A stretch of DNA of 64,000 nucleotides from Candidatus Dormibacteria bacterium (lineage in GTDB: Bacteria > Chloroflexota > Dormibacteria > Aeolococcales > Aeolococcaceae): assembly GCA_044450385.1 (NCBI GenBank), contig JBIOIZ010000004.1, positions 18,334 through 82,333 on the forward strand. The letters run 5' to 3'. How positions within the stretch are numbered: position 1 is the stretch's first letter; each line of letters opens with the position of its first letter. The translations under genes were made by a program, and so were the position numbers. Under the pieces are notes generated by a model. It was not told the DNA's origin and searched no databases. It saw only the letters and a list, made by a program, of their open reading frames with translations. Below, one piece after another: positions 1-64,000 of the stretch.

Positions 1-420
1 ATCAACATCGGCGTCGCCGTGGGGCTGCCGGAGGGTGTGATCGTCCCGGTCATCAAGAACGCCGATCGCCTGTCGATTCCCGAGCTTGCGGTCGCGCTCG
101 GGGATCTCACCGCCCGTGCCCGCGCACGACAACTGGCGACGGCGGACCTCTCCGGCGGAACCTTCACCGTCAACAATTCCGGCTCTCTGGGCACATTGCT
201 GAGCTACTCGGTCATCGCCCCCGGACAATCAGCGGTCGTCACCATGGGTTCGGTTGTGGATCGCCCGGTCGCAGTCAACGGCAAAGCCGAGGTGCGGCCC
301 ATGATGTATCTGAGCCTCAGCCTTGACCACCGGGTGATGGACGGCCTGCAGGCATCATCATTCTTGGGCGCGTGCCGTCAGTGGCTGGAGAGTGTCACGC
401 CCACAGAGCCTGCCGTATGA
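1..420 (+). CDS. 2-oxoacid dehydrogenase E2 (dihydrolipoamide acyltransferase), C-terminal catalytic domain; 5' end outside window
   Basis: Frame is open from base 1 (same frame as ORF 19..420). SLSLDHRVMDG is the conserved catalytic His motif of E2 acyltransferases. Confidence 0.9.
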   Translation: MNIGVAVGLPEGVIVPVIKNADRLSIPELAVALGDLTARARARQLATADLSGGTFTVNNSGSLGTLLSYSVIAPGQSAVVTMGSVVDRPVAVNGKAEVRPMMYLSLSLDHRVMDGLQASSFLGACRQWLESVTPTEPAV

Positions 421-1235
421 AGACGGCGGTCGCAATGGCTGAAGCTGAGGCGGCGCCCGAACGAAGTGCGTCCGCGCTGGCGGTCGAGCGCGCCGCCGAG
501 ATCCTGCTGCTGCTCGCCCAGACGGACACGGGATCGCTGAGCGTCACCGAGCTCGCTCGCGAGACCAAGGCGAGCGGAAGCGCCATCCATCGCATCCTCA
601 CCGCGTTGCGGCGCAAGCAGCTCGTCGACCAGCACCCGGAGACTCAGCGATATGCGCTGAGCTGGCGGATGCTGACGCTGTTCCGTCAGATGAACTCACG
701 GGCGGACCTGCGAGGCGTGGTGTATCCATACATGATCCGCCTGCGCGATCTGACCGCCGAGACGATCACGCTCAACGTCCTCACAGGTTTCGAGCGCGTC
801 TGCATCGAAGCAGTCGAAGGGTCCCATGAGATTCGGTGGGTTGCGAAGATCGGCCAACTCGCGCCGCTCCACAGCGGCGTGACCGGTGAGCTCCTCCTGG
901 CGTACTCCGCGGAGCCCGAACGTCGCGCGTACTGGAGCCACCTGGCGCAGCTCCGCAAGCTGAACGCGGCGATACCATCGCGCGCCATCCTCGGACGCCG
1001 TGTGGAGGCGATTGCCTCTCAGGGATATGCGCTCGCGCAGTCATCGCACGTTCAGGGTATTGACGCAGTTTCTGCGCCAATACTCGGGGCGGATCGACGC
1101 ATTGCTGCCGCGCTCACGATCGCCGGCCCCGCCGAGCGCTGCACGCTCGAGCAGCTCGAGGCGTGGCTTCCGGATCTTCTGGCAGCGGCCGGCGAGGTCT
1201 CCCAGGTCCTGGATAGATCAGCTCCGGCGACCTGA
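417..1235 (+). CDS. IclR-family transcriptional regulator
   Basis: ORF 372..1235. The in-frame ATG at 417 overlaps the E2 stop (ATGA). N-terminal wHTH (SVTELARETKASGSAIHRILTAL) plus an IclR-type effector domain of typical ~270 aa length. Confidence 0.9.
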   Translation: MKTAVAMAEAEAAPERSASALAVERAAEILLLLAQTDTGSLSVTELARETKASGSAIHRILTALRRKQLVDQHPETQRYALSWRMLTLFRQMNSRADLRGVVYPYMIRLRDLTAETITLNVLTGFERVCIEAVEGSHEIRWVAKIGQLAPLHSGVTGELLLAYSAEPERRAYWSHLAQLRKLNAAIPSRAILGRRVEAIASQGYALAQSSHVQGIDAVSAPILGADRRIAAALTIAGPAERCTLEQLEAWLPDLLAAAGEVSQVLDRSAPAT

Positions 1236-1236
1236 C

Positions 1237-1575
1237 CTATGACGTCGTCGCAGTACCCTCGCTGAGCTCGACCGTGAAGTCCATGAGCGGGGCGTATTGC
1301 TGTCCCCCGAACACGTCGGTGTCCCTCGCCGATCCGGAGCTCACCGGTCGCGGAAAGCTGACCTTGATCGCAAGCGCGGTGTCGTGGGCAAACACGAGGA
1401 CCGACGAGGGGTCCTGCCGGTAGCAGGTTGCTACGCGCTCCACGCTGAGCACGTGCTGGTCGCGCACCTGGCGGTAGATCTCCGGGTCGTCGAACATGAC
1501 ATCAAAGGTGAGCCAGAACGGGCCCGCGTTCTTCGATCTGATGAGCTGCGCCAGCTCGCCGAGACGCCTTCGCAC
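1237..1575 (-). CDS. DUF4387-like small protein (usual partner of AtuA/DUF1446 proteins)
   Basis: 112-aa ORF starting 1 nt downstream of the AtuA-like stop. Sequence (AGPFWLTFDVMFDD...VLVFAHDTALAIKVSFPR) matches my recollection of DUF4387. Confidence 0.7.
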   Translation of the reverse strand: MRRRLGELAQLIRSKNAGPFWLTFDVMFDDPEIYRQVRDQHVLSVERVATCYRQDPSSVLVFAHDTALAIKVSFPRPVSSGSARDTDVFGGQQYAPLMDFTVELSEGTATTS

Positions 1576-1576
1576 G

Positions 1577-2932
1577 TCAGACCGTCGTCATTTCGATCGG
1601 AAACAGCGCCGTTGGGGATTCGGGAACGAGCACGTGATTCAGGTGAAACTCGTACACCGGCCCGCGGTCGATCTCAGACGGAGCAAACGGAAACGCCACC
1701 CCGCTGATCAGTCCGTGCCACTCGGGGATCGGATTGTGAACTGCCATGTGCGTCAGGGCGGCCGCGATCGAATGAGAGAGCTCCTGTGATCCGGAGATGA
1801 CATCCCAGAGCAGCATGACCTCGTGGCCTTCGACACGTTGGACTGGCTCGAGCTCTCCCATCACACCGTTTCGCCCGTAGATGCGGGTTGCAATCGTGTA
1901 GGTTTCCGCCGGTGCGAGCGTCTGCCGCAGGCGCGCGGATATCGCCTCGTCGAGCGTTGCCAGCCACGCGTCGAGCTGGTTGATGATCAGCGGATCGCGA
2001 ATGGCGCCGGGAATGACCGTCGAGTAGCCAATCCTTCGTGCGCCCTCCAGCTTGACGGTGTACTCGGCGGCCGCGTGAAACCTGGACCCCGAGATGCGGA
2101 CCGCGCGATCTGATATGGCGTCATATCGTGACTGCAGCGTGTCCAGGACACCTGACGGCTCGATGAGGTTGAACGGGTCCGCGTTCTCGTACAGCGTGTG
2201 TGATGCAACGCTCTGGGGCGTGCAGCGGTAGTCAGCGCGCAGCGGCTCGATGTCGACGCCACTTCCGTGCATCTCTGCCAGCATGCTGTCCGGTGCGGTG
2301 CGCTGCACGACGGCCGCGGCGCCGCATTCGAGGATCTTCCCCGCATGCCAGCACAGCCCCGGGTGGTGGCCGGCGAGCAGCGGAAGCGCTGCAAAGATGG
2401 AGGCGTCGCTCGCGCGCCCAGCGACGACAACATCAGCCCCCCGCGACAGTGCCTCCTGGATCGGCTCCGCGCCCATCATCGCAACCATGTGCAGCGACGA
2501 ATCGATGGCTTCGCCGGTGAGCTCCTCCGTGCGCGGCAGCGCGCGCACCCGGCCTTGCGCCAGGAACTCGTGGATCACGTGCTTCGGCTGCTCCGCATGG
2601 ATCTGCGCAAGACTGAAATGCAGGCCGAGTTCGTCCGCGATCTCGCGAACGACGTCGCTCATCCATGCAACCCCGGAGTCACTCCCTGCTCCGCCGGCCG
2701 AGCCGATCACCACCGGAATCCTGGTGCGACGGGCTTGTTCGATCATGATTCCCAGGTCTCTCTTGACTGAGGCCCGAGAGAAATGCGACCGCCCGGTTGC
2801 GAGGAGATGGGGCCCGAAGTCGGTCGTCCCGGAGTCGCAGCCGATCATCGCAGCGCCCTCATCGACACCTCGAACAATCGAGCTCTCGAGGAAGCCCGAG
2901 CCGAGCATTCCGGTCGCCGCCAGCAGCTTCAC
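1577..2932 (-). CDS. AtuA-like (DUF1446, acyclic terpene utilisation family) protein
   Basis: ORF 1577..3028. The first ~32 codons (MEYYSNNGG...) run through the intergenic palindrome, so I prefer GTG at 2932 (VKLLAATGMLGSGF...). Size and DUF4387 adjacency fit the AtuA family. Confidence 0.7.
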   Translation of the reverse strand: MKLLAATGMLGSGFLESSIVRGVDEGAAMIGCDSGTTDFGPHLLATGRSHFSRASVKRDLGIMIEQARRTRIPVVIGSAGGAGSDSGVAWMSDVVREIADELGLHFSLAQIHAEQPKHVIHEFLAQGRVRALPRTEELTGEAIDSSLHMVAMMGAEPIQEALSRGADVVVAGRASDASIFAALPLLAGHHPGLCWHAGKILECGAAAVVQRTAPDSMLAEMHGSGVDIEPLRADYRCTPQSVASHTLYENADPFNLIEPSGVLDTLQSRYDAISDRAVRISGSRFHAAAEYTVKLEGARRIGYSTVIPGAIRDPLIINQLDAWLATLDEAISARLRQTLAPAETYTIATRIYGRNGVMGELEPVQRVEGHEVMLLWDVISGSQELSHSIAAALTHMAVHNPIPEWHGLISGVAFPFAPSEIDRGPVYEFHLNHVLVPESPTALFPIEMTTV

Positions 2933-3011
2933 TGCGCGGTCACCGGCATCGAGATGGTGCTGCCCGGCCGATCTCCCTGTGCGAACGTGGCACGTGCAAG
3001 AGCCGCCATTG

Positions 3012-3026
3012 TTGGAATAGTATTCC
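3012..3026. promoter_or_regulatory. 15-bp perfect palindrome TGGAATAgTATTCCA; IclR-box-like operator candidate in a divergent promoter region
   Basis: Read directly from the sequence. Lies between the AtuA-like gene (-) and the HpcH-like gene (+). Resembles the E. coli IclR box TGGAAATNATTTCCA. Confidence 0.5.
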
Positions 3027-3104
3027 ACATAGAGTTGGCTTCGGTCACCGGCTCGGTATCACGCCCGGCCACGTGCTGACGGGCGGTGCCCCAGGAGGCA
3101 TCAC

Positions 3105-3905
3105 GTGCGAAATCGACTGCTCGAGGATCTTGAGGCGGGACGAACGAGCCTCGGCCTCTGGGTGAACAGTGCAGACATGGTCGACCTCTGCGGATACGTC
3201 GGATTTCGATGGGTGATGATCGACCAGATGTTCAGCTCGCACGACTGGCATCAGACGTCTGCGCTGATCACGGCCGCTGAGGCCGCTGAGATCACACCGG
3301 TTGTGCGAATTCAGAGCAACCCATGGCTGGGCTACGACCACCGGATCGCGCCCGACGTCGCGCGCGCGATCGGTGTTGGCGCGCAGTTCATGCTGGTGTC
3401 GAACTCGGACAAGCGTGAGATCGACGAATGCGTGGTGGCCGCTCGCGACTGGCATCGCAAAGGTCTGGTGATACATCGCGGTCGCGAGCGGGACGAGGGC
3501 GGGCCAAAGCCCGACCACCGCGATCGAGCCTACGTGATTCCGCAGCCCGAGACGCTGGGGGCTCTCGACTCCCTCGATGAGATGATCGCGGATCCAGAGA
3601 TCCGCATTGTGTTCATCGCGATGAGCGATGCATCACGCATCATCTCAGGCTCGGAGCAGCCCGATTTCTACAACGCCAGGCTCTGGGAATACGTGGATCG
3701 TGCCGTCGAACTTGGGCGCCAGCATGGCGTCACCATCGGGGCAAACACCAGCTACGCGTACACGCTGGACGAGATGCGCAAGCGCGTCGTCATGCTGCAC
3801 GAGCGGGGCGTCCGGATGATCATGATGCAGGGCGTCAACTTCATCTTTCAGATCGTCGCCGAGGAGCTCCTCGCGGACCTGCGGCCCGTGCTCGCAGGCA
3901 GCTGA
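3105..3905 (+). CDS. HpcH/HpaI-family aldolase-like protein
   Basis: GTG start preceded by AGGAGG (3093-3098). N-terminal pattern LGLWVNSADMVDLCGYVGFRWVMID and PVVRIQSN are typical of HpaI/HpcH TIM-barrel aldolases. Confidence 0.85.
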   Translation: MRNRLLEDLEAGRTSLGLWVNSADMVDLCGYVGFRWVMIDQMFSSHDWHQTSALITAAEAAEITPVVRIQSNPWLGYDHRIAPDVARAIGVGAQFMLVSNSDKREIDECVVAARDWHRKGLVIHRGRERDEGGPKPDHRDRAYVIPQPETLGALDSLDEMIADPEIRIVFIAMSDASRIISGSEQPDFYNARLWEYVDRAVELGRQHGVTIGANTSYAYTLDEMRKRVVMLHERGVRMIMMQGVNFIFQIVAEELLADLRPVLAGS

Positions 3906-3907
3906 CG

Positions 3908-4435
3908 ATGAGTGCTCCCGCCACCGTCAGCTGGGCTGGACGCTATTTCGAGGACTTCACCGTCGGCGATGTCTATCGCCACCCGCTCGGGCGCACGGTC
4001 ACGGGCACCGACAACATCTGGTTCACGCTGCTCACGCAGAACACGGCGTCCACGCATTTCGACCACCACTACGCTGCTCAGACCGAATTCGGGCGACCGA
4101 TCGTGAACTCAACATTCACATTGGCATTGGTCACTGGACAGAGCGTCAGCGATGTCTCACAGAACGTCATGGCAAACCTGGCCTGGGATGATGTTCGCCT
4201 CCCCCACCCGGTGTTCGAGGGAGACACGATCTATTCACAGAGCGAGGTGCTCGAGGCTCGCGCCTCCAGGTCTCGGCCCAACGTCGGCATCGTGACCGTG
4301 CGAACGACGGGATTCAACCAGGAGGGCACGGTCGTGATCACCTATCGGCGCACGGTCATGGTGTATCGGCGTGGCCACGGACCCACGCTCCCCCGTCTCG
4401 ATGTGGACGGGAACCGTGACGACAACGACGGGTAG
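3908..4435 (+). CDS. MaoC-like hot-dog enoyl-CoA hydratase/dehydratase (itaconyl-CoA hydratase-like)
   Basis: 175 aa. YFEDFTVGD...TLLTQNTASTHFDHHYA...FGRPIVNSTFTLALVTG is a typical MaoC dehydratase signature. Confidence 0.85.
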   Translation: MSAPATVSWAGRYFEDFTVGDVYRHPLGRTVTGTDNIWFTLLTQNTASTHFDHHYAAQTEFGRPIVNSTFTLALVTGQSVSDVSQNVMANLAWDDVRLPHPVFEGDTIYSQSEVLEARASRSRPNVGIVTVRTTGFNQEGTVVITYRRTVMVYRRGHGPTLPRLDVDGNRDDNDG

Positions 4436-5639
4436 TCGCGCCGGCATCCTTGCCGGGATGCGTGTCGTGGAGATCTCCGCGTTCGTCGCGGTGCCGCTGG
4501 CGGGCGCGACCCTTGCATCGCTGGGAGCGGACGTCATTCGCATCGATCCCATCGGCGGAGGAATCGACGGCGGCCGGTGGCCGCTGTGGCGCGGGGTGAG
4601 CCTGTACTGGGCAGGCCTCAATCAAGGGAAACGATCGGTGACGCTCGATCTTCGCGACGAGCGCGGCCAGGAGATCGCGCGGCAGCTAGTGGCGTCGGGT
4701 GGCAGAGACGGAGGGCTCGTGCTCACCAATCTCGATGCCCAGGGCGGCCTGTCGTATCAGCGTCTGCGCGAGTCGCGACCCGATGTGATCATGGTGCGCT
4801 TGACCGGAAAGCGCGACGGCTCCCCGGCGGTCGACTACACGGTGAACGCGACTCTCGGATTTCCACTGGTCACCGGATCGGACCCCGACGGGCCGCCGGT
4901 CAACCACGTGATGCCTGCCTGGGATGGGATGGCCGGGCACCTGCTGACCACCGGTCTCCTGGCAGCGGAGCGCCACAGATCACGCACCGGCGATGGCCAG
5001 CTGGTCAGCGTCAGCCTCGCCGATATCGCACTGGCGTACGCATCTCGCCTCGGCATCATCGCTGAAGGCGTCCTGGACCCCGAGCCCCGGCGGCGCGACG
5101 GGAACTACATCTATGGCACCTTCGGCAAGGACTTCCGAACCCGGGACGGACGGTACGTCATGGTCGTCGCCCTGACGCCCGGCCAGTGGCATCGCTTGCA
5201 GCGAGCAACCTCGCTCGAGGATGAGCTCGATGCGCTTGGGGACAAGCTCCAGGTCGACCTCGATGACGAAGGCGAGCGCTGGAATGCGAGATACGCGATC
5301 GCCGCGCTGATCGGGGACTGGACCTCGGCGCATGACCTCGCGGACATCCGCGATCGGTTCGATGCCCATGGCGTGCTCTGGAGTGCCTATCAGACCTTCA
5401 CCGACCTGGCCCGCGACCCCGAGGCGTCGCCGGTGAATCCCATGTTTTCAATGGTCTCGCAGCCAGGTGTCGGCGACTACCCCATGGCTTCCACGCCATT
5501 TGACTTCAGCGATTTCGGTCGTGCCGCCGCGTCGACTCCCCCGCGCGTCGGCCAGGACACCGAGGCGGTGCTCAGCGAGGTACTCGGCATGTCGAAAGAC
5601 GCGATCGGGCAACTCCGCACCCAGGGAGTTGCCGGCTGA
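4401..5639 (+). CDS. Family III CoA-transferase (CaiB/BaiF)
   Basis: LAGMRVVEISAFVAVPLAGATLASLGADVIRID is the canonical N-terminus. ORF track starts at 4371; in-frame ATG 4401 or GTG 4416 reduce the overlap with the MaoC gene. Confidence 0.9.
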   Translation: MWTGTVTTTTGSRAGILAGMRVVEISAFVAVPLAGATLASLGADVIRIDPIGGGIDGGRWPLWRGVSLYWAGLNQGKRSVTLDLRDERGQEIARQLVASGGRDGGLVLTNLDAQGGLSYQRLRESRPDVIMVRLTGKRDGSPAVDYTVNATLGFPLVTGSDPDGPPVNHVMPAWDGMAGHLLTTGLLAAERHRSRTGDGQLVSVSLADIALAYASRLGIIAEGVLDPEPRRRDGNYIYGTFGKDFRTRDGRYVMVVALTPGQWHRLQRATSLEDELDALGDKLQVDLDDEGERWNARYAIAALIGDWTSAHDLADIRDRFDAHGVLWSAYQTFTDLARDPEASPVNPMFSMVSQPGVGDYPMASTPFDFSDFGRAAASTPPRVGQDTEAVLSEVLGMSKDAIGQLRTQGVAG

Positions 5640-5640
5640 T

Positions 5641-5655
5641 CCTATATACTATAGG
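5641..5655 (+). promoter_or_regulatory. AT-rich heptad element, site a: CCTATATACTATAGG
   Basis: Immediately after the CoA-transferase stop and ~70 nt upstream of the next start. Member of the recurrent (CCTATAT)x2 motif family. Confidence 0.45.
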
Positions 5656-5724
5656 TGTGGTGATCCTCGTTGGACGACTGCCGCGCACCTGCAGGAGCGT
5701 CGTCCGCAACGGGGAACCGTGGCC

Positions 5725-6423
5725 ATGAGTTCGCCGGGCATGCTGATGGTCTTGATGGAGCCCGCCGCCGGAGAGGAGGCGGCCTTCCACGATTGGTTTG
5801 ACCTCGAACTCGTGCCTGATCACACCCGCGTGGCCGGGTTCCAGGCAGCAACCCGCTGGGTGTGCACCGATGGTTGGCCTCGTTACATGTCGTGCTATGA
5901 CGTCGACCCCTTCGACACGCTGGAGGAAGACGCATATCGCTCGATCACCGGTCAGAATTTCTCCCCGTGGAGCCAGTGGATGCTGTCACGGGTGTTCGGA
6001 CGCCAGCGACTCGTGCTCCGTGAGGTGACCAGCGGTCGCAGACACACTCCGGAAATCGCCTGGGGCCTGGTGATGCTCCGTTTCCGCGGTCATCGCGGCG
6101 CGTCGCTCGAGCGAATCCTCGGCCGCCTCGCGCTGCCCTCAATGTGCCAGGCGCGGGTCTTCGAGACCGCGCGTCGCTCGCAGGAGGAGAGCGCGATCAT
6201 CATCGACGCTCCCGCGGCAGCGCTCATCCCCACCTGGCCGGCCGCCGAGCTGGCTGAGACTCTCGCGGCTGATGCCGCATCGCTGATGGGCGTGTGGCGA
6301 TACGTGCGTTATGTGCGGAGTCAGTCGGTATGGCGCTGGGAGGAGCATGCCTCCGCTGACGCGCGTCGCGAAGCCCCGCCGGCACAGAGCGACGCTCGAG
6401 GTACCGATGACGTCCCTGCCTGA
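5725..6423 (+). CDS. Hypothetical protein (possibly tandem ferredoxin-like/dimeric alpha-beta-barrel fold)
   Basis: ORF 5467..6423. The upstream part overlaps the CoA-transferase, so ATG 5725 (or GTG 5719) is preferred. No confident family match by eye. Confidence 0.55.
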   Translation: MSSPGMLMVLMEPAAGEEAAFHDWFDLELVPDHTRVAGFQAATRWVCTDGWPRYMSCYDVDPFDTLEEDAYRSITGQNFSPWSQWMLSRVFGRQRLVLREVTSGRRHTPEIAWGLVMLRFRGHRGASLERILGRLALPSMCQARVFETARRSQEESAIIIDAPAAALIPTWPAAELAETLAADAASLMGVWRYVRYVRSQSVWRWEEHASADARREAPPAQSDARGTDDVPA

Positions 6424-6859
6424 GCCGTCGCTGTTCCTCCGTGGCGCCTCCCTGACCAGCCTCTCGCGTGGCAACGGCGTGAGCAGCCTCCCATACGTTG
6501 GGAAGTGGAACTCTCGGGTTTCGAGCGTGACGACCGGAATCACTCGAATCCCGCCGGGACAGGGCATTCCGCTCCACACCCACAACGTCGAGGAAACGGT
6601 GCTCGTGCTCGCGGGCGCGGCCACCGTCACGGTTGGCGATGCCGAGATGACGGCTGTCGCAGGTGATGCAACCTGGGTTCCAGCAACGGTGCCGCATCGC
6701 TTCGTCAACGCCGGCACCGAACTGCTCGAGATCTACTGGGTGTACGCGGGACTCCACGTCACACGGACCATATGTGCTACAGGAGAAACCACCGACCACC
6801 TGTCTGGCGGCAACGCCGGGAGTGAACCACCGCGCCATGACGACAAGCGCAACGCCTGA
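6407..6859 (+). CDS. Cupin-domain protein
   Basis: GQGIPLHTHNVEETVLVLAG ... WVPATVPHRFVNAG are the two cupin motifs. ATG 6407 is in frame with ORF 6311..6859. Confidence 0.85.
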   Translation: MTSLPEPSLFLRGASLTSLSRGNGVSSLPYVGKWNSRVSSVTTGITRIPPGQGIPLHTHNVEETVLVLAGAATVTVGDAEMTAVAGDATWVPATVPHRFVNAGTELLEIYWVYAGLHVTRTICATGETTDHLSGGNAGSEPPRHDDKRNA

Positions 6860-8081
6860 GCTGCCGCAGGGGGAAGGTGTCCTGGCGGGGATCCGAGTCC
6901 TCGATCTCGGCCATTTCATTGCAGGGCCATATGCCGCGACCATCCTTGCGGACCTCGGCGCCGACGTCATCAAGATCGAGGACCCCGATCGAATGGACGA
7001 CGCGCGGGCCACCGGTCCGCATTTCCAGGAAGGCGAATCGGTGTACTTCCTCTCGTTGAACTGGGGCAAGCGGTCGCTCGCGGTGCGCATGTCGAGCGCG
7101 CGCGGCCACGCCGTCATGCTTGATCTCGCCCGCTCTGCTGATGTCGTCCTCGACAATTACAAGCCCGGGGTGATGGCCAAGCTCGGTCTCGATCACGAGC
7201 AACTCATGGGTGTCAACCCTCGCCTGGTCACGTGTTCGCTCACGGGCTTTGGTGAGACGGGCAGCCTGTCGGACAGGCCGGGCTACGACTACACAGTCCA
7301 GGCGCTCGCTGGAGCGATGAGCCTCACTGGAGAGCCTGATGGTCCGCCTGCAAAGGCCGGCATCTCCTACGTGGACCACAGTGGGGGCCTCACGGCTGCG
7401 CTTGCGATCTGTGCGGCGCTCGTCGAGCGAGATCGGTCCGGTCGCGGAAGGCACATCGATCTTGGACTGTTCGACACACAGATCTCGATGCTCACCTATC
7501 TTGCCGGTTGGACACTCAACAGCAACGCGCGCCTCGAACGCACGGCCCATTCAGCGCATCAATCCATGGTGCCCGCGCAGAATTTTGCGACCAGTGACGG
7601 ATGGATCTCCGTGTTCGCAGGACACGACCGGAACTGGCAGAACCTCACCCTCGCGCTCAGCGATGGACGCCTCACGGATCCCGCATACGCAACGAGCGCG
7701 GGACGTCTTGCCCACCGCACCGAGGTGCTCGCGCTCATCGCCGAGGATTTCGCCAACCTGACAACTGAGCAATCCATCGAGCTCCTGGTGGCGCGTGGCG
7801 TGCCCTGTGCTCCGCTCAACACGGTGGCGCAGGCACTCGACTCTCCAACCGTCGGCGAGCGGGGCCTGATCCAGGGGATTGACCACCCCCGCTATGGACG
7901 CTTCCGCCACGTGGCCGGTCCCGTGCCGGCGCTCGGCGGCCATTCCACCTCTGGCGCACCGCTCCTCGGTGAGCATTCGATCGACGTGCTTCGGGACATC
8001 GGCTATGAATCCGCCGCGATCGACGAGCTGGTTGAGGACGGCACGGTCATGGCAGCCCAGGCTGCGGAGGTGCGGCCATGA
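6837..8081 (+). CDS. Family III CoA-transferase (CaiB/BaiF)
   Basis: LAGIRVLDLGHFIAGPYAATILADLGADVIKIE. ATG 6837 is in frame with ORF 6663..8081. Confidence 0.9.
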   Translation: MTTSATPELPQGEGVLAGIRVLDLGHFIAGPYAATILADLGADVIKIEDPDRMDDARATGPHFQEGESVYFLSLNWGKRSLAVRMSSARGHAVMLDLARSADVVLDNYKPGVMAKLGLDHEQLMGVNPRLVTCSLTGFGETGSLSDRPGYDYTVQALAGAMSLTGEPDGPPAKAGISYVDHSGGLTAALAICAALVERDRSGRGRHIDLGLFDTQISMLTYLAGWTLNSNARLERTAHSAHQSMVPAQNFATSDGWISVFAGHDRNWQNLTLALSDGRLTDPAYATSAGRLAHRTEVLALIAEDFANLTTEQSIELLVARGVPCAPLNTVAQALDSPTVGERGLIQGIDHPRYGRFRHVAGPVPALGGHSTSGAPLLGEHSIDVLRDIGYESAAIDELVEDGTVMAAQAAEVRP

Positions 8082-8629
8082 AACAGCCGCTCGACGTGCC
8101 CGCGCTGTTTCCGGAGCTTGCGGGCATCTCGGATGCCCAGCTGCGCAGCGGTGTGGAAGCCGTCTGGGCGGAGCTCTGGGAGGCGTCACCGTTCGAATCA
8201 ATCGACGACGTACCGACGTCACCGGAGATCCCCGGATCGCACGTCCGCCACTGTCATGCCGTCCTCGCTCTTGCACTCGCGGCCGCAGACGTCTTCGAGA
8301 AACATCACGGCGTCGTGGTGAACCGCGATCTGCTCATCGCAGCCGGCCTGCTCCAGGATGTCTCCAAGCTCGTCGAGTACGAACCAGACGGCGAGTCGAA
8401 TGGGTACACCGACGCCGGACGCCGGTATCCGCACGGCTTCCTCGGTGCGCACGCCGCGCTGCGCCACGGCCTGCCCGCCGAGGTGTGCGAGATCATCCTC
8501 ACCCACAGCCCGACGGCGACGCAATTTCCGGCGTCGCTCGAGGGCAAGATCCTGTACTACGCGGATCAACTCGATGTGATCGCCATTTTCGGGGACCGCT
8601 GGTACAAGATGCTGATGATCACCAAATAG
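8078..8629 (+). CDS. HD-domain-like protein with degenerate signature (QD instead of HD)
   Basis: ATGA overlap with the upstream gene. H..H...LALALAAADV ... LLIAAGLLQDVSKL ... ILTHS follows HD-domain spacing, but the His of the HD doublet is Gln (codons 8354-8359). Confidence 0.65.
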   Translation: MKQPLDVPALFPELAGISDAQLRSGVEAVWAELWEASPFESIDDVPTSPEIPGSHVRHCHAVLALALAAADVFEKHHGVVVNRDLLIAAGLLQDVSKLVEYEPDGESNGYTDAGRRYPHGFLGAHAALRHGLPAEVCEIILTHSPTATQFPASLEGKILYYADQLDVIAIFGDRWYKMLMITK

Positions 8630-8631
8630 CA

Positions 8632-9147
8632 ATGCCGGCCGGCGAGCAGGCTGTCGTGTCGGGTGACGGCGGTGTCCCGAACTGGCGAGACGACGAGGTG
8701 CAGATTCGCGCGCTGGTCACTCGGTACTTCATCGCGCTCGACCAGCGCGATTACGACTCTCTCGAATCGTGCTTCGGGCCGGACGCGACCGGGTGGTACG
8801 ACCGCGAGTACGGCCCGGGGCGCGAGGCGATCGTGGCGTACCTGAAGAGCGCGATGTCCCGCTGGAACGCCACGACACACCTTGGCGGGAACGTCGAGGT
8901 CGTCGTGGGTGACGGCATCGCCCACGCTCAGGTCTACGCGGTCGCATATCTCATATCGGATCAGCCTGCCGGCGGAGGCTCGCGCATCCGCGTTCGCGGG
9001 CTGCGGTACAGCGATATCTTCACCGTCGTTGCGGGTCGATGGTTGATCAGCCGGCGCGTGCGTGTCGCCGACTGGTCCTTTGACGTCGAGGGCCGGCACT
9101 TCACCGGGGTCGACAGCGAGGTCTCCCCTCCCCCACATCCGTCATAG
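8632..9147 (+). CDS. SnoaL-like / NTF2-fold protein
   Basis: Only the last 171 codons of ORF 7879..9147 look real. IRALVTRYFIALDQRDYDSLESCFGPDA is a typical SnoaL_4 N-terminus. Confidence 0.75.
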   Translation: MPAGEQAVVSGDGGVPNWRDDEVQIRALVTRYFIALDQRDYDSLESCFGPDATGWYDREYGPGREAIVAYLKSAMSRWNATTHLGGNVEVVVGDGIAHAQVYAVAYLISDQPAGGGSRIRVRGLRYSDIFTVVAGRWLISRRVRVADWSFDVEGRHFTGVDSEVSPPPHPS

Positions 9148-9166
9148 CCCGCTCGTTCAGCTGAGG

Positions 9167-9976
9167 CTATTCGCTGGAATCGGGAACGTCGACAACGGCC
9201 AGAAGATCGAGGCGCACGTAGTCCTGGTCATACGTCCCATCATCGCGGCGGAGTTCGACGATGGCTCGCGATTCCACGCGCTGTCGGAATTCGGCAGCGT
9301 CGCGTTCGGTCATCGATGCTTCATACGCAATCGAGACCTGGCTTCGCAGCCATCCACGCAGAGCATCCTCGTCAGGAACCGAACGCCGCTGGTGGCGCAG
9401 CGCGGTCCAGCTGCGAGCCTCCGAGAAACCCGCGTCGACGAGCCGCTGCTTGTAGGCGTCGGGCGCTGGAAAGTACCACGGTGGCGTGACGTCGAGCGCC
9501 ATGTCGCTCGCAGTTTCGTCAAGGATCTGGCGAGCTCGAGCGATCTGGCCCTGGCCACCGAACTCGGCTCGGAAGACTCCGTCGGGGCGGAGGACGCCGT
9601 GAATGTGCCGAAGCACCTCCGTATGATCGGCTTCCGGAATCCAGTGCAGGACGGCTGTCGAGACAGCCAGGTCAAATGATCCGATGTCCGCCGTGATGTC
9701 CTGCGCGGCACATTCGACGAAGCGCAGCCGCGGATGGCGGCGGCGCGCCTCGGTGACCATCGAGCTCGACGCATCGATGCCAACGACCTGGCCCTGCGGT
9801 GCCAGTTCGGCAAGCCTCGCAACCAGGTCACCCGTCCCGCACCCGATGTCGAGGATCGAGCTGTGGGACGCGATCTCGAGCGTGTCGAGGAACCCGGCAT
9901 CGAAGCTCCGGTGGTGGGCGCTGTTGGCGCCATAGAGCCCGGCATCCCACCGAATCGACGCTCGCGCTCTCTCCAC
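9167..9976 (-). CDS. Class I SAM-dependent methyltransferase, trans-aconitate methyltransferase (Tam)-like
   Basis: ILDIGCGTGDL SAM motif I. N-terminal W-D-x-x-x-Y pattern and ~270 aa length resemble Tam. Confidence 0.8.
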   Translation of the reverse strand: MERARASIRWDAGLYGANSAHHRSFDAGFLDTLEIASHSSILDIGCGTGDLVARLAELAPQGQVVGIDASSSMVTEARRRHPRLRFVECAAQDITADIGSFDLAVSTAVLHWIPEADHTEVLRHIHGVLRPDGVFRAEFGGQGQIARARQILDETASDMALDVTPPWYFPAPDAYKQRLVDAGFSEARSWTALRHQRRSVPDEDALRGWLRSQVSIAYEASMTERDAAEFRQRVESRAIVELRRDDGTYDQDYVRLDLLAVVDVPDSSE

Positions 9977-9984
9977 CTCGTCGT

Positions 9985-11208
9985 TCAGTTGTTGTCGATC
10001 GTGAACGTGGCCAGCGCATGGTGCTTGGCGGCTTCAAGATCGACGTCGACACCCAGACCGGGTGCGGACGGCGCAGACACGTTGCCGTCCTTGACACTGA
10101 AATCGGCAGGTGCGCTCGAGATCGGGTCGACATCGACGACATTGAGACCCAGGACGAACTCGGCGGCCATCGGCTGGGCGGCGAGCGAGGAATACACGTG
10201 CGCGCAGGCGGCGGCTTCGATGATGCTTCCGTGCGCGACGCCACCGAGGGTTGTCTGCAACCCGGCCGCCTCCGCGAGCGTGGCCATCTGTCTCACGCCG
10301 GAGAAGCCCCCGCTCTTCCAGAGCTTGAGCACAAGCCCGTCGCAACATCCGTGGGCGATGAGCCGCTGAACATCCGAGGCATGAATCGCGCTCTCGTCGA
10401 TGAGCAGCGGTGCAGCGCCCTGCGCGCGCAGGAGTCGCAAGCCCTCATGGTCATCGCGATGCATCGGCTGCTCGACATATGCGACGCGCTCGTCCTCGAG
10501 ACTCCGCACCACCCGCAGCGTGGTGCTCAGGTCGTAGCCCTCATTGGGATCGATGCCGATCTCGACACCGTGGCCGACCTCCGATCGAACCCGCCTGAAT
10601 GTCGCGATGTCTTCCTCCCAGCGAGCGCTCGGCCCCATCTTGAGGCAGATGGTGCGCACTCCGAACTCGGAGACAGCACGAACCGCCTCGGCAACCATGC
10701 TGTCCGGGGGATTCAGCGAGATCGACCAGTCGAGTGGTATCGAACGTCGCGTCCCACCCAGCAAGGCATACACCGGCAACCCGCACGTCTTGCCGACAAG
10801 GTCGTGCAGCGCCATGTCGATCCCGGCGAGGGCAACCGAGTTGGACGGAAGCAGGCGGTTGAGTGCCGGACCGATCAGCTCGCGCTCGAGAGCATTGGCG
10901 CCGATCAACGCCGGGCCGTAGTAATGACGGAGCGCCGCGACGATGCTGTCAGTGGTCTCGCCAAGCCACGGTGTGGGGGGACGCACCTGACCGAAACCGG
11001 CGACACCGTCGGTGCTCTCGACCTTGATCAGCACAGGATCGCCGACCCACGGACGGGCGTCGTCGCCGGCAACCACTCCCTTTGACAATGTGCGCCGGAA
11101 TTTCAACTGCACCTTGAGCGGCATGATCTCGACGCGCCGGATGGTCACTGCGGGGCGCGTTTCCACGCGCTGAGCGGACAGAACGGAGGGTTCGGAGGTC
11201 ACGTGCAT
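9985..11208 (-). CDS. Enolase-superfamily enzyme (mandelate racemase / muconate lactonizing enzyme family)
   Basis: Capping and barrel domain pattern (VEIMPLKV..., ...CLKMG..., IDPNEGY, YVEQP). Start may be GTG 11202, which has better spacing to AGGAG. Confidence 0.9.
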   Translation of the reverse strand: MHVTSEPSVLSAQRVETRPAVTIRRVEIMPLKVQLKFRRTLSKGVVAGDDARPWVGDPVLIKVESTDGVAGFGQVRPPTPWLGETTDSIVAALRHYYGPALIGANALERELIGPALNRLLPSNSVALAGIDMALHDLVGKTCGLPVYALLGGTRRSIPLDWSISLNPPDSMVAEAVRAVSEFGVRTICLKMGPSARWEEDIATFRRVRSEVGHGVEIGIDPNEGYDLSTTLRVVRSLEDERVAYVEQPMHRDDHEGLRLLRAQGAAPLLIDESAIHASDVQRLIAHGCCDGLVLKLWKSGGFSGVRQMATLAEAAGLQTTLGGVAHGSIIEAAACAHVYSSLAAQPMAAEFVLGLNVVDVDPISSAPADFSVKDGNVSAPSAPGLGVDVDLEAAKHHALATFTIDNN

Positions 11209-11255
11209 GCTCCTAAGTGCGAACGCGGTTGTCTGATTGCTGAGAACGATCCATG

Positions 11256-12548
11256 TCAGATCGCCGGCACCGCTTCCACAGTCACCCCCTGCGTGGAGAC
11301 CTCGGCGATCTGACGGAGCAGCAGTGCCGCCACCAGCAGCGTGATCGCGACGGCTGTCCAGGCGATTCGGTACGAGCCGCTGAGATCGACCAGAACGCCG
11401 AATGCAAATGGGCCGCCGAAGATTCCCACCTGGGCGATGGCCATCCCGTATGCAACTGAGCGGCCCCGTTTGTCAGGGGGTGCGATTTCGGAGAGGAGCG
11501 TGATGTACACGCCATTCCACCCGATGATCGTTGCCCCGAGGGCGAACACGATCACGAGCAGCAGAATCACCGGCGTTGATACCGGAATCCACCCGAGGAT
11601 GACGAAGCCGGCGGCTCCGAGGAGACTCACGAGGATGAGGGGACCACGACGCCGTCCCTTGAAGAGGCGATCGCTGATCGTTCCCCAGAACAACCGGCCC
11701 GCGACGCCGCCGGCATTGGCCGCAACGAGAAACCACGACGCCTCCGCCAGCGACATGTGCCACGTTTCGAAGAGGTACAACGCGATGTAGCTGACGAGCA
11801 CGAACTGGCCGAGGGTGAGGAAGATTGCCGCGAGGCCGATGAACGTCGCGTCGTGGGTTGCCACCGCCTTGAACGAGCCGCGGTCGCGACGGATCCTCCC
11901 GCGCGGCTTACTGGGGGCACTGCGCACCAGGGCATAGCCGATCAGCGCGCCAAGAATTGCGAGTCCTGCCGCAACGAACAATGCCTGGCGCCACCCGGCG
12001 GCGATCGCGATCGGTGGAAGGATCAATGCTGCCAGCGCACCGCCGAGCGGAACACCGGCCTGGCGAATGCTCATCACAAACGCGCGGTCGCGCAGGTGAA
12101 ACGCGGAGATGATCGCGGTGCTCCCGGCGGGCGTCGGGGTGGCTCCAGCGAGCCCGATGATGATCAGGAGGGGCAGGAACACGGCAAAGCTCGGGGCGAG
12201 TGCGGTCACCGCAGTGACCAACCCCGCGGCAATGCCACCTGCGACGAGCACTCGCCGCTCTCCGAGAACATCGACCGCCCACCCCGCCGGCAGCAGGGCG
12301 AGCATCGTGCCGAGATTCAGGATGGTGGCGAAGATGCCGATCTCCGGCCGGGTGAGCCCGAGGTCACCTTTTGCGAAGGGCGCCAGTGCCGGGAATCCCT
12401 GGGTCACGATCGAGATGGTCACCTGGATCAGCAGCGCCGACCCGAGAATCCGCCATCGATACTGCTGGGCCCGTGACGAAGGACTTTCGACCGGCGGCTG
12501 CTCGTCTGCTTCGACCTGTGAGGCTCCGGTCGGTGGGGGCACGCTCAT
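11256..12548 (-). CDS. MFS transporter
   Basis: 430 aa with about 12 hydrophobic segments. Start overlaps the stop of the FAD protein (ATGA on the minus strand). Confidence 0.9.
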   Translation of the reverse strand: MSVPPPTGASQVEADEQPPVESPSSRAQQYRWRILGSALLIQVTISIVTQGFPALAPFAKGDLGLTRPEIGIFATILNLGTMLALLPAGWAVDVLGERRVLVAGGIAAGLVTAVTALAPSFAVFLPLLIIIGLAGATPTPAGSTAIISAFHLRDRAFVMSIRQAGVPLGGALAALILPPIAIAAGWRQALFVAAGLAILGALIGYALVRSAPSKPRGRIRRDRGSFKAVATHDATFIGLAAIFLTLGQFVLVSYIALYLFETWHMSLAEASWFLVAANAGGVAGRLFWGTISDRLFKGRRRGPLILVSLLGAAGFVILGWIPVSTPVILLLVIVFALGATIIGWNGVYITLLSEIAPPDKRGRSVAYGMAIAQVGIFGGPFAFGVLVDLSGSYRIAWTAVAITLLVAALLLRQIAEVSTQGVTVEAVPAI

Positions 12549-13969
12549 CGCGAAGTTCCCGATCGAGCTGCATGCACCCCCGCTCGCAGGCCGGTGATCA
12601 GCGCGGCTGACAGTGCCCCGGCATAGCCCGTATTCGAGATCGCTCCAACATCGACGCCCGCGACGAATAGACCCGGCACCGGGCGATCGTCCCGGTCGAG
12701 AGCCTGCGCTTCAGCGTTGACCCGAATCCCCCCTTCCGTGAACGTGACGCCGGGAATCACGGGGACTGCGAAAAATGGCGCCTGCCTGCACGTGTGCAGG
12801 CCGCTTGCTCGAGGCACGGGCAGGCTGTCGGCGACGCCCTGGTCTGCTGCCGCGTCGAATCCACGGATCGTGGCAAGCGCGACCAGCGGCGGCACCTCGA
12901 ACTCAGCGAGCCCACGACAGAGTTCGTCAAGAGTGTCGGCGACAATCACGGTCCCGCCGGCGGCGCGCACCGCTGCGAGCGGATCGGAACGCATCATGTC
13001 GGGCACGAACGGTTCCATCACCGCGCTCTGGTGGCGCTCCTCGTCGAGCACGATGAACCCGGCGGCCTCGCGCTGCCGAAGCAGTTCGAGGCCGCACAGC
13101 GCGTCACCCCGGCTCTCATCCACGAAACGCACACCGTCGAGATTGAGGAGCATGCACTCTTCAACGTAGAACTGCGTGAGCGCACGAAAGCCGCCGGGAT
13201 CGAGTGCTCGGTCGAGCTTCGGCATCACGTGCGCATACGCCGCGTTCAGCCCGCGACTCGTCGACGCTCCTGCGTCGAGTGCGAGGCGAAACCCGTCGCC
13301 CGTGCTCGATGGGCTCGCGCGCAGCAGAGCCCGGTCAGCCCACTGACTCACATGGCGGGCCATCAGTTCGGCATCACCTTGGAAGCCGCCCGTGGCCAGT
13401 ACCACACTGCGAGATCGCACCACGCGCGTCCCTTCGCTACTTCGCACCCGAGCGCCCACGATCGCTCCGTCGTCGTTCTGCACGAGTCCGACAACTCTCG
13501 AGTTGCAGGCGAGGGTGCCGCCTCCCTTCAAGAAGGCGTCGACCAGTGGCTCCACAGCACCAAGGACGGGATCCGGTTCGATGCGAAACCCCGACCCCGC
13601 TCGGTCCGGGCCCAACCCGTTGTGTGGCTCGCCCAGACGCACCTGGTGCTCGGCGAGCCATTCAATCCCGGTTGCGAAATCATCCACGAGCACGCGACCG
13701 AGCATAGGGTCGCCATGAGGAACGCATCGCCGGTAATCCGCGAATGACTGGAATGTCCACACATACCCGCCCGAGATTGCGAGAGACCCGCCTGGCGCAG
13801 CGGCCTTTTCCACGATGAGCACCCGTGCGCCATCCTCTTGGGCCGCGATGCCGGCGACAAGTCCGCCCATGCCCGCCCCGCTGACGATGACATCCGCGTC
13901 CCGCTCCGGTTCAGACACACCGGAAGGGGTCAGCACCAACCGCCGCTCACGACCGTGGCACGGAAGCAC
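12545..13969 (-). CDS. FAD-dependent oxidoreductase (fumarate reductase/succinate dehydrogenase flavoprotein-like, FAD_binding_2)
   Basis: DVIVSGAGMGGLVAGIAAQEDGARVLIVEK dinucleotide fold; C-terminal GLFVAGVDVG motif. Confidence 0.85.
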   Translation of the reverse strand: MLPCHGRERRLVLTPSGVSEPERDADVIVSGAGMGGLVAGIAAQEDGARVLIVEKAAAPGGSLAISGGYVWTFQSFADYRRCVPHGDPMLGRVLVDDFATGIEWLAEHQVRLGEPHNGLGPDRAGSGFRIEPDPVLGAVEPLVDAFLKGGGTLACNSRVVGLVQNDDGAIVGARVRSSEGTRVVRSRSVVLATGGFQGDAELMARHVSQWADRALLRASPSSTGDGFRLALDAGASTSRGLNAAYAHVMPKLDRALDPGGFRALTQFYVEECMLLNLDGVRFVDESRGDALCGLELLRQREAAGFIVLDEERHQSAVMEPFVPDMMRSDPLAAVRAAGGTVIVADTLDELCRGLAEFEVPPLVALATIRGFDAAADQGVADSLPVPRASGLHTCRQAPFFAVPVIPGVTFTEGGIRVNAEAQALDRDDRPVPGLFVAGVDVGAISNTGYAGALSAALITGLRAGVHAARSGTSR

Positions 13970-14011
13970 CGACCTCCGATGCGGAAGACGGTAGTCATCG
14001 ACGTGCTTGAG

Positions 14012-14713
14012 CTACCCGACCAGGATCCGTGCGACTTCGTCGCGACCGCGCACCTCCTCGACGGTCCCCGACGTCACATTACGGCCCTGCGCGAGCAGGA
14101 ACACAGAGTCGGCGTGATCCATTGCGATGCTCGCGTTCTGCTCGACAACGAGCAGCCCGACGCCGAGTCCCCTGATCCGGTCGATCTGCTCCCACACCCG
14201 CTCCGCATACAGCGGGGAAAGACCTGCGGTGGGCTCGTCGAGGATCGCAACTTTCGGATCGGTCATGAGCAGACGCGCGAGCGCGAGCATTCGCTGCTGA
14301 CCGCCCGATAGGGTGGCACTCTTCTTATGGCGGTCCTTCGCGAGGTCCGGAAACAGCTCCATCACAGTGTCGATGCGCCGCGTCAAGCTGCCCTGGATGG
14401 TGTAGCCGCCCATTTCCAGATTCTCGATGACGGTCATCTGATCGAAGATGTTCATGAGCTGGGGGAGATACGCGAGGCCGCGACGCACCAGCTTGTGCGG
14501 CCCCATCCCGGTGATCTCCTCGCCGAGAAGGGTTACGCTGCCCTCGCGGATCGTGAGCAACCCCACGATGGCCTTCGCGAGCGTCGACTTTCCGGCGCCG
14601 TTCGGCCCCAGGATCACGGTGGTGGTGCCCGCCTCACAGTGCACGCCAACCTTGTCGAGAACCGGCGGCCCGTCGTATCCAGCGGTGACGCCGACCGCAG
14701 TCAAGTCCGGCAT
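14012..14713 (-). CDS. livF: Branched-chain-amino-acid-type ABC transporter ATP-binding protein
   Basis: Walker A GPNGAGKST, signature LSGGQQ; 233 aa. Confidence 0.92.
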   Translation of the reverse strand: MPDLTAVGVTAGYDGPPVLDKVGVHCEAGTTTVILGPNGAGKSTLAKAIVGLLTIREGSVTLLGEEITGMGPHKLVRRGLAYLPQLMNIFDQMTVIENLEMGGYTIQGSLTRRIDTVMELFPDLAKDRHKKSATLSGGQQRMLALARLLMTDPKVAILDEPTAGLSPLYAERVWEQIDRIRGLGVGLLVVEQNASIAMDHADSVFLLAQGRNVTSGTVEEVRGRDEVARILVG

Positions 14714-15535
14714 TCAGGCACCTGTAGTCGGGTGTGGCGTCAATGAGCGCCCGCCCACGCCCAGATACGCTGCGATGACGTCTTCATGTTGACGGACGGA
14801 GTCCAACGGGCCGCGGGTGAGCACTTTCCCCTCCGCCATGACGACAACGTCGTCAGCGACGGTCGAAAGGAATTCCATGTTGTGCGCGATGAGCAGGATG
14901 GTCACGCCCTGCGCAACGATTTCCCGGATGCGCGTGGCGATGAGCCGGCTGGTCTCCGGGAACACCCCCGCCGTCGGCTCATCGAGCAGCAGCAGCTTCG
15001 GGTGCGCCAGCAACGCACGCGAGATCTCCATGAGGCGGCGCTGCCCCCCGCTCAACGTTCCCGCCGGCTTCTCCAGATGATCGCTCAATCCGAGCCAGTT
15101 GAGCAGGCTCTTCGCCTCCTCGCGATTGGCGTCTTCCTGCTGCGCCCAGGATCGGCGCCAGAACATCGCTTTCAGTGGGTTCTCCCCCTGCTGACCTTGC
15201 GCAGCCACCAGGACGTTCTCGAGAACCGTCAGGCGTGGCAGCACCCGAGCTGTCTGAAAGGTGCGGGCAATCCCCATCTGCGAGACGCGCGGAGGCCCCC
15301 ATCCCCTGGTGTCGACGCCTTGAAACAGAATGGCGCCGCGGTCCGGCGACAGGGTTCCGCTCAAAACTTCGATCAGGGTGGACTTCCCCGCGCCGTTGGG
15401 GCCGATGAGCCCGGTCACCGTGCCACGGTCGATGCTGAAGCTTGCGCCGTCGACCGCCTTGACGCCGCCGTATGCGAATTGCACGTCACGGATATCGAGG
15501 ATGACATCGCCTGCTGTCGCGAGAGACTCGGTCAC
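14714..15535 (-). CDS. livG: Branched-chain-amino-acid-type ABC transporter ATP-binding protein
   Basis: Walker A GPNGAGKST, LSGGQRR. ORF track runs to 15604; GTG 15535 overlaps the livM stop (GTGA) and is preferred. Confidence 0.92.
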   Translation of the reverse strand: MTESLATAGDVILDIRDVQFAYGGVKAVDGASFSIDRGTVTGLIGPNGAGKSTLIEVLSGTLSPDRGAILFQGVDTRGWGPPRVSQMGIARTFQTARVLPRLTVLENVLVAAQGQQGENPLKAMFWRRSWAQQEDANREEAKSLLNWLGLSDHLEKPAGTLSGGQRRLMEISRALLAHPKLLLLDEPTAGVFPETSRLIATRIREIVAQGVTILLIAHNMEFLSTVADDVVVMAEGKVLTRGPLDSVRQHEDVIAAYLGVGGRSLTPHPTTGA

Positions 15536-16518
15536 GGCGACTGTCGTCCCGGAAGCACACGCCTCCGTGCGGCCGACGCCGTCGTTCGATACCACTTCAA
15601 CCACCGCTCGGGGAAAAGGCCTTCAGGCCGGTAGCGGAGCACGAGAATCAGTGCGACCCCGATGATGATCGCCCTGATCGCTCCCGCATCGGCCTGGCTG
15701 CCGAAGGTGGGTGCATACCGTGACAACTCGGCCAGGCCCTCAATGACGACGAATGCCCCGAAGACGGCGCCCCAGTAGTTGCCGGAGCCGCCGATGATCA
15801 GGGCGGCTAGGAGGAAGAACGATTCCAGCGGAAGGAACGCGCTCGGGCTCCAGGCGGTGATGTAGAAGATGAAGAGTCCGCCGGCGATACCGGCCATGAA
15901 GCAGCCGATGACGAACACCCAGAGCTGAGGACGCCAGGACGCATGCCCGAACGCGGAGGTCACAGTCTCATCCTCGCGGATCGCCCGCAGCAGGCGGCCG
16001 AACGGCGATCGGAAGATGCGCATCGAGATGAAGACAAACAGCGCGAGGAGGATCGCCGCAACGAGCAGCACGATGAGTGAGTACTGCTCGGAGCTGACGT
16101 TGAGGTTGCCGGTGATCGCCGGAACGTTGAACAGGCCGGTCGCGCCATCAAACAGGGGTATGAAGCTGTTGATGACGTTGTACACGATGAATGCGGCCGA
16201 CACCGTCACGATCGCCAGGTAGTCACTGCGGAGACGCCGGACCGTGAAAGCGAAGACGACCGCGCCGGCCGCAGCGGCGACGACGCCACCGAGGAGCAGG
16301 CCGACGTACCACGGCAGCGTCCAGCCGAAGATATAACTGATACCCGGGAGAGTCGGAGGCCCCATGGTGGTGACACCGGCGATGTACGCGCCGATCGCGA
16401 CGTACATATAGAAGGCGAAGTTGAGGAGGCCGGTGTAGCCGTATTGGAGGTTGAGGCCCACCACCATGATGCTGACGATGCAGCCGAGGGCGAGCAGGTC
16501 GGTGAGGAAGAACAGCAT
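15532..16518 (-). CDS. livM: Liv-type ABC transporter permease
   Basis: 328-aa polytopic membrane protein in the LivM position; 1-nt stop/start overlap with livH. Confidence 0.9.
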   Translation of the reverse strand: MLFFLTDLLALGCIVSIMVVGLNLQYGYTGLLNFAFYMYVAIGAYIAGVTTMGPPTLPGISYIFGWTLPWYVGLLLGGVVAAAAGAVVFAFTVRRLRSDYLAIVTVSAAFIVYNVINSFIPLFDGATGLFNVPAITGNLNVSSEQYSLIVLLVAAILLALFVFISMRIFRSPFGRLLRAIREDETVTSAFGHASWRPQLWVFVIGCFMAGIAGGLFIFYITAWSPSAFLPLESFFLLAALIIGGSGNYWGAVFGAFVVIEGLAELSRYAPTFGSQADAGAIRAIIIGVALILVLRYRPEGLFPERWLKWYRTTASAARRRVLPGRQSP

Positions 16519-17357
16519 CAGCTCGTCTTCCCGGCTGCCGAGAACAGACCCTGTGGCCGGAAGAGGAGCAACACGATCACAAACCCGAAGGCGATCGATG
16601 TCTTGTACGCGGAGTCGACGTAGCTTCCGGACACCTCGGTGAGGATACCCACGACGAGGGCGCCGAGCATGGCGCCGTACGGGCGGCCGATTCCACCAAG
16701 GATCACGGCGCCGAAGATGACGAACAGCTCACTGAAGCCCGTGGTCGGGTCAAGGGTGCTCTCCTGCATGACAAGACCAACTCCCGCGACCGCGGTCAGG
16801 ATGCCCGCGATGAACCAGGTGATGCTGATGACCCGGTCGCTGTCGATCCCGCATGCCTTGGCAAGGTCCACGTTGTTCGAGGTTGCGCGGAGCGACTTGC
16901 CGAACTTCGTGTAGGTGAGCATTGCGTGCAGAAGGACCAACAGGGCGACAGCCGCGCCGATGGTGACGAGGTCACCAGGTGTGAGCACGAGCGGACCGAT
17001 GTGGAGTGCGTTGCCGAGGGTGACATTGAAGCGCACCGGCTCCGTGCCCCAGATGATGGTCATTCCGTTCTGCACGATGAAGGAAAGGCCGACCCCGGCG
17101 ATGAGAAGTGTGACGGGACGGACACGGCGGCGCATGAACGGCCGGAAGATCACGAAGTTGGAAACCACACCGAGGATGCCCGTCGCGATCCCGCCGATCA
17201 GCACGGCCAGGAAGAAGTTGACGCCCGAGTGGGCGACGGTCCATGCGATGTATGCCCCGAAGGTCATGAAGTCGCCGTAGGCGAAGTTGATGAAGTTGGT
17301 CACGCTGACCTGGAGTGACACGGCGACGGCCGCCAGCGCGAGAACTGACGCCGTCAC
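16518..17357 (-). CDS. livH: Liv-type ABC transporter permease
   Basis: ...NFINFAYGDF... LivH pattern. The annotated GTG start truncates a conserved-looking N-terminus (see findings). Confidence 0.85.
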   Translation of the reverse strand: MTASVLALAAVAVSLQVSVTNFINFAYGDFMTFGAYIAWTVAHSGVNFFLAVLIGGIATGILGVVSNFVIFRPFMRRRVRPVTLLIAGVGLSFIVQNGMTIIWGTEPVRFNVTLGNALHIGPLVLTPGDLVTIGAAVALLVLLHAMLTYTKFGKSLRATSNNVDLAKACGIDSDRVISITWFIAGILTAVAGVGLVMQESTLDPTTGFSELFVIFGAVILGGIGRPYGAMLGALVVGILTEVSGSYVDSAYKTSIAFGFVIVLLLFRPQGLFSAAGKTS

Positions 17358-17459
17358 CAGGCCAAATCCGACGGCCTCAATGAACTGACTGATCTGTGCG
17401 TCCTCCCGCAGCGGTGACGATGAGCCTGCTCACAACGGGGATGAAAGGCATGAAGCCTC

Positions 17460-18728
17460 TCATCCCGCGGCGAGCGCTTGCTGGATTGCCTGTGGGGTCA
17501 ACGCCTGGACGGAGCTCGAGGTCCCGTCCGCGTTGTAATGCAGGATGTCGAACGGTCCGTACACGTTGTGGTGTTGGTCGAAGTCGACGCTACTTGCCGC
17601 CCCTTCGTAATTGATGGACTTGCCGGACTTGAGCAGACCAAGACAGGTCGTGTAGTCGAAGCATTGCGTGCCGGGCCCGTTGGCCGCCTTGAGGATGCCC
17701 TGCTCGATCCCTGGTGAGCTGGTGGTCCCCGCGATCTGCGCTCCCAGCGCCCAGACGTTCACGGCGTCGTACATGTAGGTCTCGCCATTGCTCGGCTGGG
17801 TCGCGCCCGTGTACTGGGTGAGGGCGCTGAGGAAGCCGGGGTAGCCCTGGTTCTCAGTGCCCGAGTTCGCGATGTAGATCGGTCCTGAGGCGATCGCATT
17901 GCTGACGGAGGCGGTGAACTCGCTCGCGAACCAGAGGTTGCTCGCCACCCACGGCGTGCTCAGGAGACCTTCCTGCTTCAGCTCACCGAAGAGAACACCG
18001 GCGGACGGGATGTCGAACTGCGCGAGGATCGCCTGAGGCTGCTGGGAGAACAGCTGCTGGATCTCGCTGCGGAAGGAGGTCGACCCGACGGCGATGGTCA
18101 CCTGGTTGGTGATGGTCATGCCCAGCTTGGCAGCCGAGGCGACGATACCCGGAACGAGCGACTGATCGGCAGACTGATTCCCGATGGCGAGAGCCACCTT
18201 GTTCCAGCCCTTCTCGTGGGCGTACACGGTCATCGCGTCAGCCTGCTCGGTATCGGACGGCGACATCCGGAAGAATTGCGAGTTCGGGATCGCGTCGAAA
18301 GCCGCCCCGCCTCCCCACATCAGGTTGGGGATGTTCGCCTTCACCGCCAGCGGCAGCACTACGGAGTCGGTGAGCGACGTGGGGCCGACGATACCGGCGA
18401 CGTTGTCGGACTGGATCTCCTTCTGCGCCGCCGGCACCGCGTCACCGGGGTCGGCAGCGTCGTCCTGAACGTCCAGGTTCACCTTTCCGCCCAGCACGCC
18501 GCCGTCCTTGTTGATGATGTCGAGAGCGAGCTTCGCGCCGGTGACCATTCCCTGACCAACGTCGGCTCGGGCGCCGGTGAGCGGGCCGATCAGGCCGAGA
18601 AGGACCGGACTTGTGCTGCTCGGAGACGAGCCGCCCGAACCACCGCATGCGGCCAAGGCCAGCACGCCCAAGGTGATTGCGCCCGTTGCCAGTGTTGGCC
18701 TCACCCTAGCGATTGCCATATTCGTCAC
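17460..18728 (-). CDS. Liv-type ABC transporter substrate-binding lipoprotein
   Basis: Lipobox LALAAC/GGSGGS signal; periplasmic-binding-protein type I pattern; 422 aa. Confidence 0.9.
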   Translation of the reverse strand: MTNMAIARVRPTLATGAITLGVLALAACGGSGGSSPSSTSPVLLGLIGPLTGARADVGQGMVTGAKLALDIINKDGGVLGGKVNLDVQDDAADPGDAVPAAQKEIQSDNVAGIVGPTSLTDSVVLPLAVKANIPNLMWGGGAAFDAIPNSQFFRMSPSDTEQADAMTVYAHEKGWNKVALAIGNQSADQSLVPGIVASAAKLGMTITNQVTIAVGSTSFRSEIQQLFSQQPQAILAQFDIPSAGVLFGELKQEGLLSTPWVASNLWFASEFTASVSNAIASGPIYIANSGTENQGYPGFLSALTQYTGATQPSNGETYMYDAVNVWALGAQIAGTTSSPGIEQGILKAANGPGTQCFDYTTCLGLLKSGKSINYEGAASSVDFDQHHNVYGPFDILHYNADGTSSSVQALTPQAIQQALAAG

Positions 18729-18851
18729 CCTCGTCCGCCCACTGCGCTGTGGCGGCTAGATCCGACCGTGGCCCTGAACATGTGCTCCAAGTCGCAACCC
18801 AACCCCACACACGATCCAGGGAACGACCGCCGGGGGTACCTAGGGTTGTGG

Positions 18852-18866
18852 AGAATAGGAAATAGG
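18852..18866 (-). promoter_or_regulatory. AT-rich heptad element, site b2: CCTATTTCCTATTCT (minus strand), overlapping spacer and -10
   Basis: Direct reading; second copy 33 nt downstream of site b1 on the same strand. Confidence 0.45.
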
Positions 18867-18880
18867 CAGCCCTCTGTCAA
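18852..18880 (-). promoter_or_regulatory. Sigma70-like promoter of the Liv-type operon: TTGACA-17 nt-TATTCT (minus strand)
   Basis: Read directly: -35 at 18880..18875 and -10 at 18857..18852, which predicts a ~115-nt leader. Confidence 0.5.
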
Positions 18881-18885
18881 GCAGG

Positions 18886-18900
18886 AATATAGGATATAGG
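18886..18900 (-). promoter_or_regulatory. AT-rich heptad element, site b1: CCTATATCCTATATT (minus strand), just upstream of the -35
   Basis: Perfect tandem CCTATAT CCTATAT, read directly. Confidence 0.5.
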
Positions 18901-18951
18901 CGATGACCCATAGACAGGACGACTCAAAGCCACTCGGTGACCCGGGTGGGA

Positions 18952-18963
18952 GGCCACCGGTGG
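18952..18963. promoter_or_regulatory. 12-bp perfect palindrome GCCACCGGTGGC in the divergent control region
   Basis: Read directly. It is a candidate second operator, but its function is unknown. Confidence 0.3.
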
Positions 18964-18988
18964 CACCGCCTCAGCGATGGCGCCGGAC

Positions 18989-19024
18989 CTGACAACCGTC
19001 CCGAGAACGCCTATATTATATGTG
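18989..19024 (+). promoter_or_regulatory. Promoter of the FAH-hyuAB operon (CTGACA-17 nt-TATATT), overlapping heptad site c (CCTATATTATATGTG, 19010..19024)
   Basis: -10 ends at 19017 and the GTG start is at 19027 with no Shine-Dalgarno sequence, so the mRNA is predicted to be leaderless or nearly so. Confidence 0.45.
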
Positions 19025-19026
19025 AA

Positions 19027-19896
19027 GTGAGGATAGCGAGATTCCGCCGCGACGGTGACTCACCGCGGACCGGGTTCGTGGTTGACGGCACGATCTTTCC
19101 CGCCGTCGGTGATGGTGCGAGCGCCGACCTGGCCACTTTGCTCGGGGACGGTGACAACCGGCTCGCCAGCATGGAGGAGGCAGCGCGTAGCGGACCCGGG
19201 TATTCGCTCGATGAAGTGTCGCTCGGGCCGCCACTCGAGAACCCGCGCGCCGTGCTGTGCGTTGGCCGGAACTATGCGGAGCACGCGGCCGAGACGCAGT
19301 CCGAGATTCCCACCGAGCCGATCATCTTCGCGAAGCTCTCCTCATCGATCATCGGTCCGCACGACGACATCGTGCTTCCCGCGGTCGCCCCACGCCGCAT
19401 CGACTATGAGTCCGAGTTGACGGTGGTCATCGGCCGGAAGGGACGCGACATCGCCGAGGAGGACGCCTGGGGTTTCGTTCGCGGCTACCTGGTCGCCAAC
19501 GACGTGACCGCAAGGGATTGGCAGTTGAAGAAACCCGCGGGGCAGTGGCTGCTCGGCAAGAGCTTCGACACATTCCTTCCCATCGGACCATTTCTGGTCA
19601 CGGCCGACGAGGTCCCCGACCCGACGCGACTCCATGTGACATGCAAGGTCAATGGGGAGGTGATGCAGGATGACACGCCGGATCACATGATCTTCTCCAT
19701 CCCGCATCTGATCGCCTACGTGTCCGCCGTCACGACACTGCATCCTGGCGATCTCATCCTCACAGGCACACCGGCGGGAATCGGTGCGTCGCGGGTTCCC
19801 CCGATCTGGCTCAAGCCAGGGGACATCGTGGAAACCTCGGTGGAGACGATCGGCACCCTCAGGAACACCGTGAGAGCGGCGGCTGCCCTTAAGTGA
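19027..19896 (+). CDS. Fumarylacetoacetate hydrolase (FAH) family protein
   Basis: VRIARFRRDG... N-terminus and ...FAKLSSSIIGPHDDIVLP...ESELTVVIGRKG...GDLILTGTPAGIG are typical FAH-family motifs. ORF track 18937 start is rejected because it runs through the promoter. Confidence 0.88.
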   Translation: MRIARFRRDGDSPRTGFVVDGTIFPAVGDGASADLATLLGDGDNRLASMEEAARSGPGYSLDEVSLGPPLENPRAVLCVGRNYAEHAAETQSEIPTEPIIFAKLSSSIIGPHDDIVLPAVAPRRIDYESELTVVIGRKGRDIAEEDAWGFVRGYLVANDVTARDWQLKKPAGQWLLGKSFDTFLPIGPFLVTADEVPDPTRLHVTCKVNGEVMQDDTPDHMIFSIPHLIAYVSAVTTLHPGDLILTGTPAGIGASRVPPIWLKPGDIVETSVETIGTLRNTVRAAAALK

Positions 19897-21947
19897 CCTG
19901 GCGCGTCGCTGTCGACATCGGCGGGACGTTCACCGATCTGGTGGCGTGGAACCAGGATGACGGCAGCATCGCGGAAAGCAAGGTGCTCACTGTCCCCGAC
20001 GACCCCGTGCAGGGGGTGGTCCGCGCGCTGGAGCACGCGGCGATCCCTCTCCCCGGCACCGTTGCGTTCATCCATGGGTCAACGATCGCCATCAACGCGG
20101 TGCTGCAGCAAACGGGGGTCACGACAGCATTGCTGACCACGCAGGGCTTCCGTGATGTCCTGGAGATGGGACGCAAGAACCGGCCGGATATGTACAACCT
20201 CTTCTTCAAGGCCCGGATGTGCCCCGTCCCGCGCACGTTGCGAGTCGAGGTTTCCGAGCGGCTCGATGCCCACGGGAACGAGATCCGGGAGCTCGACGAG
20301 GAAAGCCTCGTGGCGGCCATCAACGATCTGCCGGACGACGTCGAATCAGTTGCCATCTCATTCCTCCACTCCTATGTCGATCCGGCGCACGAGGTCGCTG
20401 CGGCAGAGCGGGTCCGTGCGCTGCGCCCGGACGTGTTCGTGTCGACCTCCGGCACGCTCTCACGCGAGATCGGTGAGTACGAGCGGACGTGCACAGTGGT
20501 GGTGAATGCCTATGTCGGACCGCTGGTCGCCGGATATCTGGAACGCCTCAAGCGACACCTCGAGGAACAGGACTGTTCGGCTCCGCTGCTCATCACCCAG
20601 TCCAACGGAGGAGTGATGACCTCAGCCGTCGCCGTGGTGCAACCAATTCGAACGCTCGAATCCGGACCGGCAGCAGGCGTGACGGGGGTGGCGCGCCTCG
20701 CGGACGGCCTGGGCACCGGTGACGCGATCGCATTCGACATGGGCGGCACCAGCGCCAAGGCATGTGTGATCAATCGGGGCGAACCAGAGGCGTCGACTGA
20801 GTATTTCATCGGCGGACGGCTCGAGGGCCTCCCTGTGCAGGTCCCGTTCCTGGACATCGTCGAAGTCGGCGCGGGGGGCGGCAGCATCGCCTATGTCGAT
20901 GCCGGCGGCGGGCTGTGCGTGGGTCCGCGGAGCGCCGGCTCGGTACCGGGGCCGGCCTCGTACGCTCTGGGTGGCGTCGAGCCGACGATCACCGACGCGA
21001 ATGTCGCCCTCGGCAGGATCGACCCCGACTACTTCCTCGGTGGCGAGATGCGCCTTGACGCTCAACTCGCGGTCGAGGCTCTGAGCCGTCTCGGCCGCGA
21101 GTTCGGCATGGACAGCTCGGAATGTGCGCTCGGCGTGGTGCGAATCGCGAACACGATCATGGCGTCCGCGATCAGGTCGATCACCCTCGAACGGGGTCGC
21201 GATCCACGCGATTTCACCCTGGTTGCTTACGGCGGCGCCGGAGCGGTGCACGCCGCGTCACTCGCCGCGGAGTTGCAGATCCCGGAGGTCATCGTGCCCG
21301 CGCGAGCCGGGACGTTCGCCGCCTTCGGCATGCTGGTCACCGATCTCCGCCATGATGTGGCACGAACCCGTCTCGGCCGCCTCGACAGCATCGACGATGC
21401 CGAGCTCAATGCCCAGTTCGCAGAGCTCGAAGCTGAAGCAACTCGGTACGTCTCCGATCAGTTCGTCGGCGACCAAGCGCCGCGGATGACCTACATCCGC
21501 AAGCTCGACCTTCGTTACGTGGGTCAGTTTCATCCACTGACGCTCACCGTGCCGGCACACGCTGGGAGCAACCTATCGGAGCACCTCCCCGATCTCTTCC
21601 ATCGTGCCCACGCCGAGCGGTACGGGCACAACGCACCGAAGGAACCCATCGAGGTGAGAGCCGTCCGCGTCAGTGCCATCTCCGAGGTGTCCAAGCCGGC
21701 ACCGGGCTCGGAGAGGAAAACACTGACGACCAGCGCCGTCGCTCACGGGCGGCGCCCGGTGCTCATGGACGACGGCAACTGGTATGACTGCGCGGTACAT
21801 CGCCGCCCCTCACTCTGCCCGGGGGCGGTCGTCGACGGCCCGGCGATCATCGAAGACCTTGCGACAACGGTGTTGATTCCCGCGCGCGACCGCGCGCAGG
21901 TCCTGCATGACGGCCACTTGCGCATTCGTCTGGGGGCGGCCGCATGA
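19893..21947 (+). CDS. hyuA: Hydantoinase A / oxoprolinase-type ATP-dependent enzyme, subunit A
   Basis: WRVAVDIGGTFTDLV N-terminus, 684 aa; GTGA overlap with the FAH gene. Confidence 0.9.
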   Translation: MTWRVAVDIGGTFTDLVAWNQDDGSIAESKVLTVPDDPVQGVVRALEHAAIPLPGTVAFIHGSTIAINAVLQQTGVTTALLTTQGFRDVLEMGRKNRPDMYNLFFKARMCPVPRTLRVEVSERLDAHGNEIRELDEESLVAAINDLPDDVESVAISFLHSYVDPAHEVAAAERVRALRPDVFVSTSGTLSREIGEYERTCTVVVNAYVGPLVAGYLERLKRHLEEQDCSAPLLITQSNGGVMTSAVAVVQPIRTLESGPAAGVTGVARLADGLGTGDAIAFDMGGTSAKACVINRGEPEASTEYFIGGRLEGLPVQVPFLDIVEVGAGGGSIAYVDAGGGLCVGPRSAGSVPGPASYALGGVEPTITDANVALGRIDPDYFLGGEMRLDAQLAVEALSRLGREFGMDSSECALGVVRIANTIMASAIRSITLERGRDPRDFTLVAYGGAGAVHAASLAAELQIPEVIVPARAGTFAAFGMLVTDLRHDVARTRLGRLDSIDDAELNAQFAELEAEATRYVSDQFVGDQAPRMTYIRKLDLRYVGQFHPLTLTVPAHAGSNLSEHLPDLFHRAHAERYGHNAPKEPIEVRAVRVSAISEVSKPAPGSERKTLTTSAVAHGRRPVLMDDGNWYDCAVHRRPSLCPGAVVDGPAIIEDLATTVLIPARDRAQVLHDGHLRIRLGAAA

Positions 21948-23710
21948 CCACAAGGGCAAGCCGCGTCGACGCGGTGACCACCGCAGTCATCCGGCACAGC
22001 CTCATCGCCACCGCGGACGAGATGATGAGCAACGTCAAGCGCGCCGCGTACAGCCCAAGCATCCATCAGATTCAGGACGTCTGCGTCGGGCTCGTCGACC
22101 CCGCCGGCAACATCCTCGCGTGCGCCCCGGGGCTCCCGATGTTCCTGGCGGACATGGGGGACGTCGTTCGAGATGGGATCGAACTGCTCGGCATCGACGC
22201 GTTCGAACCCGGTGACGTCTACATCAGCAACGACCCGTTCACCATCGGCACGCACATCAACAATGTCGCCACCTATTCGCCGATCTTCTCCGACGGACTC
22301 GTCGGCTTCGCGGTTGCGCGCGGACACATGGTGGACATGGGCGGCGCAGTCCCGGGCTCGCGTTCGAACCGGCTCACCGAGATCTACCAGGAAGGTCTTC
22401 GCATCCGTCAGCTGCGCTTCTACTCCAAGGGCACGCCGGAGGAGGCCATCCATCGATTGATCGCCGACAACACGCGGATGCCCGAAGAAGTTCTCGGCGA
22501 CCTGCGAGCTCAGGTGGCGGCCTGCCGCACCGGCGAGCGCAGGCTTGACGCGGTGGTCAAACGCTATGGTCGTGCTCAATTCGAGGAAGCGGCGGTCGCG
22601 ATCTTCGACCACGGCGAACGTCTCGCGCGCGCTGCGGTGCGCGAGATCGCGGATGGCACCTACCGAGCCGAGGCTTTCCTCGACGATGACGGGATCACGC
22701 TCGGCGAGCACATCGCGCTCCCAGTGGTCATCGAGGTGTCCGGCGATGAGATGACCATCGACTTCTCGGGATTTGCCGATCAAACGCGTGGATCGATCAA
22801 CACCGGGCTGACCGGCGCCATCTCGATCGCGCGCAACGCATTCAAGTGCCTGACGACGCCGCACGAACCCGTCAACGAGGGTCACTTCCGGCCGCTGCGC
22901 GTCGTCGTGACGCCGGGAAAGATTGTGAGCGCAACGCTGCCCGCGGCATGCGGCTGGTGGGCGCGAACCACGAGCACCACGCTGGACGTGATCCTCAAAG
23001 CACTGAGCCCAGCACTGCCGGACGCTATTCCGGCTGGACACTTCGGCGACATCCCCATGTGCCTCATTCAGGGTCGCGACCTGAACGACCGTCGCTTCGT
23101 CTTCTTCGAACCCGTACCCGGGGGACATGGCGGCCGGCCCCATGAGGACGGTGTGAGTGCCACGGTCTGCTTCCACGAAGGCGATACCCCGGACGTCCCG
23201 GTCGAGCTGCAGGAGTCGACGATCCCGATACTCGTCGAGGAATCGGCACTCGATATCGACAGCGCGGGCGCCGGGCTGCATCGCGGCGGCCTCGGCTACC
23301 GCAGGACGTTTCGCCTGCTCTCTGCGTCGGCATCGATGCAGATCAACGTCGACCGCCATGAGTGTCTTCCATGGGGACTCAACGGCGGCCTGCCCGGGCG
23401 ACCGAATCGCGCGTACATCCAGGCCGATCCCGGTGCCGATTGGGAGCTCGTGCTGAAGCGCGATGACATCCGCCTCAGCTCGAACGCGCGCGTTCAGCTC
23501 TTCGGTGGCGGTGGTGGTGGATGGGGCGATCCCCTCGACCGAGACGCATCGCGAGTGGTCGCCGACGTGCGAGACGGCTACATCAGCGCCGATGCTGCGT
23601 GGCGCGATTACGGCGTGCTGATCGACGAGTCGGGTCGCGCCGTCGACCCATCCGGCGAAACCGGCCGCAGCGGGGCGCGCATGCGCCGCCATGAGGAGAC
23701 AAGCGAATGA
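21944..23710 (+). CDS. hyuB: Hydantoinase B / oxoprolinase-type subunit B
   Basis: DAVTTAVIRHSLIATADEM...; 588 aa; ATGA overlaps on both sides. Confidence 0.9.
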   Translation: MTTRASRVDAVTTAVIRHSLIATADEMMSNVKRAAYSPSIHQIQDVCVGLVDPAGNILACAPGLPMFLADMGDVVRDGIELLGIDAFEPGDVYISNDPFTIGTHINNVATYSPIFSDGLVGFAVARGHMVDMGGAVPGSRSNRLTEIYQEGLRIRQLRFYSKGTPEEAIHRLIADNTRMPEEVLGDLRAQVAACRTGERRLDAVVKRYGRAQFEEAAVAIFDHGERLARAAVREIADGTYRAEAFLDDDGITLGEHIALPVVIEVSGDEMTIDFSGFADQTRGSINTGLTGAISIARNAFKCLTTPHEPVNEGHFRPLRVVVTPGKIVSATLPAACGWWARTTSTTLDVILKALSPALPDAIPAGHFGDIPMCLIQGRDLNDRRFVFFEPVPGGHGGRPHEDGVSATVCFHEGDTPDVPVELQESTIPILVEESALDIDSAGAGLHRGGLGYRRTFRLLSASASMQINVDRHECLPWGLNGGLPGRPNRAYIQADPGADWELVLKRDDIRLSSNARVQLFGGGGGGWGDPLDRDASRVVADVRDGYISADAAWRDYGVLIDESGRAVDPSGETGRSGARMRRHEETSE

Positions 23711-24975
23711 CCAGTACTTTGGCTGACGGTCGAAGCGGGCTGCTCGCGCACTTCCGGACGACCCAACAGGACGCGGTGCTCCGCGGCGACGCGACGCGCG
23801 CGCAGCTTCCTCTCCCCTACCTGCGGCAGCAGGCGCATCTCACCGCGCCGGCCTCCGGTTTCGCACTCGCCGAGAAGGCGCTGACCAACGCCCACGCGGT
23901 CTCCGCACGCTTGATGGACCGTTATGGCATCCAGGTCGAAGAGCTGGCAGGGCGTCTGGAGCTGGACGCGTCGGTGGTCTCCGCAGTTCTCGGAGGCCAC
24001 GGTGCGCCCGTGGTGCTGCTCGATCTCGAGGACGGCGTGGCGCCGAACATGATCGACGAAGCGCGCTCGAATGCCGTGAGGCTCCTTCGCGAAGTCGACC
24101 GTGGGTCAACACTGTGTTTCATACGTCCCGCCGGCATCGAAGACCCGCGGTGCGCGGATGACCTGTTCGACATCCTCCTGCGCGCCGGAGACGGACTCCC
24201 CTCGGAGTCGTATCCACTCGACGGAATCGTGATTCCGAAGATACGGCACGTCCACGAGTTGGAGTGGCTCGACACCGTGCTCTCGGCGATCGAGAATGAG
24301 CTCGGCTTGAGCAGGAATCGGATCCGCGTGAGCTTTCAGATCGAGACCGGCTGGGGTGTGCTCAATCTGCCGCAGCTCGCGATCGCGGGACGCGACCGGC
24401 TGGCGGGGATCATCCTCGGCACCGTGGATCTCAGCGCTGATCTTGGACTGCCACAGGTCCGGTATCGCCATCCCATCTGCGAGTGGGCACGGATGATCAT
24501 CGTTTCGGTCGCCGGTGCGGTGGGAGTCCCCGCGATCGACGGGATGACACTCGACTTCCCGGTGGGCCTTGCCGGCCTGAGTCCCGAGGAAAACCACGCC
24601 CTCGTGCTCGATCGCATGGTCGCGAACTTTGAGGATGCGCAGCATTCCATCGACGTCGGCATGAGTGGACGCTGGGCGGGGCACCCACTCCAACTCCTTT
24701 CCACCGAATTGGCATTCCGAGCCGCTTTCTCTCCGTCGGTCGTCGACGCGCTCGTGGCCGAGCTCGAGACGTTTCGTCGCGCCGGCGCTGACGATAAGGG
24801 CGCGGTCGCGGGCAACCGGGGAGAATTGCTCGACATCGGCACCGACCGGCACGTGCGCAGGCAGCTTCGTCGCGCGGCCGCATGGGGATACATCGCCCCG
24901 CAGCGAGCGGAAGAACTCGGACTCATCACAACGGCCGAGGCAGGCGACCTCCGTCAGCCCGTTGGGACGACATGA
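23707..24975 (+). CDS. CitE/HpcH-superfamily acyl-CoA lyase-like protein with a long N-terminal extension
   Basis: VVLLDLEDGVAP (CitE-type motif), ...IVIPKI..., ...SFQIET... . At 422 aa it is longer than the ~290 aa usual for CitE. Confidence 0.75.
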   Translation: MTSTLADGRSGLLAHFRTTQQDAVLRGDATRAQLPLPYLRQQAHLTAPASGFALAEKALTNAHAVSARLMDRYGIQVEELAGRLELDASVVSAVLGGHGAPVVLLDLEDGVAPNMIDEARSNAVRLLREVDRGSTLCFIRPAGIEDPRCADDLFDILLRAGDGLPSESYPLDGIVIPKIRHVHELEWLDTVLSAIENELGLSRNRIRVSFQIETGWGVLNLPQLAIAGRDRLAGIILGTVDLSADLGLPQVRYRHPICEWARMIIVSVAGAVGVPAIDGMTLDFPVGLAGLSPEENHALVLDRMVANFEDAQHSIDVGMSGRWAGHPLQLLSTELAFRAAFSPSVVDALVAELETFRRAGADDKGAVAGNRGELLDIGTDRHVRRQLRRAAAWGYIAPQRAEELGLITTAEAGDLRQPVGTT

Positions 24976-26177
24976 CAGCGGTTCCCGAGCTCCCACCTCT
25001 CGCCAACGTCAGGGTCCTGGACATCGCATCGTTCATGGCTGCGCCGATGACCGCGATGTGGCTCGGCGACTTTGGAGCTGACGTCATCAAGATCGAGCAT
25101 CCGGACGGCGATATGATGCGCGGATGGGGCAGCCTGAAGAACGGTGTGCCCCTCTTCTGGAAGATGGTCGCTCGCAACAAGCGATCGGTCACGCTCGACC
25201 TGCACAAGCCACAGGGGCAGGAAATGCTGCGGCGAATGGTCGCCAAGGCCGACGTACTGGTCGAGAACTTCAGACCCGGAACGCTCGAGCGATGGGGACT
25301 TGCCTACGACACCCTGCAGGAGCTCAATCCACGACTGGTGATGCTGAGCATCTCTGCGTTCGGGAAGACCGGGCGCTACAGTTCGCGCGCCGGATTCGGA
25401 ACGCTGGCCGAAGCGATGAGTGGCTACGCGCATGTCACCGGGCAGCCCGATGGGCCACCAACCCTGCCGTCGTTCGGGCTCGCCGACGCGGTGACCGGTC
25501 TCTGCGGCGCCTTCGCGGTCATGGTGGCACTGCACGAGCGTGACACGGTGAGTGGCAGGGGCCAAGCAATCGACCTCGGCATTTACGAGCCGATGCTCAC
25601 GATGCTCGGGCACCACTTCGTTGACTTCGATCAGCTGGGCATCGTCGCCGGACGGCTGGGCTCGCGGCTTCCGTTTGCGTCGCCTCGCAACGCGTTCAAG
25701 ACACAGGACGGTGACTGGGTCGCGATGTCCTGCAGCACGCAGAGCGTCTTCGTGAGAGCCTGTAACGCGATCGGTCGCCCCGAGCTCATCACCGACGTTC
25801 GCTATGTCAACAACCAGACGCGGACGGAGAACTCCGACACGCTGGATGCGGTGTTCGCTGACTGGATCAGCACCCATCCGACCGCCGATGTGCTCGCCAC
25901 CTTGAACGATGCCGGCGCAGCTGTCGCGCCGATCTACGATGTGCGTGGCGTCTTCGAGGACGACCACTTTCGCGATCGCGAGAGCATCGTCGCGGTGGAC
26001 GATCAGGACCTGGGTTCGGTACGGATGCAGAACGTCGTGCCGAAGCTCTCGCGCACCCCCGGTGGCATCCGCCATGCGGGCCCGCGCCTCGGCGAGCATA
26101 CGCGCGAGGTGTACTCGGACTGGCTCGGCATGACTGACGGCGAGCTCGCACAATTGACTGCCGAGGGCGTCATATGA
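24972..26177 (+). CDS. Family III CoA-transferase (CaiB/BaiF)
   Basis: LANVRVLDIASFMAAPMTAMWLGDFGADVIKIEHP. ATG 24972 overlaps the upstream stop (ATGA). Confidence 0.9.
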   Translation: MTAVPELPPLANVRVLDIASFMAAPMTAMWLGDFGADVIKIEHPDGDMMRGWGSLKNGVPLFWKMVARNKRSVTLDLHKPQGQEMLRRMVAKADVLVENFRPGTLERWGLAYDTLQELNPRLVMLSISAFGKTGRYSSRAGFGTLAEAMSGYAHVTGQPDGPPTLPSFGLADAVTGLCGAFAVMVALHERDTVSGRGQAIDLGIYEPMLTMLGHHFVDFDQLGIVAGRLGSRLPFASPRNAFKTQDGDWVAMSCSTQSVFVRACNAIGRPELITDVRYVNNQTRTENSDTLDAVFADWISTHPTADVLATLNDAGAAVAPIYDVRGVFEDDHFRDRESIVAVDDQDLGSVRMQNVVPKLSRTPGGIRHAGPRLGEHTREVYSDWLGMTDGELAQLTAEGVI

Positions 26178-26268
26178 GTCGAGAGGATCCGTTCTCCGTA
26201 CCGTATGATTGGGCGTCAGTATCGGCTGAGAGGGGCTTCAGGAGCGGAGGAACGCATCATGAATAACC

Positions 26269-27006
26269 ATGCCTGCTAAAGCGGCCGCGTCGAACCCGTC
26301 ACGCATGTCGCCGGATGGGCGCGGCCGCAAGCACCAACGCCGTCCACCGGAGACGGCCGGCGACTACGTGAGCAATGAGATCCGAGCGTGGATTCTCGAC
26401 GGGACGTTCGATCTCGGTTCGCGGCTCGATCAGCAGGTTCTCGCCGAACGCCTCGGAGTCAGCATCATTCCGGTCCGCGAGAGCCTGCGTCAGCTGGAAG
26501 CGGAGGGCCTCGTGGAGATCCTCCCGCGCCGCGGTGCGTTCGTCGCCAAGCTTTCGCTTCCACAGATCACGGAGATCAATCGCATCCGAGAACGCTTGGA
26601 GGAGCTCGCGCTTCGCCTCGCCGGTCCGCACTTTGAGGTGAGTCATCTCGAGAAAGCCGCCGAGCTCAATCGGCGGATGGCGATGATGCCGCTCGAAGGC
26701 CAGGCGCTGGCGTGGAGCGAGGTGAATCGCCAGTTCCACTTCACGTTATACGCGCCGTCCGATTCTCCGTTGCTGCTGCAGATGCTCAATACCCTCTGGG
26801 ATCGCATGCTGCTGTATCGCGAGGTCAATGCCGCCCGTGCTGATAATCGCGTCCATGCCGTCGACGAGCATGCGGAGATCCTGCGCAACGTCATGGCGGG
26901 TGACATCCCCGCGGCGGCGAGGTCGGTGCGCAGACACATCCGGCGGTCGGCGCGCGCTTTGTCGGTGAGCGAGCGTGCCGTTGCAGAAGACGGGAACCCG
27001 GCGTAG
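26269..27006 (+). CDS. GntR-family transcriptional regulator (FadR-like, FCD effector domain)
   Basis: LAERLGVSIIPVRESLRQLEAEGLVEILPRRGAFV wHTH plus an all-helical C-terminal domain. The start is uncertain (26269 or 26305). Confidence 0.88.
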   Translation: MPAKAAASNPSRMSPDGRGRKHQRRPPETAGDYVSNEIRAWILDGTFDLGSRLDQQVLAERLGVSIIPVRESLRQLEAEGLVEILPRRGAFVAKLSLPQITEINRIRERLEELALRLAGPHFEVSHLEKAAELNRRMAMMPLEGQALAWSEVNRQFHFTLYAPSDSPLLLQMLNTLWDRMLLYREVNAARADNRVHAVDEHAEILRNVMAGDIPAAARSVRRHIRRSARALSVSERAVAEDGNPA

Positions 27007-27032
27007 GTGCCGGCGGAATCGCGGAGGAGCTC

Positions 27033-28430
27033 ATGACCAACGTTGACGTGCCGACGCTCGACTCTCGAGACGTCATGACCGGCGGCGATCGGCATGACGC
27101 CCTCGTCGATCAGATCCGTCTCTTCGCCACGACGGGCGCCGACGACCGGATTCCACGGTTGCTCGATCTCATGCTCGACGGCGTCGGGGTGGCGGTCGCG
27201 GGAAGAGCCGCGCACGCCGGGCGCGTTGCCGCGAGCGTCTTCGGCTCCGCTGCAACGCCATGGGATGCCGCCTGGCTGCACGGCATGCAGATGCACGCTC
27301 TCGACTTCGACGATACGCATGAGCCTTCGCTCTGCCACACCGCCACGGCATTGCTCCCAGGCTTGCTGGCACTGGGACGAGCACACCGGCGCAGCGGCCG
27401 TGACCTGCTCGATGCATACGACCTCGGCATTCGATTCGTCGACGTCGCCTCGGCCTGCGGTCCGGCGCTCAACACCGCCGGAGCACATTCCACTGCGATC
27501 CTCGGTGGCCTCGGTTCGGCCGCCGCCTGCGGCTGGCTGCTGACCCATGACGCTGACATGACCGCCGACGCCGTGGAAGCTGCAGCGTTGCTGGCCGCCG
27601 GACTCGGGGCAGCGTTCGGCAGTGACGGCAAGCCACTCCAGGCGGCGCGAGCTTCAGAGATCGGCGTCCGCGCCGCAACGTTCGTGGCGGCCGGGTTGAA
27701 CGCACCGCGTGGTGCGGCGTTCGGCGATCAGGGAGTGCTGGCACTGTGGCTCGGAGTCGATGCACCGACCACGGTGCGCTGGGGCGACGAATGCGCCGGA
27801 GCGGCAGGACTGGTCGCCATCAAGCCATATCCGTCGTGCTTCCTCACCCACTCCACCATCGACGGAACGCTCTCGCTGCGCAGGGCGTTGGATCTCCATG
27901 GGGCTGCCGACGTCAAGCGCATGAGCGTTGAAGTCCACCCCCTGGCGGCGCAGATCGCTGACAAGACGTCGCTCGGCGCCGAGAACGCCAAGTTCAGTCT
28001 TCGCTACTGTGCGCTCGCCGCCATGACGGATGGACGGGTGAATGTCGATACCTTCAGCACCGCAACGCAGCAGCGTCTGGCCGACGACGCCGGGTTGTTC
28101 GAGTCGTGGGTGAACAGGGTGGATGTGCGTACCGACCCGGCGGCACCGGCGCTGGCCGCTCGCATCAGCGTGCTGACGGCAGATGGACGTGAGCGCGCGA
28201 TCACCGTGGCGGCGCCACGCGGAAGCCGTTCCGAGCCGTTGACACGCGACGACGTGATCGCGAAATTTCGCGACAACGCTTCCGGCGAGTACGACGGCAC
28301 CTCCGTGCGGCGTCTTCTCGATGACGTCATGAAGATGCCCACGGCGCCCGACATCGCCGCACTCGAACTGTTGACAGCGGCATGCACAGCAGCGCCGTCA
28401 GCACTGTGGGGTGTGCATGGCAACGCCTGA
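27033..28430 (+). CDS. MmgE/PrpD-family protein (2-methylcitrate dehydratase family), paralog 1
   Basis: 465 aa; ...HALDFDDTH... motif typical of the PrpD family. Confidence 0.88.
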   Translation: MTNVDVPTLDSRDVMTGGDRHDALVDQIRLFATTGADDRIPRLLDLMLDGVGVAVAGRAAHAGRVAASVFGSAATPWDAAWLHGMQMHALDFDDTHEPSLCHTATALLPGLLALGRAHRRSGRDLLDAYDLGIRFVDVASACGPALNTAGAHSTAILGGLGSAAACGWLLTHDADMTADAVEAAALLAAGLGAAFGSDGKPLQAARASEIGVRAATFVAAGLNAPRGAAFGDQGVLALWLGVDAPTTVRWGDECAGAAGLVAIKPYPSCFLTHSTIDGTLSLRRALDLHGAADVKRMSVEVHPLAAQIADKTSLGAENAKFSLRYCALAAMTDGRVNVDTFSTATQQRLADDAGLFESWVNRVDVRTDPAAPALAARISVLTADGRERAITVAAPRGSRSEPLTRDDVIAKFRDNASGEYDGTSVRRLLDDVMKMPTAPDIAALELLTAACTAAPSALWGVHGNA

Positions 28431-29190
28431 AGAGTTGGATGCGGTTCGCGACCGGCTGCTCGGGCTGATCGACGAGAGTCGCATTCGCACGGTGCGTATT
28501 GCACGGCCGGCGCCCGAGGTCATCGCCCGATTCAGTCGGATCACCGACCTGACGTCGACCGTGTCGGACGCGATGGATGCGCTCGGCGTTGGATCGGCGA
28601 TCCCTGGGCATGTCCTCGTCCCGCTCGCACCGGGTCAGCGTATCTGCGGGCCTGCCGTGACGATTCGATACGCCGGCCGCGGTGGTACTCCCGGCGCGCA
28701 CTACGCGCGCGACAGCCGCCCGCTGCTCGCCGACCGTGATCTCTACGGTGTGGGTCAGGCCGGCGACGTGGCGGTGTTCGATGTCGGCGGAGCCGCCGGG
28801 ACATCGGTGATGGGCAACCTCTCTGCGCTCTGGGCCGTTCGCCTCGGCATCGCCGGCTGCATCGTCGACGGTGGGGTGCGCGACATCGCGTCGATACGCA
28901 CCACAGGTCCGCACGTATGGAGCCGTGGCCGCACGCCGATCACCGGCCGCCATCGAGTCGAAGCCGTCGAGATCAACGGCACGGTCGCCATCTGCGGCGC
29001 TCAGGTACGCCCTGGTGACCTCATCGCTGCCGACGACAGTGGCGTGTGTGTCGTCCCGTTCGAAAGCGTGGACGCAGTGATCGCCCACTGCGAGGCTGCG
29101 GAGCGCGCCGAGGATGCCGTCACGAACCTGATCAGGAGCGGTGCAGCGCCGGCGGACGTGACTAGGGCGTTGAGCCCCGAGCGCTGGTAA
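28417..29190 (+). CDS. RraA-like / HMG-CHA aldolase-oxaloacetate decarboxylase family protein
   Basis: ...GDVAVFDVGG...MGNLSALWAVRLGIAGCIVDGGVRD... matches the RraA/dimethylmenaquinone-methyltransferase fold family. Confidence 0.8.
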   Translation: MATPEELDAVRDRLLGLIDESRIRTVRIARPAPEVIARFSRITDLTSTVSDAMDALGVGSAIPGHVLVPLAPGQRICGPAVTIRYAGRGGTPGAHYARDSRPLLADRDLYGVGQAGDVAVFDVGGAAGTSVMGNLSALWAVRLGIAGCIVDGGVRDIASIRTTGPHVWSRGRTPITGRHRVEAVEINGTVAICGAQVRPGDLIAADDSGVCVVPFESVDAVIAHCEAAERAEDAVTNLIRSGAAPADVTRALSPERW

Positions 29191-30613
29191 GCAGGCTGAT
29201 CACCTGTCGGACATCACTCTGATGCTCGATGTCGAGGATCAGGTCGGCGGCACGCGACCCCGCCTCGGCGCCGATCCCACCAGCCTCGATGCATTCCATG
29301 AACTTCTCACGGACCTCGGCCTCAGACATGGGGTTCTGCGGGCTTCCCTTCCCGAAGGCAGCTCTCCCCTCGTATGCCGTGCCGTTGCGCAGGCGAATCC
29401 GCACGATGCTCGTCATGTTGTTGTAACCGGCGCCTTCGGCCTCGGGATCGACCTCGAACCTGACGCGCCGCGTCATCTCCCTGACGTCGTTCCGCATCAC
29501 GACCGCATCTGTGAACTCTGCCAGGCCTGCACGCCGCGCGATGCACAGGATGGCCATGCAGAACTCCATGCTGAACTTCGCCGCCAGGTGATCGTGCGGG
29601 TCATGGTGGATCAGCGCGTTGGGCATGTGGCGGTTGGTCCCGACCGAAACCTCCTCGATGTCGGCAGCCTGAATGTCGTGCTTCTTGAGGAGCTCCATGA
29701 GCGCGAACATCGCCGGATGCGTCAGCGAGCCCGACGGATGCGGCTTGATCGAAACACCCGGGGTATCGAACGTCCAGGGCGCGCCGGGAGTGAATGCTGA
29801 TGGCTCGTACCCTCCTCCCGCGGCGCTGAAGAAGCCCCGTCGTGACTCGAGGATGTTGTTCGCAGCAGTGAACCCACGCTGTGCCATCGACGCGGCGAGC
29901 AGACCGCTCTCCGCCGCCCGGCCGGCGTGGAACGGCTTGGTCATCGTGCCGAAGTTCTCGCGAAGACCCGCCGCCTGTGACGCCGCGATGCTCAGCGCGG
30001 CCCTCGTGGCGTCGGGGCTCAACCCCAGGATGGAGGCGGCCGCGGCGCCTGATCCGATCGTGCCGACGGTCCCGGTCGAATGGAAGCCGTCGTCGTAGTG
30101 ACGCGGGTTGATCGCTTCGGAGACCTTGGTTTCAACCTCGACTCCGACCACGTAGGCGAGCAGTACCTCGGCGCCGGTTCTTCCACCCGCCTCTCCGAGC
30201 GCAAGCGCCGTCGGCAACACGGGAGCGGTTGGGTGCGTCAAGAGGCCATACACGCGATCGGGCAGGGTGGCGAGTTGTGTGTCGTCGTAGTCATCCGCAT
30301 GAATCGCCAGACCGTTGAGGAACGCGGCAAATCGGGGGGGCACGCGCAGCGTCGTTCCCAGGGCTGCCGCGTCAGTAGTTGCGCACCGATATGAGCCCAC
30401 CTCGTCTCGAGCAATCTGCGCAGCCTCCGTCCGCGATCCTGCGACAGCGAGACCGAACCCGTCGAGCATGGAATGCTTCGCCGCTGCAAGCGCCGTGGGT
30501 GGCACGTCGGCAAGGCGCGTCCTGCTGATGAATACAGCGGCGTGCTCGGTGGCATCAGTCACGGGGCCGTCCTCCACTCGTTGTAGTCTCGCGTTCGTTG
30601 CCTCCTGGCTCAT
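29162..30613 (-). CDS. MmgE/PrpD-family protein, paralog 2
   Basis: ...GLAIHADDYDDT... . ATG 30613 (MSQEATN...) is preferred over ORF start 30679. The 3' end overlaps the RraA-like gene by 29 nt (convergent). Confidence 0.88.
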   Translation of the reverse strand: MSQEATNARLQRVEDGPVTDATEHAAVFISRTRLADVPPTALAAAKHSMLDGFGLAVAGSRTEAAQIARDEVGSYRCATTDAAALGTTLRVPPRFAAFLNGLAIHADDYDDTQLATLPDRVYGLLTHPTAPVLPTALALGEAGGRTGAEVLLAYVVGVEVETKVSEAINPRHYDDGFHSTGTVGTIGSGAAAASILGLSPDATRAALSIAASQAAGLRENFGTMTKPFHAGRAAESGLLAASMAQRGFTAANNILESRRGFFSAAGGGYEPSAFTPGAPWTFDTPGVSIKPHPSGSLTHPAMFALMELLKKHDIQAADIEEVSVGTNRHMPNALIHHDPHDHLAAKFSMEFCMAILCIARRAGLAEFTDAVVMRNDVREMTRRVRFEVDPEAEGAGYNNMTSIVRIRLRNGTAYEGRAAFGKGSPQNPMSEAEVREKFMECIEAGGIGAEAGSRAADLILDIEHQSDVRQVISLLTSARGSTP

Positions 30614-30682
30614 ACAGCCTCCGTCCCGACAGCTGTGACATGGTACGACCGGCATACTTCCGGGGCGCAATCGCCGCAACGT

Positions 30683-30699
30683 TTAATATAGGATATATT
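30683..30699 (-). promoter_or_regulatory. AT-rich heptad element, site d: AATATATCCTATATTAA (minus strand), between divergent PrpD paralogs
   Basis: Direct reading; abuts the start codon region of the plus-strand PrpD gene. Confidence 0.45.
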
Positions 30700-32182
30700 G
30701 CCGGTGAGCCAAGACGCATCTCCCTCGAACGGGGTTCCGCGACCAACGAGCACCATCTCCGAAGAGCTCGCACGCTGGTCGGTCGGTGTCGGTGCCACTG
30801 ACCTTCCCGCGGACGTCGCCGACGATGTGCGCTGGCGACTCGTCGACCAGGTCGGCGTGTGCATAGCTGGATCACGCTCGGCGTCCGCCGGCATCATCCA
30901 CAGAGTCGCAATGAAGTCAGGTGGCACGCCGGAATCCACGAGCATGGTGTTCGGGAGCCGATTCCCCGCTCCGCTCGCGGGTTGGGTGAATGGTGCTGTG
31001 GGCCACGGTGCCGACTACGACGACATGCATGGCGTCGCCGCCGTCCACATCAGCTCCGTCGCCGTCCCGGCAGCTCTCGCGGCAGCCGAGGCTGTCGGCG
31101 CCACCGGAGCCCAATGCCTGGTGGCGATGGCGACGGGGGCTGAGCTCGCGTTGCGCATCAACACCGGAGCGCCGCCTCACCAGTTTCACCATCGCGGACT
31201 CCATGGCACCGGCGTCGCCGGCCCGTTCGCCGCGGCCGCGATCGCCGCGAAGCTCATGGGCCTCAACGAGGAGGCCACGACCAATGCGCTCGGGATGGCC
31301 GGCAGCAGGTCGTCCGGCCTCATGCAGACGCTGATTGACGGAAGCTGGGTCAAGCAGCTCCATCCCGGATGGGGAGTGCAGGGCGGCATCACGTGTGCGC
31401 AGCTCGCGGCCGAGGGTTTCACCGGCCCGCATGAGGTGATCGAGGGGAAGTTCGGCTTCTTCAATGCGCTCCTGCACGGTGACGAGCAGACCTTTCAGTT
31501 CGATCAGATCACGGACGGTCTCGGTGTGCGGTGGATCCTGCCGGACACGACTTACAAGCCCTGGCCCAACGGCGTGTGGAACCACGCCTCGATGGACGGC
31601 ACCATGGCCATCCTTGGGCGCGAGGGCTTGTCCACCAGCGATGTCGACCGGATCGACTGCTACGTGCCGCCGATCTGCATCCCGCTCGTCTGCGAACCCC
31701 GTGAAGCAAAGCTGAACCCTCGCTCGCTGTATCACATGAAGTTCAGCCTTCAGTACTCCGTGGCCATGCTTGCCGTGCTCGGCTCGGTGGAGGTCGACGA
31801 TTACAACGAGATCACGCTCGCCAACCAGGAGATCCGCGATTTCGCTGCGCGCGTGTATTGCCACGCGGATCCATCGATGGCTCCGGACACCTTCCCCGCT
31901 CGCGTTCGCGTGACGACGGTAGACGGCAGAGTCTTTGAAGAAGACGTGCCGGCCCAGCGCGGCACCAGGCTGAATCCCATGCTGCCGACGGACCATCGGC
32001 GCAAGTTTCGCGGCAATGTCCGTCCGAGCCTTGGCGACGAGCAGACGGACGAATTGCTGACGGCGCTCGAGGGTGCCTGGGACGCGGCCGATGTCCGCGC
32101 TCTCATGGCGCTGACGGTGCCACGCGCCGGTGCCGTGGGCGACGGCATTGCCGCATCGAAGGCCTCGGCCGATGGCCGGTGA
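30698..32182 (+). CDS. MmgE/PrpD-family protein, paralog 3
   Basis: ...VGHGADYDDMH...; 494 aa. Start is TTG 30698 or GTG 30704. Confidence 0.88.
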   Translation: MPVSQDASPSNGVPRPTSTISEELARWSVGVGATDLPADVADDVRWRLVDQVGVCIAGSRSASAGIIHRVAMKSGGTPESTSMVFGSRFPAPLAGWVNGAVGHGADYDDMHGVAAVHISSVAVPAALAAAEAVGATGAQCLVAMATGAELALRINTGAPPHQFHHRGLHGTGVAGPFAAAAIAAKLMGLNEEATTNALGMAGSRSSGLMQTLIDGSWVKQLHPGWGVQGGITCAQLAAEGFTGPHEVIEGKFGFFNALLHGDEQTFQFDQITDGLGVRWILPDTTYKPWPNGVWNHASMDGTMAILGREGLSTSDVDRIDCYVPPICIPLVCEPREAKLNPRSLYHMKFSLQYSVAMLAVLGSVEVDDYNEITLANQEIRDFAARVYCHADPSMAPDTFPARVRVTTVDGRVFEEDVPAQRGTRLNPMLPTDHRRKFRGNVRPSLGDEQTDELLTALEGAWDAADVRALMALTVPRAGAVGDGIAASKASADGR

Positions 32183-33116
32183 GCCGGAGGCGCAGTCACA
32201 TCCGGTCCCGTCAAACCGAGCACGAGAACTACTCCAGGGCGCGTACGACCTCCACGTTCACGTGCTTCCCGATGTGCTGCCGCGTCGCATCGATGACATC
32301 AGCCTGGCGGCCCGGTTCAGTGACCTCGGGCTGGGCGGTTTCGTGCTCAAATCCCACTACACGATGACCGCGGAGCGTGCCGCGCTCGTGCAGGCCGGGT
32401 CCACTGTCGAGGTGATCGGAGCGGTCACATTGAACTGGCCGGTGGGCGGTGTGAACCCGGTTGCGGTAGAGATCTGTGCACGTGCCGGCGGGAGGTTCGT
32501 GTGGCTCCCGACATTCGATTCCATCAACGAGGCGCACGCCGCCGAAGCGGCCGGCCAGGGAAGCCCTCCGGGCTGGCTCAAGCTCAAGAATGCCCTGCAA
32601 GCGAAGGGAATCAGCCCGCCGCCGATCAGGATGGTCGATTCCGATGGAAAGGTTCTCCCCGAGGTCCACACCGTCCTCGAGCTCGTCGCAGAGTACGACC
32701 TCGTGCTCTGCACGGGGCATCTCGGCGGTGAGGAAATTCTTGCCGTGGTCACCGCGGCACAGGAGGCCCGCGTGGAGCGAATCGTCATCACCCACCCTGA
32801 TTTCCCTTCGCAACACCTTGCACCCGAGCAGCAGCGCGAGCTCGGCGACCGCGGGTGTCTTCTCGAGCGATGCTTCGGAACGCCGCATGGCGGGCGCATC
32901 AGCTGGGAGGCGCTGTTCGCGAATGTGCGCGCCGCTGGGACTGAACACTCACTGTTCTCCAGCGATCTCGGCCAGCCTCACAATCCGCCGGTTGAAGATG
33001 GGATGGCGCTCATGGCCGATCGGTTTCTCGATGCGGGCTTCACCGAGAGCGAGGTGCGCACTATGGCGGTGACCAACTCTCGTCGCGTCGTGCCGGCGCT
33101 GGCGCAACGCGGATGA
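32172..33116 (+). CDS. Amidohydrolase-superfamily-like TIM-barrel protein (HxH motif; DUF6282-like by recollection)
   Basis: AYDLHVHVLPD...GFVLKSHY...CTGHLG...ITHPDF resembles a metal-dependent hydrolase pattern. ATG 32172 overlaps the upstream gene end. Confidence 0.6.
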   Translation: MAGEPEAQSHPVPSNRARELLQGAYDLHVHVLPDVLPRRIDDISLAARFSDLGLGGFVLKSHYTMTAERAALVQAGSTVEVIGAVTLNWPVGGVNPVAVEICARAGGRFVWLPTFDSINEAHAAEAAGQGSPPGWLKLKNALQAKGISPPPIRMVDSDGKVLPEVHTVLELVAEYDLVLCTGHLGGEEILAVVTAAQEARVERIVITHPDFPSQHLAPEQQRELGDRGCLLERCFGTPHGGRISWEALFANVRAAGTEHSLFSSDLGQPHNPPVEDGMALMADRFLDAGFTESEVRTMAVTNSRRVVPALAQRG

Positions 33117-34207
33117 CCGGCGAGAGTTCCTCCCCGGTGAGGATCGCCGTGATGGAGGGCGATGACATCGGCCCTGAGATCGTCCGGTCGACGACCCGCA
33201 TTCTCGACCGAGCCGCGAAGCAGCGCGCCGTCGACATCGAGTGGGTGCCGCTGCCCGCCGGGATCGCCGCGGTGGACAGCGAGGGGAGCACGCTGCCGAT
33301 CCGGACGCGGGAGGCGCTTCCGGATATCCCGGGGTGGATTCTTGGGCCCGTCTCTCATCGTGACTACCCCATGGGCGACGCTCGCTATGTGAACCCGAGC
33401 GGCTACCTGCGCAAGAACTTCGAGCTGTACTCGAACGTACGCCCGGCGCGCGGCTGGCCCGGCGTCGAATGCGTGCACCCCGATATGAATGTGGTGATCG
33501 TCCGGGAGAACACTGAGGGCTTCTACGCCGATCGCAATATGCTCGACGGCAACGGCGAGCTCCGCCCCGACCTGGACACGGTGATCTCGGTGCGCCTGGT
33601 CACGAGGCGCGCGAGCATGAGGGTCGCGCGTCAGGCGTTCGCACTTGCTCGCGAGCGTGACGGGCTGCGCAAGGTCACGTGCGTGCACAAAGCCAACGTG
33701 CTCCGACGCGGAGACGGTCTCTTCCTCGAGTGCTGCCGCGATGTCGCGGCAGAGAACCCGGACATCGCGTTCGATGATTTTCTCGTCGATGCCTTCGCGA
33801 TGCGTCTCATCCTGCGCCCCGAGGTGACCGACGTGGTGGTGACCACGAACATGTTCGGCGACATCCTGTCCGACGAGGCGGCCGGACTGGTCGGTGGCCT
33901 GGGTCTCGCACCAGGGTTGAACATTGGTGACGACCACGCCATGGCGCAGGCGGTGCACGGATCCGCCCCCGACATCGCCGGTAAGGGCATCGCCAATCCC
34001 ATCGCCGAGATCCTTTCCGGATCGCTGCTGCTGCGCTGGCTCAGCAGAGTGCACGGACAGCCCGACCTTGTCGCCGCCGCGGACGATGTCGACTCGGCGA
34101 TTGCGACAACGCTCGCATCCGGCGAGACGCGGACGCCCGACCTCGGCGGGACCGCCACCACCGAGGGCATTACGAGAGCCATCCTCGCTGCGCTCGATGG
34201 CGGCTGA
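33113..34207 (+). CDS. Isocitrate/isopropylmalate dehydrogenase-family beta-decarboxylating dehydrogenase, paralog 1
   Basis: RIAVMEGDDIGPEI..., ...TNMFGDILSDEAAGLVGGLGLAPG...; ATGA overlap upstream. Confidence 0.9.
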   Translation: MTGESSSPVRIAVMEGDDIGPEIVRSTTRILDRAAKQRAVDIEWVPLPAGIAAVDSEGSTLPIRTREALPDIPGWILGPVSHRDYPMGDARYVNPSGYLRKNFELYSNVRPARGWPGVECVHPDMNVVIVRENTEGFYADRNMLDGNGELRPDLDTVISVRLVTRRASMRVARQAFALARERDGLRKVTCVHKANVLRRGDGLFLECCRDVAAENPDIAFDDFLVDAFAMRLILRPEVTDVVVTTNMFGDILSDEAAGLVGGLGLAPGLNIGDDHAMAQAVHGSAPDIAGKGIANPIAEILSGSLLLRWLSRVHGQPDLVAAADDVDSAIATTLASGETRTPDLGGTATTEGITRAILAALDGG

Positions 34208-34252
34208 GGATCGTCCGTCGTACCCGTGCGCACCACGATAGGAGGAGAGTCC

Positions 34253-35605
34253 GTGGCCGGACAGTCGCCGCATCTGACGCCTGACGAGGTTCGACGCATC
34301 CAGGAGGCATTCGCGCGCAGGCGGCATCCGGGGAGCTTCGAACCCGGCCGTTGGGCGGTGAGTCCGTACAACCGGGATGCGTCGGTCCTGGGGGCTCGAT
34401 TCCCGGATCACTATCCCCACTCGACGACATTGCGCGACATCACGTTGCGGGTCATCGAGCAGGCGCCAGGCGTCACGGTGGACCGCGCGCAACGCCGGCG
34501 CATCGGCGAGGCGCTCCTCGAAGCGGGCGTTCCCGAGATCGAGGTGTCCGCGCATGGCTGGGGCATGTCCCCCGCGGCGTTGCGTGATGAGGTGACCCAT
34601 CTCAAATCAATACGGCCAGATCTCGGCATCAAGATGGGCGCTACCCAGACCGAAGCGATGGTCGACATCGCCGCCGAGGTGGGCGTGACGCTCGCCGAGT
34701 TCTGGATGCCGGCGCTGCCGGAGGCGACGCCGATCTACTGGTCCGAGGCATATCGCACCTCCTGGGCGGGAGGTGACTGGCGCACGCTGGGCGTGCCCAC
34801 GACGCTCGACCAGGAGATCGAACGCGGGATCCAGCTGATCGCCCGCATCCGGTCACACGGCCTGCGCGCAAGCACCGGCATCAATCTCCTCACCCTTGTG
34901 GACGACAACCACCTCGAGCGCTACTGCACCGCCATGCATGCTGCGGGCGTCGACGAGATCTGGCTCTCGGACGGTGCCGCAGGGATAGCTCCCGAGGGCT
35001 GGAATCACATCGTGTCGATGGTTCGCCGGTACGCACCCGGATGTCGAATCGGCACGTATATCCGAAATGCGTTCGGGCTGGGAGTGGCGTGCGCGCTCGC
35101 CGCTGTGCACGCCGGCGCCGAGGTCACCGAGGTGTCCGTCAATGGAATCTCGGCGACGGCCGGTCAGGTGGATCTCGCACAGATGGCGACGGCCCTCGAG
35201 GTGCTGTATGGGGTGCACACCGGCATTCACCTCGAACAGATGAATTCGCTCGCGCGGCTTGTCGAGGACATCAGCGGTGTGCAGCTCGCTGCCGCACATG
35301 CCGTCACAGGTCGCGGCGCGCACAACTGGGGCGGCACGGAGATCGTCGTCCAGGAACTCAAGGTTGAGCCCCTCCTCCATTGGGCCTACGAGCCTTCACT
35401 CGTCGGCGCCGAGAAGGAGTGGATCGTCAACGGGACCAGCGGTATGTGGACGGTCCAGGACAAGCTGGACCAGCTGGGAGTCAAGGTCGATCGGGAGAAG
35501 ATTCCCCTCATCTGGCAGGAGATCGTCGATGACGCCACCGTGCGTCGCCGCTCCCTGACCGACGACGAGATCCGCGCGATCTGCACCCGGGTCGCCGGCG
35601 GCTAG
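34253..35605 (+). CDS. HMGL-like / DRE-TIM metallolyase (isopropylmalate-homocitrate-citramalate synthase-like) protein with a duplicated active-site motif
   Basis: TTLRDITLRVIEQAPGV...GVPEIEVS resembles DTTLRDGEQSPG...G...IE.G. GTG 34253 sits 7 nt after AGGAGGAG and is preferred over 34226. Confidence 0.7.
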   Translation: MAGQSPHLTPDEVRRIQEAFARRRHPGSFEPGRWAVSPYNRDASVLGARFPDHYPHSTTLRDITLRVIEQAPGVTVDRAQRRRIGEALLEAGVPEIEVSAHGWGMSPAALRDEVTHLKSIRPDLGIKMGATQTEAMVDIAAEVGVTLAEFWMPALPEATPIYWSEAYRTSWAGGDWRTLGVPTTLDQEIERGIQLIARIRSHGLRASTGINLLTLVDDNHLERYCTAMHAAGVDEIWLSDGAAGIAPEGWNHIVSMVRRYAPGCRIGTYIRNAFGLGVACALAAVHAGAEVTEVSVNGISATAGQVDLAQMATALEVLYGVHTGIHLEQMNSLARLVEDISGVQLAAAHAVTGRGAHNWGGTEIVVQELKVEPLLHWAYEPSLVGAEKEWIVNGTSGMWTVQDKLDQLGVKVDREKIPLIWQEIVDDATVRRRSLTDDEIRAICTRVAGG

Positions 35606-35611
35606 CGCGCT

Positions 35612-35626
35612 CGCCTGTCGCAGGCG
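35612..35626. terminator. Short GC hairpin CGCCTG-tcg-CAGGCG between convergent genes
   Basis: Perfect 6-bp stem read directly. There is no U-tract, so it is only a weak bidirectional terminator candidate. Confidence 0.35.
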
Positions 35627-35635
35627 GACGATGGC

Positions 35636-36676
35636 TCAGGTGGGGAGGGCGGCGATCACGGCCTCGGTGACCTCGGAGGTGCCGGCCCTGCCGCCGAGAT
35701 CCGGCGTGAGCGTCTCACCGCGTTCGATGACGAGCGCGACGGCAGCCTCGACGCGCTGCGCGGCATTCACCTCGCCGAGGTGACGGAGCATCATGGCCCC
35801 GCTGAGGATGGCGCCCATCGGATTGGCTACTCCCTGTCCGGCGATGTCCGGCGCCGACCCGTGGACGGGCTCGAACAGCGAGGGATGGCGGCCACTCGGG
35901 TCGATGTTCCCGCTTGCGGCGAGCCCGAGCCCCCCCTGCAGCGCCGCACCGAGATCGGTGAGGATGTCGGCGAACAGGTTCGAGCCCACCACGACGTCGA
36001 CGGCGTCGGGTCGGAGCACCATGCGCGCCGCCATCGCGTCCACGAGGACGCGGTCCAGGACGACGTCCGCATATTCCTGGTGCACCTCCTCGACGACCTG
36101 GTCCCAGAGAACGTAGGTGTACCGGCTCGCGTTGGACTTGGTCACGCTGGTGAGCGAGCCGGAACGCTCGCGCGCACGGTCGAACGCGTACCGCACGGTC
36201 CGATCGATGGCGGCTCGCGTGAACACAGGCACCTCGACGGCGACTTCCAGCGATGTGCCGGTGTGGACGCGTCCGCCGGCGCCCGAGTACTCGCCCTCCG
36301 TGTTCTCACGGATGAAGAGCATGTCGATGTCCTCGGGGCCGCGATCCGCCAGCGGCCCTCGCACTCCGCGAAGCAGGTTGACAGGTCGGACATTGACATA
36401 CAGCTCGAATGCTTTGCGAATCGGCAGCAGCAGTCCCCACAGCGTCACGTGATCAGGGATTTCGGGGACCCCGACGGCACCCAGGTAGATGGCGGCGAAG
36501 TCATCGAGCACTTCGAGGCCGTCGTCAGGCATCATCGCGCCGGTCCGCAGGTAGAGATCAGATCCCCAGTCGAGCTCGTGAAAATCGAGGTCACACACGC
36601 TCGAGAGCACGCGCATCCCGGCAGGCACGACCTCTCTGCCGATCCCGTCTCCGGCGATGACTGCGATCCGCTGCAT
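35636..36676 (-). CDS. Isocitrate/isopropylmalate dehydrogenase-family enzyme, paralog 2 (tartrate/D-malate dehydrogenase-like)
   Basis: MQRIAVIAGDGIGREV..., ...SNLFADILTDLGAALQGGLGLAAS... Confidence 0.9.
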   Translation of the reverse strand: MQRIAVIAGDGIGREVVPAGMRVLSSVCDLDFHELDWGSDLYLRTGAMMPDDGLEVLDDFAAIYLGAVGVPEIPDHVTLWGLLLPIRKAFELYVNVRPVNLLRGVRGPLADRGPEDIDMLFIRENTEGEYSGAGGRVHTGTSLEVAVEVPVFTRAAIDRTVRYAFDRARERSGSLTSVTKSNASRYTYVLWDQVVEEVHQEYADVVLDRVLVDAMAARMVLRPDAVDVVVGSNLFADILTDLGAALQGGLGLAASGNIDPSGRHPSLFEPVHGSAPDIAGQGVANPMGAILSGAMMLRHLGEVNAAQRVEAAVALVIERGETLTPDLGGRAGTSEVTEAVIAALPT

Positions 36677-36764
36677 GCCTCAGATCACCCCTCTGCTGAT
36701 GCCCCGATGGATATCGGCGGCCGCAATGAGTCCGAGGCGTCGGGGACGAAGCTCAGGACTCGAA

Positions 36765-36783
36765 TTTATATATGATATATGAC
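36765..36783. promoter_or_regulatory. AT-rich heptad element, site e: TTTATATATGATATATGAC (reverse complement reads CATATAT CATATAT)
   Basis: Ends 2 nt before ATG 36786 with no Shine-Dalgarno sequence, so a leaderless start is predicted. Also lies upstream of the divergent dehydrogenase gene. Confidence 0.45.
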
Positions 36784-36785
36784 CC

Positions 36786-37679
36786 ATGGTCGACTCGATC
36801 GGTCTCGTCACGCCCACGGGCTCGCTGGGTCTCCGCTTGCGGCAGTTGCTGGAGCGCCACGGCGCCGTGCTCATGCCGGGTGCGCACAACGGCCTCGCCG
36901 CCATTCAGGCAAGGAATGCCGGCTTCGACGCCCTGTATCTGTCGGGCGCCGCAATGTCGGCGTCGATGGGGTTGCCCGACGTCGGCGTGATCACCATCGA
37001 CGACGTGTGCTTCTTCATCCGGCAGGTTGTCCGCGCCACAAGTCTGCCGGTTCTCGTGGACGGTGACACCGGGCACGGCGAAGCGCTCAACGTCGCCTAC
37101 ATGGTTCGCGCCTTCGAGGATGCCGGCGCTGCAGCAGTGCACATCGAAGACCAGATCCTGCCGAAGAAGTGCGGCCATCTGCGCGACAAGCGCATGGCGA
37201 CTCCAGAGGACATGGTGATCCGGATCAGGGCAGCCGTGATGGCGAGGCGCGACATGCTCGTCGTCGCTCGTACCGATGCGCTCGAGAGTGAGGGACTCGA
37301 CGGAGCCATCGCTCGCAGTCTCCGCTACCTCGACGCAGGCGCCGATGCGATCTTTCCCGAAGCCCTGACGAGTGAGTCCATGTTCCGCGAGTTCGCATCG
37401 CGTGTTGATGCACCCCTGCTTGCGAATCTCACGGAATTCGGGCAGACGCCCGCCTTCACCGCTGCCGAGATCGAGGAGATGGGCTACAAGATGGTGATCT
37501 GGCCCACGACATCGATGCGCCTCGCCGCACGTGCCCAGATGGATGCATACACCGCCATCCGCGATACCGGCACCACGACCTCGCTGCTCGACCGCCTGTT
37601 CACTCGAGAGGACATGGAGGCGACCCTGAACTACCCGGCCTACGAAGCGCTCGACGCCAGGCTCGCCACCGGTCGATGA
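36786..37679 (+). CDS. Methylisocitrate lyase / PEP-mutase-superfamily (isocitrate-lyase-like) enzyme
   Basis: KKCGH signature, ...GADAIFPEAL...; 297 aa. Confidence 0.88.
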   Translation: MVDSIGLVTPTGSLGLRLRQLLERHGAVLMPGAHNGLAAIQARNAGFDALYLSGAAMSASMGLPDVGVITIDDVCFFIRQVVRATSLPVLVDGDTGHGEALNVAYMVRAFEDAGAAAVHIEDQILPKKCGHLRDKRMATPEDMVIRIRAAVMARRDMLVVARTDALESEGLDGAIARSLRYLDAGADAIFPEALTSESMFREFASRVDAPLLANLTEFGQTPAFTAAEIEEMGYKMVIWPTTSMRLAARAQMDAYTAIRDTGTTTSLLDRLFTREDMEATLNYPAYEALDARLATGR

Positions 37680-37810
37680 CTTGGTTCGTGGTCCCGGCAC
37701 AGCCGCGCGAGACACATCCAATGCGTGTTGACAGGCGCTGAGCGGGACAAACCCTCGCATCCGCGCCGTCGTTCGATTGCCTGCCACTCACTCTGGAGGA
37801 CCGTAACAGC

Positions 37811-38902
37811 ATGGCGCGACACACAATCACCATCATTCCGGGCGACGGGGTTGGTCCCGAATTGAGCGCCGCGGCATGCCGGGCCATCGATGCGACCGGT
37901 GTCGAGATCTCGTGGGAAGTTCACAACGCCGGCCTCGCCGTCATGGAGGCAGGCGGTGACCCGTTGCCCCCGGCGGTGGTCGAGTCCATCCGGCGGAACA
38001 AGGTTGCACTCAAAGGGCCGCTCACCACGCCGCTGGGGACGGGCATCCGGTCCGTCAACGTCGCGCTGCGCCGCGAGCTCGACCTCTTTGCCCTGGTACG
38101 CCCCCTGAAGTCATATCCCGGGGTGCGCAGTCGCTTCGAGGACATCGACCTCGTCGTGGTGCGGGAGAACACCGAGGACCTCTATGCGGGCATCGAGTTC
38201 GCCGCCGGCGAACCCGAGACGCTCGAGCTGATCGCGGATATCGAACGTCTCAACGGAAGGAAGATCCGCTCCGATGCCGGCATCAGCATCAAGCCCATCT
38301 CGATCTTCGGCACACGGCGTGTGTTCCGCTTCGCGTTCCAGTGGGCCATCGACAACGGGCGTCATATGGTCACGGCTGTTCACAAAGCGAACATCATGAA
38401 ATACACGGACGGGTTGTGGCTGCGCATCGCCGAGGAGGTGAGCCACGAGTTCCCGCAGATCGAGTTCAACGATCGCATCGTCGACAACATGGCGATGCAG
38501 CTTGTGCAAAAGCCCGAGATGTACGACGTCATGGTCATGCCCAACCTCTACGGCGACATCCTCACCGATCTCGGGGCAGGGATGATCGGCGGCCTCGGTA
38601 TCGCTGCCGGGGCGAACTTCGGCGACGGTGTGGCCATGTTCGAGGCCACCCACGGCAGCGCGCCGAAATATGCGGGACAGAACAAGGCGAATCCGATGGC
38701 CATGATGTTCAGCGGCGTCCTCATGCTGCGCTACATCGGCGAGCAAGACGCGGCCGACCGGCTCGAACGGGCACTCGCGCAGGTCATCGCCGAGGGACGC
38801 AGCGTGACCTACGACATGAAGGCCAAACGCGACGACCCGAGCGCGGTCGGGACCGCAGAGGTGGCGGGTGCGGTTGTCGAGGCACTCGGACGCTCAGCCT
38901 GA
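37811..38902 (+). CDS. Isocitrate/isopropylmalate dehydrogenase-family enzyme, paralog 3 (NAD-isocitrate/homoisocitrate dehydrogenase-like)
   Basis: TITIIPGDGVGPEL..., ...PNLYGDILTDLGAGMIGGLGIAAG...; GGAGGA Shine-Dalgarno sequence upstream. Confidence 0.9.
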   Translation: MARHTITIIPGDGVGPELSAAACRAIDATGVEISWEVHNAGLAVMEAGGDPLPPAVVESIRRNKVALKGPLTTPLGTGIRSVNVALRRELDLFALVRPLKSYPGVRSRFEDIDLVVVRENTEDLYAGIEFAAGEPETLELIADIERLNGRKIRSDAGISIKPISIFGTRRVFRFAFQWAIDNGRHMVTAVHKANIMKYTDGLWLRIAEEVSHEFPQIEFNDRIVDNMAMQLVQKPEMYDVMVMPNLYGDILTDLGAGMIGGLGIAAGANFGDGVAMFEATHGSAPKYAGQNKANPMAMMFSGVLMLRYIGEQDAADRLERALAQVIAEGRSVTYDMKAKRDDPSAVGTAEVAGAVVEALGRSA

Positions 38903-38911
38903 AAGCGCTTC

Positions 38912-38941
38912 GGCCGTGTTGCCGGCAGAGGACACGCGGCC
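38912..38941. terminator. Imperfect hairpin GGCCGTGT...ACACGCGGCC between convergent genes
   Basis: 8-bp stem with a 2-nt bulge, read directly; no U-tract. Confidence 0.3.
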
Positions 38942-38948
38942 GCGTCCG

Positions 38949-39893
38949 TTACGTGAGCAGCCTGATCGGGGCGGCGGCGAGAAATGCCTGTATGTCCTCG
39001 ACAACGCCGGCAAAGAAGTGACCGTAGGTGTCGCGGGTCACGTATCCGATGTGCGGGGTCAGGATGACGTTGTCGAGGCGGCGGAGTTCGTGTCCTTGGG
39101 GCAGTGGCTCGGTGTCGTAGACGTCGATCGCCGCTCCGGCGATCCAACCCTCGCGGAGCGCACGCAGCAGCCCCTCCTGCTCGACCAATGGACCACGCGA
39201 CGTGTTGACGAGGTAGCTGGCCGGCTTCATCCTGCGAAGATCCGCCTCGGTGATGAGACCGCGAGTCCGCTTTCCGAGCACCATGTGGATCGAGATGACA
39301 TCCGCCTGCTCGAAGAATTCGTCGCGCGGGAGAGAGGTGACACCGTGCTCGGCGGCTCGCTCCACGGTGAGGTTGGGACTCCACGCGACAACGCGCATCT
39401 CGAACGCGTGTCCATACCGTGCAACTCGCACTCCCAGATGTCCCAGACCCACGAGTCCGAGCGTACGCCCAGCCAGGTCGGTTCCGACCGTGCGCTGCCA
39501 CCCGCCCGCCCGCATCGACGCGTGCTCCACGATGAGGTTGCGGAACGCGGCGATGATCAGTCCCCAGGTCAATTCGGCCGTCGACCACGTCAGTCCCCCG
39601 GTGCCACAGACGATCACCCCCGCTTCACGGGCCGCGCCAAGGTCGATGGCGGCATTGCGCATCCCCGTGGTCACAAGGAGACGAAGGTTGGGAAGTCGCT
39701 GCAGGACTCGAGCCGGAAACGCGGTTCGCTCGCGCATCGCCACAACGATCTCGTACCCGGAGATCCGTTCGACGAGCGCCTCTTCGTCAAGGTGCTCCAC
39801 GAAGAAGTCGACGCCCACGTCATCACCGAGGACACTCCAATCGACGATGGAGTGCGCGACCGCCTGATAGTCATCGAGGACAGCGACGTTCAT
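38949..39893 (-). CDS. D-isomer-specific 2-hydroxyacid dehydrogenase (NAD-binding)
   Basis: LGLVGLGHLGVRVA Rossmann motif. ATG 39893 (MNVAVLDDY...) is preferred over ORF start 40109. Confidence 0.88.
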   Translation of the reverse strand: MNVAVLDDYQAVAHSIVDWSVLGDDVGVDFFVEHLDEEALVERISGYEIVVAMRERTAFPARVLQRLPNLRLLVTTGMRNAAIDLGAAREAGVIVCGTGGLTWSTAELTWGLIIAAFRNLIVEHASMRAGGWQRTVGTDLAGRTLGLVGLGHLGVRVARYGHAFEMRVVAWSPNLTVERAAEHGVTSLPRDEFFEQADVISIHMVLGKRTRGLITEADLRRMKPASYLVNTSRGPLVEQEGLLRALREGWIAGAAIDVYDTEPLPQGHELRRLDNVILTPHIGYVTRDTYGHFFAGVVEDIQAFLAAAPIRLLT

Positions 39894-40031
39894 GTCGATT
39901 AGGCGGTGCCGCGGGTTCGGGCATGGCGGCGAGGGCAGTACGGCACGGCACCATGATATCGACCCCGCCGCCGTGCAACGCGCTGATCGCGCGTCACCCC
40001 GCCGGTCCCGGCATGCGATTGGTGGCGAAAC

Positions 40032-40658
40032 GTGAGTCCGACGCAGGCTACCGGGCGTGTCACCCCGGCAGGAGACGTCGTCAAGGCTCCGCCGCCCGTC
40101 CGGACGCAACTCCTCATCTGGCTGCGCATCGGCACGGCGAGCTTTGGTGGTGGCCAGGGCACACGACTCAACGTGTATCGCGCTGTCGTCGAGCAGGGCG
40201 GTTGGATGTCCCCACTCGAATTCGCGGAAGCCTGGGCGGTCTGTCAGATCGGCCCAGGCATGAGTCTCATCGCCCTCGCTGCCCTGATCGGCTATCGATT
40301 CTCACGTGCGGCCGGGGCCGTCGCGGCATTGCTGGGACTCCTGGTTCCGAGCGGCCTGATCACGGTCGCAATCACCATCGTGTATCTTCGGCTTGACGAA
40401 TATCCGCTCACCAAGTCGGCATTGCACGGGGTCGTGGCGGCGGTGCTTGGACTGGCCATAGCGAATGTCATCTTCAATGCTCGCCCCCTGCTCGCGGCGA
40501 GCTTCGAGAAGGGCCTCGGCATGCTGGTCCTCGCCATTGTGTTGATCTTCACCGACGCGATCGTCTTTGTAGTGGTCAATCCACCGGTGCTTGCGCTGCT
40601 CCTGCCTTCGGCCGTGATCTTCGCGTTGTGTTCACTGCTACGGGCGCGGCTCGCATGA
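40032..40658 (+). CDS. chrA: Chromate-ion-transporter (CHR) family protein, half-size, N-type
   Basis: LIWLRIGTASFGGGQG motif; ~200 aa with 5-6 TM segments. Confidence 0.85.
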   Translation: MSPTQATGRVTPAGDVVKAPPPVRTQLLIWLRIGTASFGGGQGTRLNVYRAVVEQGGWMSPLEFAEAWAVCQIGPGMSLIALAALIGYRFSRAAGAVAALLGLLVPSGLITVAITIVYLRLDEYPLTKSALHGVVAAVLGLAIANVIFNARPLLAASFEKGLGMLVLAIVLIFTDAIVFVVVNPPVLALLLPSAVIFALCSLLRARLA

Positions 40659-41173
40659 GCCGAGTCAGTTACGTGCTGCTCTTTCTCTTCGTGCTCAAGG
40701 CTCAGGTCATCTCGAACAACGGCATCGCCTCACTGCCGAGCTTGCACGCCGATCTGATCGGTCAAGGATGGGCCACCGACTCACAGTTCGCAGGAGCGCT
40801 GGTCGTCGGTCAATTGACGCCTGGGCCCAACGGGCTGTGGATCGTCAGCCTCGGCTATATCGTGGCCGGACCGCTTGGGGCCATCGTCGCGCTGTGTGCC
40901 GCCACGATTCCGCCGATGCTCGTGCTGCCGATCGACGCGCTGTACCGGCGGTTCGGCTCATTGCCCGGTGTCGAGGGATTCGTCCGAGGTATCGGACTCG
41001 CGGTGATCGGGGTCTCCCCGCTTGTCCTGGCGCAGGTGTTGCAGGGCAGCGGATTCGACAACTGGACGGCTGTCATCGCCGCGGTTGCGTTCGTCATGGT
41101 GTTGAGCCGTCGGGTTCCCAATATTGTCGTGGTGGCACTCGGCGCGGTGGCCGGCGTGTTGATCTATCGGTGA
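40655..41173 (+). CDS. chrA: Chromate-ion-transporter (CHR) family protein, half-size, C-type
   Basis: ATG 40655 overlaps the upstream stop (ATGA). ...QLTPGPNGLWIVSLGY... is a CHR motif. Confidence 0.85.
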   Translation: MSRVSYVLLFLFVLKAQVISNNGIASLPSLHADLIGQGWATDSQFAGALVVGQLTPGPNGLWIVSLGYIVAGPLGAIVALCAATIPPMLVLPIDALYRRFGSLPGVEGFVRGIGLAVIGVSPLVLAQVLQGSGFDNWTAVIAAVAFVMVLSRRVPNIVVVALGAVAGVLIYR

Positions 41174-41174
41174 C

Positions 41175-42461
41175 CTAGGCTCGCTGCTCCAGAGGCACAT
41201 AGTCGCGCCGCGGTTCGCCGACGTAGATCTGTCGCGGCCGGGCGATCTTCTGCTCCTTGTCGAGCAGCGACTCCTCCCATTGCGACAACCACCCCGCTGT
41301 TCGGCTCATCGCAAACAGGACCGGGAACATCGACACGGGAATGCCCAGCGCCTGGTAGATGAACCCGCTGTAGAAGTCGACGTTCGGGTACAGCTTGCGG
41401 GAGACGAAGTACTCGTCCTCGAGCGCGATCTTCTCCAACTCGCGAGCCACGTCGAGCAGTGGCGAGGACCCAGTGACGCCGAGGACCTGATCCGCCATCT
41501 TCTTGATCACCTTGGCGCGCGGATCGTAGTTCTTGTAGATCCGGTGACCGAACCCCATCAGCCGCTCTTTGCCGGCCTTCACACCGGCGATGAACTGTGG
41601 CACGCGGTCGACCGATCCGAGGCGCTCGATCATGCGGATGACCGCCTCATTGGCACCACCGTGGAGCGGACCGTAGAGCGCCGCGATCGCGGCTGCTGTC
41701 GTCGAGTACGGGTCGGGATGCGATGAACCCACTGCGCGCATCGCGTTCGTGGAGCAGTTCTGTTCGTGGTCGGCGTGGAGAATGAACAACACGTCGAGCG
41801 CGTGCTCGATCTCCGGTACCGGATCGTATTTCAGCTCGACCATCTTGAACATCATGTTCAGGAAGTTCCCGGCAAATGACAGGTCGTTGTCCGGGTAGTT
41901 GTACGGCAGTCCGAGCGAGTGGCGATACGCGAGCGCCGCCAGGGTCGGCATCTTGGCGATCAGTCGGTAGATCGAGATGCGCCGCTGTTCCTCGTCGTAG
42001 ATGTCGGTGGCCTGCGGATAGAACGTCGAGAGTCCGCCGACGGTGGATATCAGTATGCCCATCGGGTGGGCGTCGTGATGAAACCCGTCAATGAACTTCT
42101 TGATGTTCTCGTGGACCAGCGTGTGGTGAGTGATCTCTTTCTGCCACTCGCTCGCCTGCTGCATGGTCGGCAGCTCCCCGTGAACGAGCAGGTACGCGGT
42201 CTCCAGGTACGTGCTGTGCTCCGCAAGCTGCTCGATCGGATATCCGCGGTGCAGCAGAATTCCCCGGTCACCATCGATATATGTGATGGCGCTCCTGCAC
42301 GACGCCGTGTTCATGAACGCGGGGTCGTACACGAGCAGCCCGTGATCGTCCGGCGAGATCGACATCTGCTCGAACGCCGTGGCGCGCACCGCGCCGTTCT
42401 CGATGGCGACGTCGTAAGTTTTCCCGGACCGGTTGTCGGTGATCGTCAGACTCTCAGCCAT
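41175..42461 (-). CDS. gltA: Citrate synthase (type II)
   Basis: GFGHRIYKNYDPRA signature; 428 aa; N-terminal LTITDNRSGKTYD pattern. Confidence 0.93.
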   Translation of the reverse strand: MAESLTITDNRSGKTYDVAIENGAVRATAFEQMSISPDDHGLLVYDPAFMNTASCRSAITYIDGDRGILLHRGYPIEQLAEHSTYLETAYLLVHGELPTMQQASEWQKEITHHTLVHENIKKFIDGFHHDAHPMGILISTVGGLSTFYPQATDIYDEEQRRISIYRLIAKMPTLAALAYRHSLGLPYNYPDNDLSFAGNFLNMMFKMVELKYDPVPEIEHALDVLFILHADHEQNCSTNAMRAVGSSHPDPYSTTAAAIAALYGPLHGGANEAVIRMIERLGSVDRVPQFIAGVKAGKERLMGFGHRIYKNYDPRAKVIKKMADQVLGVTGSSPLLDVARELEKIALEDEYFVSRKLYPNVDFYSGFIYQALGIPVSMFPVLFAMSRTAGWLSQWEESLLDKEQKIARPRQIYVGEPRRDYVPLEQRA

Positions 42462-42816
42462 GGCAACCAGTTTGCCAGACCGGCCATCATCTACTCAGGA
42501 GGAGGTCGCCACGTCGGCCGGTCGTCGCGTGACCTCAGGCTGAGTGTGCTCCTGGACGTACGAGCTCGAGATAGACCTGGAGGACCTCCCGGCCGCCACG
42601 GCTGCCCGTATGCGCACCGTCACCACCAGCCGAAGGTCCCCCTTCTCGCCCAGGGTCGCGGCCGCCGTCGCCAGCCTGGATGCTGACCGGCTCTGTCAGC
42701 GCTTACAGGCTGGCCCGCGACGGTAGACCCAGGCAGGTTGGTCCGCAAGGGGTGAGCCGCTCCTCGGTTGCCCTCCTCTCGGGGCCGTTGGAGTCCTGAC
42801 GCCCCGATTCGCGCGC

Positions 42817-43566
42817 CTATGCCGCGAAGAGCCCGAACGCGGCGCCCTGAGGGTCGACGAGCACAGCGAAGCGTCCCGTCCCCGGAATGTCGCGCGGCTC
42901 GACGATGACACTGCCTCCGAGCTCGATTGCCTTCTTGACGTCTCGGTCCACATCGGTCGAGCCGAAGTACACCAGCCACGCGTCGGGCAGCTCAGCAGGC
43001 ATGTCGGGAGGCCGCGGCATGACGCCGGCGATGGTTCGGTCCTGCACCTGGGCTTCGGCATACTCGTCGACGCCGCCCCATCCCCAGTCGAACACCGCGG
43101 TGTAGAAGGCCTTGGACTTCGCCAGGTCCGAAGTGGTCAGCTCGCTCCAGATGAACGCACCGGCTTCGTTGACGAGGTCGGCGCCAAGGTGGCTCCCCGG
43201 TTGCCATGCCGCGATGATGGCTCCCGTGGTGTCGGTGAAGATGGCCATGCGTCCTGCGCCCATCACGTCCATCGGGCTGACGATGATTGCCCCGCCTGCA
43301 GCCTGGGCTCTGCTCGCGGCCCCGTCGATGTCGTTGACATTGATGTATGTGGTCCAGCGCGGCGGTCCCGGGTCCTGTGACGGGCTGATCGCCGCAACCT
43401 GCTTGCCTCCCTTCGACGCGATCGTGTAGTGCCCCGCCTCCTCGCCCTGGTCCTGGCCCTGCCAGCCGAACAGTTCGCTGTAGAAGGCCAGGCTGGCTTG
43501 TGGATCCGGTGTCCCGATATCGACCCACGAGGGCACGCCGTGTTCGTAGCTCGTCATCTCAGGCAT
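42817..43566 (-). CDS. VOC-family (glyoxalase/bleomycin-resistance fold) protein, two-domain
   Basis: HGVPSWVDIGTPDPQASLAFYSELFGW... repeated in the second half (...FIWSELTTSDLAKSKAFYTAVFDW...). Confidence 0.88.
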   Translation of the reverse strand: MPEMTSYEHGVPSWVDIGTPDPQASLAFYSELFGWQGQDQGEEAGHYTIASKGGKQVAAISPSQDPGPPRWTTYINVNDIDGAASRAQAAGGAIIVSPMDVMGAGRMAIFTDTTGAIIAAWQPGSHLGADLVNEAGAFIWSELTTSDLAKSKAFYTAVFDWGWGGVDEYAEAQVQDRTIAGVMPRPPDMPAELPDAWLVYFGSTDVDRDVKKAIELGGSVIVEPRDIPGTGRFAVLVDPQGAAFGLFAA

Positions 43567-43591
43567 GCGTCTCCTCCTTTTCTACGCGAGT

Positions 43592-44255
43592 CTACGCGAG
43601 CGCCGAAGCTTGAGCGATCAAGGCATGGGCCTGGTTGATCCACCCGTGGGCCGCGTCCGAAGCGATGGCCCGATGTTCGAACTCCAGGCCGTACAGCGCC
43701 TCACTGATCCTCGCTGCAAGCGCGTCTCGCTCGCTGCCGAGCCGCGCGATCCCGCGCTCGATCGCGCGGTACACGTCGTCGCCGTGCGACCTGCTCTCAA
43801 GCGCCCGCGTCGACGCCGTGAGGGTGGCGACACCGAATGCTCCAACGTCCGCATCGACCTGCTTGTAGGCGTTCTCGAGCTCGAGCAGCTGCGCGAACTT
43901 CCCGGCGCTGCCGTACGCGCCCGGCAGGAGCGCGCGGCTCACGTCCCCAACGAGGACGCGCCCATCGCTCACATAGTCGTCGTGCAGCCCGATCAGGGCC
44001 ATCATGGTCGGCCGAATATCGGTCTCGTCGGCCCACGTCTTCGCGTCAACGCCGCGTGCGGTGACGCCCGGCCCCACAAAGCCCACCCGTGAGGACGCAG
44101 CCTCCAGCGGCGATGGGTGCAGCGGCAGCCGCCGTCCCGCCGATGGGAAGCAGAGTAGATGCGGGAATGGCAGCGAGTACCGCCGCCGCTCCGATGAATC
44201 CTCCACGGAGTCTGTGAGCGGCTCCTGCCGCTGCACGAACGCGATGTCTCTCCAT
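43592..44255 (-). pseudogene. Remnant of a secreted alkaline-phosphatase-superfamily (nucleotide pyrophosphatase/phosphodiesterase-like) gene
   Basis: A signal peptide (MERHRVRAAAGAAHRLRGGFIGAAAVLAAIPAS..., from 44255) is in one frame. The C-terminal part (GPGVTARGV...ADETDIRPTMMALIGL...) is in another frame down to 43592. The catalytic core is missing. Confidence 0.45.
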
Positions 44256-44763
44256 GTCGACCTCTCCCTGTGACGCCGGGAACACTGGCCGGTACCGGCC
44301 GGAGCCGGTCCGTGCGGCTTGACGAATCCTAAGAAGTCCACAGTTAACAATTCGCTCGGACACGGTTGTGAACCGGTAAGCACCATCTGAAGGCGAGAGC
44401 AGACGGCGACAGTGGACACCGCTCCTTAACCACTGCATTGGACGTTCATAACCGCGGGCGTGGCGACAACGACTGGAACGTTCGCGAGGCTCTCAAGTGG
44501 AAGTCCATGAAGATCCACGCCGGCACGGAACCTGTGTCGCGGCGCGGTCGATACGTCTCCATTCCCTCTACCACGGGATGACTGAGGTCGATGAATCGAC
44601 TCATCGCCGCAGCTTAGACGGCCCGTCGCCGCGAGGGCTGCGCTCTCCTTTGCACGTTCCCGTATCCTCGGTTCATCCATGAGCCGGCGAATTCAGCTGT
44701 CAGCGGCGCCACCACCGGAATGAAGCGGTCCACCGGACGTAACTCCCGCGTCGGCGGCTGCGC

Positions 44764-46164
44764 ATGAGGGTTCTGCTCGTCTCGTGTTACGAGCTCGGCC
44801 ATCAACCACTCCACGTTGCCTCGGCCGCTGCCTTTCTGCGTGGCGCGGGTCATCTCGTCACCGCGGTCGACCTCTCGGTCCAACCTCTCGACGAGGCAGA
44901 TCTCGGCATGCCCGACATGGTCGCCATCGCTGTTCCGATGCACACGGCAATGCGCATGGCGGTCCCCGTCGCGCGAACCGTTCGATCTCGCCGCGGGGCG
45001 GACGTTCGCATAGTGCTGTTCGGCCTCTACGCCCCGCTCTGCGGCCCGGCCCTCGAGCCCGGGCTTGTGGATGCCATCATCGGCGGGGAGTATGAGGATG
45101 CCCTGGTCGGCATGGCAAACGGTTCACCCGACCGGCGTTCGGTCGTGCTCGACCGGCTGCAGTTCCTGTTGCCTGCCCGTGATCTTCTGCCCTCGCTCGA
45201 TCGATACACGCGCCTCCAGGTTGGTGGCGAAGAGCGCATCACGGGCTATGTCGAGGCATCGCGCGGTTGCGTGCACCGCTGCCGGCATTGCCCCGTGCCG
45301 GCGGTGTACGACGGGCGGATTCGGGTATGGCAGCGCGACGTACTCGTCCAGGACGTCGTCCAGCTCTGCGAGCACGGCATGCGCCACCTCACCTTTGGCG
45401 ACCCGGACTTCCTGAACGCCGTGCCGCATTCGATCGCAATCGTGCGCGCCATTCATGAACGCTGCCCCGATCTCACCTTCGACATCACAACGAAGGTCGA
45501 GCACATTCTCGAGCACCCAGACATCATCGCCGAGCTGCGCCAGCTCGGCCTTCTCTTCATCGTTTCCGCCGTGGAGTCAACGAGCCCCCGCGTGCTCGAA
45601 CTTCTCGACAAGGGACATTCGGCTGAGGACGTCCTGGTGGCACTGCGAATATGCCGGGCGTTGGGCGTCGAGCTTCGGCCATCGCTCTTGCCCTTCACGC
45701 CGTGGACCACACTCGGTGATCAGATCGATCTGCTCGACCTGATCGCGACCAATGATCTCATCGAGAGTGTCGACCCGGTCCAGCTCAGCATCCGGCTGCT
45801 GGTCCCCCCAGGCTCGCTGCTGCTGGCGTTGCCAGAGATGCGCAAACACCTGCGTGGCTACGACAGTGCAGGTTTCAGTCACATCTGGCAACATCCTGAT
45901 CCCCGGATGGATGACCTGCAGGCGGCGATTGCTGAGGTGGTGGCAGCGGATGCCGATGCCGGGGTCTCGCCGCGTTCGACGCACGCCGCGATCCGCGGGC
46001 TCACCGCGACGGCTGCTCTCCACGCAGGCGTTCCCTGGCCGGACGCCGAAAGGGCGCTCCTCCCGGAACGTGACGCTCCCCCTCGACTGAGCGAGCCCTG
46101 GTTCTGCTGTGCAGAGCCCACCACGGCTCAACTCGCCATCGCCGGCGTGGGGCTCGGCGCCTGA
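44764..46164 (+). CDS. Radical SAM protein with B12-binding-like N-terminal domain and C-terminal CCAEP tail
   Basis: CVHRCRHC (CxxxCxxC) cluster motif; N-terminal MRVLLVSCYELGHQPL... Rossmann-like domain. FCCAEP is at codons 46105..46119, 15 residues from the C-terminus. Confidence 0.85.
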   Translation: MRVLLVSCYELGHQPLHVASAAAFLRGAGHLVTAVDLSVQPLDEADLGMPDMVAIAVPMHTAMRMAVPVARTVRSRRGADVRIVLFGLYAPLCGPALEPGLVDAIIGGEYEDALVGMANGSPDRRSVVLDRLQFLLPARDLLPSLDRYTRLQVGGEERITGYVEASRGCVHRCRHCPVPAVYDGRIRVWQRDVLVQDVVQLCEHGMRHLTFGDPDFLNAVPHSIAIVRAIHERCPDLTFDITTKVEHILEHPDIIAELRQLGLLFIVSAVESTSPRVLELLDKGHSAEDVLVALRICRALGVELRPSLLPFTPWTTLGDQIDLLDLIATNDLIESVDPVQLSIRLLVPPGSLLLALPEMRKHLRGYDSAGFSHIWQHPDPRMDDLQAAIAEVVAADADAGVSPRSTHAAIRGLTATAALHAGVPWPDAERALLPERDAPPRLSEPWFCCAEPTTAQLAIAGVGLGA

Positions 46165-46368
46165 GCCGGCTCCTGATCACGCAGAGTCAGGGAGGCGTGC
46201 ACCGACGTCGCGTTGACCAACGGCATCAGTGGCTCGCAAGCTCTGGCTCTGCGCGCGAAAGAGCCTCCCACCGGTACGGTCGACGAGTTCCTGGCTGGCT
46301 GCGCCGGCGCACAGGCAGGTCGCTGCCGTCACATGCTTCGCAGCTCGTGAGACCCTGGGGACGTTCCC

Positions 46369-46821
46369 ATGAAGCACAACCGTTCGATCCCGCCGGCCAC
46401 GGTCATCCCCGTCCTCGTGTACCCCGATGTGCGGGCGGCAGTGACCTGGCTCACGCGGGCATTTGGCTTCAAGGAACGTGTCCGAATTGGCGACAGCCAT
46501 CGCGCTCAGATGAGCATCGGCGAGGGCGGCGCCATGATCGTCGCCGACGCCAGGGGCGACCAGCAACCACCGCACGAAGGCACCGCGAGCCACATCATCA
46601 AGGTGCGCATCGACGATGTTGATGCTCAGTTCGAGCGGGCCTGCGCTCAAGGCGCGCGGGTGCTGGAACCCCCGACGACGCAGGAGTACGGCGAGCGTGA
46701 ATGCACCATCGAGGACATCGCAGGTCACCGCTGGCAGTTCACTGAGACGGTGCGAGACGTTGCTCCGGAACAGTACGGGTGCGAGACGGTCGAACCCTGG
46801 CTGCCAGCGACGGACACCTGA
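46369..46821 (+). CDS. VOC-family (glyoxalase/PhnB-like) protein
   Basis: ...VIPVLVYPDVRAAVTWLTRAFGF...; 150 aa. Confidence 0.8.
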   Translation: MKHNRSIPPATVIPVLVYPDVRAAVTWLTRAFGFKERVRIGDSHRAQMSIGEGGAMIVADARGDQQPPHEGTASHIIKVRIDDVDAQFERACAQGARVLEPPTTQEYGERECTIEDIAGHRWQFTETVRDVAPEQYGCETVEPWLPATDT

Positions 46822-47027
46822 GCGGCGACCTGGCCCGGCGACCTGTGATGCGATCAGATCGCTTCGTACTTCCGGCACTCAGACAGGGCCGCCGGCCGCC
46901 CTTGCCGAGGATTTCCTTGTGGTCCTTGAGGATGAGGCAACCCGTCAGTCGAGGAGACGACGAATGAGCATACAGACCACGACCGGCTTGAGCGGAATTC
47001 TCACGGTGGCAGTGCCGGTGAGTCGGA

Positions 47028-47522
47028 TCAGGTACCGGTGGGCGGTGTCTCGCCGGGAGCGTAGCGACCCATCTCGGCTCCTACCTTCTTGCCGATGTTG
47101 GCCACGTGGAGGTGAATCTCATCGAGGAGGTCGGTCGCCTTCTTCACCTGCGCGGTCAGGGCGGTGTTCTCCGCGAGCAACGTCTTGATATTTTCGGTGT
47201 TGTCTTCGGTATGCAGCGCTACCTCAGAGGCAACCGCGTCGGCTCGTTTCGCGGCGATCAACAGGGCAGCGGCCTGAATTCCCGCCAGCATCGAAAGAAA
47301 CAGGTTGAGCAGAATGAATGGGTATGGATCAAATCCTGACCCACCACCCACATGAAGCACGCCGTTGACCACGGCCCAAACAATCATGACGCCGAAAAAG
47401 ACGAACACAAAGGGCCATGACCCCATGCCATTGCGCATCTTGTCGGCGGCTCTCTCGCCGAGCGAGAGTTGATCGCTGCGACGAACCGTCGGATGCTTGC
47501 CCCACTGGTGTTGCCAAGCCAT
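47028..47522 (-). CDS. DUF1003-like membrane protein
   Basis: ...GSWPFVFVFFGVMIVWAVVN...DPYPFILLNLFLSMLAGIQAAALL... . ATG 47522 is preceded by AAGAGGAGA. Confidence 0.8.
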   Translation of the reverse strand: MAWQHQWGKHPTVRRSDQLSLGERAADKMRNGMGSWPFVFVFFGVMIVWAVVNGVLHVGGGSGFDPYPFILLNLFLSMLAGIQAAALLIAAKRADAVASEVALHTEDNTENIKTLLAENTALTAQVKKATDLLDEIHLHVANIGKKVGAEMGRYAPGETPPTGT

Positions 47523-47713
47523 CGTGGATCTCCTCTTGATCAACTCGATTAGGTGATGCGGCGGCGTGAGTTATCCAGTCGATGGTCGAACGCCGCCGAC
47601 CAAGGGAACGGGGTGTCGACGGGCGTTCGGCAGTCGTGACACAGATGCAACATCGGAACGGAGGTCGAGGTGTAGGTTGCTTGCATATCCCAGCACGTCA
47701 GCACAAGGTGGCG

Positions 47714-47914
47714 ATGATGCGTGATCACGATCTCCCTGAGTGTATCGAGTGCGGATCTGCCGAAGTGGTCGTGCACACGCACGAGGTCGCAGCCTCCGGT
47801 GCTACGGGACGGACGTTCGTTGCCAGCTATGAGTGCGTCGAGTGTGGTCGCCAATGGCACCCCATCACAGAGGTGACAGGCCACACCATACGGCCGATTC
47901 GGCGCTATTCGTGA
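47714..47914 (+). CDS. Small zinc-ribbon-like protein (CxxC...CxxC), hypothetical
   Basis: MMRDHDLPECIECGSAE...YECVECGRQW. A competing antisense ORF (47549..47884) has no recognisable features. Confidence 0.35.
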   Translation: MMRDHDLPECIECGSAEVVVHTHEVAASGATGRTFVASYECVECGRQWHPITEVTGHTIRPIRRYS

Positions 47915-48035
47915 TCGTTCACGCTAGGGCAAGGTAAGCCACTCACTTCCTTCTCGGCGGCCACCTGAAGGTCGTGCGGCTTAGATGGCGGGCGGAGCGT
48001 AACGGGGTGGTGGGGCCAGACGTTTCCCCGACACG

Positions 48036-48614
48036 ATGTCCGCTGCGGTTGTCGCCTCCCGCCGACGATCACTCTGGTCTGCGGCGTTGTTCGCAGCGTT
48101 CCTCTCCAGCTGCGGCGCCCGAGTCACCACAGCGACCGTCACCGCGACGACTCCGCCGGCCACGTCGACGGCATCCGCACCGACGCCAGCGGCGACCGCG
48201 ACATCGACTCCCAGCACGACCCCGTCGCTCGCTGCCCCGACACCAACGGCAACCCCCGTAGGCCACCTCACCGTCAGCTTGGTCGGGATTAGCGTGCCGC
48301 TCGACGGTTCCTGCGGCGACCAGCTCACCTATGTCCCGATTGGGAGCCAGGTTTGCTACTGGAACGAGACGGGTGGAGGCGGCGGCTTCTACTCGTTCGC
48401 GGGCAGCATGACTGGCCCGCTTGTCGCGCTGAGCCGGGTGGGAGCTGGCGTAACCATGACATGGACCGTTGGGGGGAAGTCCTTCGCGCGGAAACTGTCC
48501 GGCAAATCACAGACGTTTCCGATGGATACCGGGCATGGCGTACCACCGGGCCAGCCCGCATATCTTCAGCTCCGCACAGCCACAACCGCCGTTGAGTACG
48601 ACGCCGAGACATAG
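48036..48614 (+). CDS. Lipoprotein with Thr/Pro/Ala-rich linker, hypothetical
   Basis: Lipobox AAFLSSC/G, then a low-complexity linker (TTPPATSTASAPTPAATATSTP...) and a ~110-aa C-terminal domain. Confidence 0.7.
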   Translation: MSAAVVASRRRSLWSAALFAAFLSSCGARVTTATVTATTPPATSTASAPTPAATATSTPSTTPSLAAPTPTATPVGHLTVSLVGISVPLDGSCGDQLTYVPIGSQVCYWNETGGGGGFYSFAGSMTGPLVALSRVGAGVTMTWTVGGKSFARKLSGKSQTFPMDTGHGVPPGQPAYLQLRTATTAVEYDAET

Positions 48615-48647
48615 GCCGCCGACGCGCCATGCTAGTGTCATGCCACG

Positions 48648-49229
48648 GTGCGCGTCGCAGTTCGCGCCGGTGGGCGCTTCCCTGTTTGCCTGCTCTGCGC
48701 CGTCGGCATCGTCGCCGCGTGCGGCTCGAGGGCCTCTACCGGCAGCGGCCCACAGTCACCGAGCCCAGCCTCCATTTCGTTCCCTGCTCGGGTGCCCCGG
48801 CCGTGCTCGTTCCTGACACGGACAATCGCGGTTCGGACTACCGGCGACACGAACATGGCCAACCAGGCCACTGACGTTGTGGAGAGGGAATCCGGTTACG
48901 TCGCGTGCATCTTTGCGGACACCGCGAATGAAGCGAACAGCGTGGGGGTGCAGGTCAAGAGAGTGCCGGTCGGTGCCGCCGGCCCGTCAACGCTGCGGGA
49001 CGCCGCGACGTTCTTCTCGTTGGGAGAACCGGTTCAACCCTTTCAACCGTTCTCCGTTCTGGGGGTGGGTGACCATGCGCTGGGCGAGACCACTCCGGGC
49101 GTTGCCTTCATCGTGTTCTCACGTGGCGATCTGGTGATCTACGTTGGGGCCAGATCTGCAACGGAGAGCGCCGATACTCTGCGCGCCGGCGTCGCAAGCC
49201 TCGCAAAAGAGATCGCTGCAGCGTTGTAG
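48648..49229 (+). CDS. Lipoprotein, hypothetical
   Basis: Signal with lipobox IVAAC/G; no family recognised. Confidence 0.65.
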   Translation: MRVAVRAGGRFPVCLLCAVGIVAACGSRASTGSGPQSPSPASISFPARVPRPCSFLTRTIAVRTTGDTNMANQATDVVERESGYVACIFADTANEANSVGVQVKRVPVGAAGPSTLRDAATFFSLGEPVQPFQPFSVLGVGDHALGETTPGVAFIVFSRGDLVIYVGARSATESADTLRAGVASLAKEIAAAL

Positions 49230-49299
49230 GCAGAGGCCCGGCGAGCGTCACCTGACGTCCCGGCCGACCCGAGACGCCCGCGCCGTTCTGAGCCTGTGG

Positions 49300-49510
49300 T
49301 TACCTCGCCGCCGGCGTGCCGTCCCGGCGCCATCGTCCACTGTTCGAGCAGTGTCGTGCGCCGACGAGCGTGCCGCGCCGGTCGTCGGGATCCGGAAGAC
49401 GCTCGACCAGCCCAGGGGCTTCGACGCGATCGATCCGGTTGGTCATCGCTCCCGACGAGAGCACGACGGAGTCGACCAGGCGGGTCGGACTCATCTGGTA
49501 CGGGGCCCCG
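49300..49510 (-). pseudogene. MarR-family regulator remnant (winged-helix segment only)
   Basis: Minus-strand translation MSPTRLVDSVVLSSGAMTNRIDRVEAPGLVERLPDPDDRRGTLVGA is a typical MarR recognition helix plus wing. The N-terminal half is absent and the C-terminus is out of pattern. Confidence 0.5.
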
Positions 49511-49529
49511 ATCGGACGAGACCGGCACG

Positions 49530-49850
49530 CCGATCGAAGAGTCCTGGGGCGAGATGGCGGCGATGGCGGACAATGACTGGCGTCGCCGCTCGGCGGAATT
49601 TCTGGAGCCGAACTTGTCCCGCAACCTCGCTCTCCGCGACGCACTACGGCCGGTGGCGTATCGCAATGGCACCTCCGTGCCGGCAGTGGCGGTGGCATGG
49701 ACGCCGGCGTGGCCGGGAGTGACCGGCGCCATCGTTGGCGCCCGCGACTCGGCGCAGGTCGATGGCTGGATCGGTGCGGGGTCAGCGCTGGTCGAACCCG
49801 CGGTAGTCCCCGGTCCACATGCATGGCACGGAGCCGGGATGCGGGCATGA
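49530..49850 (+). pseudogene. Aldo/keto reductase remnant (C-terminal ~90 residues only)
   Basis: ...FLEPNLSRNLALRDALRPVAYRNGTSVPAVAVAWTPAWPGVTGAIVGARDSAQVDGWI... is a typical AKR C-terminus. No N-terminal two-thirds is present in any frame. Confidence 0.5.
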
Positions 49851-50593
49851 CCGGCATCGTGCCCGTTCTGATCACGGCGTTCCTGGCATCGGCGGTCGAG
49901 GCGATCGAGATGGTCACGATCGTTGTGGGGGTCGGTGCAACCCGTGGCTGGCGCTCGTCGCTGTTGGGGGCGGCTGCCGGCTTCGTCGTGCTGGCGGTCA
50001 TCGTCACCGTCTTTGGCCTGGCACTCAGCGCGATTCCGATCGCTCCGCTCAGGCTTGTCATCGGCGCGCTGCTGCTGGTCTTCGGGTTGCAGTGGCTGCG
50101 AAAGGGCGTCGTCCGGGTCGCGGCTCGTGGATTCGCAGGCATGCAGGTCGACGCGAATCAGGACGCCGAGGTGTGGACCGGGGCGGGTGTCGACTGGACC
50201 GCATTCGTCCTCTCCTTCAAAGGGGTGTTGCTGGAGGGACTTGAGGTCGCGTTCATCGTCGTCTCGGTTGGTGCCACCGCCGGCCAGCTGGGGTTCTCCG
50301 TCATCGGTGGTGCGGCCGCTCTTCTGGTGGTTGGTGCAATCGGCGCGGTGCTCTCAGGGCTCGTGGCACGAATTCCGCGCAGCTTCCTGCAACTCGTCGT
50401 CGGCCTCCTGCTCACCACCTTCGGCTCGTTCTGGGCGACCGAGGGTCTTGGGGTGAGTTGGCCGGGAGGTGACGCGGCCATCCTCGTGCTGCTGGCGCTG
50501 TACGTGCTCACTGCACTGATCAATATCGCCGTCGAGCGCCGTGGTGCGCGCCGAGGCAGGGTTACCTTGAATCTGAACGAGGTGGCGCGATGA
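49847..50593 (+). CDS. Polytopic membrane protein (COG4280-like by recollection), unknown function
   Basis: ATG 49847 is in frame with ORF 49697..50593. Acidic intramembrane motifs AVEAIEMVTIVVGVG and LLEGLEVAFIVVSVG. Confidence 0.75.
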   Translation: MTGIVPVLITAFLASAVEAIEMVTIVVGVGATRGWRSSLLGAAAGFVVLAVIVTVFGLALSAIPIAPLRLVIGALLLVFGLQWLRKGVVRVAARGFAGMQVDANQDAEVWTGAGVDWTAFVLSFKGVLLEGLEVAFIVVSVGATAGQLGFSVIGGAAALLVVGAIGAVLSGLVARIPRSFLQLVVGLLLTTFGSFWATEGLGVSWPGGDAAILVLLALYVLTALINIAVERRGARRGRVTLNLNEVAR

Positions 50594-50829
50594 TGCGAGT
50601 CATGTCGTGGCTGGTCGGCTTTGGCCGGTTCTGGTATCGGTTCATCATCGGCGACGATTGGACGGTGGCCGCGGCGGTTGCAATCGGCCTCATTTCGACG
50701 TTCCTGCTGAACCTTGTGCGGTTCCCAGCGTGGTTGGTCATCCCGCTCGTCGTCATCGTCATGGTTCGGGTCAGCGTTCAGCGGTCGAAGCGCACCAAGG
50801 GCCACGTCAGCGTGCGGCGGACGAGATGA
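50590..50829 (+). CDS. Small two-TM membrane protein coupled to the preceding gene
   Basis: ATGA overlap. FWYRFIIGDDWTVAAAVAIGLIS... is homologous to the C-terminal extension of the fused paralog at 51041..52099. Confidence 0.65.
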   Translation: MMRVMSWLVGFGRFWYRFIIGDDWTVAAAVAIGLISTFLLNLVRFPAWLVIPLVVIVMVRVSVQRSKRTKGHVSVRRTR

Positions 50830-51040
50830 AGGCGGTCGTCATCACCGACACGAAATAGGTCAGCGTTCGCGACGCGCTCCATACTCGCAGCCTTCGCAGC
50901 ACGCATCAGGTTGCCCCGCTGCCGGCGACGTGGAGGAGGCAGGGTTTGCCGCCATCGCTGAAGCCGGATCCGGTCCTGGATGCGCAGGAGATTGCGATGA
51001 CCCCGCAGTCCTGGAGCGTCGTGGCACCAGGCTGCGGCCT

Positions 51041-52099
51041 TCAGCGATCGGCCGCGGGCGCCACCAACGCAGCGTCGTTGACCAGCGCCGACGACGGCGC
51101 CGCAGCGACCGTATCGAGCGGTGGCGAGGCAGAGGTCGGGCGGGCCTTGCGGCTGGACTTGGTGGCGTCGTGCAGCCCCGCCCACACCGCAAGGAGGACG
51201 CCGACAATCAGCAGTGCGCCGCCTATGGAGTGACCATCGCCATAGTGAGCGGCGAAAAGCGCGACTCCGAAGATTGCGAGGATGGCAACGATGGCCAGTG
51301 CGCCGTCATCGACAAAGAGTCCCCAGACCTCTGTTACCGCCGTGCGTGCCGCGCGCGCGATGCCGGTCGGAGCGACCGTCACTCTGATCGGTTGCTTGAG
51401 CAATTGGACGAACCCGACCGATGCGAGCCCGTACACCGCAATCAGGGGCAACAAACTCAGGTCTGCGCCCCACCAGTGAACACCGATACCCTCGCCTGTA
51501 AAGAAGGTACCGAACGCCGTCAGCATGATGCCGACCACGTACTTCATGGTGTTCTCCGGGACTCGCGTGAGTGGATGACGGAAGACGATCCCGGCGACAG
51601 CCACGATGACCAGTGCCACAACCGCGCCGATGGCGGCGGCGGGGATGTTCTGCAGACCGCCCAATGCAACAACGATGAATACCACCTCGAGGCCTTCGAG
51701 AAAGACGCCGCCAAACGAGGTGGTGACACCGACTCTGTCGACGCCCGCCCGTGACGTGCCCGACGCAACCAGCATCTCCTTGGTCTCTTCGAACGTCTTG
51801 GCCTCGTCGTGCAGGGATTTGAGACCGCTGGAGCGGAGGATCGCCTTATGCAGCCACTTCAGTCCGAAGAGCAGGAGGAAGACGCCGACCAGCGTGCGAG
51901 CGGCTTCGATGGAGACATGCGAGGTTATCGTGACCCCGAACACAGCGACCAGCGCCACGAGCGCAAGCAGACCAAGTGCCATGCCGACGAACGCAGCCTT
52001 CCATCCCTTGAAGAGACCGACGGCCAGGACGATGGTCAGAGCCTCGACCCATTCGACCGCCGCGGCGAGCGCTGTGGCCAGAAGGACCAGAATACTCAT
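51041..52099 (-). CDS. Polytopic membrane protein, paralog of 49847..50593 fused to a 50590..50829-like C-terminal module
   Basis: AVEWVEALTIVLAVG and FLEGLEVVFIVVALG motifs, then ...VWGLFVDDGALAIVAILAIFGV...; GAGGAG Shine-Dalgarno sequence upstream. Confidence 0.8.
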   Translation of the reverse strand: MSILVLLATALAAAVEWVEALTIVLAVGLFKGWKAAFVGMALGLLALVALVAVFGVTITSHVSIEAARTLVGVFLLLFGLKWLHKAILRSSGLKSLHDEAKTFEETKEMLVASGTSRAGVDRVGVTTSFGGVFLEGLEVVFIVVALGGLQNIPAAAIGAVVALVIVAVAGIVFRHPLTRVPENTMKYVVGIMLTAFGTFFTGEGIGVHWWGADLSLLPLIAVYGLASVGFVQLLKQPIRVTVAPTGIARAARTAVTEVWGLFVDDGALAIVAILAIFGVALFAAHYGDGHSIGGALLIVGVLLAVWAGLHDATKSSRKARPTSASPPLDTVAAAPSSALVNDAALVAPAADR

Positions 52100-52122
52100 G
52101 AACTGACTCCTCGTCGCGTGGC

Positions 52123-52158
52123 GTCACGTTTGTTGAATGTCACGTATGCTACATTATA
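52123..52158 (-). promoter_or_regulatory. TATAAT -10 box (52158..52153, minus strand) followed by a direct repeat ACGTGAC x2 in the leader
   Basis: Read directly. Repeats are at about 52145..52139 and 52129..52123 (16-nt period), upstream of the SD and ATG 52099. Confidence 0.4.
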
Positions 52159-52196
52159 CGCGTGTTAAGCGCAACCGGCGCTGGCGCGGCCTCAGC

Positions 52197-52835
52197 CTAG
52201 GCGCCGAAAGCGTGGCCCCCCGGGACCGCCCTGAGGCGGCGCCTGCGCGTGGTGCGGCTGTGGGACGTGTCGCTGTCCGTATCTAGTCGTTCGGCTTTGG
52301 CCCGCTCCTCGAACACCCGCTCCTCGAACTCCTCGAGGAGACGCTCGCAACGCGATAGCCACTCACGAGCATCCTCGCGGTTGGGAGCACCGAACCAGTC
52401 GCGCAGGCTCACACGCTCGTACCAGTTGACGATCTTCTCAAATTCAATCCGGATCTCCTCGGCCTCTTCGTATGTGAAATTCTTCCGGAACGTCTCGAAT
52501 TCGATTTCTTTCTGGAAGTTCACCTCGCAATTCTCGATAATTTCCTGGAAGTGCTTCGCGGCCTGTTCCCGGAACTCCGAAATCAGCTTCTCTCGTTCTT
52601 GTGCTGACAGGCGCCCCAAGCTCAACAGGTGAAAGCTGCCACCTGAGGACTCCAACTTTTTGAGGATGGGCTGCAGTTCGCGCCGGACGCTCGGCGATTC
52701 GGGAAAGACGCACACCGACTGCTGCAGGTACACCGCGCCCATTTTCTTCAACTGACGCCACACCGCCACGCGAGCGGACGTCGGCTTGGTCGGCATCCGG
52801 TAGACGAAGGTGACGAAGCGCGTCGGTGTGCTCAT
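52197..52835 (-). CDS. ChrB-N-terminal-domain-like protein (chromate-resistance regulator family) with Lys/Glu-rich helical C-terminus
   Basis: FVTFVYRMPTKPTSARVAVWRQLKKMGAVYLQQSVCVFPESP matches the ChrB N-domain pattern. ATG 52835 is preferred over TTG 52925. GC content is visibly lower than in the flanks. Confidence 0.7.
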   Translation of the reverse strand: MSTPTRFVTFVYRMPTKPTSARVAVWRQLKKMGAVYLQQSVCVFPESPSVRRELQPILKKLESSGGSFHLLSLGRLSAQEREKLISEFREQAAKHFQEIIENCEVNFQKEIEFETFRKNFTYEEAEEIRIEFEKIVNWYERVSLRDWFGAPNREDAREWLSRCERLLEEFEERVFEERAKAERLDTDSDTSHSRTTRRRRLRAVPGGHAFGA

Positions 52836-52863
52836 GACGGTACCGAGAAATGTAACATATGTT

Positions 52864-54159
52864 TCATAACCTTTCGCTGTCACGGACACCTTCGCGACGG
52901 TATGCCCACACGGCTGGAAACGCAATCGCCGCCGTGGCGAGACCGATCAGTGAGAGCACGCCGCCCGACACCACTGATACTTCTGCGCCGAAGGCACTGG
53001 CCACCGCGCCAGCCTCGATGTCGCCCACGTAAGGACCGCCCACCACCACCATGTATGACACTGAGCTAACCCGCCCTCGGAGAGCATCGGGAGTTACGGT
53101 TTGCAGGATCGTTGTACGGCAGACCTCACTCACGATATCCGCGGCGCCCGCGATCAACAGCATGAGCAGACCAAGCCAAAGGGCTCGAGCAAACCCGAGC
53201 ACAATGATCGCAATGCCCCACGTGGCAAAGGACACGATGATGATGCGACCCAAGCGACTCGATCTGGAAAGCCAACCTGTGGTCAACGCTGCAACCACCG
53301 CACCAGCGCCGGGGGCTGCGTAGAGCAAGCCGAGCCCCACAGCGCCGGAGTGAAACGTCGTCACGGCAAGCGCTGGGAAGACGGCACGTGGCAACCCGAA
53401 AACCATGGCCGCCAGATCCATACCAAACCCGCCAAGGATCACTGGTTGATGCCGCACGAAGGCAAATCCGCGGCCAAGCGCCGCGATCGGACCTTCGTGA
53501 CGTGCGCCCTCCGCCCGCTGCGCCGGGAGAGTCATTATCACCACGACCGCGGCCGCGAACCCTGCAACGTCCAAGCCATACGCCTCGGGTAGTCCGAGGC
53601 CCGCGATCAACAGACCACCGACCGCCGGTCCGGCGACGGTCGCGGTCTGAAAGAACGCGATATTCACGGAGAGAGCCCCCGGCAGGCGAGCTGCGGAAAC
53701 GAGCCCAGGGATCATGGCCTGCCTCGTCGGCGAGTCCACCGCACTCACGAACGCTGCAACCGCCACGATGGCGTACAAAATCACCAGGGACGGGTGTCCC
53801 AAGATGGCCCCCACCGTGAGCATCCCCGAGCAGGCCGCGAGGGACAGCTGGGTGCCGAGCAGGATGCGGCGTCGATCGAACCGGTCGCTGACAGGGCCGG
53901 CCACAAGCGAACCCGTGATCAGCGGTCCGACTTGTGCCAAGCCCAGCCCCCCGACGGCAAGAGACGAATGGGTGAGGGAATACACTTGGAAGGGCACGGC
54001 GACCACGGTGACCTGCCGGCCGACCAACGAGATGAGTTGCCCCATGCACAGGCGACGAAATGCCGAGGACTCGCGAAGCGCGCTGGTGTCGAGCGCCAGA
54101 CGAGCCAAGAATCGGCGGCCGGTCATCGCCCGAGCCGACCCGCGAGAACGATGGCGCAT
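52864..54159 (-). CDS. MFS transporter (EntS/MFS_3-like)
   Basis: ...FRRLCMGQLISLVGRQVTVVAVPFQVYSLT...; 12 TM-like segments. An alternative start is at 54126. Confidence 0.88.
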   Translation of the reverse strand: MRHRSRGSARAMTGRRFLARLALDTSALRESSAFRRLCMGQLISLVGRQVTVVAVPFQVYSLTHSSLAVGGLGLAQVGPLITGSLVAGPVSDRFDRRRILLGTQLSLAACSGMLTVGAILGHPSLVILYAIVAVAAFVSAVDSPTRQAMIPGLVSAARLPGALSVNIAFFQTATVAGPAVGGLLIAGLGLPEAYGLDVAGFAAAVVVIMTLPAQRAEGARHEGPIAALGRGFAFVRHQPVILGGFGMDLAAMVFGLPRAVFPALAVTTFHSGAVGLGLLYAAPGAGAVVAALTTGWLSRSSRLGRIIIVSFATWGIAIIVLGFARALWLGLLMLLIAGAADIVSEVCRTTILQTVTPDALRGRVSSVSYMVVVGGPYVGDIEAGAVASAFGAEVSVVSGGVLSLIGLATAAIAFPAVWAYRREGVRDSERL

Positions 54160-54454
54160 GTACTTGGATGGACTATTGCCGGCACCCTCTTTTCGCGTGC
54201 CTCCCTACCGGTGATCCCACGCGCAAGGCAGTCATCATTTGATAGCTGCTACAAGTAACGATCAGAGTAGCAAAGGCGGGCCATTCCATCCATGCGCGCA
54301 TTCGTCAGTCGTCAACGCTGAATCTCCGTGGTGGCTCCGAGTCACATAAGCCCACCATCACTGGCATCCAAAAGGCTCAGGGGCGGCGCTGCGTGCTGCT
54401 CGAATGCTGGTCAGGATCTCCGACTGCCGTCGCTTGACGAGATCGACGAGGCCA

Positions 54455-55342
54455 TCACGCCCCGCCCACAAAGGGCGTGCGCCGGCGGAAGTCGTCAGCG
54501 ATCTCCTGCATCGTCACCCAGCTGATTCCGTCGTGGCCACTTATGTAGTCGATGAGTGCCTCGAGCATCATCAGCACCTGGGGCCGCCCACTCACATCCG
54601 GGTGGATGGTGATCGGGAACACGGCATAGTCCATCTCGCGGTAGACCCAATCGAACTCGTCCTTCCACCATTCCAGCAGGTGACGGGGGCTGGTGAACCC
54701 GTAGCTGTTCGGCGAGCCCTTGACGAACATCATCGGCGGCAGGTCGTCCAGGTACCAGTTGGCCGCAACCTCCACGAGATCGATCTCCCGACCTCGTACC
54801 AGGGGCTTCATCCAGTCCGACGCCGGACGCGCGTAGTCGACCTTCGTCCAGGTGTCGCCGACCCTCGCGTAGAACGGAAGGAAATCGTTGTATGCCTGGC
54901 TGTTGTCGTAGGTGAAGCCGTACTTGAGCAGGAGCTCGGCCGTGACGTTCGACATCTCCCACCATGGAGCCACGTAGCCGCGGGGCGGCGCTCCGGAAAG
55001 GTCTTCAATCAAAGCCACACAGCGCTTCAGAACGTCCTCTTCTTGCTGTGGCGTCATGCTGATCGGGTTCTCATGCGAGTACCCGTGCGCTCCGATTTCG
55101 TGCCCGGCCCGGTGGACCATCCTGCACTCGTTGGGAAACGTCTCGATGGAGTGGCCGGGTATGTACCAGCTCGTCTTCAATCCGTACCGGGCGAAGAGGT
55201 TCAAGAGACGCGGGATCCCCACCTCACCTGCGAACATGCCCCGCTGGATGTCGGAGGGCGAATCCTCACCGCCGTAGGATCCCAACCAACCGGCAACGGC
55301 ATCCACGTGCACACCGAAGGCGCACTTGATATCTTTGGTCAT
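54455..55342 (-). CDS. Polysaccharide-deacetylase-family hydrolase (PuuE-allantoinase-like)
   Basis: ...[14 protein letters not shown]...[12 protein letters not shown]... matches the NodB-homology metal-site pattern; 295 aa with no signal peptide. Confidence 0.82.
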
Positions 55343-55782
55343 AGCACCTGTCCCACACGATCAACAGCGCGACTGAGTGCGGCCTCGTCTTCCGCTGACC
55401 AGTGCCTCGGCCTGCCCACCTGGTGAACCGATATCCAGCCAACCAGCCGATCCGCTTGCACGATGGGCCCCAGCATCTGTGCCTTCACGCCCCACGTGTC
55501 GGTGAGAACGGCAGGAACCTTGAGCTCGGTGGACGACAGGTCGTCTTGAACCAGGATGCGCTTGTGGCGTTCGAGCCACTGCACTGTGGAAAGGCTCCAC
55601 TGATCCAGATCCGTGTCGGACGCAACGGATGACACGCCACTCGCGACCGCCTCGGCCGCGGGTGCGTTCACGGCCAACCTGCGTTCCGGGAGGTCCAGCC
55701 GCAATGTGCAGCGGCTGGCACCCACGTCAGAGATCAGCTCCCCGAGTATCTCGTGCAGAACTGCATCTGCAGACTCTCTCAT
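55339..55782 (-). CDS. Stand-alone GAF-domain protein
   Basis: 147 aa. ...CTLRLD...[18 protein letters not shown]...[11 protein letters not shown] is a GAF pattern. 4-nt overlap with the downstream deacetylase gene. Confidence 0.75.
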
Positions 55783-55871
55783 TGCCAGTTCTCGTATTAC
55801 AACCGATCGACCGGCGTACTGTAACAGATATCACACAGCACAATCGGTCCAACAGAACCGGCGCCGGCCAT

Positions 55872-56897
55872 CTACATCGCCACCTCGGAGACCTGGAGCA
55901 ATGGGGGACCAAGGTCCGCAGGAACGCCGCTCCCAAGTGACCTCATGGGACGGTCGGGCTCGTGCAGCCAGCAGGCCACCTTCCTTTTAGGAGCCACCTC
56001 CCGCAGGGGAGGAGTCTCCATCGAACACTTCTGTCGCGCATAGGGACAGCGAGGGTGGAAGCGGCATCCGCTTGGCGGGTTGGCCGGGTCGCCAATCTCC
56101 CCAACAGGAGCTTTCGGTAGGACTCCCTTGCCGTCAGGCTTCGGGATGGCCGCGATGAGCGCCTCCGTATACGGGTGGAGAGGCGCGTTCCAAACTTCCG
56201 ACGTTGGACCTGATTCGAGCACTTGCCCCAGGTACATCACGCTCAGGTCGTCAGCCACGTGGCGGACGATTGCGAGGTCGTGCGATATCAGGAGGAGACC
56301 AACGTCGAGCCGATCGATGAGCATGCGCAGTGTGTTGGCGAGCTGCGCCTGGGCCGACGCATCGAGCGAGGCCAATGGCTCGTCCAACACGATGATCGAC
56401 GGTGAGACGGCCAGCGCTCGCGCGATCGCGATCCGCTGCCGCTGCCCTCCGCTGAACTGGTGGGGGTATCGCTCCGCGGCCCTCTCCGGCAGGCCGAGCT
56501 GCTCGAAGAGCTCCTGGACACGGCGCTGACGGGCGGCGTCGTTTCGGCTCATCCCGGATGCCCTGATCCCGTCCAGGATCTGGCTCCCGACGCGCCTACG
56601 CGGGTTCAACGACTCGAACGGGTTCTGGAAGACCATCTGAAGCGCGATCTGGGACTTCGGCCTTGCCCAGGCCCCCAGAACCTGTACCGGCTCGCCGTTG
56701 AACATGACGCTGCCAGCGGTCGGCTTGTAGATCCCCACCGCCGCCCTGCCCAGAGACGACTTCCCACTGCCCGATTCGCCCACCAATCCCATCAGACGGC
56801 CGGGGTCCACCCGAAGGTTCACGTTGACAACGGCCGGCACAGGCTGCCGGCCGGCCCGGTGAAACACCACGCTCAGGTCGACGATTTCGAGGCTCAT
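55872..56897 (-). CDS. Peptide/nickel-type ABC transporter ATP-binding protein (OppF/DppF-like)
   Basis: GESGSGKSS Walker A, LSGGQRQR, C-terminal oligopeptide-transporter extension. ATG 56897 overlaps the upstream stop. Confidence 0.9.
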   Translation of the reverse strand: MSLEIVDLSVVFHRAGRQPVPAVVNVNLRVDPGRLMGLVGESGSGKSSLGRAAVGIYKPTAGSVMFNGEPVQVLGAWARPKSQIALQMVFQNPFESLNPRRRVGSQILDGIRASGMSRNDAARQRRVQELFEQLGLPERAAERYPHQFSGGQRQRIAIARALAVSPSIIVLDEPLASLDASAQAQLANTLRMLIDRLDVGLLLISHDLAIVRHVADDLSVMYLGQVLESGPTSEVWNAPLHPYTEALIAAIPKPDGKGVLPKAPVGEIGDPANPPSGCRFHPRCPYARQKCSMETPPLREVAPKRKVACWLHEPDRPMRSLGSGVPADLGPPLLQVSEVAM

Positions 56898-57889
56898 GTG
56901 GACGCCAGTGGATCGACCAGGCATGCGTGTTGCTGACTGGATCCGACCGCAACCAGGTCCGGTACGACCTCGGAGCACTCCGACCTCCGATATTGGCAGC
57001 GTGGATGGAACGCGCATCCTTGGGGCCACCTGTGCGGCGGACCAAGGTTCCCCGGTATCGGGGAGAGCACCTGGTCGGAGCGATCGGGTCGGGGCAACGC
57101 AGCCAGCAACGCATGGGTGTACGGATGCCGTGGAGAGGTGAGAACGATCGAGGTCGGGCCCGATTCGACGATGCGGCCCGCATACATCACCGAGACGGTG
57201 TCCGCAAGCCCGGACAACACGCCGAGGTCGTGCGTGATCAGGACGATGCCGAGGCCGTGCGCCTCTCCCAGTTCCCGCAGGAGATGGAGGATTCCAGCTT
57301 GGACGGTCACATCGAGGCCGGTGGTGGGCTCGTCGGCGATCAGGATCCGGGGGTCACACGCCAGCGCGATGGCGATTGAGATCCGCTGACACATGCCTCC
57401 GCTGAACTCGTGGGGATAGGCGTTGAGCGATCCGACGGGATCGGGGATCCGCACCTGATGCAAGAGGTCGGCGGCGCGTCTGCGAGCCTCCCGCTCGCCG
57501 ATGTGCAGGTGGTGCCTTAGATGATCGGTGAGCTGCGCGCCCACGGAGAGCATGGGGTGGAGGGAGGAACGGGGATCCTGCATGACGAGCGCGATGTCCT
57601 TGCCGCGAACTCCGTTCAACTCCTGTCTCGGCACGCTGAGGAGATCGCGCCCTCCAAACCAAGCCGCACCACTGGCCTGCGCTCCCAGAGGCAAGAGTCC
57701 CAGCACGGCCATCATGGATATGGTCTTGCCGCTTCCGCTCTCCCCCGCCACTCCCGTGACGCGGCCCGGAAAGACATCCAGGTGGAGCCCGTCGACCACA
57801 CGAAGTGGGCGCCTGCGGCCTCTCACCACAACCTTAAGGTCCTCGACCCTCAGGATCGGGGCCGCTTGTCCTGCTGAAGCTGCCGTCAT
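56894..57889 (-). CDS. Peptide/nickel-type ABC transporter ATP-binding protein (OppD/DppD-like)
   Basis: GESGSGKT Walker A, FSGGMCQR signature. Confidence 0.9.
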   Translation of the reverse strand: MTAASAGQAAPILRVEDLKVVVRGRRRPLRVVDGLHLDVFPGRVTGVAGESGSGKTISMMAVLGLLPLGAQASGAAWFGGRDLLSVPRQELNGVRGKDIALVMQDPRSSLHPMLSVGAQLTDHLRHHLHIGEREARRRAADLLHQVRIPDPVGSLNAYPHEFSGGMCQRISIAIALACDPRILIADEPTTGLDVTVQAGILHLLRELGEAHGLGIVLITHDLGVLSGLADTVSVMYAGRIVESGPTSIVLTSPRHPYTHALLAALPRPDRSDQVLSPIPGNLGPPHRWPQGCAFHPRCQYRRSECSEVVPDLVAVGSSQQHACLVDPLAST

Positions 57890-58842
57890 GCTGTCGACAT
57901 CCTTGGGTCAAGCAAGTCGCGGACGCGGTCGCCGGCGATGTTGAGACAAAAGACCACCGACATGATGCAAAGGCCCGGGAAGAGGGCCAGCCACCAGTGG
58001 TCGTAGTACTGCTGGGCGTCGGAGATCATCAGACCCCATTCAGGAGCGGGGGGCTGCGCTCCCAGCCCAAGGAACGACAGCCCAACCAGGACCAGCATGG
58101 CCTCACCCAGGCCGAGCGTCGCATAGACAACGGTCGGACCCACCACGTTTGGCAGGACGTCGACCGCCATGGCCCGCAACGACGACGGCCCCAGGAGGCG
58201 GGCGGCCAGCACAAAGTCCGAGTGCATGGCTCCGATGACGAGGCTCCTCACCACACGTGCATAAGCGGGCCAGCTCACGACGACGACCGCCACGACCGCA
58301 TTGCCGATGCTGGGACCCAGGGCGGCCGCAATGGCCATCGCCAGGATGATGGACGGGAATGCGAACACGAGGTCGACAACCCGCATCAAGATCTCATCCA
58401 CCCAACCCCCGAAGTACCCGGCGATGACGCCGACCACCGACCCGATGAGCACGGCGAGAGCCACCACCAAGAGGCTGTATGGAATCGTGATCTGTGCGCC
58501 CCACAGTATGCGGCTGAAGACGTCCCTTCCCAGTTCGTCAGTGCCGAAGAAGTGGGCGGCACTGGGACCGGCGAGCGCGTTCGTTGTCTCCGCTACGGGA
58601 CTATACGGCGCGATGACAGGCCCAAGAACCGTTACCACCAGCCAGCCGGCAGCGATCGTGTAGGCGACCACCTCCAAGCCGGGCAGCGCCTTGAAGGAGC
58701 GCCACCACCTGCTGATGGGTTTTGGAAGCACGCCCCTCGACGCGTGCCGATGTCCGTGTCTGGGAAACTCCGTGAGAATGTCCAGCCGGTCGGACCCGCC
58801 GGGGACGTCGGTCGCCGCCGAGGGGGAGCTGCGCCGGCTCAT
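57886..58842 (-). CDS. Peptide/nickel-type ABC transporter permease (DppC-like)
   Basis: BPD-transporter pattern with ...LGTDELGRDVFSRILWGA...; 4-nt overlaps on both sides. Confidence 0.9.
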   Translation of the reverse strand: MSRRSSPSAATDVPGGSDRLDILTEFPRHGHRHASRGVLPKPISRWWRSFKALPGLEVVAYTIAAGWLVVTVLGPVIAPYSPVAETTNALAGPSAAHFFGTDELGRDVFSRILWGAQITIPYSLLVVALAVLIGSVVGVIAGYFGGWVDEILMRVVDLVFAFPSIILAMAIAAALGPSIGNAVVAVVVVSWPAYARVVRSLVIGAMHSDFVLAARLLGPSSLRAMAVDVLPNVVGPTVVYATLGLGEAMLVLVGLSFLGLGAQPPAPEWGLMISDAQQYYDHWWLALFPGLCIMSVVFCLNIAGDRVRDLLDPRMSTA

Positions 58843-59954
58843 TCCGCCAGCCGCACTCTCGGGTCGATCACGGCGTAGAGCACGTCAACCAAGAAGTTGG
58901 TGACGAGGTAGATCCCTGCCACGAGGATCGAGACACCGGTGATGGCGGCTATGTCCAGGTTGATCGCGACTGTCTCGGCATACCGGCCGACCCCGGGGAA
59001 CGCGAAGACCACCTCAACCAGCACATCCCCTGACATCAACATGGCGAACTCGATACCGGACAGGGTCAGGATCGGCGTTAGGGCGGCTCGGAAGGCGTAG
59101 CGCACGAGCACGCTTCTTCCTGGCAGGCCCTTGGCCCGCGCCGCGGTGACATAGTCGTTCTCGAGCACCTCGAGGACGGCCGCCCGCGTGAAGCGCTGGA
59201 GCACGCCGAAGAGAGCCAGAGAGAGCACCGCCGCCGGCAGGATCAGATGGCCCAGCGCGTCAAGGAAGGTGCCGACATCGCCCGCCAGAAGAGCGTCGAG
59301 TGTGTACATCCCCGTGATGTGAGGCGGGGGAAGGATGCCGGGATCGAGCCGCCCGCTTGACGGAGCGATGTGGAGAACAAACGAGAATAGGAAGATACCG
59401 ATGAGACCCACCCAGAAGGAAGGCGCCGCCATTCCGGCCAGGGAGATCACCTTGAGTGCCGAATCAAGGAACGTTCTTCTCCGGACAGCCGCGAGCAGGC
59501 CGAGCGGCACTCCGACCACTGTCGACAGAATAACCGCGACGAAGCCCAACTCCACGGAAGCGGGGAGGGTCTCCCCTAGGTCTTTCGTAACCGGCTGCCC
59601 CGTGGTCTGCGATGTCCCGAGGTTGCCATGGATCAGGTCTTCCACATAGATCACGTATTGGACGGGCAGTGGCTTGTCGAGGCCGTATCGCTGCATATAC
59701 GCTTTGCGAATCGCAGGATTCGCCGCCGCTCTTGGCCCTAGATTGGCCCGCACGGGGTCGCTCGGCACCGAATGCGTGAGGACGAACGCCACCAGGGTGA
59801 TTCCGAAAGCCAGCACGACCATCGCCCCCAGGCGCCGCACGGTCAGCCGCAAGACGCCGTGGCGCCGCCAAAAGCCGACCAACCATTTCCAGAACCTGAG
59901 GGGCCACTGGTCGCTTTTGGGCCTGTCCGAGAGCGCAGCGCCGTTTGCGCTCAC
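58839..59954 (-). CDS. Peptide/nickel-type ABC transporter permease (DppB-like)
   Basis: ...VRRLGAMVVLAFGITLVAFVLTHSVPSDPVRANLG...; the true start may lie downstream of 59954. Confidence 0.88.
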   Translation of the reverse strand: MSANGAALSDRPKSDQWPLRFWKWLVGFWRRHGVLRLTVRRLGAMVVLAFGITLVAFVLTHSVPSDPVRANLGPRAAANPAIRKAYMQRYGLDKPLPVQYVIYVEDLIHGNLGTSQTTGQPVTKDLGETLPASVELGFVAVILSTVVGVPLGLLAAVRRRTFLDSALKVISLAGMAAPSFWVGLIGIFLFSFVLHIAPSSGRLDPGILPPPHITGMYTLDALLAGDVGTFLDALGHLILPAAVLSLALFGVLQRFTRAAVLEVLENDYVTAARAKGLPGRSVLVRYAFRAALTPILTLSGIEFAMLMSGDVLVEVVFAFPGVGRYAETVAINLDIAAITGVSILVAGIYLVTNFLVDVLYAVIDPRVRLAE

Positions 59955-60075
59955 CTGCGCTCACTGTCCTCCACCAAGGCCAGGCGGATGGCCTGGCAGA
60001 GCTTGGACCGCGCCACGCCGAGGGCCACGGGTCCAAGAGACCCCGCCACGAGATCACCGGCCGCTGTGGGCTCCC

Positions 60076-61677
60076 TCACGTGACCTGACCGAGGTACACG
60101 GTGGTGAAGGGATTCGCGGTTGCGTGTACTGACTTTGCAGTGACCAGGGTCTTCGCCGGCTCCAGGATGAAGTCGAAGTACGCGGCCGAATTCATCGCTT
60201 GCTCCAGAGCTTGATAGCCGGTGTCGCGGCTCGCGGCCGTGATCGCGGCCGAGGCCGTGTTGGTGAGCTGGTCGACGTTCGGATCAAGGCCTGGCACCCA
60301 GTTGTCCACCGTGGTGTCGCTGTTGGGGACAACACCGTTGATGGGCATGAACGCGTTGGGATCAGGAAAGTCGCCGTTGTTGTAGCCGATGCGGGCCTGA
60401 ACCTTCCCGGTCGTGAAGTTACCTCCCCAAACGGTTTGCGGCTCGCCTTGCAGCGTAACGGTGATGCCGACCTTCGCGAGGTCGCTTTCGATCTTCACGG
60501 CGAATGGCTCCAGTGAGAGGCCGTCGAGGCTTACGTCCGTCGGGTACGCGAGAGTGAAGCCTGGATTTGCCACTCCCGACTGTTGAAGGTCGCTCCTAGC
60601 CAACGCGAGATCCTGATGTACGGCTGCGGACTCCGGCAGCGCACCGAGAATGCCGTTGGGCAGAAAGCCGGTATTCTGAACGGCTCCCCTTCCGGCCAGG
60701 GCGACCAGTCCGCGGTAATCGAGCCCGTATCGCACCGCGTCGCGGAACTTCTGGTTGTCACCCCCGCGGAGAACGGAACCCTTTGCGTTCAGCATGATGT
60801 ACAGCTGGTCGGGCGACGCGATGGAGTCCACATTGACGGACGAAGCATTCATGGTGGCTGCGTCCGTCGCCGGAATGTCCAACGCGAGCTGGGCCTGCCC
60901 GTCCTGGATGTCGAGCCGCTGGGTAGCTGTCGGGGCGTCGCGCACCACGATCTCGGCAAACGTCGGTCGTAAGCCCCAGTACCGTGGGTTTCTCGTGAGC
61001 ACTATTTGGCTCGTGCGATCCACGTTGGTCACCGTGTACGGCCCGCTTCCGGCCGAACCGGAATTGAGGAACGTATCCAGCGCTGGAGGGTCAGCGCTGG
61101 TCGTGGCTCCGTGTTGCTCGAGCAGGGCCGAGTCGAGGATGTCAGCGTTAACGATCGTCAGTTCTACAGCAACCGACGGATTGGCAACTTGGGAAGTCAC
61201 GACCACCGTGTAGGGGTCGGGCGCCGAGAAGGCGAGGTCATTGCCCCCAGGGTCCTGCGCCACGTAGTTCTGACCGGACTTCTGTCCCACCTTCTCGAGT
61301 CGTGTGAGAGACCAGACGACGTCGGCCGAAGTGAGCGGGTTTCCACTCGCGAACTTGACCCCGTGGCGCAGACGGAACGTGGTTGTCTTCGCATCGGCGG
61401 AGACCGTCCACGACGTCGCGAGCGATGGATACGCCTTCGTGAGATCGTGTGGGTTGACAATCGTCAGCGTGTCATACGCGGCATGGTCGACCAGGGAAGA
61501 CGTGGAATAGACCGCCAGCGCGGGGTCCAGGTCGTCGTAGTTGAACTGCTGATCGACCACGAGAATCCCGCTCGGACTTGCGCTCCCACCACCGGGCGAA
61601 CTGCCACACGCCGTTGCAAAGCCGACCACCAGTACGGTTATGGCGGAGGTCGCCACCTTCCAGAGTTGTCGAGGCAT
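60076..61677 (-). CDS. ABC transporter substrate-binding lipoprotein, family 5 (peptide/nickel/opine type)
   Basis: Lipobox GFATAC/GSS. ATG 61677 is preceded by GAAGGAGGA; ORF track starts at 61713. Confidence 0.9.
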   Translation of the reverse strand: MPRQLWKVATSAITVLVVGFATACGSSPGGGSASPSGILVVDQQFNYDDLDPALAVYSTSSLVDHAAYDTLTIVNPHDLTKAYPSLATSWTVSADAKTTTFRLRHGVKFASGNPLTSADVVWSLTRLEKVGQKSGQNYVAQDPGGNDLAFSAPDPYTVVVTSQVANPSVAVELTIVNADILDSALLEQHGATTSADPPALDTFLNSGSAGSGPYTVTNVDRTSQIVLTRNPRYWGLRPTFAEIVVRDAPTATQRLDIQDGQAQLALDIPATDAATMNASSVNVDSIASPDQLYIMLNAKGSVLRGGDNQKFRDAVRYGLDYRGLVALAGRGAVQNTGFLPNGILGALPESAAVHQDLALARSDLQQSGVANPGFTLAYPTDVSLDGLSLEPFAVKIESDLAKVGITVTLQGEPQTVWGGNFTTGKVQARIGYNNGDFPDPNAFMPINGVVPNSDTTVDNWVPGLDPNVDQLTNTASAAITAASRDTGYQALEQAMNSAAYFDFILEPAKTLVTAKSVHATANPFTTVYLGQVT

Positions 61678-61720
61678 GTCCTCCGATCCTCCTTCTGCGC
61701 TTTGGGTGCGCACTGCCCCG

Positions 61721-62710
61721 TCACGAGTCCGCAGGTAGCGCCACGGACAGCAAGGCCGGCCTATCGTCCTCTATAGCCGGCGTGTAGAGACGTCTGTGGG
61801 TGCGGTCGAAAGCCACCCAGCCAGCGGCAGGTGTTGTGGGGATGTTGGTCCGGAAGGTTACGGGGTCGCCGCCGAAGACGCCGATGACGGGTCCGTGAGG
61901 GAACCCGGAAGCGGCGAAGAAGAATCGATCGACGACCGGGTCATACGTGACCCCGTCTCCGCAGCCACACTCTGCGAACCGGGCGAGAGGCCGATGAGTC
62001 CCCAGATCCCAAAGCAGCGTGTGGGGATCGTCATCGTTGTCGCTGCCAAGCAACGCCTGATTCGTGTTGGGGTTGATGGCCAGCCCGTTGGCATTGCAGT
62101 TGTCCCCGATCTCGAACGTGTTCAACAGCCGATCTGAGGATGGATCTATCTGGTGGATGACGTCGTCAGAGTTGCTGACCAGGTAGACCTTCTCGTCGAC
62201 CGGGTTGAACCGGGGCTGCTCGAGCGCCCTACCCAACCCATCTATCCGAGCGGTAATGACGTGCTTCACGGCGTCGAAGGCCGTAAGAAACCCTTCGTTG
62301 CGGTTTGCGTAGTAGACCTTGCGGTGCACGGGGTCATAGTCGATGAGGTCTGCTTGCACGTGCCCACCGTTGTCGGCGGTAGCGATCACGCTGTTCTTGG
62401 TCGAGGAGTCCTGGTCGAGGTCGATCACCGAGATCATCCCTGTGCCATGCGCCACGAACAACTTCCTGAGATCATCGGCCACACAGACGCCGTAGTACGG
62501 CCCTCGCATGGGCTTGGAGCGAATGGTTTGGATGTATGAGGGGGTGGGCGACGAGATGTCGAAGACGTCCACCCCACCGCTCCACGTGTCCCCCATGTAG
62601 AGCCGGTGATAGCGGTGATCGATCTCGACCGTGTCGCTGAACTTGAGCTTACGAGCGTCCGAGGGAACGGCGAACACGGAAGCGGACTCAGTACTTGCCC
62701 CAGATGCCAT
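61721..62710 (-). CDS. Beta-propeller repeat protein (YncE/YVTN-like), no signal peptide
   Basis: Recurrent ...YV.N..S..V.V.D... blade-like segments. GGAGGA Shine-Dalgarno sequence upstream. Confidence 0.65.
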   Translation of the reverse strand: MASGASTESASVFAVPSDARKLKFSDTVEIDHRYHRLYMGDTWSGGVDVFDISSPTPSYIQTIRSKPMRGPYYGVCVADDLRKLFVAHGTGMISVIDLDQDSSTKNSVIATADNGGHVQADLIDYDPVHRKVYYANRNEGFLTAFDAVKHVITARIDGLGRALEQPRFNPVDEKVYLVSNSDDVIHQIDPSSDRLLNTFEIGDNCNANGLAINPNTNQALLGSDNDDDPHTLLWDLGTHRPLARFAECGCGDGVTYDPVVDRFFFAASGFPHGPVIGVFGGDPVTFRTNIPTTPAAGWVAFDRTHRRLYTPAIEDDRPALLSVALPADS

Positions 62711-62721
62711 GGCGGATCCTC

Positions 62722-62760
62722 CGTACGGGTCTTTCGTATGGGTCTCTCGTATGGGTCCTG
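62722..62760 (-). repeat. Three tandem 13-bp direct repeats (minus strand CAGGACCCATACG / AGAGACCCATACG / AAAGACCCGTACG) in the leader of the beta-propeller gene
   Basis: Read directly. Lies between a TATACT -10-like hexamer (about 62781..62776) and the Shine-Dalgarno sequence. Confidence 0.7.
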
Positions 62761-62962
62761 TTGGACGTGGCGAGGAGTATAGCAGCCCACGTTACATGTG
62801 ATACATTGAACTTTCGTTCGCAAGCACCCTCGTCACGAGCCACGCTGTCGGCGAGGTCCAGGTCGACCGGTTCGACGAGGACGCCAGTGCGGAGGAAGCG
62901 GACCTTGTCGCCGGCGTCCAGGACGCCCTGGCCGAGGGCAATGGGCTACCGGACGCGAGGAC

Positions 62963-64000
62963 TCACGCAGACAGCCGTCGTAGCTGGGGGTATCTGGTGA
63001 TGAAGCAGCCCCTCCCCGGGTCCACCGCCATGTGGCCATCCTCACAGATAACCTCACCTCGCGAGACGGTGACATCGACAGCCCCGCGCAGACGCATTCC
63101 TTCGTACACGGAGAAGGACTGCAAGGAGGCGAGATCCGCAGCGTGGACGGTCCACTCACGATCAAGGTCGACGATGATGAGATCGGCGTCGCTCCCCGGA
63201 AGCAAGCTTCCTTTCATGGGGTACAGACCAAAAGCCTTTGCGACGTTCGTCGAGGTCACCTGTGCAACCTGTCCGATTGTCAGCTTACCGGAGTTCACGC
63301 CCGCGCTCAACATCACTGGAACCATCAACCCAAAACTCCCGAAACCCGGACGGGTCCTCCAGATGTCCGCGCCTCTCTTCACTTCCTCCGGATAGGGGAT
63401 ATGGTCGGTGCCGATAGTCGATAGCACACCCTCGTGCAGCGCATCCCACGTCGCGAGGTTGTCCTCTTTGGTGCGCACAGGGGGCATGACTTTCAGCAGG
63501 TTGGCCGCTGGGCTCTCGACGTTGTGCACAAGATAGTGAGGGCAGGTCTCAGCGACGAGGTCCGTCCCGACCGCGAGCTCCTCCACAAGCACCTCGATCG
63601 CAAGTCGACTCCCAATGTGCGGGAAGTACACCGGGACGCCGAGCTGCCGCGAAAGGTATGCAACCTTGCGCACTCCCAGCGCCTCCGCTTCCTCGGGTCG
63701 CGCATAGTGCCACGCCAGAAGGCCCTCGAGGCCGAGTGCGCGAACACGTTCTGTCTGCCTGATGACCAGATCGGCTTCCTCAACGTGCACGCTCAATCGC
63801 GTCCGAACGGGAAGGGCCGCCAGCGCCTCCATTACGCTGATGAGCAGGCCATCGTCGTAGTCCAAGTCCGCGGTCTGGAGCTCTGTGTCGCCCACAAGCG
63901 GGTCAATCAGGAAGGCCTTTGCGACCGCGGCCTTCAGGTTTGTATACATCTTAAAGGAGGTGATCCCCAGTTCCTCAACGTATCGAGGAATCTCGGCAAC
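62963..64000 (-). CDS. Cyclic amidohydrolase (D-hydantoinase/dihydropyrimidinase/allantoinase family); 5' end outside window
   Basis: ...GITSFKMYTN... (frame stays open to base 64000), ...TCPHYL..., ...IGTDH..., ...GSDADLIIVD... are typical of the family. Confidence 0.88.
   Translation of the reverse strand, partial: VAEIPRYVEELGITSFKMYTNLKAAVAKAFLIDPLVGDTELQTADLDYDDGLLISVMEALAALPVRTRLSVHVEEADLVIRQTERVRALGLEGLLAWHYARPEEAEALGVRKVAYLSRQLGVPVYFPHIGSRLAIEVLVEELAVGTDLVAETCPHYLVHNVESPAANLLKVMPPVRTKEDNLATWDALHEGVLSTIGTDHIPYPEEVKRGADIWRTRPGFGSFGLMVPVMLSAGVNSGKLTIGQVAQVTSTNVAKAFGLYPMKGSLLPGSDADLIIVDLDREWTVHAADLASLQSFSVYEGMRLRGAVDVTVSRGEVICEDGHMAVDPGRGCFITRYPQLRRLSA

What the first reader, a model, noticed from the sequence alone, without database searches (positions are those of the whole stretch)
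5641..36783. Recurrent AT-rich tandem-heptad element (CCTATAT)x2 at five promoter regions: candidate shared operator or regulon signature
Six copies were read directly. Site a is 5641-5655, CCTATAT ACTATAG G. Site b1 is 18900-18886 (minus), CCTATAT CCTATAT T. Site b2 is 18866-18852 (minus), CCTATTT CCTATTC T. Site c is 19010-19024, CCTATAT TATATGT G. Site d is 30699-30683 (minus), AATATAT CCTATAT TAA. Site e is 36765-36783, whose reverse complement reads CATATAT CATATAT. All copies are intergenic and sit at the 5' ends of transcription units: the hypothetical/cupin/CoA-transferase unit, the Liv-type operon, the FAH-hyuAB operon, the divergent PrpD pair, and the divergent dehydrogenase/lyase pair. 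In DNA of ~66% GC, 13-17 nt of nearly pure A/T with a common phase is unlikely by chance. Sites c and e abut start codons that lack Shine-Dalgarno sequences, which suggests leaderless transcripts. Sites b1 and b2 bracket a canonical TTGACA-17-TATTCT promoter at a 33-nt spacing. Inference: one regulator, or one promoter class, coordinates much of the island. Which regulator is unknown. The element is a direct repeat, which is unlike typical GntR or IclR palindromes.
Basis: partly seen in the sequence, partly recalled or inferred. Interest (0 to 1): 0.65.

Follow-up and report, generated by a model that had tools for sequence, protein, structure and literature searches.

The report
Shared operator of a catabolic island
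A short palindromic TATA-N3-TATA sequence recurs at the promoters of an organic-acid catabolism gene island in an uncultured soil bacterium (Dormibacterota); it is most likely the docking site of the island's own GntR-type repressor, which is an ordinary kind of local gene switch with an unusual all-A/T recognition sequence.

Summary
The useful description is an 11-bp palindrome, TATA-N3-TATA, rather than a direct heptad repeat. There are four exact copies (a, b1, d, e), one copy with one mismatch (c) and one degenerate copy (b2). Shuffles predict 0.00 exact copies in the window, and every exact copy is intergenic. The window comes from a Candidatus Dormibacterota genome. In relatives at about 79% DNA identity the sites stay invariant while the surrounding spacer has diverged. 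In distant relatives (regulator 46-54% identical) an exact copy lies upstream of the FAH-hyuAB-citE-CoA-transferase-GntR operon in all six lineages where that region could be read. Over nine loci (196 kb) there are 13 exact copies against 0.31 expected, all in the 8% that is intergenic. Every transcription unit that carries the FCD-type GntR gene is preceded by a site with at most one mismatch. The site overlaps the -10 box of leaderless promoters in some lineages and lies downstream of near-consensus -35/-10 pairs in others. That behaviour fits an operator. The regulator replaces the guanine-reading arginines of FadR with Gln and Ile. Best reading: operator of the island's GntR repressor (about 0.6). 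Main rival: a symmetric -10 promoter element with no dedicated factor (about 0.2). No binding or transcription-start data exist. This is a new member of a known kind and of moderate interest.

The parts
5643..5653 (.). Site a: exact palindrome CC-TATA-TAC-TATA-GG. It lies 71 nt upstream of the hypothetical/cupin/CoA-transferase/SnoaL unit (5725-9147, + strand).
   Evidence: No substitution occurs between 5637 and 5661 in variant metagenome contigs that are about 94% identical (weak support).
18888..18898 (.). Site b1: exact TATAGGATATA. It starts 7 nt upstream of the -35 hexamer of the liv promoter, and its centre is near -48.
   Evidence: Invariant in L001, L002, L004 and L005.
18854..18864 (.). 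Site b2: degenerate copy AATAGGAAATA (2 mismatches). It overlaps the -10 box TATTCT (18857-18852, minus strand).
   Evidence: Conserved with one change in L002.
18852..18880 (-). Promoter-like site of the liv operon: TTGACA-17-TATTCT (10 of 12 matches).
   Evidence: The block is invariant in alignment A1.
19012..19022 (.). Site c: TATATTATATG (1 mismatch). It ends 4 nt before the GTG 19027 of FAH. It is embedded in the promoter-like site CTGACA-17-TATATT (18989-19017).
   Evidence: It is an invariant island in alignment A1. Orthologous FAH promoters carry exact copies.
30687..30697 (.). Site d: exact AA-TATA-GGA-TATA-TT between the divergent PrpD paralogs (ATG 30613 on the minus strand, GTG 30704 on the plus strand). 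The left half is the -10 box of a minus-strand promoter-like site, TTGGCT-16-TATATT.
   Evidence: The same 11-mer occupies the orthologous position in L016 and L021.
36769..36779 (.). Site e: exact TATATGATATA between the isocitrate/isopropylmalate-type dehydrogenase (ATG 36676, minus strand) and the PEP-mutase/isocitrate-lyase-family gene (ATG 36786, plus strand). It ends 6 nt before that ATG.
26269..27006 (+). Candidate cognate regulator: a GntR wHTH plus FCD domain protein, encoded inside the FAH operon that starts at site c.
   Evidence: PF00392 6.4e-17, PF07729 6.2e-21. (recognition helix GVSIIPVRE; Gln56 and Ile66 at the positions of FadR Arg35 and Arg45).
19027..29190 (+). Regulated unit: FAH, hyuA, hyuB, CitE/HpcH-like lyase, CoA-transferase III, GntR, PrpD-like, RraA-like.
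   Evidence: Synteny is conserved in L014, L016, L017, L021, L023 and partly in L025.
9167..18728 (-). Regulated unit (inferred extent): Liv-type ABC transporter livKHMGF, then FAD oxidoreductase, MFS transporter, MR/MLE enolase-superfamily gene and methyltransferase.
   Evidence: Operon extent is inferred from gene spacing only.
29162..30613 (-). Regulated unit: PrpD-like paralog with a Shine-Dalgarno sequence (GGAGG) and a leader of about 65 nt.
30704..35605 (+). Regulated unit: PrpD-like, DUF6282, Iso_dh, HMGL-like.
   Evidence: Synteny in L016 and L021.
35636..38902 (.). Divergent pair at site e: Iso_dh (35636-36676, minus strand) and PEP_mutase/ICL plus Iso_dh (36786-38902, plus strand).

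Best explanation
The element is the operator of the island's own FCD-type (FadR/VanR-subfamily) GntR regulator (26269-27006). A GntR dimer is proposed to bind the inverted repeat MM-TATA-N3-TATA-KK, one winged helix-turn-helix per TATA half-site. At the FAH, PrpD-pair and dehydrogenase/lyase promoters the operator overlaps the -10 box and the start point of leaderless or near-leaderless mRNAs, so bound protein would exclude RNA polymerase. At the liv promoter a strong site (b1) sits just upstream of the -35 hexamer and a weak one (b2) lies over the -10 box. An unknown organic-acid effector, presumably the pathway substrate or an intermediate, would bind the FCD domain and release the DNA. That would switch on transport and catabolic genes together. 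Because the GntR gene lies inside the FAH operon, the circuit would be negatively autoregulated. What is shown: the sequence, its non-randomness, its conservation, its association with the regulator gene, and its position relative to promoter-like hexamers. What is inferred: protein binding, repression, the effector and the transcription starts.
For: (1) Non-random and promoter-specific. There are 4 exact copies against 0.00 expected. Over nine loci (196 kb) there are 13 exact copies against 0.31 expected, and all lie in the 8.1% that is intergenic (Poisson P about 3e-17). (2) Footprints. In L002 and L005 (about 79% nt identity) the spacers have diverged, but b2-TTGACA-b1, c, d and e remain invariant islands. 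(3) Orthologous promoters keep the frame. Exact copies lie upstream of FAH in L014, L016, L017/L018, L021, L023 and L025, which is 6 of 6 distant lineages. Exact copies also lie between the PrpD pair in L016 and L021. The central N3 varies at the FAH sites. (4) Association with the regulator. In all 11 lineages the transcription unit that contains the GntR gene is preceded by a site with <=1 mismatch. This includes loci with a different gene context: L024, L020, L022 and L025. The minimal conserved unit (L017/L018) is the motif plus FAH-hyuAB-citE-CoAT-GntR, and the only other regulator-like gene called there is a GerE/LuxR-type fragment on L018 alone. (5) The position relative to core promoter elements varies while the internal structure does not. 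The site is inside the -10 box in L023 (TTGACT-16-TATTCT-6-ATG) and at site c. It lies downstream of 11/12-match promoters in L024 (TTGACA-17-TAAAAT, then three TATAs in 7-bp phase) and in L020. It lies upstream of the -35 hexamer at b1. (6) Not a generic promoter feature. There is no hit at <=1 mismatch in about 16 other regions upstream of genes in the window, including four divergent ones. There is none in L006, and none in L003 or L007, whose GntRs have the canonical GVSRTP(V/I)RE helix. (7) Protein logic. The clade has an invariant G-V/A-S-I-I-P-V-R-E in most of the 120 listed homologs. FadR Arg35 and Arg45, which make specific contacts to guanine, align with Gln56 and Ile66, and FadR Thr47 aligns with Pro68. 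In the FadR subfamily, Arg at HTH position 28 avoids A/T, Pro at position 40 avoids G/C, and Gln in general prefers A (PMC4494728). McbR (PDB 4p9f) has GMSITPVRE and is reported to bind an ATATAT-containing motif (PMC13343897). (8) The 4-N3-4 geometry equals the FadR-subfamily consensus TKGT-N3-ACMA (PMC4494728).
Against: There are no binding data and no transcription-start data. The only runs labelled RNA behave like DNA assemblies. At c, d, e and most FAH orthologs the motif contains the likely -10 box, so conservation there is partly explained by the promoter itself. All distant loci were retrieved through the GntR protein, so co-occurrence is partly by design, and FAH operons without the GntR could not be examined. 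Negative controls are few, at about 80 kb. L020 and L022 have only 1-mismatch sites, and two of those in L022 contain a plain TATAAT. A position at -48 (b1) is unusual for a simple repressor. The motif lacks the GT/AC signature that defines most GntR operators. The 91-bp gap directly upstream of the GntR gene has no site.
Confidence: 0.6

Rival explanations
1. The element is a pure promoter feature. It would be a symmetric -10 region (TANNNTA inside TATA-N3-TATA) that lets the housekeeping RNA polymerase start in both directions and produces leaderless mRNAs. No dedicated transcription factor would be involved, and the shared look would reflect a class of strong promoters.
For: Core positions 3-8 on the plus strand and 9-4 on the minus strand both read TANNNT. 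The predicted starts are then 18 bp apart, which is the commonest spacing at bacterial bidirectional promoters (PMC12825309). Sites b/c, d and e lie between divergent genes. Start codons without a Shine-Dalgarno sequence follow the core by 3-6 nt in the window, L014, L017, L023 and L025. The promoter scan places -10 hexamers inside the motif.
Against: Eight positions are fixed, including T1, A2, A9, T10 and A11, which a -10 hexamer does not require. The register of the best -10 box within the motif differs between sites (positions 1-6 at c, 3-8 in L023, 8-13 in L025b). In L024 and L020 near-consensus -35/-10 pairs lie wholly upstream of the motif. Site a and the sites in L017 and L018 are not between divergent genes. 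Other promoter regions of the same genome, including four divergent ones, lack the motif.
Confidence: 0.2
2. The element is an operator for a different DNA-binding protein encoded elsewhere in the genome, such as a global regulator or a nucleoid protein that prefers A/T. It would not be the operator of the island's GntR.
For: No direct link between protein and DNA was tested. The motif lacks the GT/AC core typical of the GntR family (PMC4494728). All-A/T sites attract many proteins.
Against: The motif follows the GntR clade across different gene contexts and across GC contents from 56% to 72%. Apart from a GerE/LuxR-type fragment on L018, no other regulator was called in those loci. The IclR of the window has its own candidate box. 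The recognition residues of the GntR fit an A/T-only half-site (PMC4494728).
Confidence: 0.12
3. The GntR is an activator, or has a dual function. It would bind b1 at about -48 to recruit RNA polymerase to the liv promoter, as the FCD-family activator CitO does, while repressing or not affecting the other sites.
For: The centre of b1 is near -48 relative to the TTGACA-17-TATTCT promoter-like site, a typical class I activator position. CitO is an FCD-family activator (PMC4746285, abstract).
Against: Most sites overlap the -10 box or the start point, or lie just downstream of it. Those are repressor positions. The liv promoter hexamers are already close to consensus. A b1-like site is absent upstream of livK in L014, L016 and L021.
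Confidence: 0.06
4. The similarity is a chance or compositional artefact of A/T-rich intergenic DNA in a GC-rich genome.
For: Intergenic DNA is more A/T-rich than coding DNA, and -10 boxes add TA-rich hexamers.
Against: There are 13 exact copies against 0.31 expected under a mononucleotide model, which is conservative. Dinucleotide-preserving shuffles give 0.00. The positions are conserved in orthologous promoters of lineages whose proteins are only about 50% identical.
Confidence: 0.02

Closest known systems
FadR-subfamily (FCD) GntR repressors and their operators (FadR, PdhR, LldR, DgoR, GlcC)
   Same: The domain architecture is the same: GntR wHTH plus FCD. The operator is a palindrome with two 4-bp boxes separated by 3 nt, matching TKGT-N3-ACMA (PMC4494728). 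The regulator is co-localised with catabolic and transport genes for organic acids, and it is autoregulated.
   Different: The half-site is TATA and has no G/C, so the family's GT/AC signature is missing. The guanine-reading Arg35 and Arg45 of FadR are Gln and Ile here. The operator doubles as, or overlaps, the -10 box of leaderless promoters.
BioR (FCD-type GntR of alpha-proteobacteria; operator TTATMKATAA)
   Same: It is a FadR-subfamily regulator whose operator is an A/T-only palindrome outside the GT/AC consensus (PMC4494728).
   Different: The geometry differs (4-2-4 against 4-3-4), the half-site differs, and so do the regulon (biotin) and the taxon. No sequence relationship was tested.
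NanR of E. coli (FCD-type; (GGTATA)3 repeat operator)
   Same: The repeat units contain TATA and are bound by an FCD-type GntR, with several dimers on phased repeats (PMC8012715). L024 shows three TATAs in 7-bp phase, and b1 and b2 form a pair.
   Different: The NanR units are direct GGTATA repeats that contain G. Here the core is G-free and symmetric. Cooperative multi-dimer binding was not tested here.
McbR/YncC of E. coli (VanR-type FCD GntR, PDB 4p9f)
   Same: It is among the closest solved relatives (E 2.3e-18). It shares Ile at the FadR Arg45 position (GMSITPVRE). It is reported to bind an ATATAT-containing motif at A/T-rich sites (PMC13343897).
   Different: McbR binds many sites across the genome and senses folate-related ligands. 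Here the regulon is local and catabolic, and the 11-bp palindrome is well defined.
Bidirectional sigma-70 promoters with a shared symmetric -10 element (Warman, Grainger and colleagues)
   Same: TANNNTA is embedded in the core, the predicted divergent starts are 18 bp apart, and three of the four regions lie between divergent genes (PMC12825309).
   Different: The symmetry here extends over 11-15 bp. The element also occurs away from -10 positions and between co-directional genes, and it is restricted to loci that carry one regulator clade.

Membership tests
GntR superfamily, FadR/VanR (FCD) subfamily regulator | N-terminal GntR-type winged helix-turn-helix (PF00392) | tested here: met
   E 6.4e-17, residues 34-92.
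GntR superfamily, FadR/VanR (FCD) subfamily regulator | C-terminal all-helical FCD effector domain (PF07729) | tested here: met
   E 6.2e-21, residues 102-225. The closest solved structures are FCD-type GntRs.
FadR-subfamily operator | Palindrome with two 4-bp boxes separated by 2-3 nt | tested here: met
   TATA-N3-TATA at 13 exact sites. Consensus geometry is from PMC4494728.
FadR-subfamily operator | Conserved GT/AC dinucleotides (TKGT/ACMA boxes) | tested here: not met
   No G or C occurs in the half-sites. Known exceptions in the subfamily are BioR and NanR (PMC4494728).
FadR-subfamily operator | Co-localisation with, and autoregulation of, the regulator gene | tested here: met
   In 11 of 11 lineages a site with <=1 mismatch precedes the transcription unit carrying the GntR gene.
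FadR-subfamily operator | The protein binds the site and an effector releases it | not testable with these tools
   This needs EMSA, DAP-seq and ligand screening.
IclR-family operator (for the IclR at 372-1235) | The motif co-occurs with the IclR gene | tested here: not met
   No IclR is among the called genes of L014, L016, L017, L021, L023, L024 or L025, all of which carry the motif. A separate IclR-like box lies at 3013-3027.
Bidirectional sigma-70 promoter | Symmetric shared -10 element (TANNNT on both strands) | tested here: met
   This holds by sequence for core positions 3-9 of every exact site.
Bidirectional sigma-70 promoter | Divergent transcription starts about 18 bp (or 10 or 23 bp) apart | not testable with these tools
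   No usable RNA data were found.
Leaderless-mRNA promoter | No Shine-Dalgarno sequence, and a -10 box ending 6-8 nt before the start codon | tested here: inconclusive
   The geometry fits at c, e, L014, L017, L023 and L025b. The register at d is ambiguous. Transcription starts are unmapped.

The most novel reading that the evidence does not exclude
The operator and the -10 box may be the same DNA. This clade of FCD-type GntR regulators (recognition helix S-I-I-P-V-R-E, related to McbR) would have evolved to read an A/T-only palindrome that is itself a symmetric, bidirectional -10 element of leaderless promoters. One dimer would then compete directly with sigma factor for the melting region and switch both divergent transcripts at once. 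That would be a compact promoter-equals-operator logic, conserved across Dormibacterota and Chloroflexota-like lineages.
Probability: 0.3. Interest if true: 0.55.

Novelty: new member of a known kind. Interest (0 to 1): 0.36.

Why it matters
Almost nothing is known about gene regulation in Dormibacterota, an uncultured soil and permafrost phylum. A literature search for the phylum name together with 'promoter' found only two papers, neither about its promoters. This finding gives a concrete, testable regulon: one FCD-type GntR, five to six operators and about 35 genes, covering a Liv-type transporter and enzymes that look dedicated to an unidentified branched or hydroxylated di- or tricarboxylic acid. 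It also adds a well-supported case of a FadR-subfamily operator with no G/C. A matching change in the two guanine-reading residues makes it useful for specificity rules in the GntR family. Finally, it gives sequence-level support for leaderless transcription in this phylum.

Tried and rejected
(1) RNA evidence. Two run searches found only X3, X17 and X18, labelled 'METAGENOMIC RNA-Seq'. Laid on 17.5-37.5 kb, they show flat depth across genes and spacers and contigs of up to 75 kb. They behave like DNA and give no start-site information.

(2) L006, whose GntR is 80% identical, has no motif. It turned out to be a decayed or rearranged copy of the island in which every promoter region that carries the motif is deleted. 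It is therefore uninformative rather than contradictory.

(3) L009-L013, L015 and L019 are short contigs internal to the operon and contain no promoter region.

(4) Rfam found nothing in the window, and nothing meaningful in the liv/FAH spacer.

(5) The IclR as the regulator was rejected (see the membership test).

(6) Direct-repeat heptads as the unit were rejected in favour of the palindrome, although the 7-bp phasing is real. L024 has three TATAs in phase.

(7) Population variants at site a show no change between 5637 and 5661. At about 6% divergence this is not significant.

(8) A literature search for this gene cluster found nothing.

Full report
OBSERVATION. The six sequences are present as written. 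Aligned on their common part, they are copies of an 11-bp inverted repeat, TATA-N3-TATA. The copies are: a 5643-5653 TATATACTATA; b1 18888-18898 and d 30687-30697, both TATAGGATATA; e 36769-36779 TATATGATATA; c 19012-19022 TATATTATATG (one mismatch); and b2 18854-18864 AATAGGAAATA (two mismatches). The flanks decide the matter where they are informative: CC..GG at site a and AA..TT at site d are inverted. A palindromised count over nine independent sites gives MM-TATA-K-N-M-TATA-KK, with all the information in the two TATA boxes.

STATISTICS. The exact pattern occurs 4 times in the window against 0.00 expected from dinucleotide-preserving shuffles. With one mismatch allowed it occurs 7 times against 0.10 expected. 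Intergenic DNA is 8.5% of the window, yet it holds all exact hits and 6 of the 7 hits at <=1 mismatch. About 16 other regions upstream of genes carry no hit at <=1 mismatch. Four of these are divergent regions that must contain promoters: 3010-3104, 44420-44763, 47544-48035 and 54160-54454. All sites lie between 5.6 and 36.8 kb.

CONTEXT. Pfam scans give the following map.
- IclR (372-1235).
- AtuA on the minus strand, divergent from HpcH-MaoC-CoA-transferase (3105-5639).
- Site a.
- Hypothetical, cupin, CoA-transferase and SnoaL genes (5725-9147).
- A minus-strand block running from a methyltransferase through MR/MLE, MFS and FAD genes to livFGMHK (9167-18728).
- Sites b2, b1 and c.
- FAH, hyuA, hyuB, CitE-like, CoA-transferase, GntR(FCD), PrpD-like and RraA-like (19027-29190).
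- PrpD-like on the minus strand.
- Site d.
- PrpD-like, DUF6282, Iso_dh and HMGL-like (30704-35605).
- Iso_dh on the minus strand.
- Site e.
- PEP-mutase/ICL-family and Iso_dh (36786-38902).
The regulator's closest relatives come from Candidatus Dormibacterota MAGs: OY970355.1 at 95% protein identity and a palsa MAG at 81%.

CLOSE RELATIVES. Loci L001, L002, L004 and L005 are collinear with 16-37 kb of the window; L004 is 91% identical in DNA and L002 and L005 are 79% (L001 was not measured). All four keep b1, c, d and e letter for letter. In the 79% relatives the spacer between b1 and c and the DNA upstream of d and e have diverged heavily. The block b2-TTGACA-b1, site c, site d and site e stand out as invariant islands (alignments A1-A3).

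DISTANT RELATIVES. Homologs of the GntR at 41-54% identity were located on contigs.
- The FAH-hyuAB-citE-CoAT-GntR operon is present in L014, L016, L017/L018, L021, L023 and in rearranged form in L025. An exact TATA-N3-TATA lies upstream of FAH in 6 of these 6 lineages. The central triplet differs: AAT, TAT, TTC, TAT, TTC, ATC.
- L016 and L021 also carry TATAGGATATA between their divergent PrpD pair, the same 11-mer as site d.
- Where the GntR is the first gene of a different operon, a site lies directly upstream of it. L025 has an exact site 34 nt before the start. L024 has two overlapping exact sites, that is three TATAs in 7-bp phase. L020 (a Roseiflexus MAG) and L022 have one-mismatch sites. 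L022 has five such sites, all intergenic, and two of them share ATAGTTTATAC.
- Over nine loci (196 kb) there are 13 exact copies against 0.31 expected under a conservative mononucleotide model. All 13 lie in the 8.1% that is intergenic.
- Loci L003 and L007 were fetched through more distant GntRs (34% identity) that have the canonical GVSRTP(V/I)RE helix. They have no hit.

RELATION TO PROMOTERS. A consensus scan finds promoter-like sites at the following places.
- liv: TTGACA-17-TATTCT. b2 lies over the -10 box and b1 starts 7 nt upstream of the -35 hexamer.
- FAH: CTGACA-17-TATATT, with the -10 box in the left half of site c.
- Site d: TTGGCT-16-TATATT on the minus strand.
- L023: TTGACT-16-TATTCT occupies core positions 3-8 and is followed after 6 nt by the FAH ATG. 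That is a textbook leaderless arrangement.
The start codons of FAH (GTG 19027), of PrpD3 (GTG 30704) and of the lyase-family gene (ATG 36786) follow the core by 4, 6 and 6 nt and have no Shine-Dalgarno sequence. The divergent partners PrpD2 and Iso_dh have GGAGG or GAGGGG and leaders of 65-90 nt. By contrast, L024 and L020 have near-consensus promoters (11 of 12 matches) that lie wholly upstream of the motif, and the motif then covers the expected start point. In L016 and L021 the FAH gene has acquired a leader of about 56-59 nt with a Shine-Dalgarno sequence, yet the motif is unchanged. The internal structure of the element is therefore fixed while its register relative to the core promoter hexamers moves. 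This is how operators behave and not how -10 boxes behave.

WHICH PROTEIN. The FCD-type GntR is the only regulator that travels with the motif. No IclR is called in any distant locus. The window's IclR has its own candidate box, the perfect palindrome TGGAATAGTATTCCA at 3013-3027 in the divergent region next to it. That box is a lead only, because nine perfect 7-1-7 palindromes occur in the window.

The GntR clade has a nearly invariant DNA-reading segment, LGVSIIPVRE..L..LE..GLV.I.PRRGA.V. Most of the 120 listed homologs have S-I-I-P or a close variant where the family consensus has S-R-T-P. The E. coli FadR N-terminus was verified against PDB 1HW1 and aligns without gaps. FadR Arg35 aligns with Gln56, Arg45 with Ile66, Thr46 with Ile67 and Thr47 with Pro68.

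In the FadR-DNA complex both arginines make specific contacts to guanine. Across the subfamily, Arg at HTH position 28 strongly prefers G/C and avoids A/T, Pro at position 40 avoids G/C, and Gln in general prefers A (PMC4494728). Losing both guanine readers fits a half-site without G. McbR is one of the closest solved relatives and also has Ile at the Arg45 position. It is reported to bind an ATATAT-containing motif (PMC13343897). The subfamily consensus, TKGT-N3-ACMA, has the same 4-3-4 geometry. A/T-only exceptions (BioR) and TATA-containing exceptions (NanR) are already known (PMC4494728, PMC8012715).

MECHANISM PROPOSED. A GntR dimer would sit on each palindrome. At c, d and e it would cover the -10 box and the start point, and it would block initiation in one or both directions. 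At liv, a strong site upstream of the -35 hexamer and a weak site on the -10 box may act together. An organic-acid effector would release the protein. Because the GntR gene is inside the FAH operon (its start overlaps the preceding gene in L014, L016 and L021), the circuit would be negatively autoregulated. Binding, the sign of regulation, the effector and the transcription starts are all inferred.

RIVALS. The strongest rival is that the element is only a symmetric -10 region. TANNNTA is embedded in the core, and the predicted divergent starts are 18 bp apart, the commonest spacing at bidirectional promoters (PMC12825309). This probably describes part of the truth at c, d and e. It does not explain five observations: the fixed outer positions, the variable register, the sites outside -10 positions, the sites between co-directional genes, and the absence from other promoters of the same genome. 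A different, unlinked DNA-binding protein and an activator role at b1 remain possible. Chance is excluded.

LIMITS. All distant loci were reached through the GntR protein, so the association cannot yet be contrasted with operons that lack the regulator. Control DNA amounts to only about 80 kb. No RNA or binding data exist. The conservation of site a could be checked only weakly.

VERDICT. The element is best filed as the operator of a local FadR/FCD-type GntR regulator with an atypical, G/C-free recognition sequence that overlaps leaderless promoters. It is a new member of a well-known kind of system, found in a phylum where regulation is otherwise uncharted.

Noticed in passing
window 3013-3027: The perfect 7-1-7 palindrome TGGAATAGTATTCCA lies in the divergent region between AtuA (minus strand) and HpcH-MaoC-CoA-transferase (plus strand), next to the IclR gene. 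It resembles E. coli IclR/AllR boxes (recalled from memory). It is a candidate IclR operator for an itaconate- or mesaconate-like CoA pathway. Nine perfect 7-1-7 palindromes exist in the window, so it is not significant on its own.
   Followed up: partly
window 18729-18850 (minus strand): The roughly 115-nt leader of livK is almost invariant in relatives at 79% identity, while the neighbouring spacer has diverged. It is predicted to form a long hairpin (-39.8 kcal/mol for the consensus), but only one pair shows a compensatory change. It has no Rfam match. It could be a regulatory RNA leader.
   Followed up: partly
L006 (CABDZJ010000039.1) 5900-17200: This is a decayed or rearranged copy of the island. 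It holds fragments of the AtuA, cupin, CoA-transferase and PrpD genes, and intact IclR, GntR, PrpD, RraA and citrate synthase genes. Every promoter region that carries the motif is deleted. The cause is either genome reduction or assembly chimerism.
   Followed up: partly
window 30639-30651: The block CATGGTACG.CCG is conserved in the diverged relative L002. It lies upstream of site d, inside the presumed leader of the minus-strand PrpD gene. It is unexplained.
   Followed up: no
window 52846-52874: The A/T-rich near-palindrome AGAAATGTAACATATGTTTCATAACCTTT lies at the junction of the ChrB_N-domain gene and the MFS gene. It is unrelated to the TATA-N3-TATA motif.
   Followed up: no
window 27033-38902: This one island holds three PrpD/MmgE paralogs and three isocitrate/isopropylmalate-dehydrogenase paralogs. 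It also holds RraA-like, HMGL-like, PEP-mutase/ICL-like, FAH and HyuAB genes. The set suggests catabolism of an unidentified branched or hydroxylated polycarboxylic acid. No literature on this cluster was found.
   Followed up: partly
runs X3, X17, X18 laid on window 17501-37500: Runs whose library is described as 'METAGENOMIC RNA-Seq' give flat coverage over genes and spacers and contigs of up to 75 kb. They behave like DNA assemblies.
   Followed up: yes

Follow-up and report, generated by a model that had tools for sequence, protein, structure and literature searches.

The window analysed here, a 64,000-nt stretch of DNA from a soil bacterium of the uncultured phylum Dormibacterota, carries a five-gene operon on its plus strand, in the order FAH - HyuA - HyuB - xCitE - family III CoA-transferase. 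This raises the question of which reactions the five products catalyze together, and on what substrate. ORF calling confirmed the operon claimed in the initial annotation, including its four 4-nt start/stop overlaps (GTGA at 19893-19896; ATGA at 21944-21947, 23707-23710 and 24972-24975), and Pfam domain matches agreed with all five family assignments made there. Overlaps of 4 nt are common across the high-GC window (as at 11256-12548/12545-13969 and 6663-8081/8078-8629), and the junctions of the operon therefore represent ordinary packing and not a statistical oddity. Judged from sequence, all five genes are translationally coupled and have been kept together in evolution.

Enzymes encoded by the operon

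HyuA (684 aa; 19893..21947, plus strand) is the ATP-binding, ASKHA-type subunit of the hydantoinase/oxoprolinase/caprolactamase family, with the Pfam domains Hydant_A_N, Hydantoinase_A and Hydant_A_C. Its ATP motifs are intact (DIGGTFTD 8-15, DMGGT 282-286, GSVPGP 349-354) and match the HyuA-type motifs as previously defined (PMC8453981). HyuB (588 aa; 21944..23710, plus strand; Pfam Hydantoinase_B, 1e-153) is the metal- and substrate-binding subunit, with the metal tetrad D45/H104/N107/H128; the third ligand, Asn here, is described as a fully conserved Asp (PMC8453981). The best PDB matches of HyuB were hydrolases (N-methylhydantoinase 7hk5, 1.5e-86; caprolactamase 6yra_B, 1.6e-60), whereas carboxylases reached only about 1e-23. 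No gamma-subunit gene was present in the cluster, and since all operon junctions overlap there is no room for a hidden small ORF encoding one. HyuAB falls outside both the caprolactamase and the carboxylase groups. By sequence, HyuA and HyuB form a two-subunit ATP-dependent enzyme of the lactamase/hydantoinase type that lacks a gamma subunit.

This architecture is shared with caprolactamase CapAB (P. jessenii, 6YRA), OplAB, N-methylhydantoinase (7HK5/9H03) and eukaryotic 5-oxoprolinase, as are the ASKHA motifs DxGGTxTD, DxGGT and GxxPGP and the metal-site Asp-His-x-His. However, HyuAB differs from the CapAB/OplAB group in its scores against the NCBIfam models (CapA 485 bits, CapB 246 bits; cut-offs 1000), in the Asn metal ligand, and in having a CoA-transferase and a malyl-CoA-lyase-like enzyme as obligatory genomic partners. 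The hydrophobic pocket that holds caprolactam in CapB was mapped onto HyuB by pairwise alignment to a 581-aa structure. Where CapB has hydrophobic residues, HyuB has Arg140, present in 68/68 clade members (G/K/W outside the clade), and Arg341, present in 61/68 (Ile outside). These clade-specific arginines at pocket-equivalent positions suggest a carboxylated or anionic substrate.

The product of the fourth gene had been called an extended CitE-like lyase; this description holds, but fold matches and catalytic residues make it more exactly malyl-CoA-lyase-like. xCitE (422 aa; 23707..24975, plus strand) contains the Pfam domains HpcH_HpaI, DUF6986 and MS_TIM-barrel, and a conserved N-terminal extension of ~95 aa whose invariant residues include L34, P35, R40, Q41, Q42 and H44. 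The best Foldseek matches of its AF2 model (pLDDT 90.6) were the malyl-CoA lyases 4l9y and 5ugr (E 1e-16). All six malyl-CoA-lyase catalytic and Mg residues are kept, with E108, D109, R140, E213, D241 and D376 corresponding to R. sphaeroides MCL E44, D45, R76, E141, D168 and D299, and the catalytic Asp is retained where the thioesterase group instead has Glu. By sequence, xCitE is a Mg-dependent, malyl-CoA-lyase-like enzyme whose catalytic set is complete. It shares a TIM barrel and C-terminal lid with malyl-CoA, beta-methylmalyl-CoA and citramalyl-CoA lyases (4L9Y, 5UGR, 4L80, 6KIN), and pairing with a family III CoA-transferase with MCL and its succinyl-CoA:malate CoA-transferase, but is only 18-24% identical to these lyases, which do not have the extension. 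It scored 68 bits against the haloarchaeal malyl-CoA-lyase model (cut-off 500), and is from a rare family (42 representatives in 1.84 billion, E<=1e-30).

The family III CoA-transferase, CoAT_B (401 aa; 24972..26177, plus strand), matches Pfam CoA_transf_3 over its full length (1e-122) and has Asp172 within GLADAVTG. Its top PDB match was succinate-hydroxymethylglutarate CoA-transferase (9br7, 4e-59), and it scored ~245 bits against the NCBIfam succinate-glutarate and succinyl-CoA:mesaconate transferase models, under their cut-offs. By sequence, CoAT_B is of the succinyl-CoA type, nearest to dicarboxylate:succinyl-CoA transferases.

The FAH-family protein (289 aa; 19027..19896, plus strand) is a member of the FAHD1/HpcE-like subgroup and carries an Rv2993c-like domain at its N-terminus. 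We placed its start at GTG 19027, and not at 18937 where a longer ORF begins, since from this GTG the Rv2993c-like_N match starts with the first residue and the length agrees with that of homologues (284-303 aa). With FAHD1, HpcE and L-2,4-diketo-3-deoxyrhamnonate hydrolase it shares a full-length FAA_hydrolase domain (Pfam, 7e-75) and the NYxxHxxE and ExE motifs (NYAEHAAE 82-89 and ESE 128-130, alongside D159 and K178). Its best PDB matches fall in this subgroup (1e-51 to 1e-56), the top one being L-2,4-diketo-3-deoxyrhamnonate hydrolase itself (8gsr, 9e-56). However, its best NCBIfam score, 219 bits, is under the equivalog cut-off of 500, and sequence cannot separate hydrolase, decarboxylase and isomerase activities in this subgroup.

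Conservation and genomic surroundings

The window is ~92% identical at the DNA level to a Candidatus Dormibacteraeota MAG. Both Dormibacterota and Solirubrobacterales (Actinomycetota) have further loci with this gene order plus a GntR/FCD regulator. Three of the four junctions are also 4-nt overlaps in a Dormibacteria locus at 68% identity and in a Solirubrobacterales locus at 55%. HyuB belongs to a discrete clade (identities 64-97%, next 49%). Among clade loci with enough downstream sequence, 24 of 25 have xCitE and/or CoAT_B adjacent, whereas 1 of 33 loci from other HyuB clades does. FAH is the next gene upstream in 16 of 20 loci of the clade, compared with 1 of 36. The suggested gene-neighbourhood search thus revealed strong conservation across two phyla. 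No member from a cultured organism was present in the HyuB or xCitE clade. Modular variants were also found: FAH-xCitE-CoAT without HyuAB (L067), xCitE-CoAT-MaoC-CoAT without FAH or HyuAB (L004), and, on a proteobacterial contig (L098), a FAH-HyuA-HyuB trio without any CoA enzymes. The last of these indicates that FAH and HyuAB may be a self-contained unit with chemistry outside the scheme proposed below.

Although the five genes are real, the unit is larger than initially annotated, as a regulator and other genes recur around them. Almost every related locus has a GntR/FCD-family regulator gene after its CoA-transferase gene (26269..27006, plus strand, here). An MmgE/PrpD-family gene (27033-28430) and an RraA-like aldolase/decarboxylase gene (28411-29190), both on the plus strand and overlapping by 20 nt, are recurrent neighbours and probably part of the same catabolic unit. 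The 501-aa NCBIfam model NF009399 is matched by FAH at positions 18-212 and by the RraA-like protein at 271-475, a pattern suggestive of natural FAH-RraA fusion proteins. Genes for a TcuA-like flavoprotein and a second CoA-ester module recur around the cluster as well. The TcuA-like FAD-dependent dehydrogenase (12545..13969, minus strand; NF006130, 168 bits, cut-off 369) is encoded downstream of ABC transporter genes here; in Solirubrobacterales (L013/L065), the gene for a homologue with 48% identity is oriented divergently to FAH. The second module (3105..8081, plus strand) comprises a short CitE-like lyase (3105-3905), a MaoC/mesaconyl-CoA hydratase (3908-4435), an Mct-like CoA-transferase (4371-5639; TIGR04253, 462 bits, under the equivalog cut-off) and a further CoA-transferase, CoAT_A (6663-8081). 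In L003, L008 and L074 orthologues of this module immediately adjoin the five-gene cluster, and in L004 and L066 the two sets of genes are interleaved.

A Liv-type ABC importer (14012..18728, minus strand), consisting of a binding protein, two permeases and two ATPases encoded from 17460-18728 to 14012-14713, diverges from the operon as initially described, but this linkage is limited to the closest Dormibacterota relatives and L067. Transporter type varies by locus, with NMT1-type ABC, MFS or TctC transporters found elsewhere.

In line with the initial annotation, which gave the operon its own promoter, a promoter-like, sigma-70-like site lies upstream of FAH, CTGACA-17-TATATT (18989-19017 within an element at 18989..19021, plus strand). 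This site ends 10 nt before the FAH start codon, which may leave the mRNA with little or no leader; the distant loci L003, L008, L013 and L067 likewise have a TATA..TATA element no more than ~10 nt from the FAH start. Two direct copies of ATAnnAnATAGGC (18855-18867 and 18889-18901; 18855..18901, plus strand) overlap a minus-strand promoter-like site, TTGACA-17-TATTCT (18880-18852), and are conserved in L001, L006 and L007. A third, inverted copy, GCCTATATTATAT (19009-19021), overlaps CTGACA-17-TATATT and ends ~6 nt before the GTG start. The ATAnnAnATAGGC copies are a candidate operator for the GntR/FCD regulator, which probably controls the operon as an inducible unit.

A candidate catabolic route and its alternatives

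Our preferred reading, to which we give a probability of roughly 40%, is an inducible catabolic route in which a carboxylated cyclic amide would be opened with ATP, followed by CoA transfer, lyase cleavage and an FAH step; we infer both this order and the lactam or imide nature of the substrate. HyuAB with ATP would open a thermodynamically stable five- or six-membered lactam or imide bearing at least one carboxylate to give an acyclic substituted C4-C6 dicarboxylate. The CoA-transferase would convert this dicarboxylate, or a hydroxy-acid derivative, into a CoA thioester, and xCitE would cleave a 3-hydroxyacyl-CoA in a retro-Claisen/aldol reaction to acetyl- or propionyl-CoA and a 2-oxo acid such as glyoxylate, pyruvate or oxaloacetate. 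FAH might then decarboxylate, tautomerise or hydrolyse a 2-oxo or 2,4-dioxo acid to pyruvate.

In anaerobic indoleacetate degradation, the HyuAB-like enzyme IaaCE has been proposed to open the lactam 2-oxoindoleacetate within a catabolic cluster (PMC8453981). Likened by description, this system (Aromatoleum/Azoarcus) is a precedent for HyuAB-like lactam opening, but the cluster described here is without molybdenum hydroxylase, B12 mutase and beta-oxidation genes and ends in a CitE-type lyase and FAH. The IaaCE product, a substituted succinate, continues as a CoA thioester via a family III CoA-transferase. Itaconate degradation by Ict-Ich-Ccl (RipABC; P. aeruginosa PA0878-0883, M. tuberculosis Rv2498c) similarly combines a CoA-transferase with a CitE-like lyase to yield acetyl-CoA and pyruvate, and PrpD-family genes lie near our operon, as they do near the Pseudomonas cluster. 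However, the five-gene operon has no hydratase, xCitE scored 58 bits against the RipC/Ccl model (cut-off 375), and the more canonical lyase-hydratase-transferase module is the separate one at 3105-8081. The operon contains no amidase, aminotransferase or deaminase gene, which leaves the fate of nitrogen after lactam opening unaccounted for and counts against the preferred reading. Also weighed against it were the Asn metal ligand, the differing transporters, the L098 trio, the dependence of the pocket mapping on a pairwise alignment, and the absence of cultured organisms from the HyuB and xCitE clades.

The absence of a nitrogen-disposal problem is one attraction of the view that HyuAB is a biotin-independent ATP-dependent carboxylase or enol-phosphorylating enzyme acting, like acetone carboxylase, on a ketone or oxo-acid, with the CoA-transferase, lyase and FAH processing the resulting beta-keto or oxo-dicarboxylate. 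The HyuA/HyuB family includes acetone and acetophenone carboxylases (5M45, 5SVB, 5L9W), which share the superfamily and the type of ATP-binding subunit; beta-keto and 2,4-dioxo acids are substrates of FAH enzymes, an oxo-acid also fits the pocket arginines, and caprolactamase itself needs bicarbonate for activity (PMC8453981). However, carboxylase subunits are 684-776 aa long, with N- and C-terminal extensions that contact the gamma subunit, and HyuB has neither these extensions nor a gamma partner; its PDB and NCBIfam scores are also far weaker to carboxylases than to hydrolases (ApcD model, 99 bits, cut-off 1500), and we regard a carboxylase as rather improbable. Somewhat less so, though still unlikely, is a role in a broader network of C5-dicarboxylate CoA esters (malyl-, beta-methylmalyl-, mesaconyl- and citramalyl-CoA) such as operates in the 3-hydroxypropionate bi-cycle, the ethylmalonyl-CoA pathway or the methylaspartate cycle, instead of a dedicated route for an imported ring compound. 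xCitE and the CoA-transferase would then interconvert glyoxylate, pyruvate and acyl-CoA, with a single intermediate fed in or drawn off by HyuAB and FAH. xCitE most resembles the malyl-CoA lyases that serve these pathways, and the Mct-like transferase, mesaconyl-CoA-hydratase-like protein and second lyase of the window also occur beside the cluster in the five loci named above. Yet every score is under equivalog cut-offs, a local GntR/FCD regulator and transporters are typical of substrate-induced catabolism, and none of the three pathways is known to employ HyuAB.

HyuAB might also act after CoA activation, with the CoA-transferase working first and ATP-dependent ring opening or phosphorylation occurring on the acyl-CoA. 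The most constant neighbour of the HyuB clade is indeed a CoA-transferase or AMP-binding acyl-CoA synthetase: the transferase directly follows HyuB, without xCitE, in L066, L075, L081 and L084, and AMP-binding genes lie beside HyuAB in L068 and on a Streptomyces plasmid. We know of no HyuA/HyuB family member that acts on a CoA ester, however, and the CapB pocket is small (66 cubic angstroms). The family review likewise has no member known to use one (PMC8453981), and we consider this order of events improbable. Least credible is a housekeeping 5-oxoprolinase lying by chance beside unrelated organic-acid genes. The top homologue with a solved structure is a fusion protein with oxoprolinase/N-methylhydantoinase architecture, but there are no glutamate-related genes and no equivalog match, and the synteny data, with gene order and overlapping junctions conserved across two phyla and the clade-specific association of HyuB with its partners, already argue against it.

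None of the five proteins reached an NCBIfam equivalog cut-off, and no paper connecting these families was present in the searchable literature, consistent with the initial annotation, whose author knew of no characterised pathway with exactly this gene set. The operon matches no described pathway, and equivalog models, solved structures and papers all leave it without an assigned function. For the catabolic route that we favour, the PrpD-like, RraA-like, TcuA-like and lyase-hydratase-CoA-transferase neighbours point to a place in branched C5/C6 di-/tricarboxylate metabolism.

Operon organization and the divergent promoter region

The initial annotation described a tightly coupled operon of five recognizable gene families. 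The ORF listing placed five consecutive frames on the forward strand, encoding an FAH-family protein (19027-19896, 289 aa), HyuA (19893-21947), HyuB (21944-23710), an extended malyl-CoA-lyase-like protein termed xCitE (23707-24975, 422 aa) and a family III CoA-transferase (24972-26177, 401 aa). The four proposed 4-nt start/stop overlaps read exactly as claimed (GTGA at 19893-19896; ATGA at 21944-21947, 23707-23710 and 24972-24975). Pfam searches confirmed all five family assignments: FAA_hydrolase for FAH (7e-75, 252 bits), Hydant_A_N, Hydantoinase_A and Hydant_A_C for HyuA, Hydantoinase_B for HyuB (1e-153), HpcH_HpaI for xCitE, with weaker DUF6986 and malate-synthase TIM-barrel matches, and CoA_transf_3 for the CoA-transferase (1e-122). 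A longer FAH frame from 18937 was dropped in favor of the start at 19027, since an Rv2993c-like N-terminal match begins at residue 1 and homologues are 284-303 aa long. Overlaps of 4 nt are common elsewhere in the window (65% GC), so those within the operon represent ordinary operon packing; the overlapping junctions are nonetheless kept in distant relatives.

The operon diverges from a Liv-type ABC importer, as had been noted, with minus-strand genes from 18728 down to 14012 encoding a binding protein, two permeases and two ATPases. The binding protein showed weak PDB matches to both Leu/Ile/Val-type and amide/aromatic-acid-type binding proteins (best 1e-13), and these therefore gave no clue to the ligand. 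A promoter-like CTGACA-17-TATATT sequence ends 10 nt before the FAH GTG start at 19027, and a TATA..TATA element no more than about 10 nt from the FAH start codon was also present in distant loci, one of them from Solirubrobacterales. These elements may be the -10 box of an FAH-operon transcript that has no leader or almost none. The 300-nt divergent intergenic region contains three copies of ATAnnAnATAGGC (18855-18867, 18889-18901 and 19009-19021), two of which overlap a minus-strand promoter-like site, while the -10 element of the operon promoter is overlapped by one inverted copy. Close relatives retain all three copies, which are candidate operators of the GntR/FCD protein encoded by the first gene downstream of the operon (26269-27006, +). 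An Rfam scan of the whole window detected no riboswitch or other RNA family.

Catalytic features of the five encoded proteins

HyuA contains the ATP motifs DIGGTFTD (8-15), DMGGT (282-286) and GSVPGP (349-354), corresponding to the DxGGTxTD, DxGGT and GxxPGP motifs defined for ASKHA-type A subunits (PMC8453981). The lengths of HyuA (684 aa) and HyuB (588 aa) fit the two-subunit form of approximately 690 and 580 aa. Since all junctions overlap, there is no small ORF between the operon genes, and a check for a gamma subunit suggested earlier found no third subunit gene in the operon, though one may lie elsewhere in the genome. The best PDB matches of HyuB were hydrolases, namely a fused N-methylhydantoinase (7hk5, 1.5e-86) and the caprolactamase CapB (1.6e-60), with acetone and acetophenone carboxylase subunits matching at only ~1e-23. 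The caprolactamase equivalogs NF050156 and NF050157 scored 485 and 246 bits against a cut-off of 1000, the CapB model giving 246 bits on HyuB. HyuAB falls outside both the caprolactamase and the carboxylase groups, and its flanking genes are kept in relatives; for these two groups, this answers the question of clade placement raised by the initial annotation.

The HyuB metal tetrad is D45/H104/N107/H128. The third ligand is Asn in 70/70 members of the HyuB clade, and is a fully conserved Asp in the caprolactamase study (PMC8453981). This change does not serve as a clade marker, since Asn is common to most of the neighbouring clades retrieved; it also occupies this position in a 46%-identical clade adjoining creatinase/M24-like genes. 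When the hydrophobic caprolactam pocket of CapB was mapped onto HyuB by HMMER alignment, CapB Tyr136 corresponded to HyuB Arg140 (68/68 clade members; G, K or W outside the clade) and Thr336 to Arg341 (61/68; mostly Ile outside). These arginines could form a cationic pocket for a carboxylated substrate.

In an AF2 model (pLDDT 90.6), xCitE is predicted to form a TIM barrel with a C-terminal lid, which Foldseek matched to 4l9y and 5ugr at E 1e-16 with a target-normalised TM of ~0.8. The closest folds were malyl-CoA lyases of Rhodobacter, Methylobacterium, Chloroflexus and Roseiflexus (E ~1e-16), followed by human CLYBL and then haloarchaeal malate synthase. Residues E108, D109, R140, E213, D241 and D376 align to E44, D45, R76, E141, D168 and D299 of R. 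sphaeroides MCL and are each invariant in 22 homologues. Their predicted roles are a water-binding pair (E108/D109), catalytic residues (R140 and, in the lid, D376) and Mg ligands (E213, D241). The lid residue is thus Asp, whereas the malyl-CoA thioesterase group typically has Glu. Residues 1-95 form an extra element that is well predicted and highly conserved. On the equivalog models, xCitE stayed below every cut-off, with 68 bits for malyl-CoA lyase (cut-off 500), 58 for RipC/Ccl (375) and 52 for CitE (443). The family is rare: of 1.84 billion cluster representatives, 42 matched at E<=1e-30, and the 50% cluster of the query itself has a single representative. Among 72,556 plasmids we found only short canonical CoA-ester lyases of at most 34% identity, none covering the N-terminal extension. 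Extended CitE-like homologues from Limnocylindria (Chloroflexota; ~40% identity, L020-L060) were considered as further examples and rejected, as they are accompanied by none of the partner genes; they are probably a functionally different sister group. At the one such locus inspected (L023:9893-11218), the neighbours encode an enolase-superfamily protein, a DUF1638 protein and a GH65 glycosidase.

The CoA-transferase covers positions 1-366 of the 366-position CoA_transf_3 profile (410 bits). D172, which we take to be the catalytic aspartate, lies within GLADAVTG at the position expected from the YfdW/Frc alignment. The protein most resembles succinate-hydroxymethylglutarate, succinate-glutarate and succinyl-CoA:mesaconate transferases, without reaching any equivalog cut-off. 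In FAH, the motif NYAEHAAE (82-89), E128-x-E130 and D159 are present, presumably providing the metal-binding acidic residues and the His/Glu pair. Its nearest relatives are L-2,4-diketo-3-deoxyrhamnonate hydrolase, HpcE/HpaG and FAHD1-type enzymes, and sequence does not tell hydrolase from decarboxylase or isomerase activity. The 501-aa NCBIfam model NF009399 matches FAH with its N-terminal half and an RraA-like protein of the window (28411-29190) with its C-terminal half. This suggests that natural FAH-RraA fusions probably exist, and points to a functional link. At two loci that have no FAH (L076 and L077), an RraA-like gene diverges from HyuA.

Conservation of the cluster and its genomic setting

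A pattern scan using one genome per species identified 57 loci, all from metagenome-assembled genomes (MAGs). The best was on the complete Candidatus Dormibacteraeota chromosome OY970355.1, with 15 collinear genes at 91-99% protein identity and 92% DNA identity to the window over 21 kb, which assigns the window to an uncultured member of the Dormibacterota. A search for conserved gene neighbourhoods had been proposed, and we found that the order FAH-HyuA-HyuB-xCitE-CoA-transferase, usually followed by a GntR/FCD regulator, recurs in Dormibacterota (63-93% xCitE identity; two of the MAGs carry the label Chloroflexi) and in Solirubrobacterales of the Actinomycetota (55%). The cluster was present in no cultured organism of the collections searched. 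In the plasmid collection, the best HyuB match from cultured organisms was in Neorhizobium (44% identical, creatinase-like context), and a plasmid of Streptomyces sp. NBC_01643 (NZ_CP109267.1, locus L064) encodes a 41%-identical HyuB; neither locus reproduces the five-gene cluster. At the Streptomyces locus, a small hypothetical gene lies upstream of HyuA. An FAH-family gene in divergent orientation and an AMP-binding gene are close by, and 6-7 kb separate the locus from crotonase and CaiB genes. It is the nearest cultured analogue that we found and a possible experimental surrogate.

HyuB homology searches delimited a discrete clade, with 70 clusters at 64-97% identity and then none until 49%. 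Metagenome contigs were then scanned with HyuB, and tblastn served to place all window genes in each fetched locus. Among loci with at least 1.5 kb of downstream sequence, xCitE and/or the CoA-transferase lay within 9 kb, mostly abutting, in 24 of 25 with HyuB at >=65% identity and in 1 of 33 from other HyuB clades. In a separate count, FAH was directly upstream in 16/20 and 1/36, respectively. All these counts are approximate, as some contigs are duplicated between collections. The sole exception in the high-identity clade was a betaproteobacterial MAG, in which the neighbours of HyuAB are three further family III transferases together with a MaoC-like protein and an acyl-CoA synthetase.

Several loci deviate from the standard order. 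One (L067) lacks HyuAB but has FAH-xCitE-CoA-transferase, here too in divergent orientation to a Liv-type ABC system, and another (L004) has LysR-xCitE-CoA-transferase-MaoC hydratase-CoA-transferase. A third arrangement (L066; similar in L075, L081 and L084) runs HyuA-HyuB, two CoA-transferases, GntR, a further CoA-transferase and MaoC, with xCitE-lactonase-RraA further along. The fourth (L098:32-7662) consists of FAH-HyuA-HyuB-CobW-MFS with no CoA enzymes, and is a stand-alone FAH-HyuAB unit; its contig is Gram-negative and proteobacterial, bearing a porin and a TonB receptor, and CobW belongs to a metallochaperone GTPase family. These variants indicate a modular system with two cores, xCitE plus the CoA-transferase on the one hand and FAH, alone or together with HyuAB, on the other.

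In the window, the GntR/FCD gene is followed by a PrpD-family gene and an overlapping RraA-like gene (27033-29190), two more PrpD paralogues, DUF6282, Iso_dh and HMGL-like genes, and further Iso_dh genes with a PEP-mutase/isocitrate-lyase-family gene. The segment 27033-38902 forms a paralogue-rich organic-acid island with three MmgE/PrpD-family and three Iso_dh genes in total, and no NCBIfam equivalog cut-off was reached by those of its genes that were tested. Many relatives also have PrpD-like and RraA-like genes close to the cluster. On the other side, the ABC transporter operon ends in a gene for a TcuA-like (tricarballylate-dehydrogenase-like) flavoprotein (12545-13969, -), a 48%-identical homologue of which diverges from the FAH gene in Solirubrobacterales (L013/L065). 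A second CoA-ester module (3105-8081), preceded by an IclR regulator (372-1235) and an AtuA gene (1577-3028, -), encodes a short CitE-like lyase, a MaoC/mesaconyl-CoA-hydratase-like protein, an Mct-like transferase (TIGR04253, at 462 of the 725 bits required) and a dicarboxylate CoA-transferase. Its orthologues lie directly beside the five-gene cluster in three loci (L003, L008, L074) and are mixed with it in two (L004, L066). Taken as a whole, the region centres on branched C5/C6 di- and tricarboxylates and the metabolism of their CoA esters. Further downstream, a citrate synthase (41175-42461, -) and a B12-binding radical SAM protein (44764-46164) have no evident link to the operon.

Proposed reaction sequence and alternatives

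At the level of sequence, we regard four points as established: which enzyme classes are encoded, that their catalytic motifs are intact, that the genes are translationally coupled and that their co-occurrence is specific to the clade. From subunit architecture and relative similarities, we favour a hydrolase reading of HyuAB, which is predicted to couple substrate-dependent ATP hydrolysis to the opening of a cyclic amide. HyuAB would open a stable carboxylated cyclic amide at the expense of ATP, the CoA-transferase would make a CoA thioester, and xCitE would cleave a 3-hydroxyacyl-CoA into a short acyl-CoA and a 2-oxo acid; FAH would handle a 2-oxo or 2,4-dioxo acid. A precedent is IaaCE, a HyuAB-like enzyme from the catabolism of indoleacetate (PMC8453981). 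The main weaknesses of the hydrolase reading are that the operon holds no nitrogen-removal step, that the HyuB metal site contains Asn, and that FAH-HyuAB also exists as a stand-alone unit.

Alternatively, HyuAB would be a carboxylase or enol-phosphorylating enzyme. However, known carboxylases have a gamma subunit, which their longer B-type subunit (684-776 aa, with an arm at its C terminus) contacts through N- and C-terminal extensions. The operon has no gamma gene and HyuB lacks these extensions, and the acetophenone carboxylase ApcD model scored 99 bits against a cut-off of 1500; we consider this alternative unlikely. A further reading, to which we give little credence, holds that the HyuAB clade is not a lactamase but an ATP-dependent enzyme of a new kind, with a substrate that is carboxylated but no amide. 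It might, for instance, carry out biotin-independent carboxylation or enol-phosphorylation of an oxo-dicarboxylate or its CoA ester. With the extended malyl-CoA-lyase-like enzyme and CoA-transferases, it would form a new CoA-dependent route for making or breaking C-C bonds in Dormibacterota and Solirubrobacterales, possibly tied to glyoxylate or C5-dicarboxylate assimilation. That HyuAB acts on a CoA ester seems improbable to us. A role of the cluster within the malyl-/mesaconyl-/citramalyl-CoA network is a somewhat unlikely but conceivable option, given the second CoA-ester module and its association with the cluster elsewhere. In the itaconate degradation operon (Ict-Ich-Ccl), an itaconyl-CoA hydratase accompanies the transferase and lyase, whereas the five-gene operon has no hydratase and the MaoC hydratase of the window belongs to the separate module 15 kb upstream. 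That HyuAB is a housekeeping 5-oxoprolinase is very unlikely in view of the synteny.

All five proteins belong to known superfamilies, and neither they nor the neighbours tested reached an NCBIfam equivalog cut-off. The possibility that the cluster already belonged to a known pathway had been raised; neither NCBIfam nor the literature searched assigns one, and no paper in that literature describes this gene combination or DUF6986. The cluster is best seen as linking a HyuAB-type ATP-dependent enzyme with a CoA-transferase and with a malyl-CoA-lyase-like enzyme that has a structural extension, all of them familiar enzyme types.

HyuA/HyuB genes in soil metagenomes are routinely annotated as 'N-methylhydantoinase' or 'oxoprolinase', and to our knowledge only a handful of their substrates have been described. 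Here one discrete HyuB clade is delimited, with a CoA-transferase and a rare extended malyl-CoA-lyase-like enzyme as its constant partners, leading to the testable hypothesis that an ATP-dependent step provides a new way into CoA-ester cleavage. Experiments could approach the ligand directly through the local regulator, its candidate operator and the binding protein. The Dormibacterota and Solirubrobacterales that carry the cluster are uncultured soil lineages whose heterotrophic substrates are poorly known, and the cluster is a clean, testable target within them. Knowing the substrate would supply new lactam- or imide-opening biocatalysts and reveal one more pathway by which carbon, and possibly nitrogen, is turned over in soils such as peat and permafrost.

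Follow-up and report, generated by a model that had tools for sequence, protein, structure and literature searches.

The cluster described for the degradation of itaconate and methylsuccinate encodes the family III CoA-transferase Ict, the CitE-like lyase Ccl and a methylsuccinate isomerase of the MmgE/PrpD family (PMC12290011). The island analyzed here lies in a 64,000-nucleotide window of the 3.33-Mb genome of an uncultured soil bacterium (Dormibacterota) and shares with this cluster a family III CoA-transferase, a CitE/HpcH-like thioester lyase and MmgE/PrpD proteins for substituted succinates. However, it carries no itaconyl-CoA hydratase, an acyl-CoA dehydrogenase is found only in one related contig (L181), and the described cluster has no counterpart to its three PrpD paralogs nor to its homoisocitrate dehydrogenase (HICDH)-like, amidohydrolase-fold, homocitrate synthase (HCS)-like and HyuAB genes. 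The island also recalls the 2-oxo-acid elongation modules, HCS–homoaconitase LysT/U–HICDH of the alpha-aminoadipate lysine pathway and LeuA–LeuCD–LeuB, in that a tight core operon pairs an HCS-like DRE-TIM protein with a dehydrogenase whose clade includes a context-assigned HICDH, one or two further genes lying between them or alongside. It differs from them by: (i) the lack of an aconitase-family isomerase, a PrpD and an amidohydrolase-fold protein being encoded instead, (ii) the loss of metal ligands and acetyl-CoA-enolising residues in its HCS-like protein, and (iii) a catabolic setting (uptake transporter, GntR) and an accessory distribution. With the methylcitrate cycle (PrpC–PrpD–Acn–PrpB), it has in common a PrpB-equivalog lyase and PrpD-superfamily proteins in one region, but its PrpD paralogs are not PrpD equivalogs, PrpC and PrpE are missing, aconitase is encoded elsewhere in the genome and PrpB lies outside the conserved core. 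The lower pathway of protocatechuate 4,5-cleavage (LigI lactonase, LigJ hydratase and LigK, an RraA-like CHA aldolase) similarly uses amidohydrolase-fold enzymes on tricarboxylate lactones and enoates and an RraA-like aldolase, which there cleaves a hydroxy-oxo-tricarboxylate. However, the island has no ring-cleavage genes, its RraA-like gene is far under the LigK cutoffs, and its DUF6282 protein resembles LigI-like proteins at the fold level only (TM about 0.5).

Gene families were assigned with Pfam and NCBIfam, which confirmed in place every gene that an initial annotation had listed between 30698 and 38902 and had read as one 8-kb gene set. This set does not form a single conserved unit. 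The operon PrpD1–DUF6282–IDH_A–HMGL-like (30698-35605), accompanied by a GntR regulator and an uptake transporter, is the conserved core, whereas the tartrate-DH-type gene (IDH_B), PrpB and IDH_C are absent from the conserved module of more distant relatives; these three genes and the RraA-like gene are later additions in the host lineage. Furthermore, the proposed boundaries cut the functional unit, which reaches left to about 14012: the segment is the right-hand part of an accessory catabolic island (about 14.0-38.9 kb of the window), all genes of which are under purifying selection (dN/dS).

The core operon is entirely on the plus strand. Its first gene, PrpD1 (30698-32182; Pfam), overlaps DUF6282 (32130-33116; Pfam) by 53 nt with the longest ORF, or by 11 nt if DUF6282 starts, as is probable, at the ATG in 32172. 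DUF6282 in turn overlaps IDH_A (33113-34207) by 4 nt (ATGA), and an 18-nt gap precedes the HMGL-like gene (34226-35605); both IDH_A, a beta-decarboxylating dehydrogenase (Iso_dh), and the latter were assigned by Pfam and NCBIfam. The 2-methylcitrate dehydratase function that had been considered for the PrpD proteins is not supported for any of the three paralogs, which resemble epimerase or decarboxylase members of the family (IDS epimerase, cis-aconitate decarboxylase). None exceeds 55 bits with the PrpD equivalogs (cutoffs 575-950; 54.9 bits against 950 for PrpD1), and at E ≤ 1e-3 none has a match to any solved structure that bears the name 2-methylcitrate dehydratase. The nearest solved structure is IDS epimerase for PrpD1 and PrpD2 (E 9e-55 for PrpD2), and the B. 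subtilis IRG1 homolog and IDS epimerase are the nearest ones for PrpD3. The second protein of the operon, previously described as amidohydrolase-like, has a predicted model with an amidohydrolase fold (pLDDT 86.6), Foldseek matches to gamma-resorcylate decarboxylase, LigI-like hydrolases and PTE-like lactonases, and the invariant residues H42, H44, H197, H222 and D279 (HxH…H…H…D), consistent with a metalloenzyme. Its slot is occupied in L083 by an unrelated Amidohydro_2 protein, LigI-like by sequence. Together with PrpD1, it holds the isomerase slot of the leu/lys operons, in agreement with the proposal that PrpD stands in the place of aconitase. IDH_A has intact catalytic Tyr, Lys, Asp and Arg, and its specificity loop (N-P-S-G-Y-L-R-K) follows the pattern N-x-S-G-x-L-R-K shared with P0153, a context-assigned HICDH to which it is 63% identical and whose NCBIfam score profile is alike. 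P0153 heads a LysW-type lysine cluster, next to LysT/U/X/Z/J/W/Y and a homocitrate synthase that passes its equivalog. IDH_A falls in a clade that includes the homoisocitrate dehydrogenase P0153, itself assigned by gene context only; members of this clade are also found in unrelated contexts (L178).

The HMGL-like protein, a DRE-TIM protein of the IPMS/HCS type, is nearest to homocitrate synthase and had been annotated as a condensing or cleaving enzyme. Since the canonical metal ligands, the catalytic Glu and the HxSGIH histidines are all absent, either reaction by the known mechanism is unlikely, and this part of the annotation is unsupported. Its gene has the lowest dN/dS of the region (0.034) and is the most strongly conserved one there. 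The best explanation is that this protein is probably functional and essential to the module, without the canonical metal-dependent Claisen mechanism. Distant members (34-47% identity) adjoin TctABC or LIV transporters, PrpD genes, CoA-transferases or ligases; one of them (L176) has two PrpB-like genes and HyuAB alongside.

The left part of the island encodes: (i) on the minus strand, a LIV/HAAT-type ABC uptake transporter with two ATPases, two permeases and a Peripla_BP_6 binding protein (14012-18728; Pfam), (ii) on the plus strand, an operon FAH–HyuA–HyuB–CitE/HpcH-like lyase (DUF6986)–family III CoA-transferase (18937-26177; Pfam and NCBIfam), a GntR/FCD regulator (26269-27006; Pfam), PrpD3 (27033-28430; Pfam) and a lineage-specific RraA-like aldolase/decarboxylase of the CHA/HMG-aldolase family (28411-29190; Pfam and NCBIfam), and (iii) PrpD2 (29162-30679, minus strand; Pfam), divergent from PrpD1. 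This setting of uptake transporter, GntR regulator, CoA-transferase and lyase is catabolic and sustains the degradative reading of the initial annotation.

The gene island is rare and accessory. DNA searches found the segment of about 3800-38900 in only two of 40 same-genus genomes, and the module is present in three of the 41 genus genomes searched, source genome (G000) included. In the class sample, four of 301 genomes have the HMGL-like gene, and in the phylum sample one of 201 does, the source genome being counted in both. Examination of co-occurrence across genomes showed that the core operon recurs in four contigs (L181, L092, L091 and L083), which supports it as a conserved, co-inherited module; judging by contigs of the same length among the matches to each gene, seven further contigs appear to have both IDH_A and HMGL homologs. 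L181 has PrpD2 (minus strand, 67%) divergent from PrpD1 (69%)–DUF6282 (62%)–IDH_A (70%)–HMGL (75%), followed in inverted order by PrpD3–GntR–CoA-transferase (71%)–HpcH (64%)–HyuB (73%)–HyuA. The arrangement is HpcH–CoA-transferase–GntR–PrpD3–PrpD2 (minus strand)–PrpD1–DUF6282–IDH_A–HMGL–LivKH in L092, IDH_A–HMGL–LivKHMGF in L091 and GntR–LivKHMGF–PrpD1 (51%)–IDH_A (45%)–Amidohydro_2–HMGL (62%) in L083. The core recurs in distant soil contigs, where an uptake transporter and a GntR regulator accompany it each time, the orthologous transporter lying directly before or after it in L091, L092 and L083; in closer relatives, it also travels with PrpD2, PrpD3 and HyuAB–CitE-like–CoA-transferase. Orthologs of the FAH–Hyu operon (64-73% identity) flank it both in L181, where their order is inverted, and in L092, where it is unchanged. 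These two contigs also carry orthologs of the regulator (54% in L181, 52% in L092; a GntR gene is also first in the L083 cluster), of PrpD3 and, in the same divergent position, of PrpD2 (61-67%), while PrpD1 orthologs show 51-69% identity in L083, L092 and L181. No counterpart of the RraA-like gene was found in L092 or L181.

Three lineage-specific genes follow the core operon, and none belongs to the conserved module of L181, L092 or L083. IDH_B (35636-36676, minus strand) is of the tartrate/D-malate dehydrogenase type (TIGR02089, 481.9 vs 470.4) and has no ortholog among the matches listed in 38 of the 40 same-genus genomes. PrpB (36786-37679, plus strand; TIGR02317, 387.5 vs 354.4), a methylisocitrate-lyase-like C-C lyase, is the sole copy in the genome, has all the motifs KKCGH, DGDTGHG, HIEDQ, ARTDA and FPEA, and is likewise missing, among the matches listed, from 38 of these 40 genomes. 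IDH_C (37811-38902, plus strand) shares 83% amino-acid identity with the isocitrate dehydrogenase (ICDH) copy conserved across the genus (G000:C35) and retains the isocitrate S-x-N motif (IRSVNVALR). Of the three Iso_dh dehydrogenases formerly grouped as paralogs of one pathway, IDH_A is placed in the homoisocitrate-DH-like clade, IDH_B passes the tartrate-DH equivalog, and IDH_C is a recent duplicate of the housekeeping enzyme.

A 12-nt AT-rich box, ATATAGGATATA, has six matches with at most two mismatches in the window (0.18 expected) and, with at most one mismatch, only three in the whole genome, all on the plus strand. Copies 1 (18887-18898, exact match) and 3 (36768-36779, ATATATGATATA) each lie in the spacer of a divergent gene pair, transporter and FAH–Hyu operon for copy 1, IDH_B and PrpB for copy 3, whereas copy 2 (30686-30697) abuts the start of PrpD1, with no Shine-Dalgarno sequence after it. 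Copies 2 and 3 are kept in L001, L002, L089 and L090, with diverged flanks for copy 2, and in L181 the place of copy 2 is taken by a related repeat, ATAGAAT in tandem. Found upstream of all three transcription units (FAH–Hyu operon, PrpD1 operon and PrpB), this genome-unique box suggests that they form one regulon, and it supports the earlier association of PrpB with the PrpD1 operon. The box is unlike the typical GntR/FadR palindrome and could be a promoter element instead of an operator. A role in the pathway is suggested for PrpB by the shared box, for IDH_B by its position beside a box, and for IDH_C and the RraA-like gene by adjacency only.

The region could also be a chance neighbourhood of unrelated small organic-acid genes or paralogs in an accessory region, with the PrpD1 operon, tartrate DH, PrpB and IDH_C each having its own substrate and no common pathway. 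This would account for the absence of the three right-hand genes beside the core in L181, L092 and L083, for their own spacers of 109-131 nt and alternating strands, for IDH_C being a simple ICDH duplicate, and for tartrate DH and PrpB each passing a standard equivalog. However, it leaves aside the common upstream box, and distant contigs join similar genes: HMGL-like, PrpB-like, HyuAB and PrpD genes are in one operon in L176, IDH_A-like, RraA-like, PrpB-like and GntR genes are grouped in L179, and the Hyu and PrpD/IDH/HMGL units are still linked in L181 despite rearrangement. We therefore consider such a mosaic unlikely.

A biosynthetic chain elongation of 2-oxo acids, in which an HCS-like synthase, a PrpD/amidohydrolase isomerase and an HICDH-like dehydrogenase would lead to an amino acid or secondary metabolite, is still less plausible. 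The tight operon with overlapping junctions and the HCS-like/HICDH-like pair do mirror the logic of lysine (AAA) and leucine synthesis, but the HCS-like protein has lost its catalytic residues, the module is confined to three of 41 genus genomes, uptake transporters and a GntR/FCD regulator always accompany it, as a CoA-transferase and a thioester lyase usually do, and canonical leuA/leuC/leuB and HCS/LysT-like genes are present elsewhere in the genome. An ordinary methylcitrate cycle for propionate, combining PrpB, one PrpD paralog, a nearby citrate synthase and an aconitase from elsewhere, is very improbable. The full catalytic motif set of PrpB, a citrate synthase 3.5 kb downstream and AcnA in the genome would suit it. 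However, this synthase, the product of a core gene of the genus, scores above the cutoff of its own equivalog as a type I GltA, prpC, prpE, acnD and prpF are all absent, 38 of 40 same-genus genomes have no PrpB, and the PrpD paralogs resemble 2-methylcitrate dehydratase neither in equivalog scores nor in structure matches.

For the degradative reading, every chemical step is drawn from family membership, and the substrates and activities of the enzymes are putative. The acid would be taken in by the LIV-type ABC system, and the PrpD paralogs would act on the carbon alpha to a carboxylate of its succinate moiety, by epimerisation, isomerisation or dehydration. DUF6282 may open a lactone, or hydrate or decarboxylate an unsaturated intermediate, and would jointly with PrpD1 replace the aconitase-family isomerase of the leu/lys pathways. 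As previously noted, the window holds no aconitase/LeuCD-family gene; the locus is aconitase-free but the organism is not, since a PF00330 search of the genome gave matches only on contigs C27, C6 and C3 (AcnA and two LeuC-like genes), and these aconitases could take part in the pathway. IDH_A would convert a homoisocitrate-like 3-substituted (2R)-malate into a 2-oxo-dicarboxylate by oxidative decarboxylation. As a guess, the HCS-like protein might perform a metal-independent C-C or C-H step on a tertiary-alcohol acid, with an Arg/Lys at the former His position substituting for the metal. CoA transfer and the CitE-like thioester lyase would drain products to acetyl-CoA and a 2-oxo acid, and PrpB to pyruvate and succinate, while IDH_C and the tartrate/D-malate DH may convert isocitrate-type and D-malate-type side products.

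The HyuAB-type enzymes point to lactam opening or carboxylation and have no obvious slot in a pure hydroxy-tricarboxylate route, which counts against this explanation. As to the substrate, our best guess would be a homocitrate/homoisocitrate-type hydroxy-tricarboxylate (C6-C7) or a lactone or lactam thereof. Overall, we conclude with moderate confidence that the island is probably a single regulon, serving to take up and degrade a branched, carboxylate-rich acid with a succinate sub-structure.

The analyzed window belongs to a Dormibacterota MAG, and its gene map was obtained by GC3-based ORF calling combined with Pfam and NCBIfam searches, which confirmed all the family assignments of the initial annotation. 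From left to right, the island comprises a LIV-type ABC transporter (14012-18728, minus strand), an operon encoding FAH, HyuA, HyuB, a CitE/HpcH-like lyase and a family III CoA-transferase (18937-26177, plus strand), a GntR/FCD regulator followed by PrpD3 and an RraA-like protein (26269-29190, plus strand), and PrpD2 (29162-30679, minus strand). These are followed by the core operon (30698-35605, plus strand), which encodes PrpD1, a DUF6282 protein, the dehydrogenase IDH_A and a HMGL-like protein of the DRE-TIM superfamily, then by a tartrate-dehydrogenase-type Iso_dh gene (IDH_B; 35636-36676, minus strand), PrpB (36786-37679, plus strand) and an isocitrate dehydrogenase (ICDH)-type Iso_dh gene (IDH_C; 37811-38902, plus strand). 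Genes encoding a D-2-hydroxyacid dehydrogenase, two chromate transporters and a type I citrate synthase lie to the right of IDH_C. DNA searches found the region from about 3800 to 38900 in only two of the 40 other genomes of the genus (G272 and G266), whereas the citrate synthase and 2-hydroxyacid dehydrogenase genes located beyond it are widespread among these 40 genomes. The HMGL-like gene was found in four of 301 genomes sampled in the class and in one of 201 sampled in the phylum, both counts including the source genome. The island region is thus accessory. Since the 2-hydroxyacid dehydrogenase and citrate synthase genes are directly adjacent in another genome (G346), the chromate-transporter pair that separates them here (40032-41173) is a separate small insertion.

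Conserved gene order was traced outward from two anchors, the HMGL-like protein and IDH_A. A contig from farmland (L181) carries PrpD2 (67% identity, minus strand) divergent from PrpD1 (69%), DUF6282 (62%), IDH_A (70%) and HMGL (75%), followed in inverted orientation by PrpD3 (49%), GntR (54%), CoA-transferase (71%), CitE-like lyase (64%), HyuB (73%) and HyuA. The same set is present in L092 in the order of the window and is directly followed by LivK and LivH. Other arrangements are IDH_A-HMGL-LivKHMGF in L091 and GntR-LivKHMGF-PrpD1 (51%)-IDH_A (45%)-Amidohydro_2-HMGL (62%) in L083. Seven additional contigs also appear to carry homologs of IDH_A and HMGL together, as judged from hits of the two proteins on contigs of the same length. 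Thus, the conserved unit is the four-gene operon with a regulator and a transporter and, in closer relatives, it also takes in PrpD2, PrpD3 and the Hyu-lyase-CoA-transferase genes, whose linkage with the core operon withstands a rearrangement. The HyuAB operon and the core gene set therefore form one grouping, which narrows the search for the substrate. The initial annotation had drawn the unit too short: it actually reaches leftward to the transporter, the HyuAB-lyase-CoA-transferase operon, the GntR gene and two more PrpD genes. Conversely, it had included in one set IDH_B, IDH_C and PrpB, which are lineage-specific additions. None of these three genes, nor RraA, is found in L181, L092, L091 or L083, and no ortholog of the tartrate-dehydrogenase-type gene or of PrpB was listed in the other 38 genomes of the genus.

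The HMGL-like protein matches PF00682 (94.9 bits) and has the TIM-barrel fold of the family. Its predicted structure (pLDDT 91.8) has as best Foldseek match the homocitrate synthase of Sulfolobus (6ktq, E 1e-21), and a look-up in the ESM Atlas returned only generic clusters resembling isopropylmalate or homocitrate synthases (IPMS/HCS). It belongs to a small and sharply separated subfamily, with about 65 clusters at 34-97% identity before a fall to 29% for canonical enzymes, that has its own N-terminal extension of about 55 residues and an AWxGxDWR insertion. The metal-binding Asp/Glu following TLR is replaced by Val, Thr or Ala in all 24 aligned members, and the HxH of the HxHND motif, which provides metal ligands, is changed to Tyr-x-Arg/Lys in the nine members nearest to the HMGL-like protein. 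The alignment also indicates that this protein has GINLL, WGGTEI and SATAGQ, respectively, in place of the catalytic Glu (ED motif), the HxSGIH histidines and the GERAGN loop. We considered that the TLRDI/TLRVI repeat could result from a recent duplication of 15 nt that broke the active site, and rejected this explanation because LRDITLR is present in all 24 members and can be aligned to the canonical D-T-TLR block with no residue gained or lost. Furthermore, the dN/dS ratio calculated with the L002 ortholog (0.034) is the lowest of the region, that of citrate synthase being 0.045. The loss of ligands and catalytic residues together with this strong constraint argues for a functional protein for which the textbook mechanism would be impossible. 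The condensing or cleaving activity read by the initial annotation should not be assumed to follow the known mechanism.

More distant members of the subfamily are located in or beside TctABC or LIV operons, next to genes encoding PrpD, CoA-transferases or ligases, or acyl-CoA dehydrogenases. Of 13 independent contexts, about seven include a PrpD gene at a distance of no more than 10 kb. One of them, a 10-gene operon (L176:858-13558; TctC-HMGL-TctB-TctA-PrpB-like-HyuB-HyuA-PrpD-MFS-PrpB-like), is a second, independent architecture uniting the same families. In L080, two ligand-less HMGL-like paralogs (10001-11365 and 20065-21365) are found less than 10 kb apart in a single genome, in a neighbourhood that also encodes a PrpD protein, CoA ligases and acyl-CoA dehydrogenases.

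The three dehydrogenases were assigned by inspecting their motifs, their gene context and the profile of their NCBIfam scores. IDH_A has the full catalytic set of beta-decarboxylating dehydrogenases, i.e., Tyr, Lys, Asp metal ligands and an Arg triad (motifs ENTEGFY, HKAN and GDILSD; arginines of LR, VRP and VRE). Its substrate loop reads N-P-S-G-Y-L-R-K, and thus lacks the S-x-N motif by which isocitrate dehydrogenases bind the gamma-carboxylate, with N-P-S at the corresponding positions. It passed none of the NCBIfam equivalogs, its highest scores being obtained with the archaeal isopropylmalate/homoisocitrate subfamily and the AksF2 homoisocitrate dehydrogenase model. A homolog sharing 63% identity with IDH_A (P0153) matches it in both loop and score profile, the two proteins remaining below the AksF2 cutoff of 540 (302.9 for IDH_A and 324.7 for P0153). 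P0153 heads a Chloroflexota cluster in which the next gene passes the homocitrate synthase equivalog and is followed by LysT/U, LysX, LysZ, LysJ, LysW and LysY; its gene context thus identifies it as a homoisocitrate dehydrogenase. This cluster (L180:8001-17080) is of the LysW type of lysine biosynthesis. A second homolog at 63% identity, from a Bacillales MAG, is surrounded by RraA-like, PrpB-like, GntR and TRAP-transporter genes. Taken together, these two homologs suggest that the substrate of IDH_A is most likely homoisocitrate or a close analogue, although the IDH_A clade is outside every NCBIfam homoisocitrate dehydrogenase equivalog and we know of no assayed enzyme in it. IDH_B passes the tartrate/D-malate dehydrogenase model TIGR02089 (481.9 for a cutoff of 470.4) and does not reach a second model, NF006048 (427.3 for 501). 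IDH_C retains the isocitrate-binding S-x-N (S-V-N in IRSVNVALR) and shares 83% protein identity with a copy on another contig of the same genome (G000:C35:3730-4761). The gene conserved in nearly all genomes of the genus, with about 80% nucleotide identity, is of this latter type and not IDH_C, which accompanies the rest of the island in both G272 and G266. IDH_C is thus a duplicated housekeeping isocitrate dehydrogenase.

PrpD1, PrpD2 and PrpD3 all have the N- and C-terminal MmgE/PrpD domains (PF03972 and PF19305). However, none reaches the cutoffs of the 2-methylcitrate dehydratase equivalogs of NCBIfam, NF042438 (950) and NF006943 (575): PrpD1 scores 54.9 and 23.4 bits, PrpD2 24.3 and 18.4, and PrpD3 38.8. 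Their closest relatives of solved structure are the iminodisuccinate (IDS) epimerase, a Bacillus subtilis IRG1 homolog and cis-aconitate decarboxylase. The MmgE/PrpD family now also includes a methylsuccinate isomerase, and its substrates are thought to have a succinate sub-structure in common (PMC12290011). A dehydratase acting in place of aconitase is possible, but there is no reason to prefer it to an epimerase, an isomerase or a decarboxylase. The DUF6282 protein is predicted to adopt the (beta/alpha)8 barrel of the amidohydrolase superfamily (pLDDT 86.6), with H42, H44, H197, H222 and D279 (HxH of strand 1, His of strands 5 and 6, Asp of strand 8) invariant in 19 homologs, and the closest structures found by Foldseek are gamma-resorcylate decarboxylase, LigI-like lactone hydrolases and PTE-like lactonases. 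In L083, this slot is occupied by an amidohydrolase-fold protein without detectable sequence similarity to DUF6282, with a weak resemblance to a LigI-like hydrolase, which suggests that the module requires a step catalyzed by an enzyme of this fold. DUF6282 was also considered as a synteny anchor. Among its 75 genome loci, 72 are outside Dormibacterota (Solirubrobacterales, Actinomadura and other Actinomycetota; about 44-65% identity) and none of these has PrpD, Iso_dh or HMGL neighbours, so that the module cannot be recognised from DUF6282 alone.

The AT-rich 12-mer ATATAGGATATA has two perfect copies, one at 18887, some 40 nt ahead of FAH, and one at 30686 that abuts the PrpD1 start. A third copy, at 36768 and immediately ahead of PrpB, differs by a single mismatch. 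The window contains six matches with at most two mismatches, compared to 0.18 expected, and these three copies are the only ones with at most one mismatch in the whole 3.33-Mb assembly. All three are located in divergent intergenic regions (transporter/FAH, PrpD2/PrpD1 and tartrate-dehydrogenase-type gene/PrpB). In four related loci (L001, L002, L089 and L090), the boxes preceding PrpD1 and PrpB are kept whereas the flanking spacer has diverged; the PrpD2/PrpD1 spacer harbors a related tandem repeat, GATAGAATATAGAAT, in L181 and AT-rich half-sites in L092. The box may therefore be read as a candidate common operator or specialised promoter element defining one regulon, into which PrpB seems to have been recruited. 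Neither at PrpD1 nor at PrpB is the box followed by a Shine-Dalgarno sequence, so their transcripts are possibly leaderless. Terminator and promoter scans gave nothing exceeding shuffled expectation. A degenerate tandem repeat, GAGAATAGGAAATAGG, lies at 18850-18869 in the transporter/FAH spacer, 20 nt upstream of the first box. A weaker copy of the 12-mer box with two mismatches, CTATAGTATATA, is located at 5643-5654 (minus strand), just past a gene ending at 5639, and is followed by about 1 kb (5640-6662) in which the GC3-based caller found no gene.

It had been proposed that this locus follows a synthase-isomerase-dehydrogenase plan in which the aconitase-type isomerase is replaced. This plan holds for 30698-35605, except that the active site of the "synthase" has been remodelled. 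When the whole assembly was searched with PF00330, aconitase-family genes were found on three other contigs only: C27 (beside leuA and leuB), C6 (AcnA, 979 aa) and C3 (beside an HCS-like gene). Therefore, the locus is devoid of aconitase but the organism is not. An ordinary methylcitrate cycle could account for PrpB, which passes TIGR02317 (387.5 for a cutoff of 354.4) with complete catalytic motifs (PKKCGH, DGDTGHG, HIEDQ, ARTDA and FPEA), a result also compatible with a related lyase such as a dimethylmalate lyase. This explanation is less well supported: of the prpC, prpD and prpB set with acn or acnD-prpF, only the PrpB equivalog was recovered, the citrate synthase beside the island being a type I GltA and the aconitases being on other contigs. 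Two further candidates for a second prp-like locus were rejected, a PrpD1 paralog on C18 neighbouring zinc-transporter and pyrophosphatase genes, and the second citrate synthase of the genome (L174:6246-7826, contig C30), which bears two CBS domains at its N-terminus and is not flanked by prp genes.

A biosynthetic elongation module, for which the lysine cluster headed by P0153 offers a parallel, is also less well supported, the HMGL-like protein having its synthase residues replaced and the conserved unit including a transporter. A mosaic of unrelated genes would fit IDH_B, IDH_C and PrpB, and is less well supported given the box shared by the FAH, PrpD1 and PrpB upstream regions and the linkage of the Hyu and core units that persists in L181. 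Overall, the core is a real, uncharacterised and conserved gene module within an accessory island, and a variant on known clusters for organic-acid catabolism, in which the ligand-less DRE-TIM protein is the unusual element. The island would most likely serve to import a branched polycarboxylic acid and to degrade it, possibly to acetyl-CoA, pyruvate, succinate and 2-oxo acids. The closest relatives of the core operon point specifically to homocitrate/homoisocitrate chemistry. A more precise joint reading, which we consider unlikely as a whole, would be an aconitase-independent handling of a homocitrate-type tertiary-alcohol tricarboxylate: PrpD and the amidohydrolase-fold enzyme would shift the hydroxyl (or perform an equivalent rearrangement) to feed the homoisocitrate-type dehydrogenase, and the DRE-TIM protein, derived from an HCS, would form or cleave a C-C bond of that substrate independently of metal, with Arg/Lys replacing it. 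If true, no earlier catalytic member of the superfamily would have dispensed with metal.

Dormibacterota are a widespread uncultured lineage of soil and permafrost. Searches of the accessible literature yielded no description of a pathway involving this gene set or DUF6282, nor of a ligand-less DRE-TIM subfamily. The latter is the most testable oddity, since it is strongly conserved yet devoid of every residue held essential to the chemistry of the superfamily, and it repeatedly adjoins carboxylate transporters in several lineages. For Dormibacterota, the island would represent a new route of organic-acid catabolism. It would also place several large uncharacterised groups in a functional context for the first time, namely DUF6282, the non-dehydratase branches of PrpD, the N-x-S Iso_dh clade and the DRE-TIM subfamily without metal ligands.
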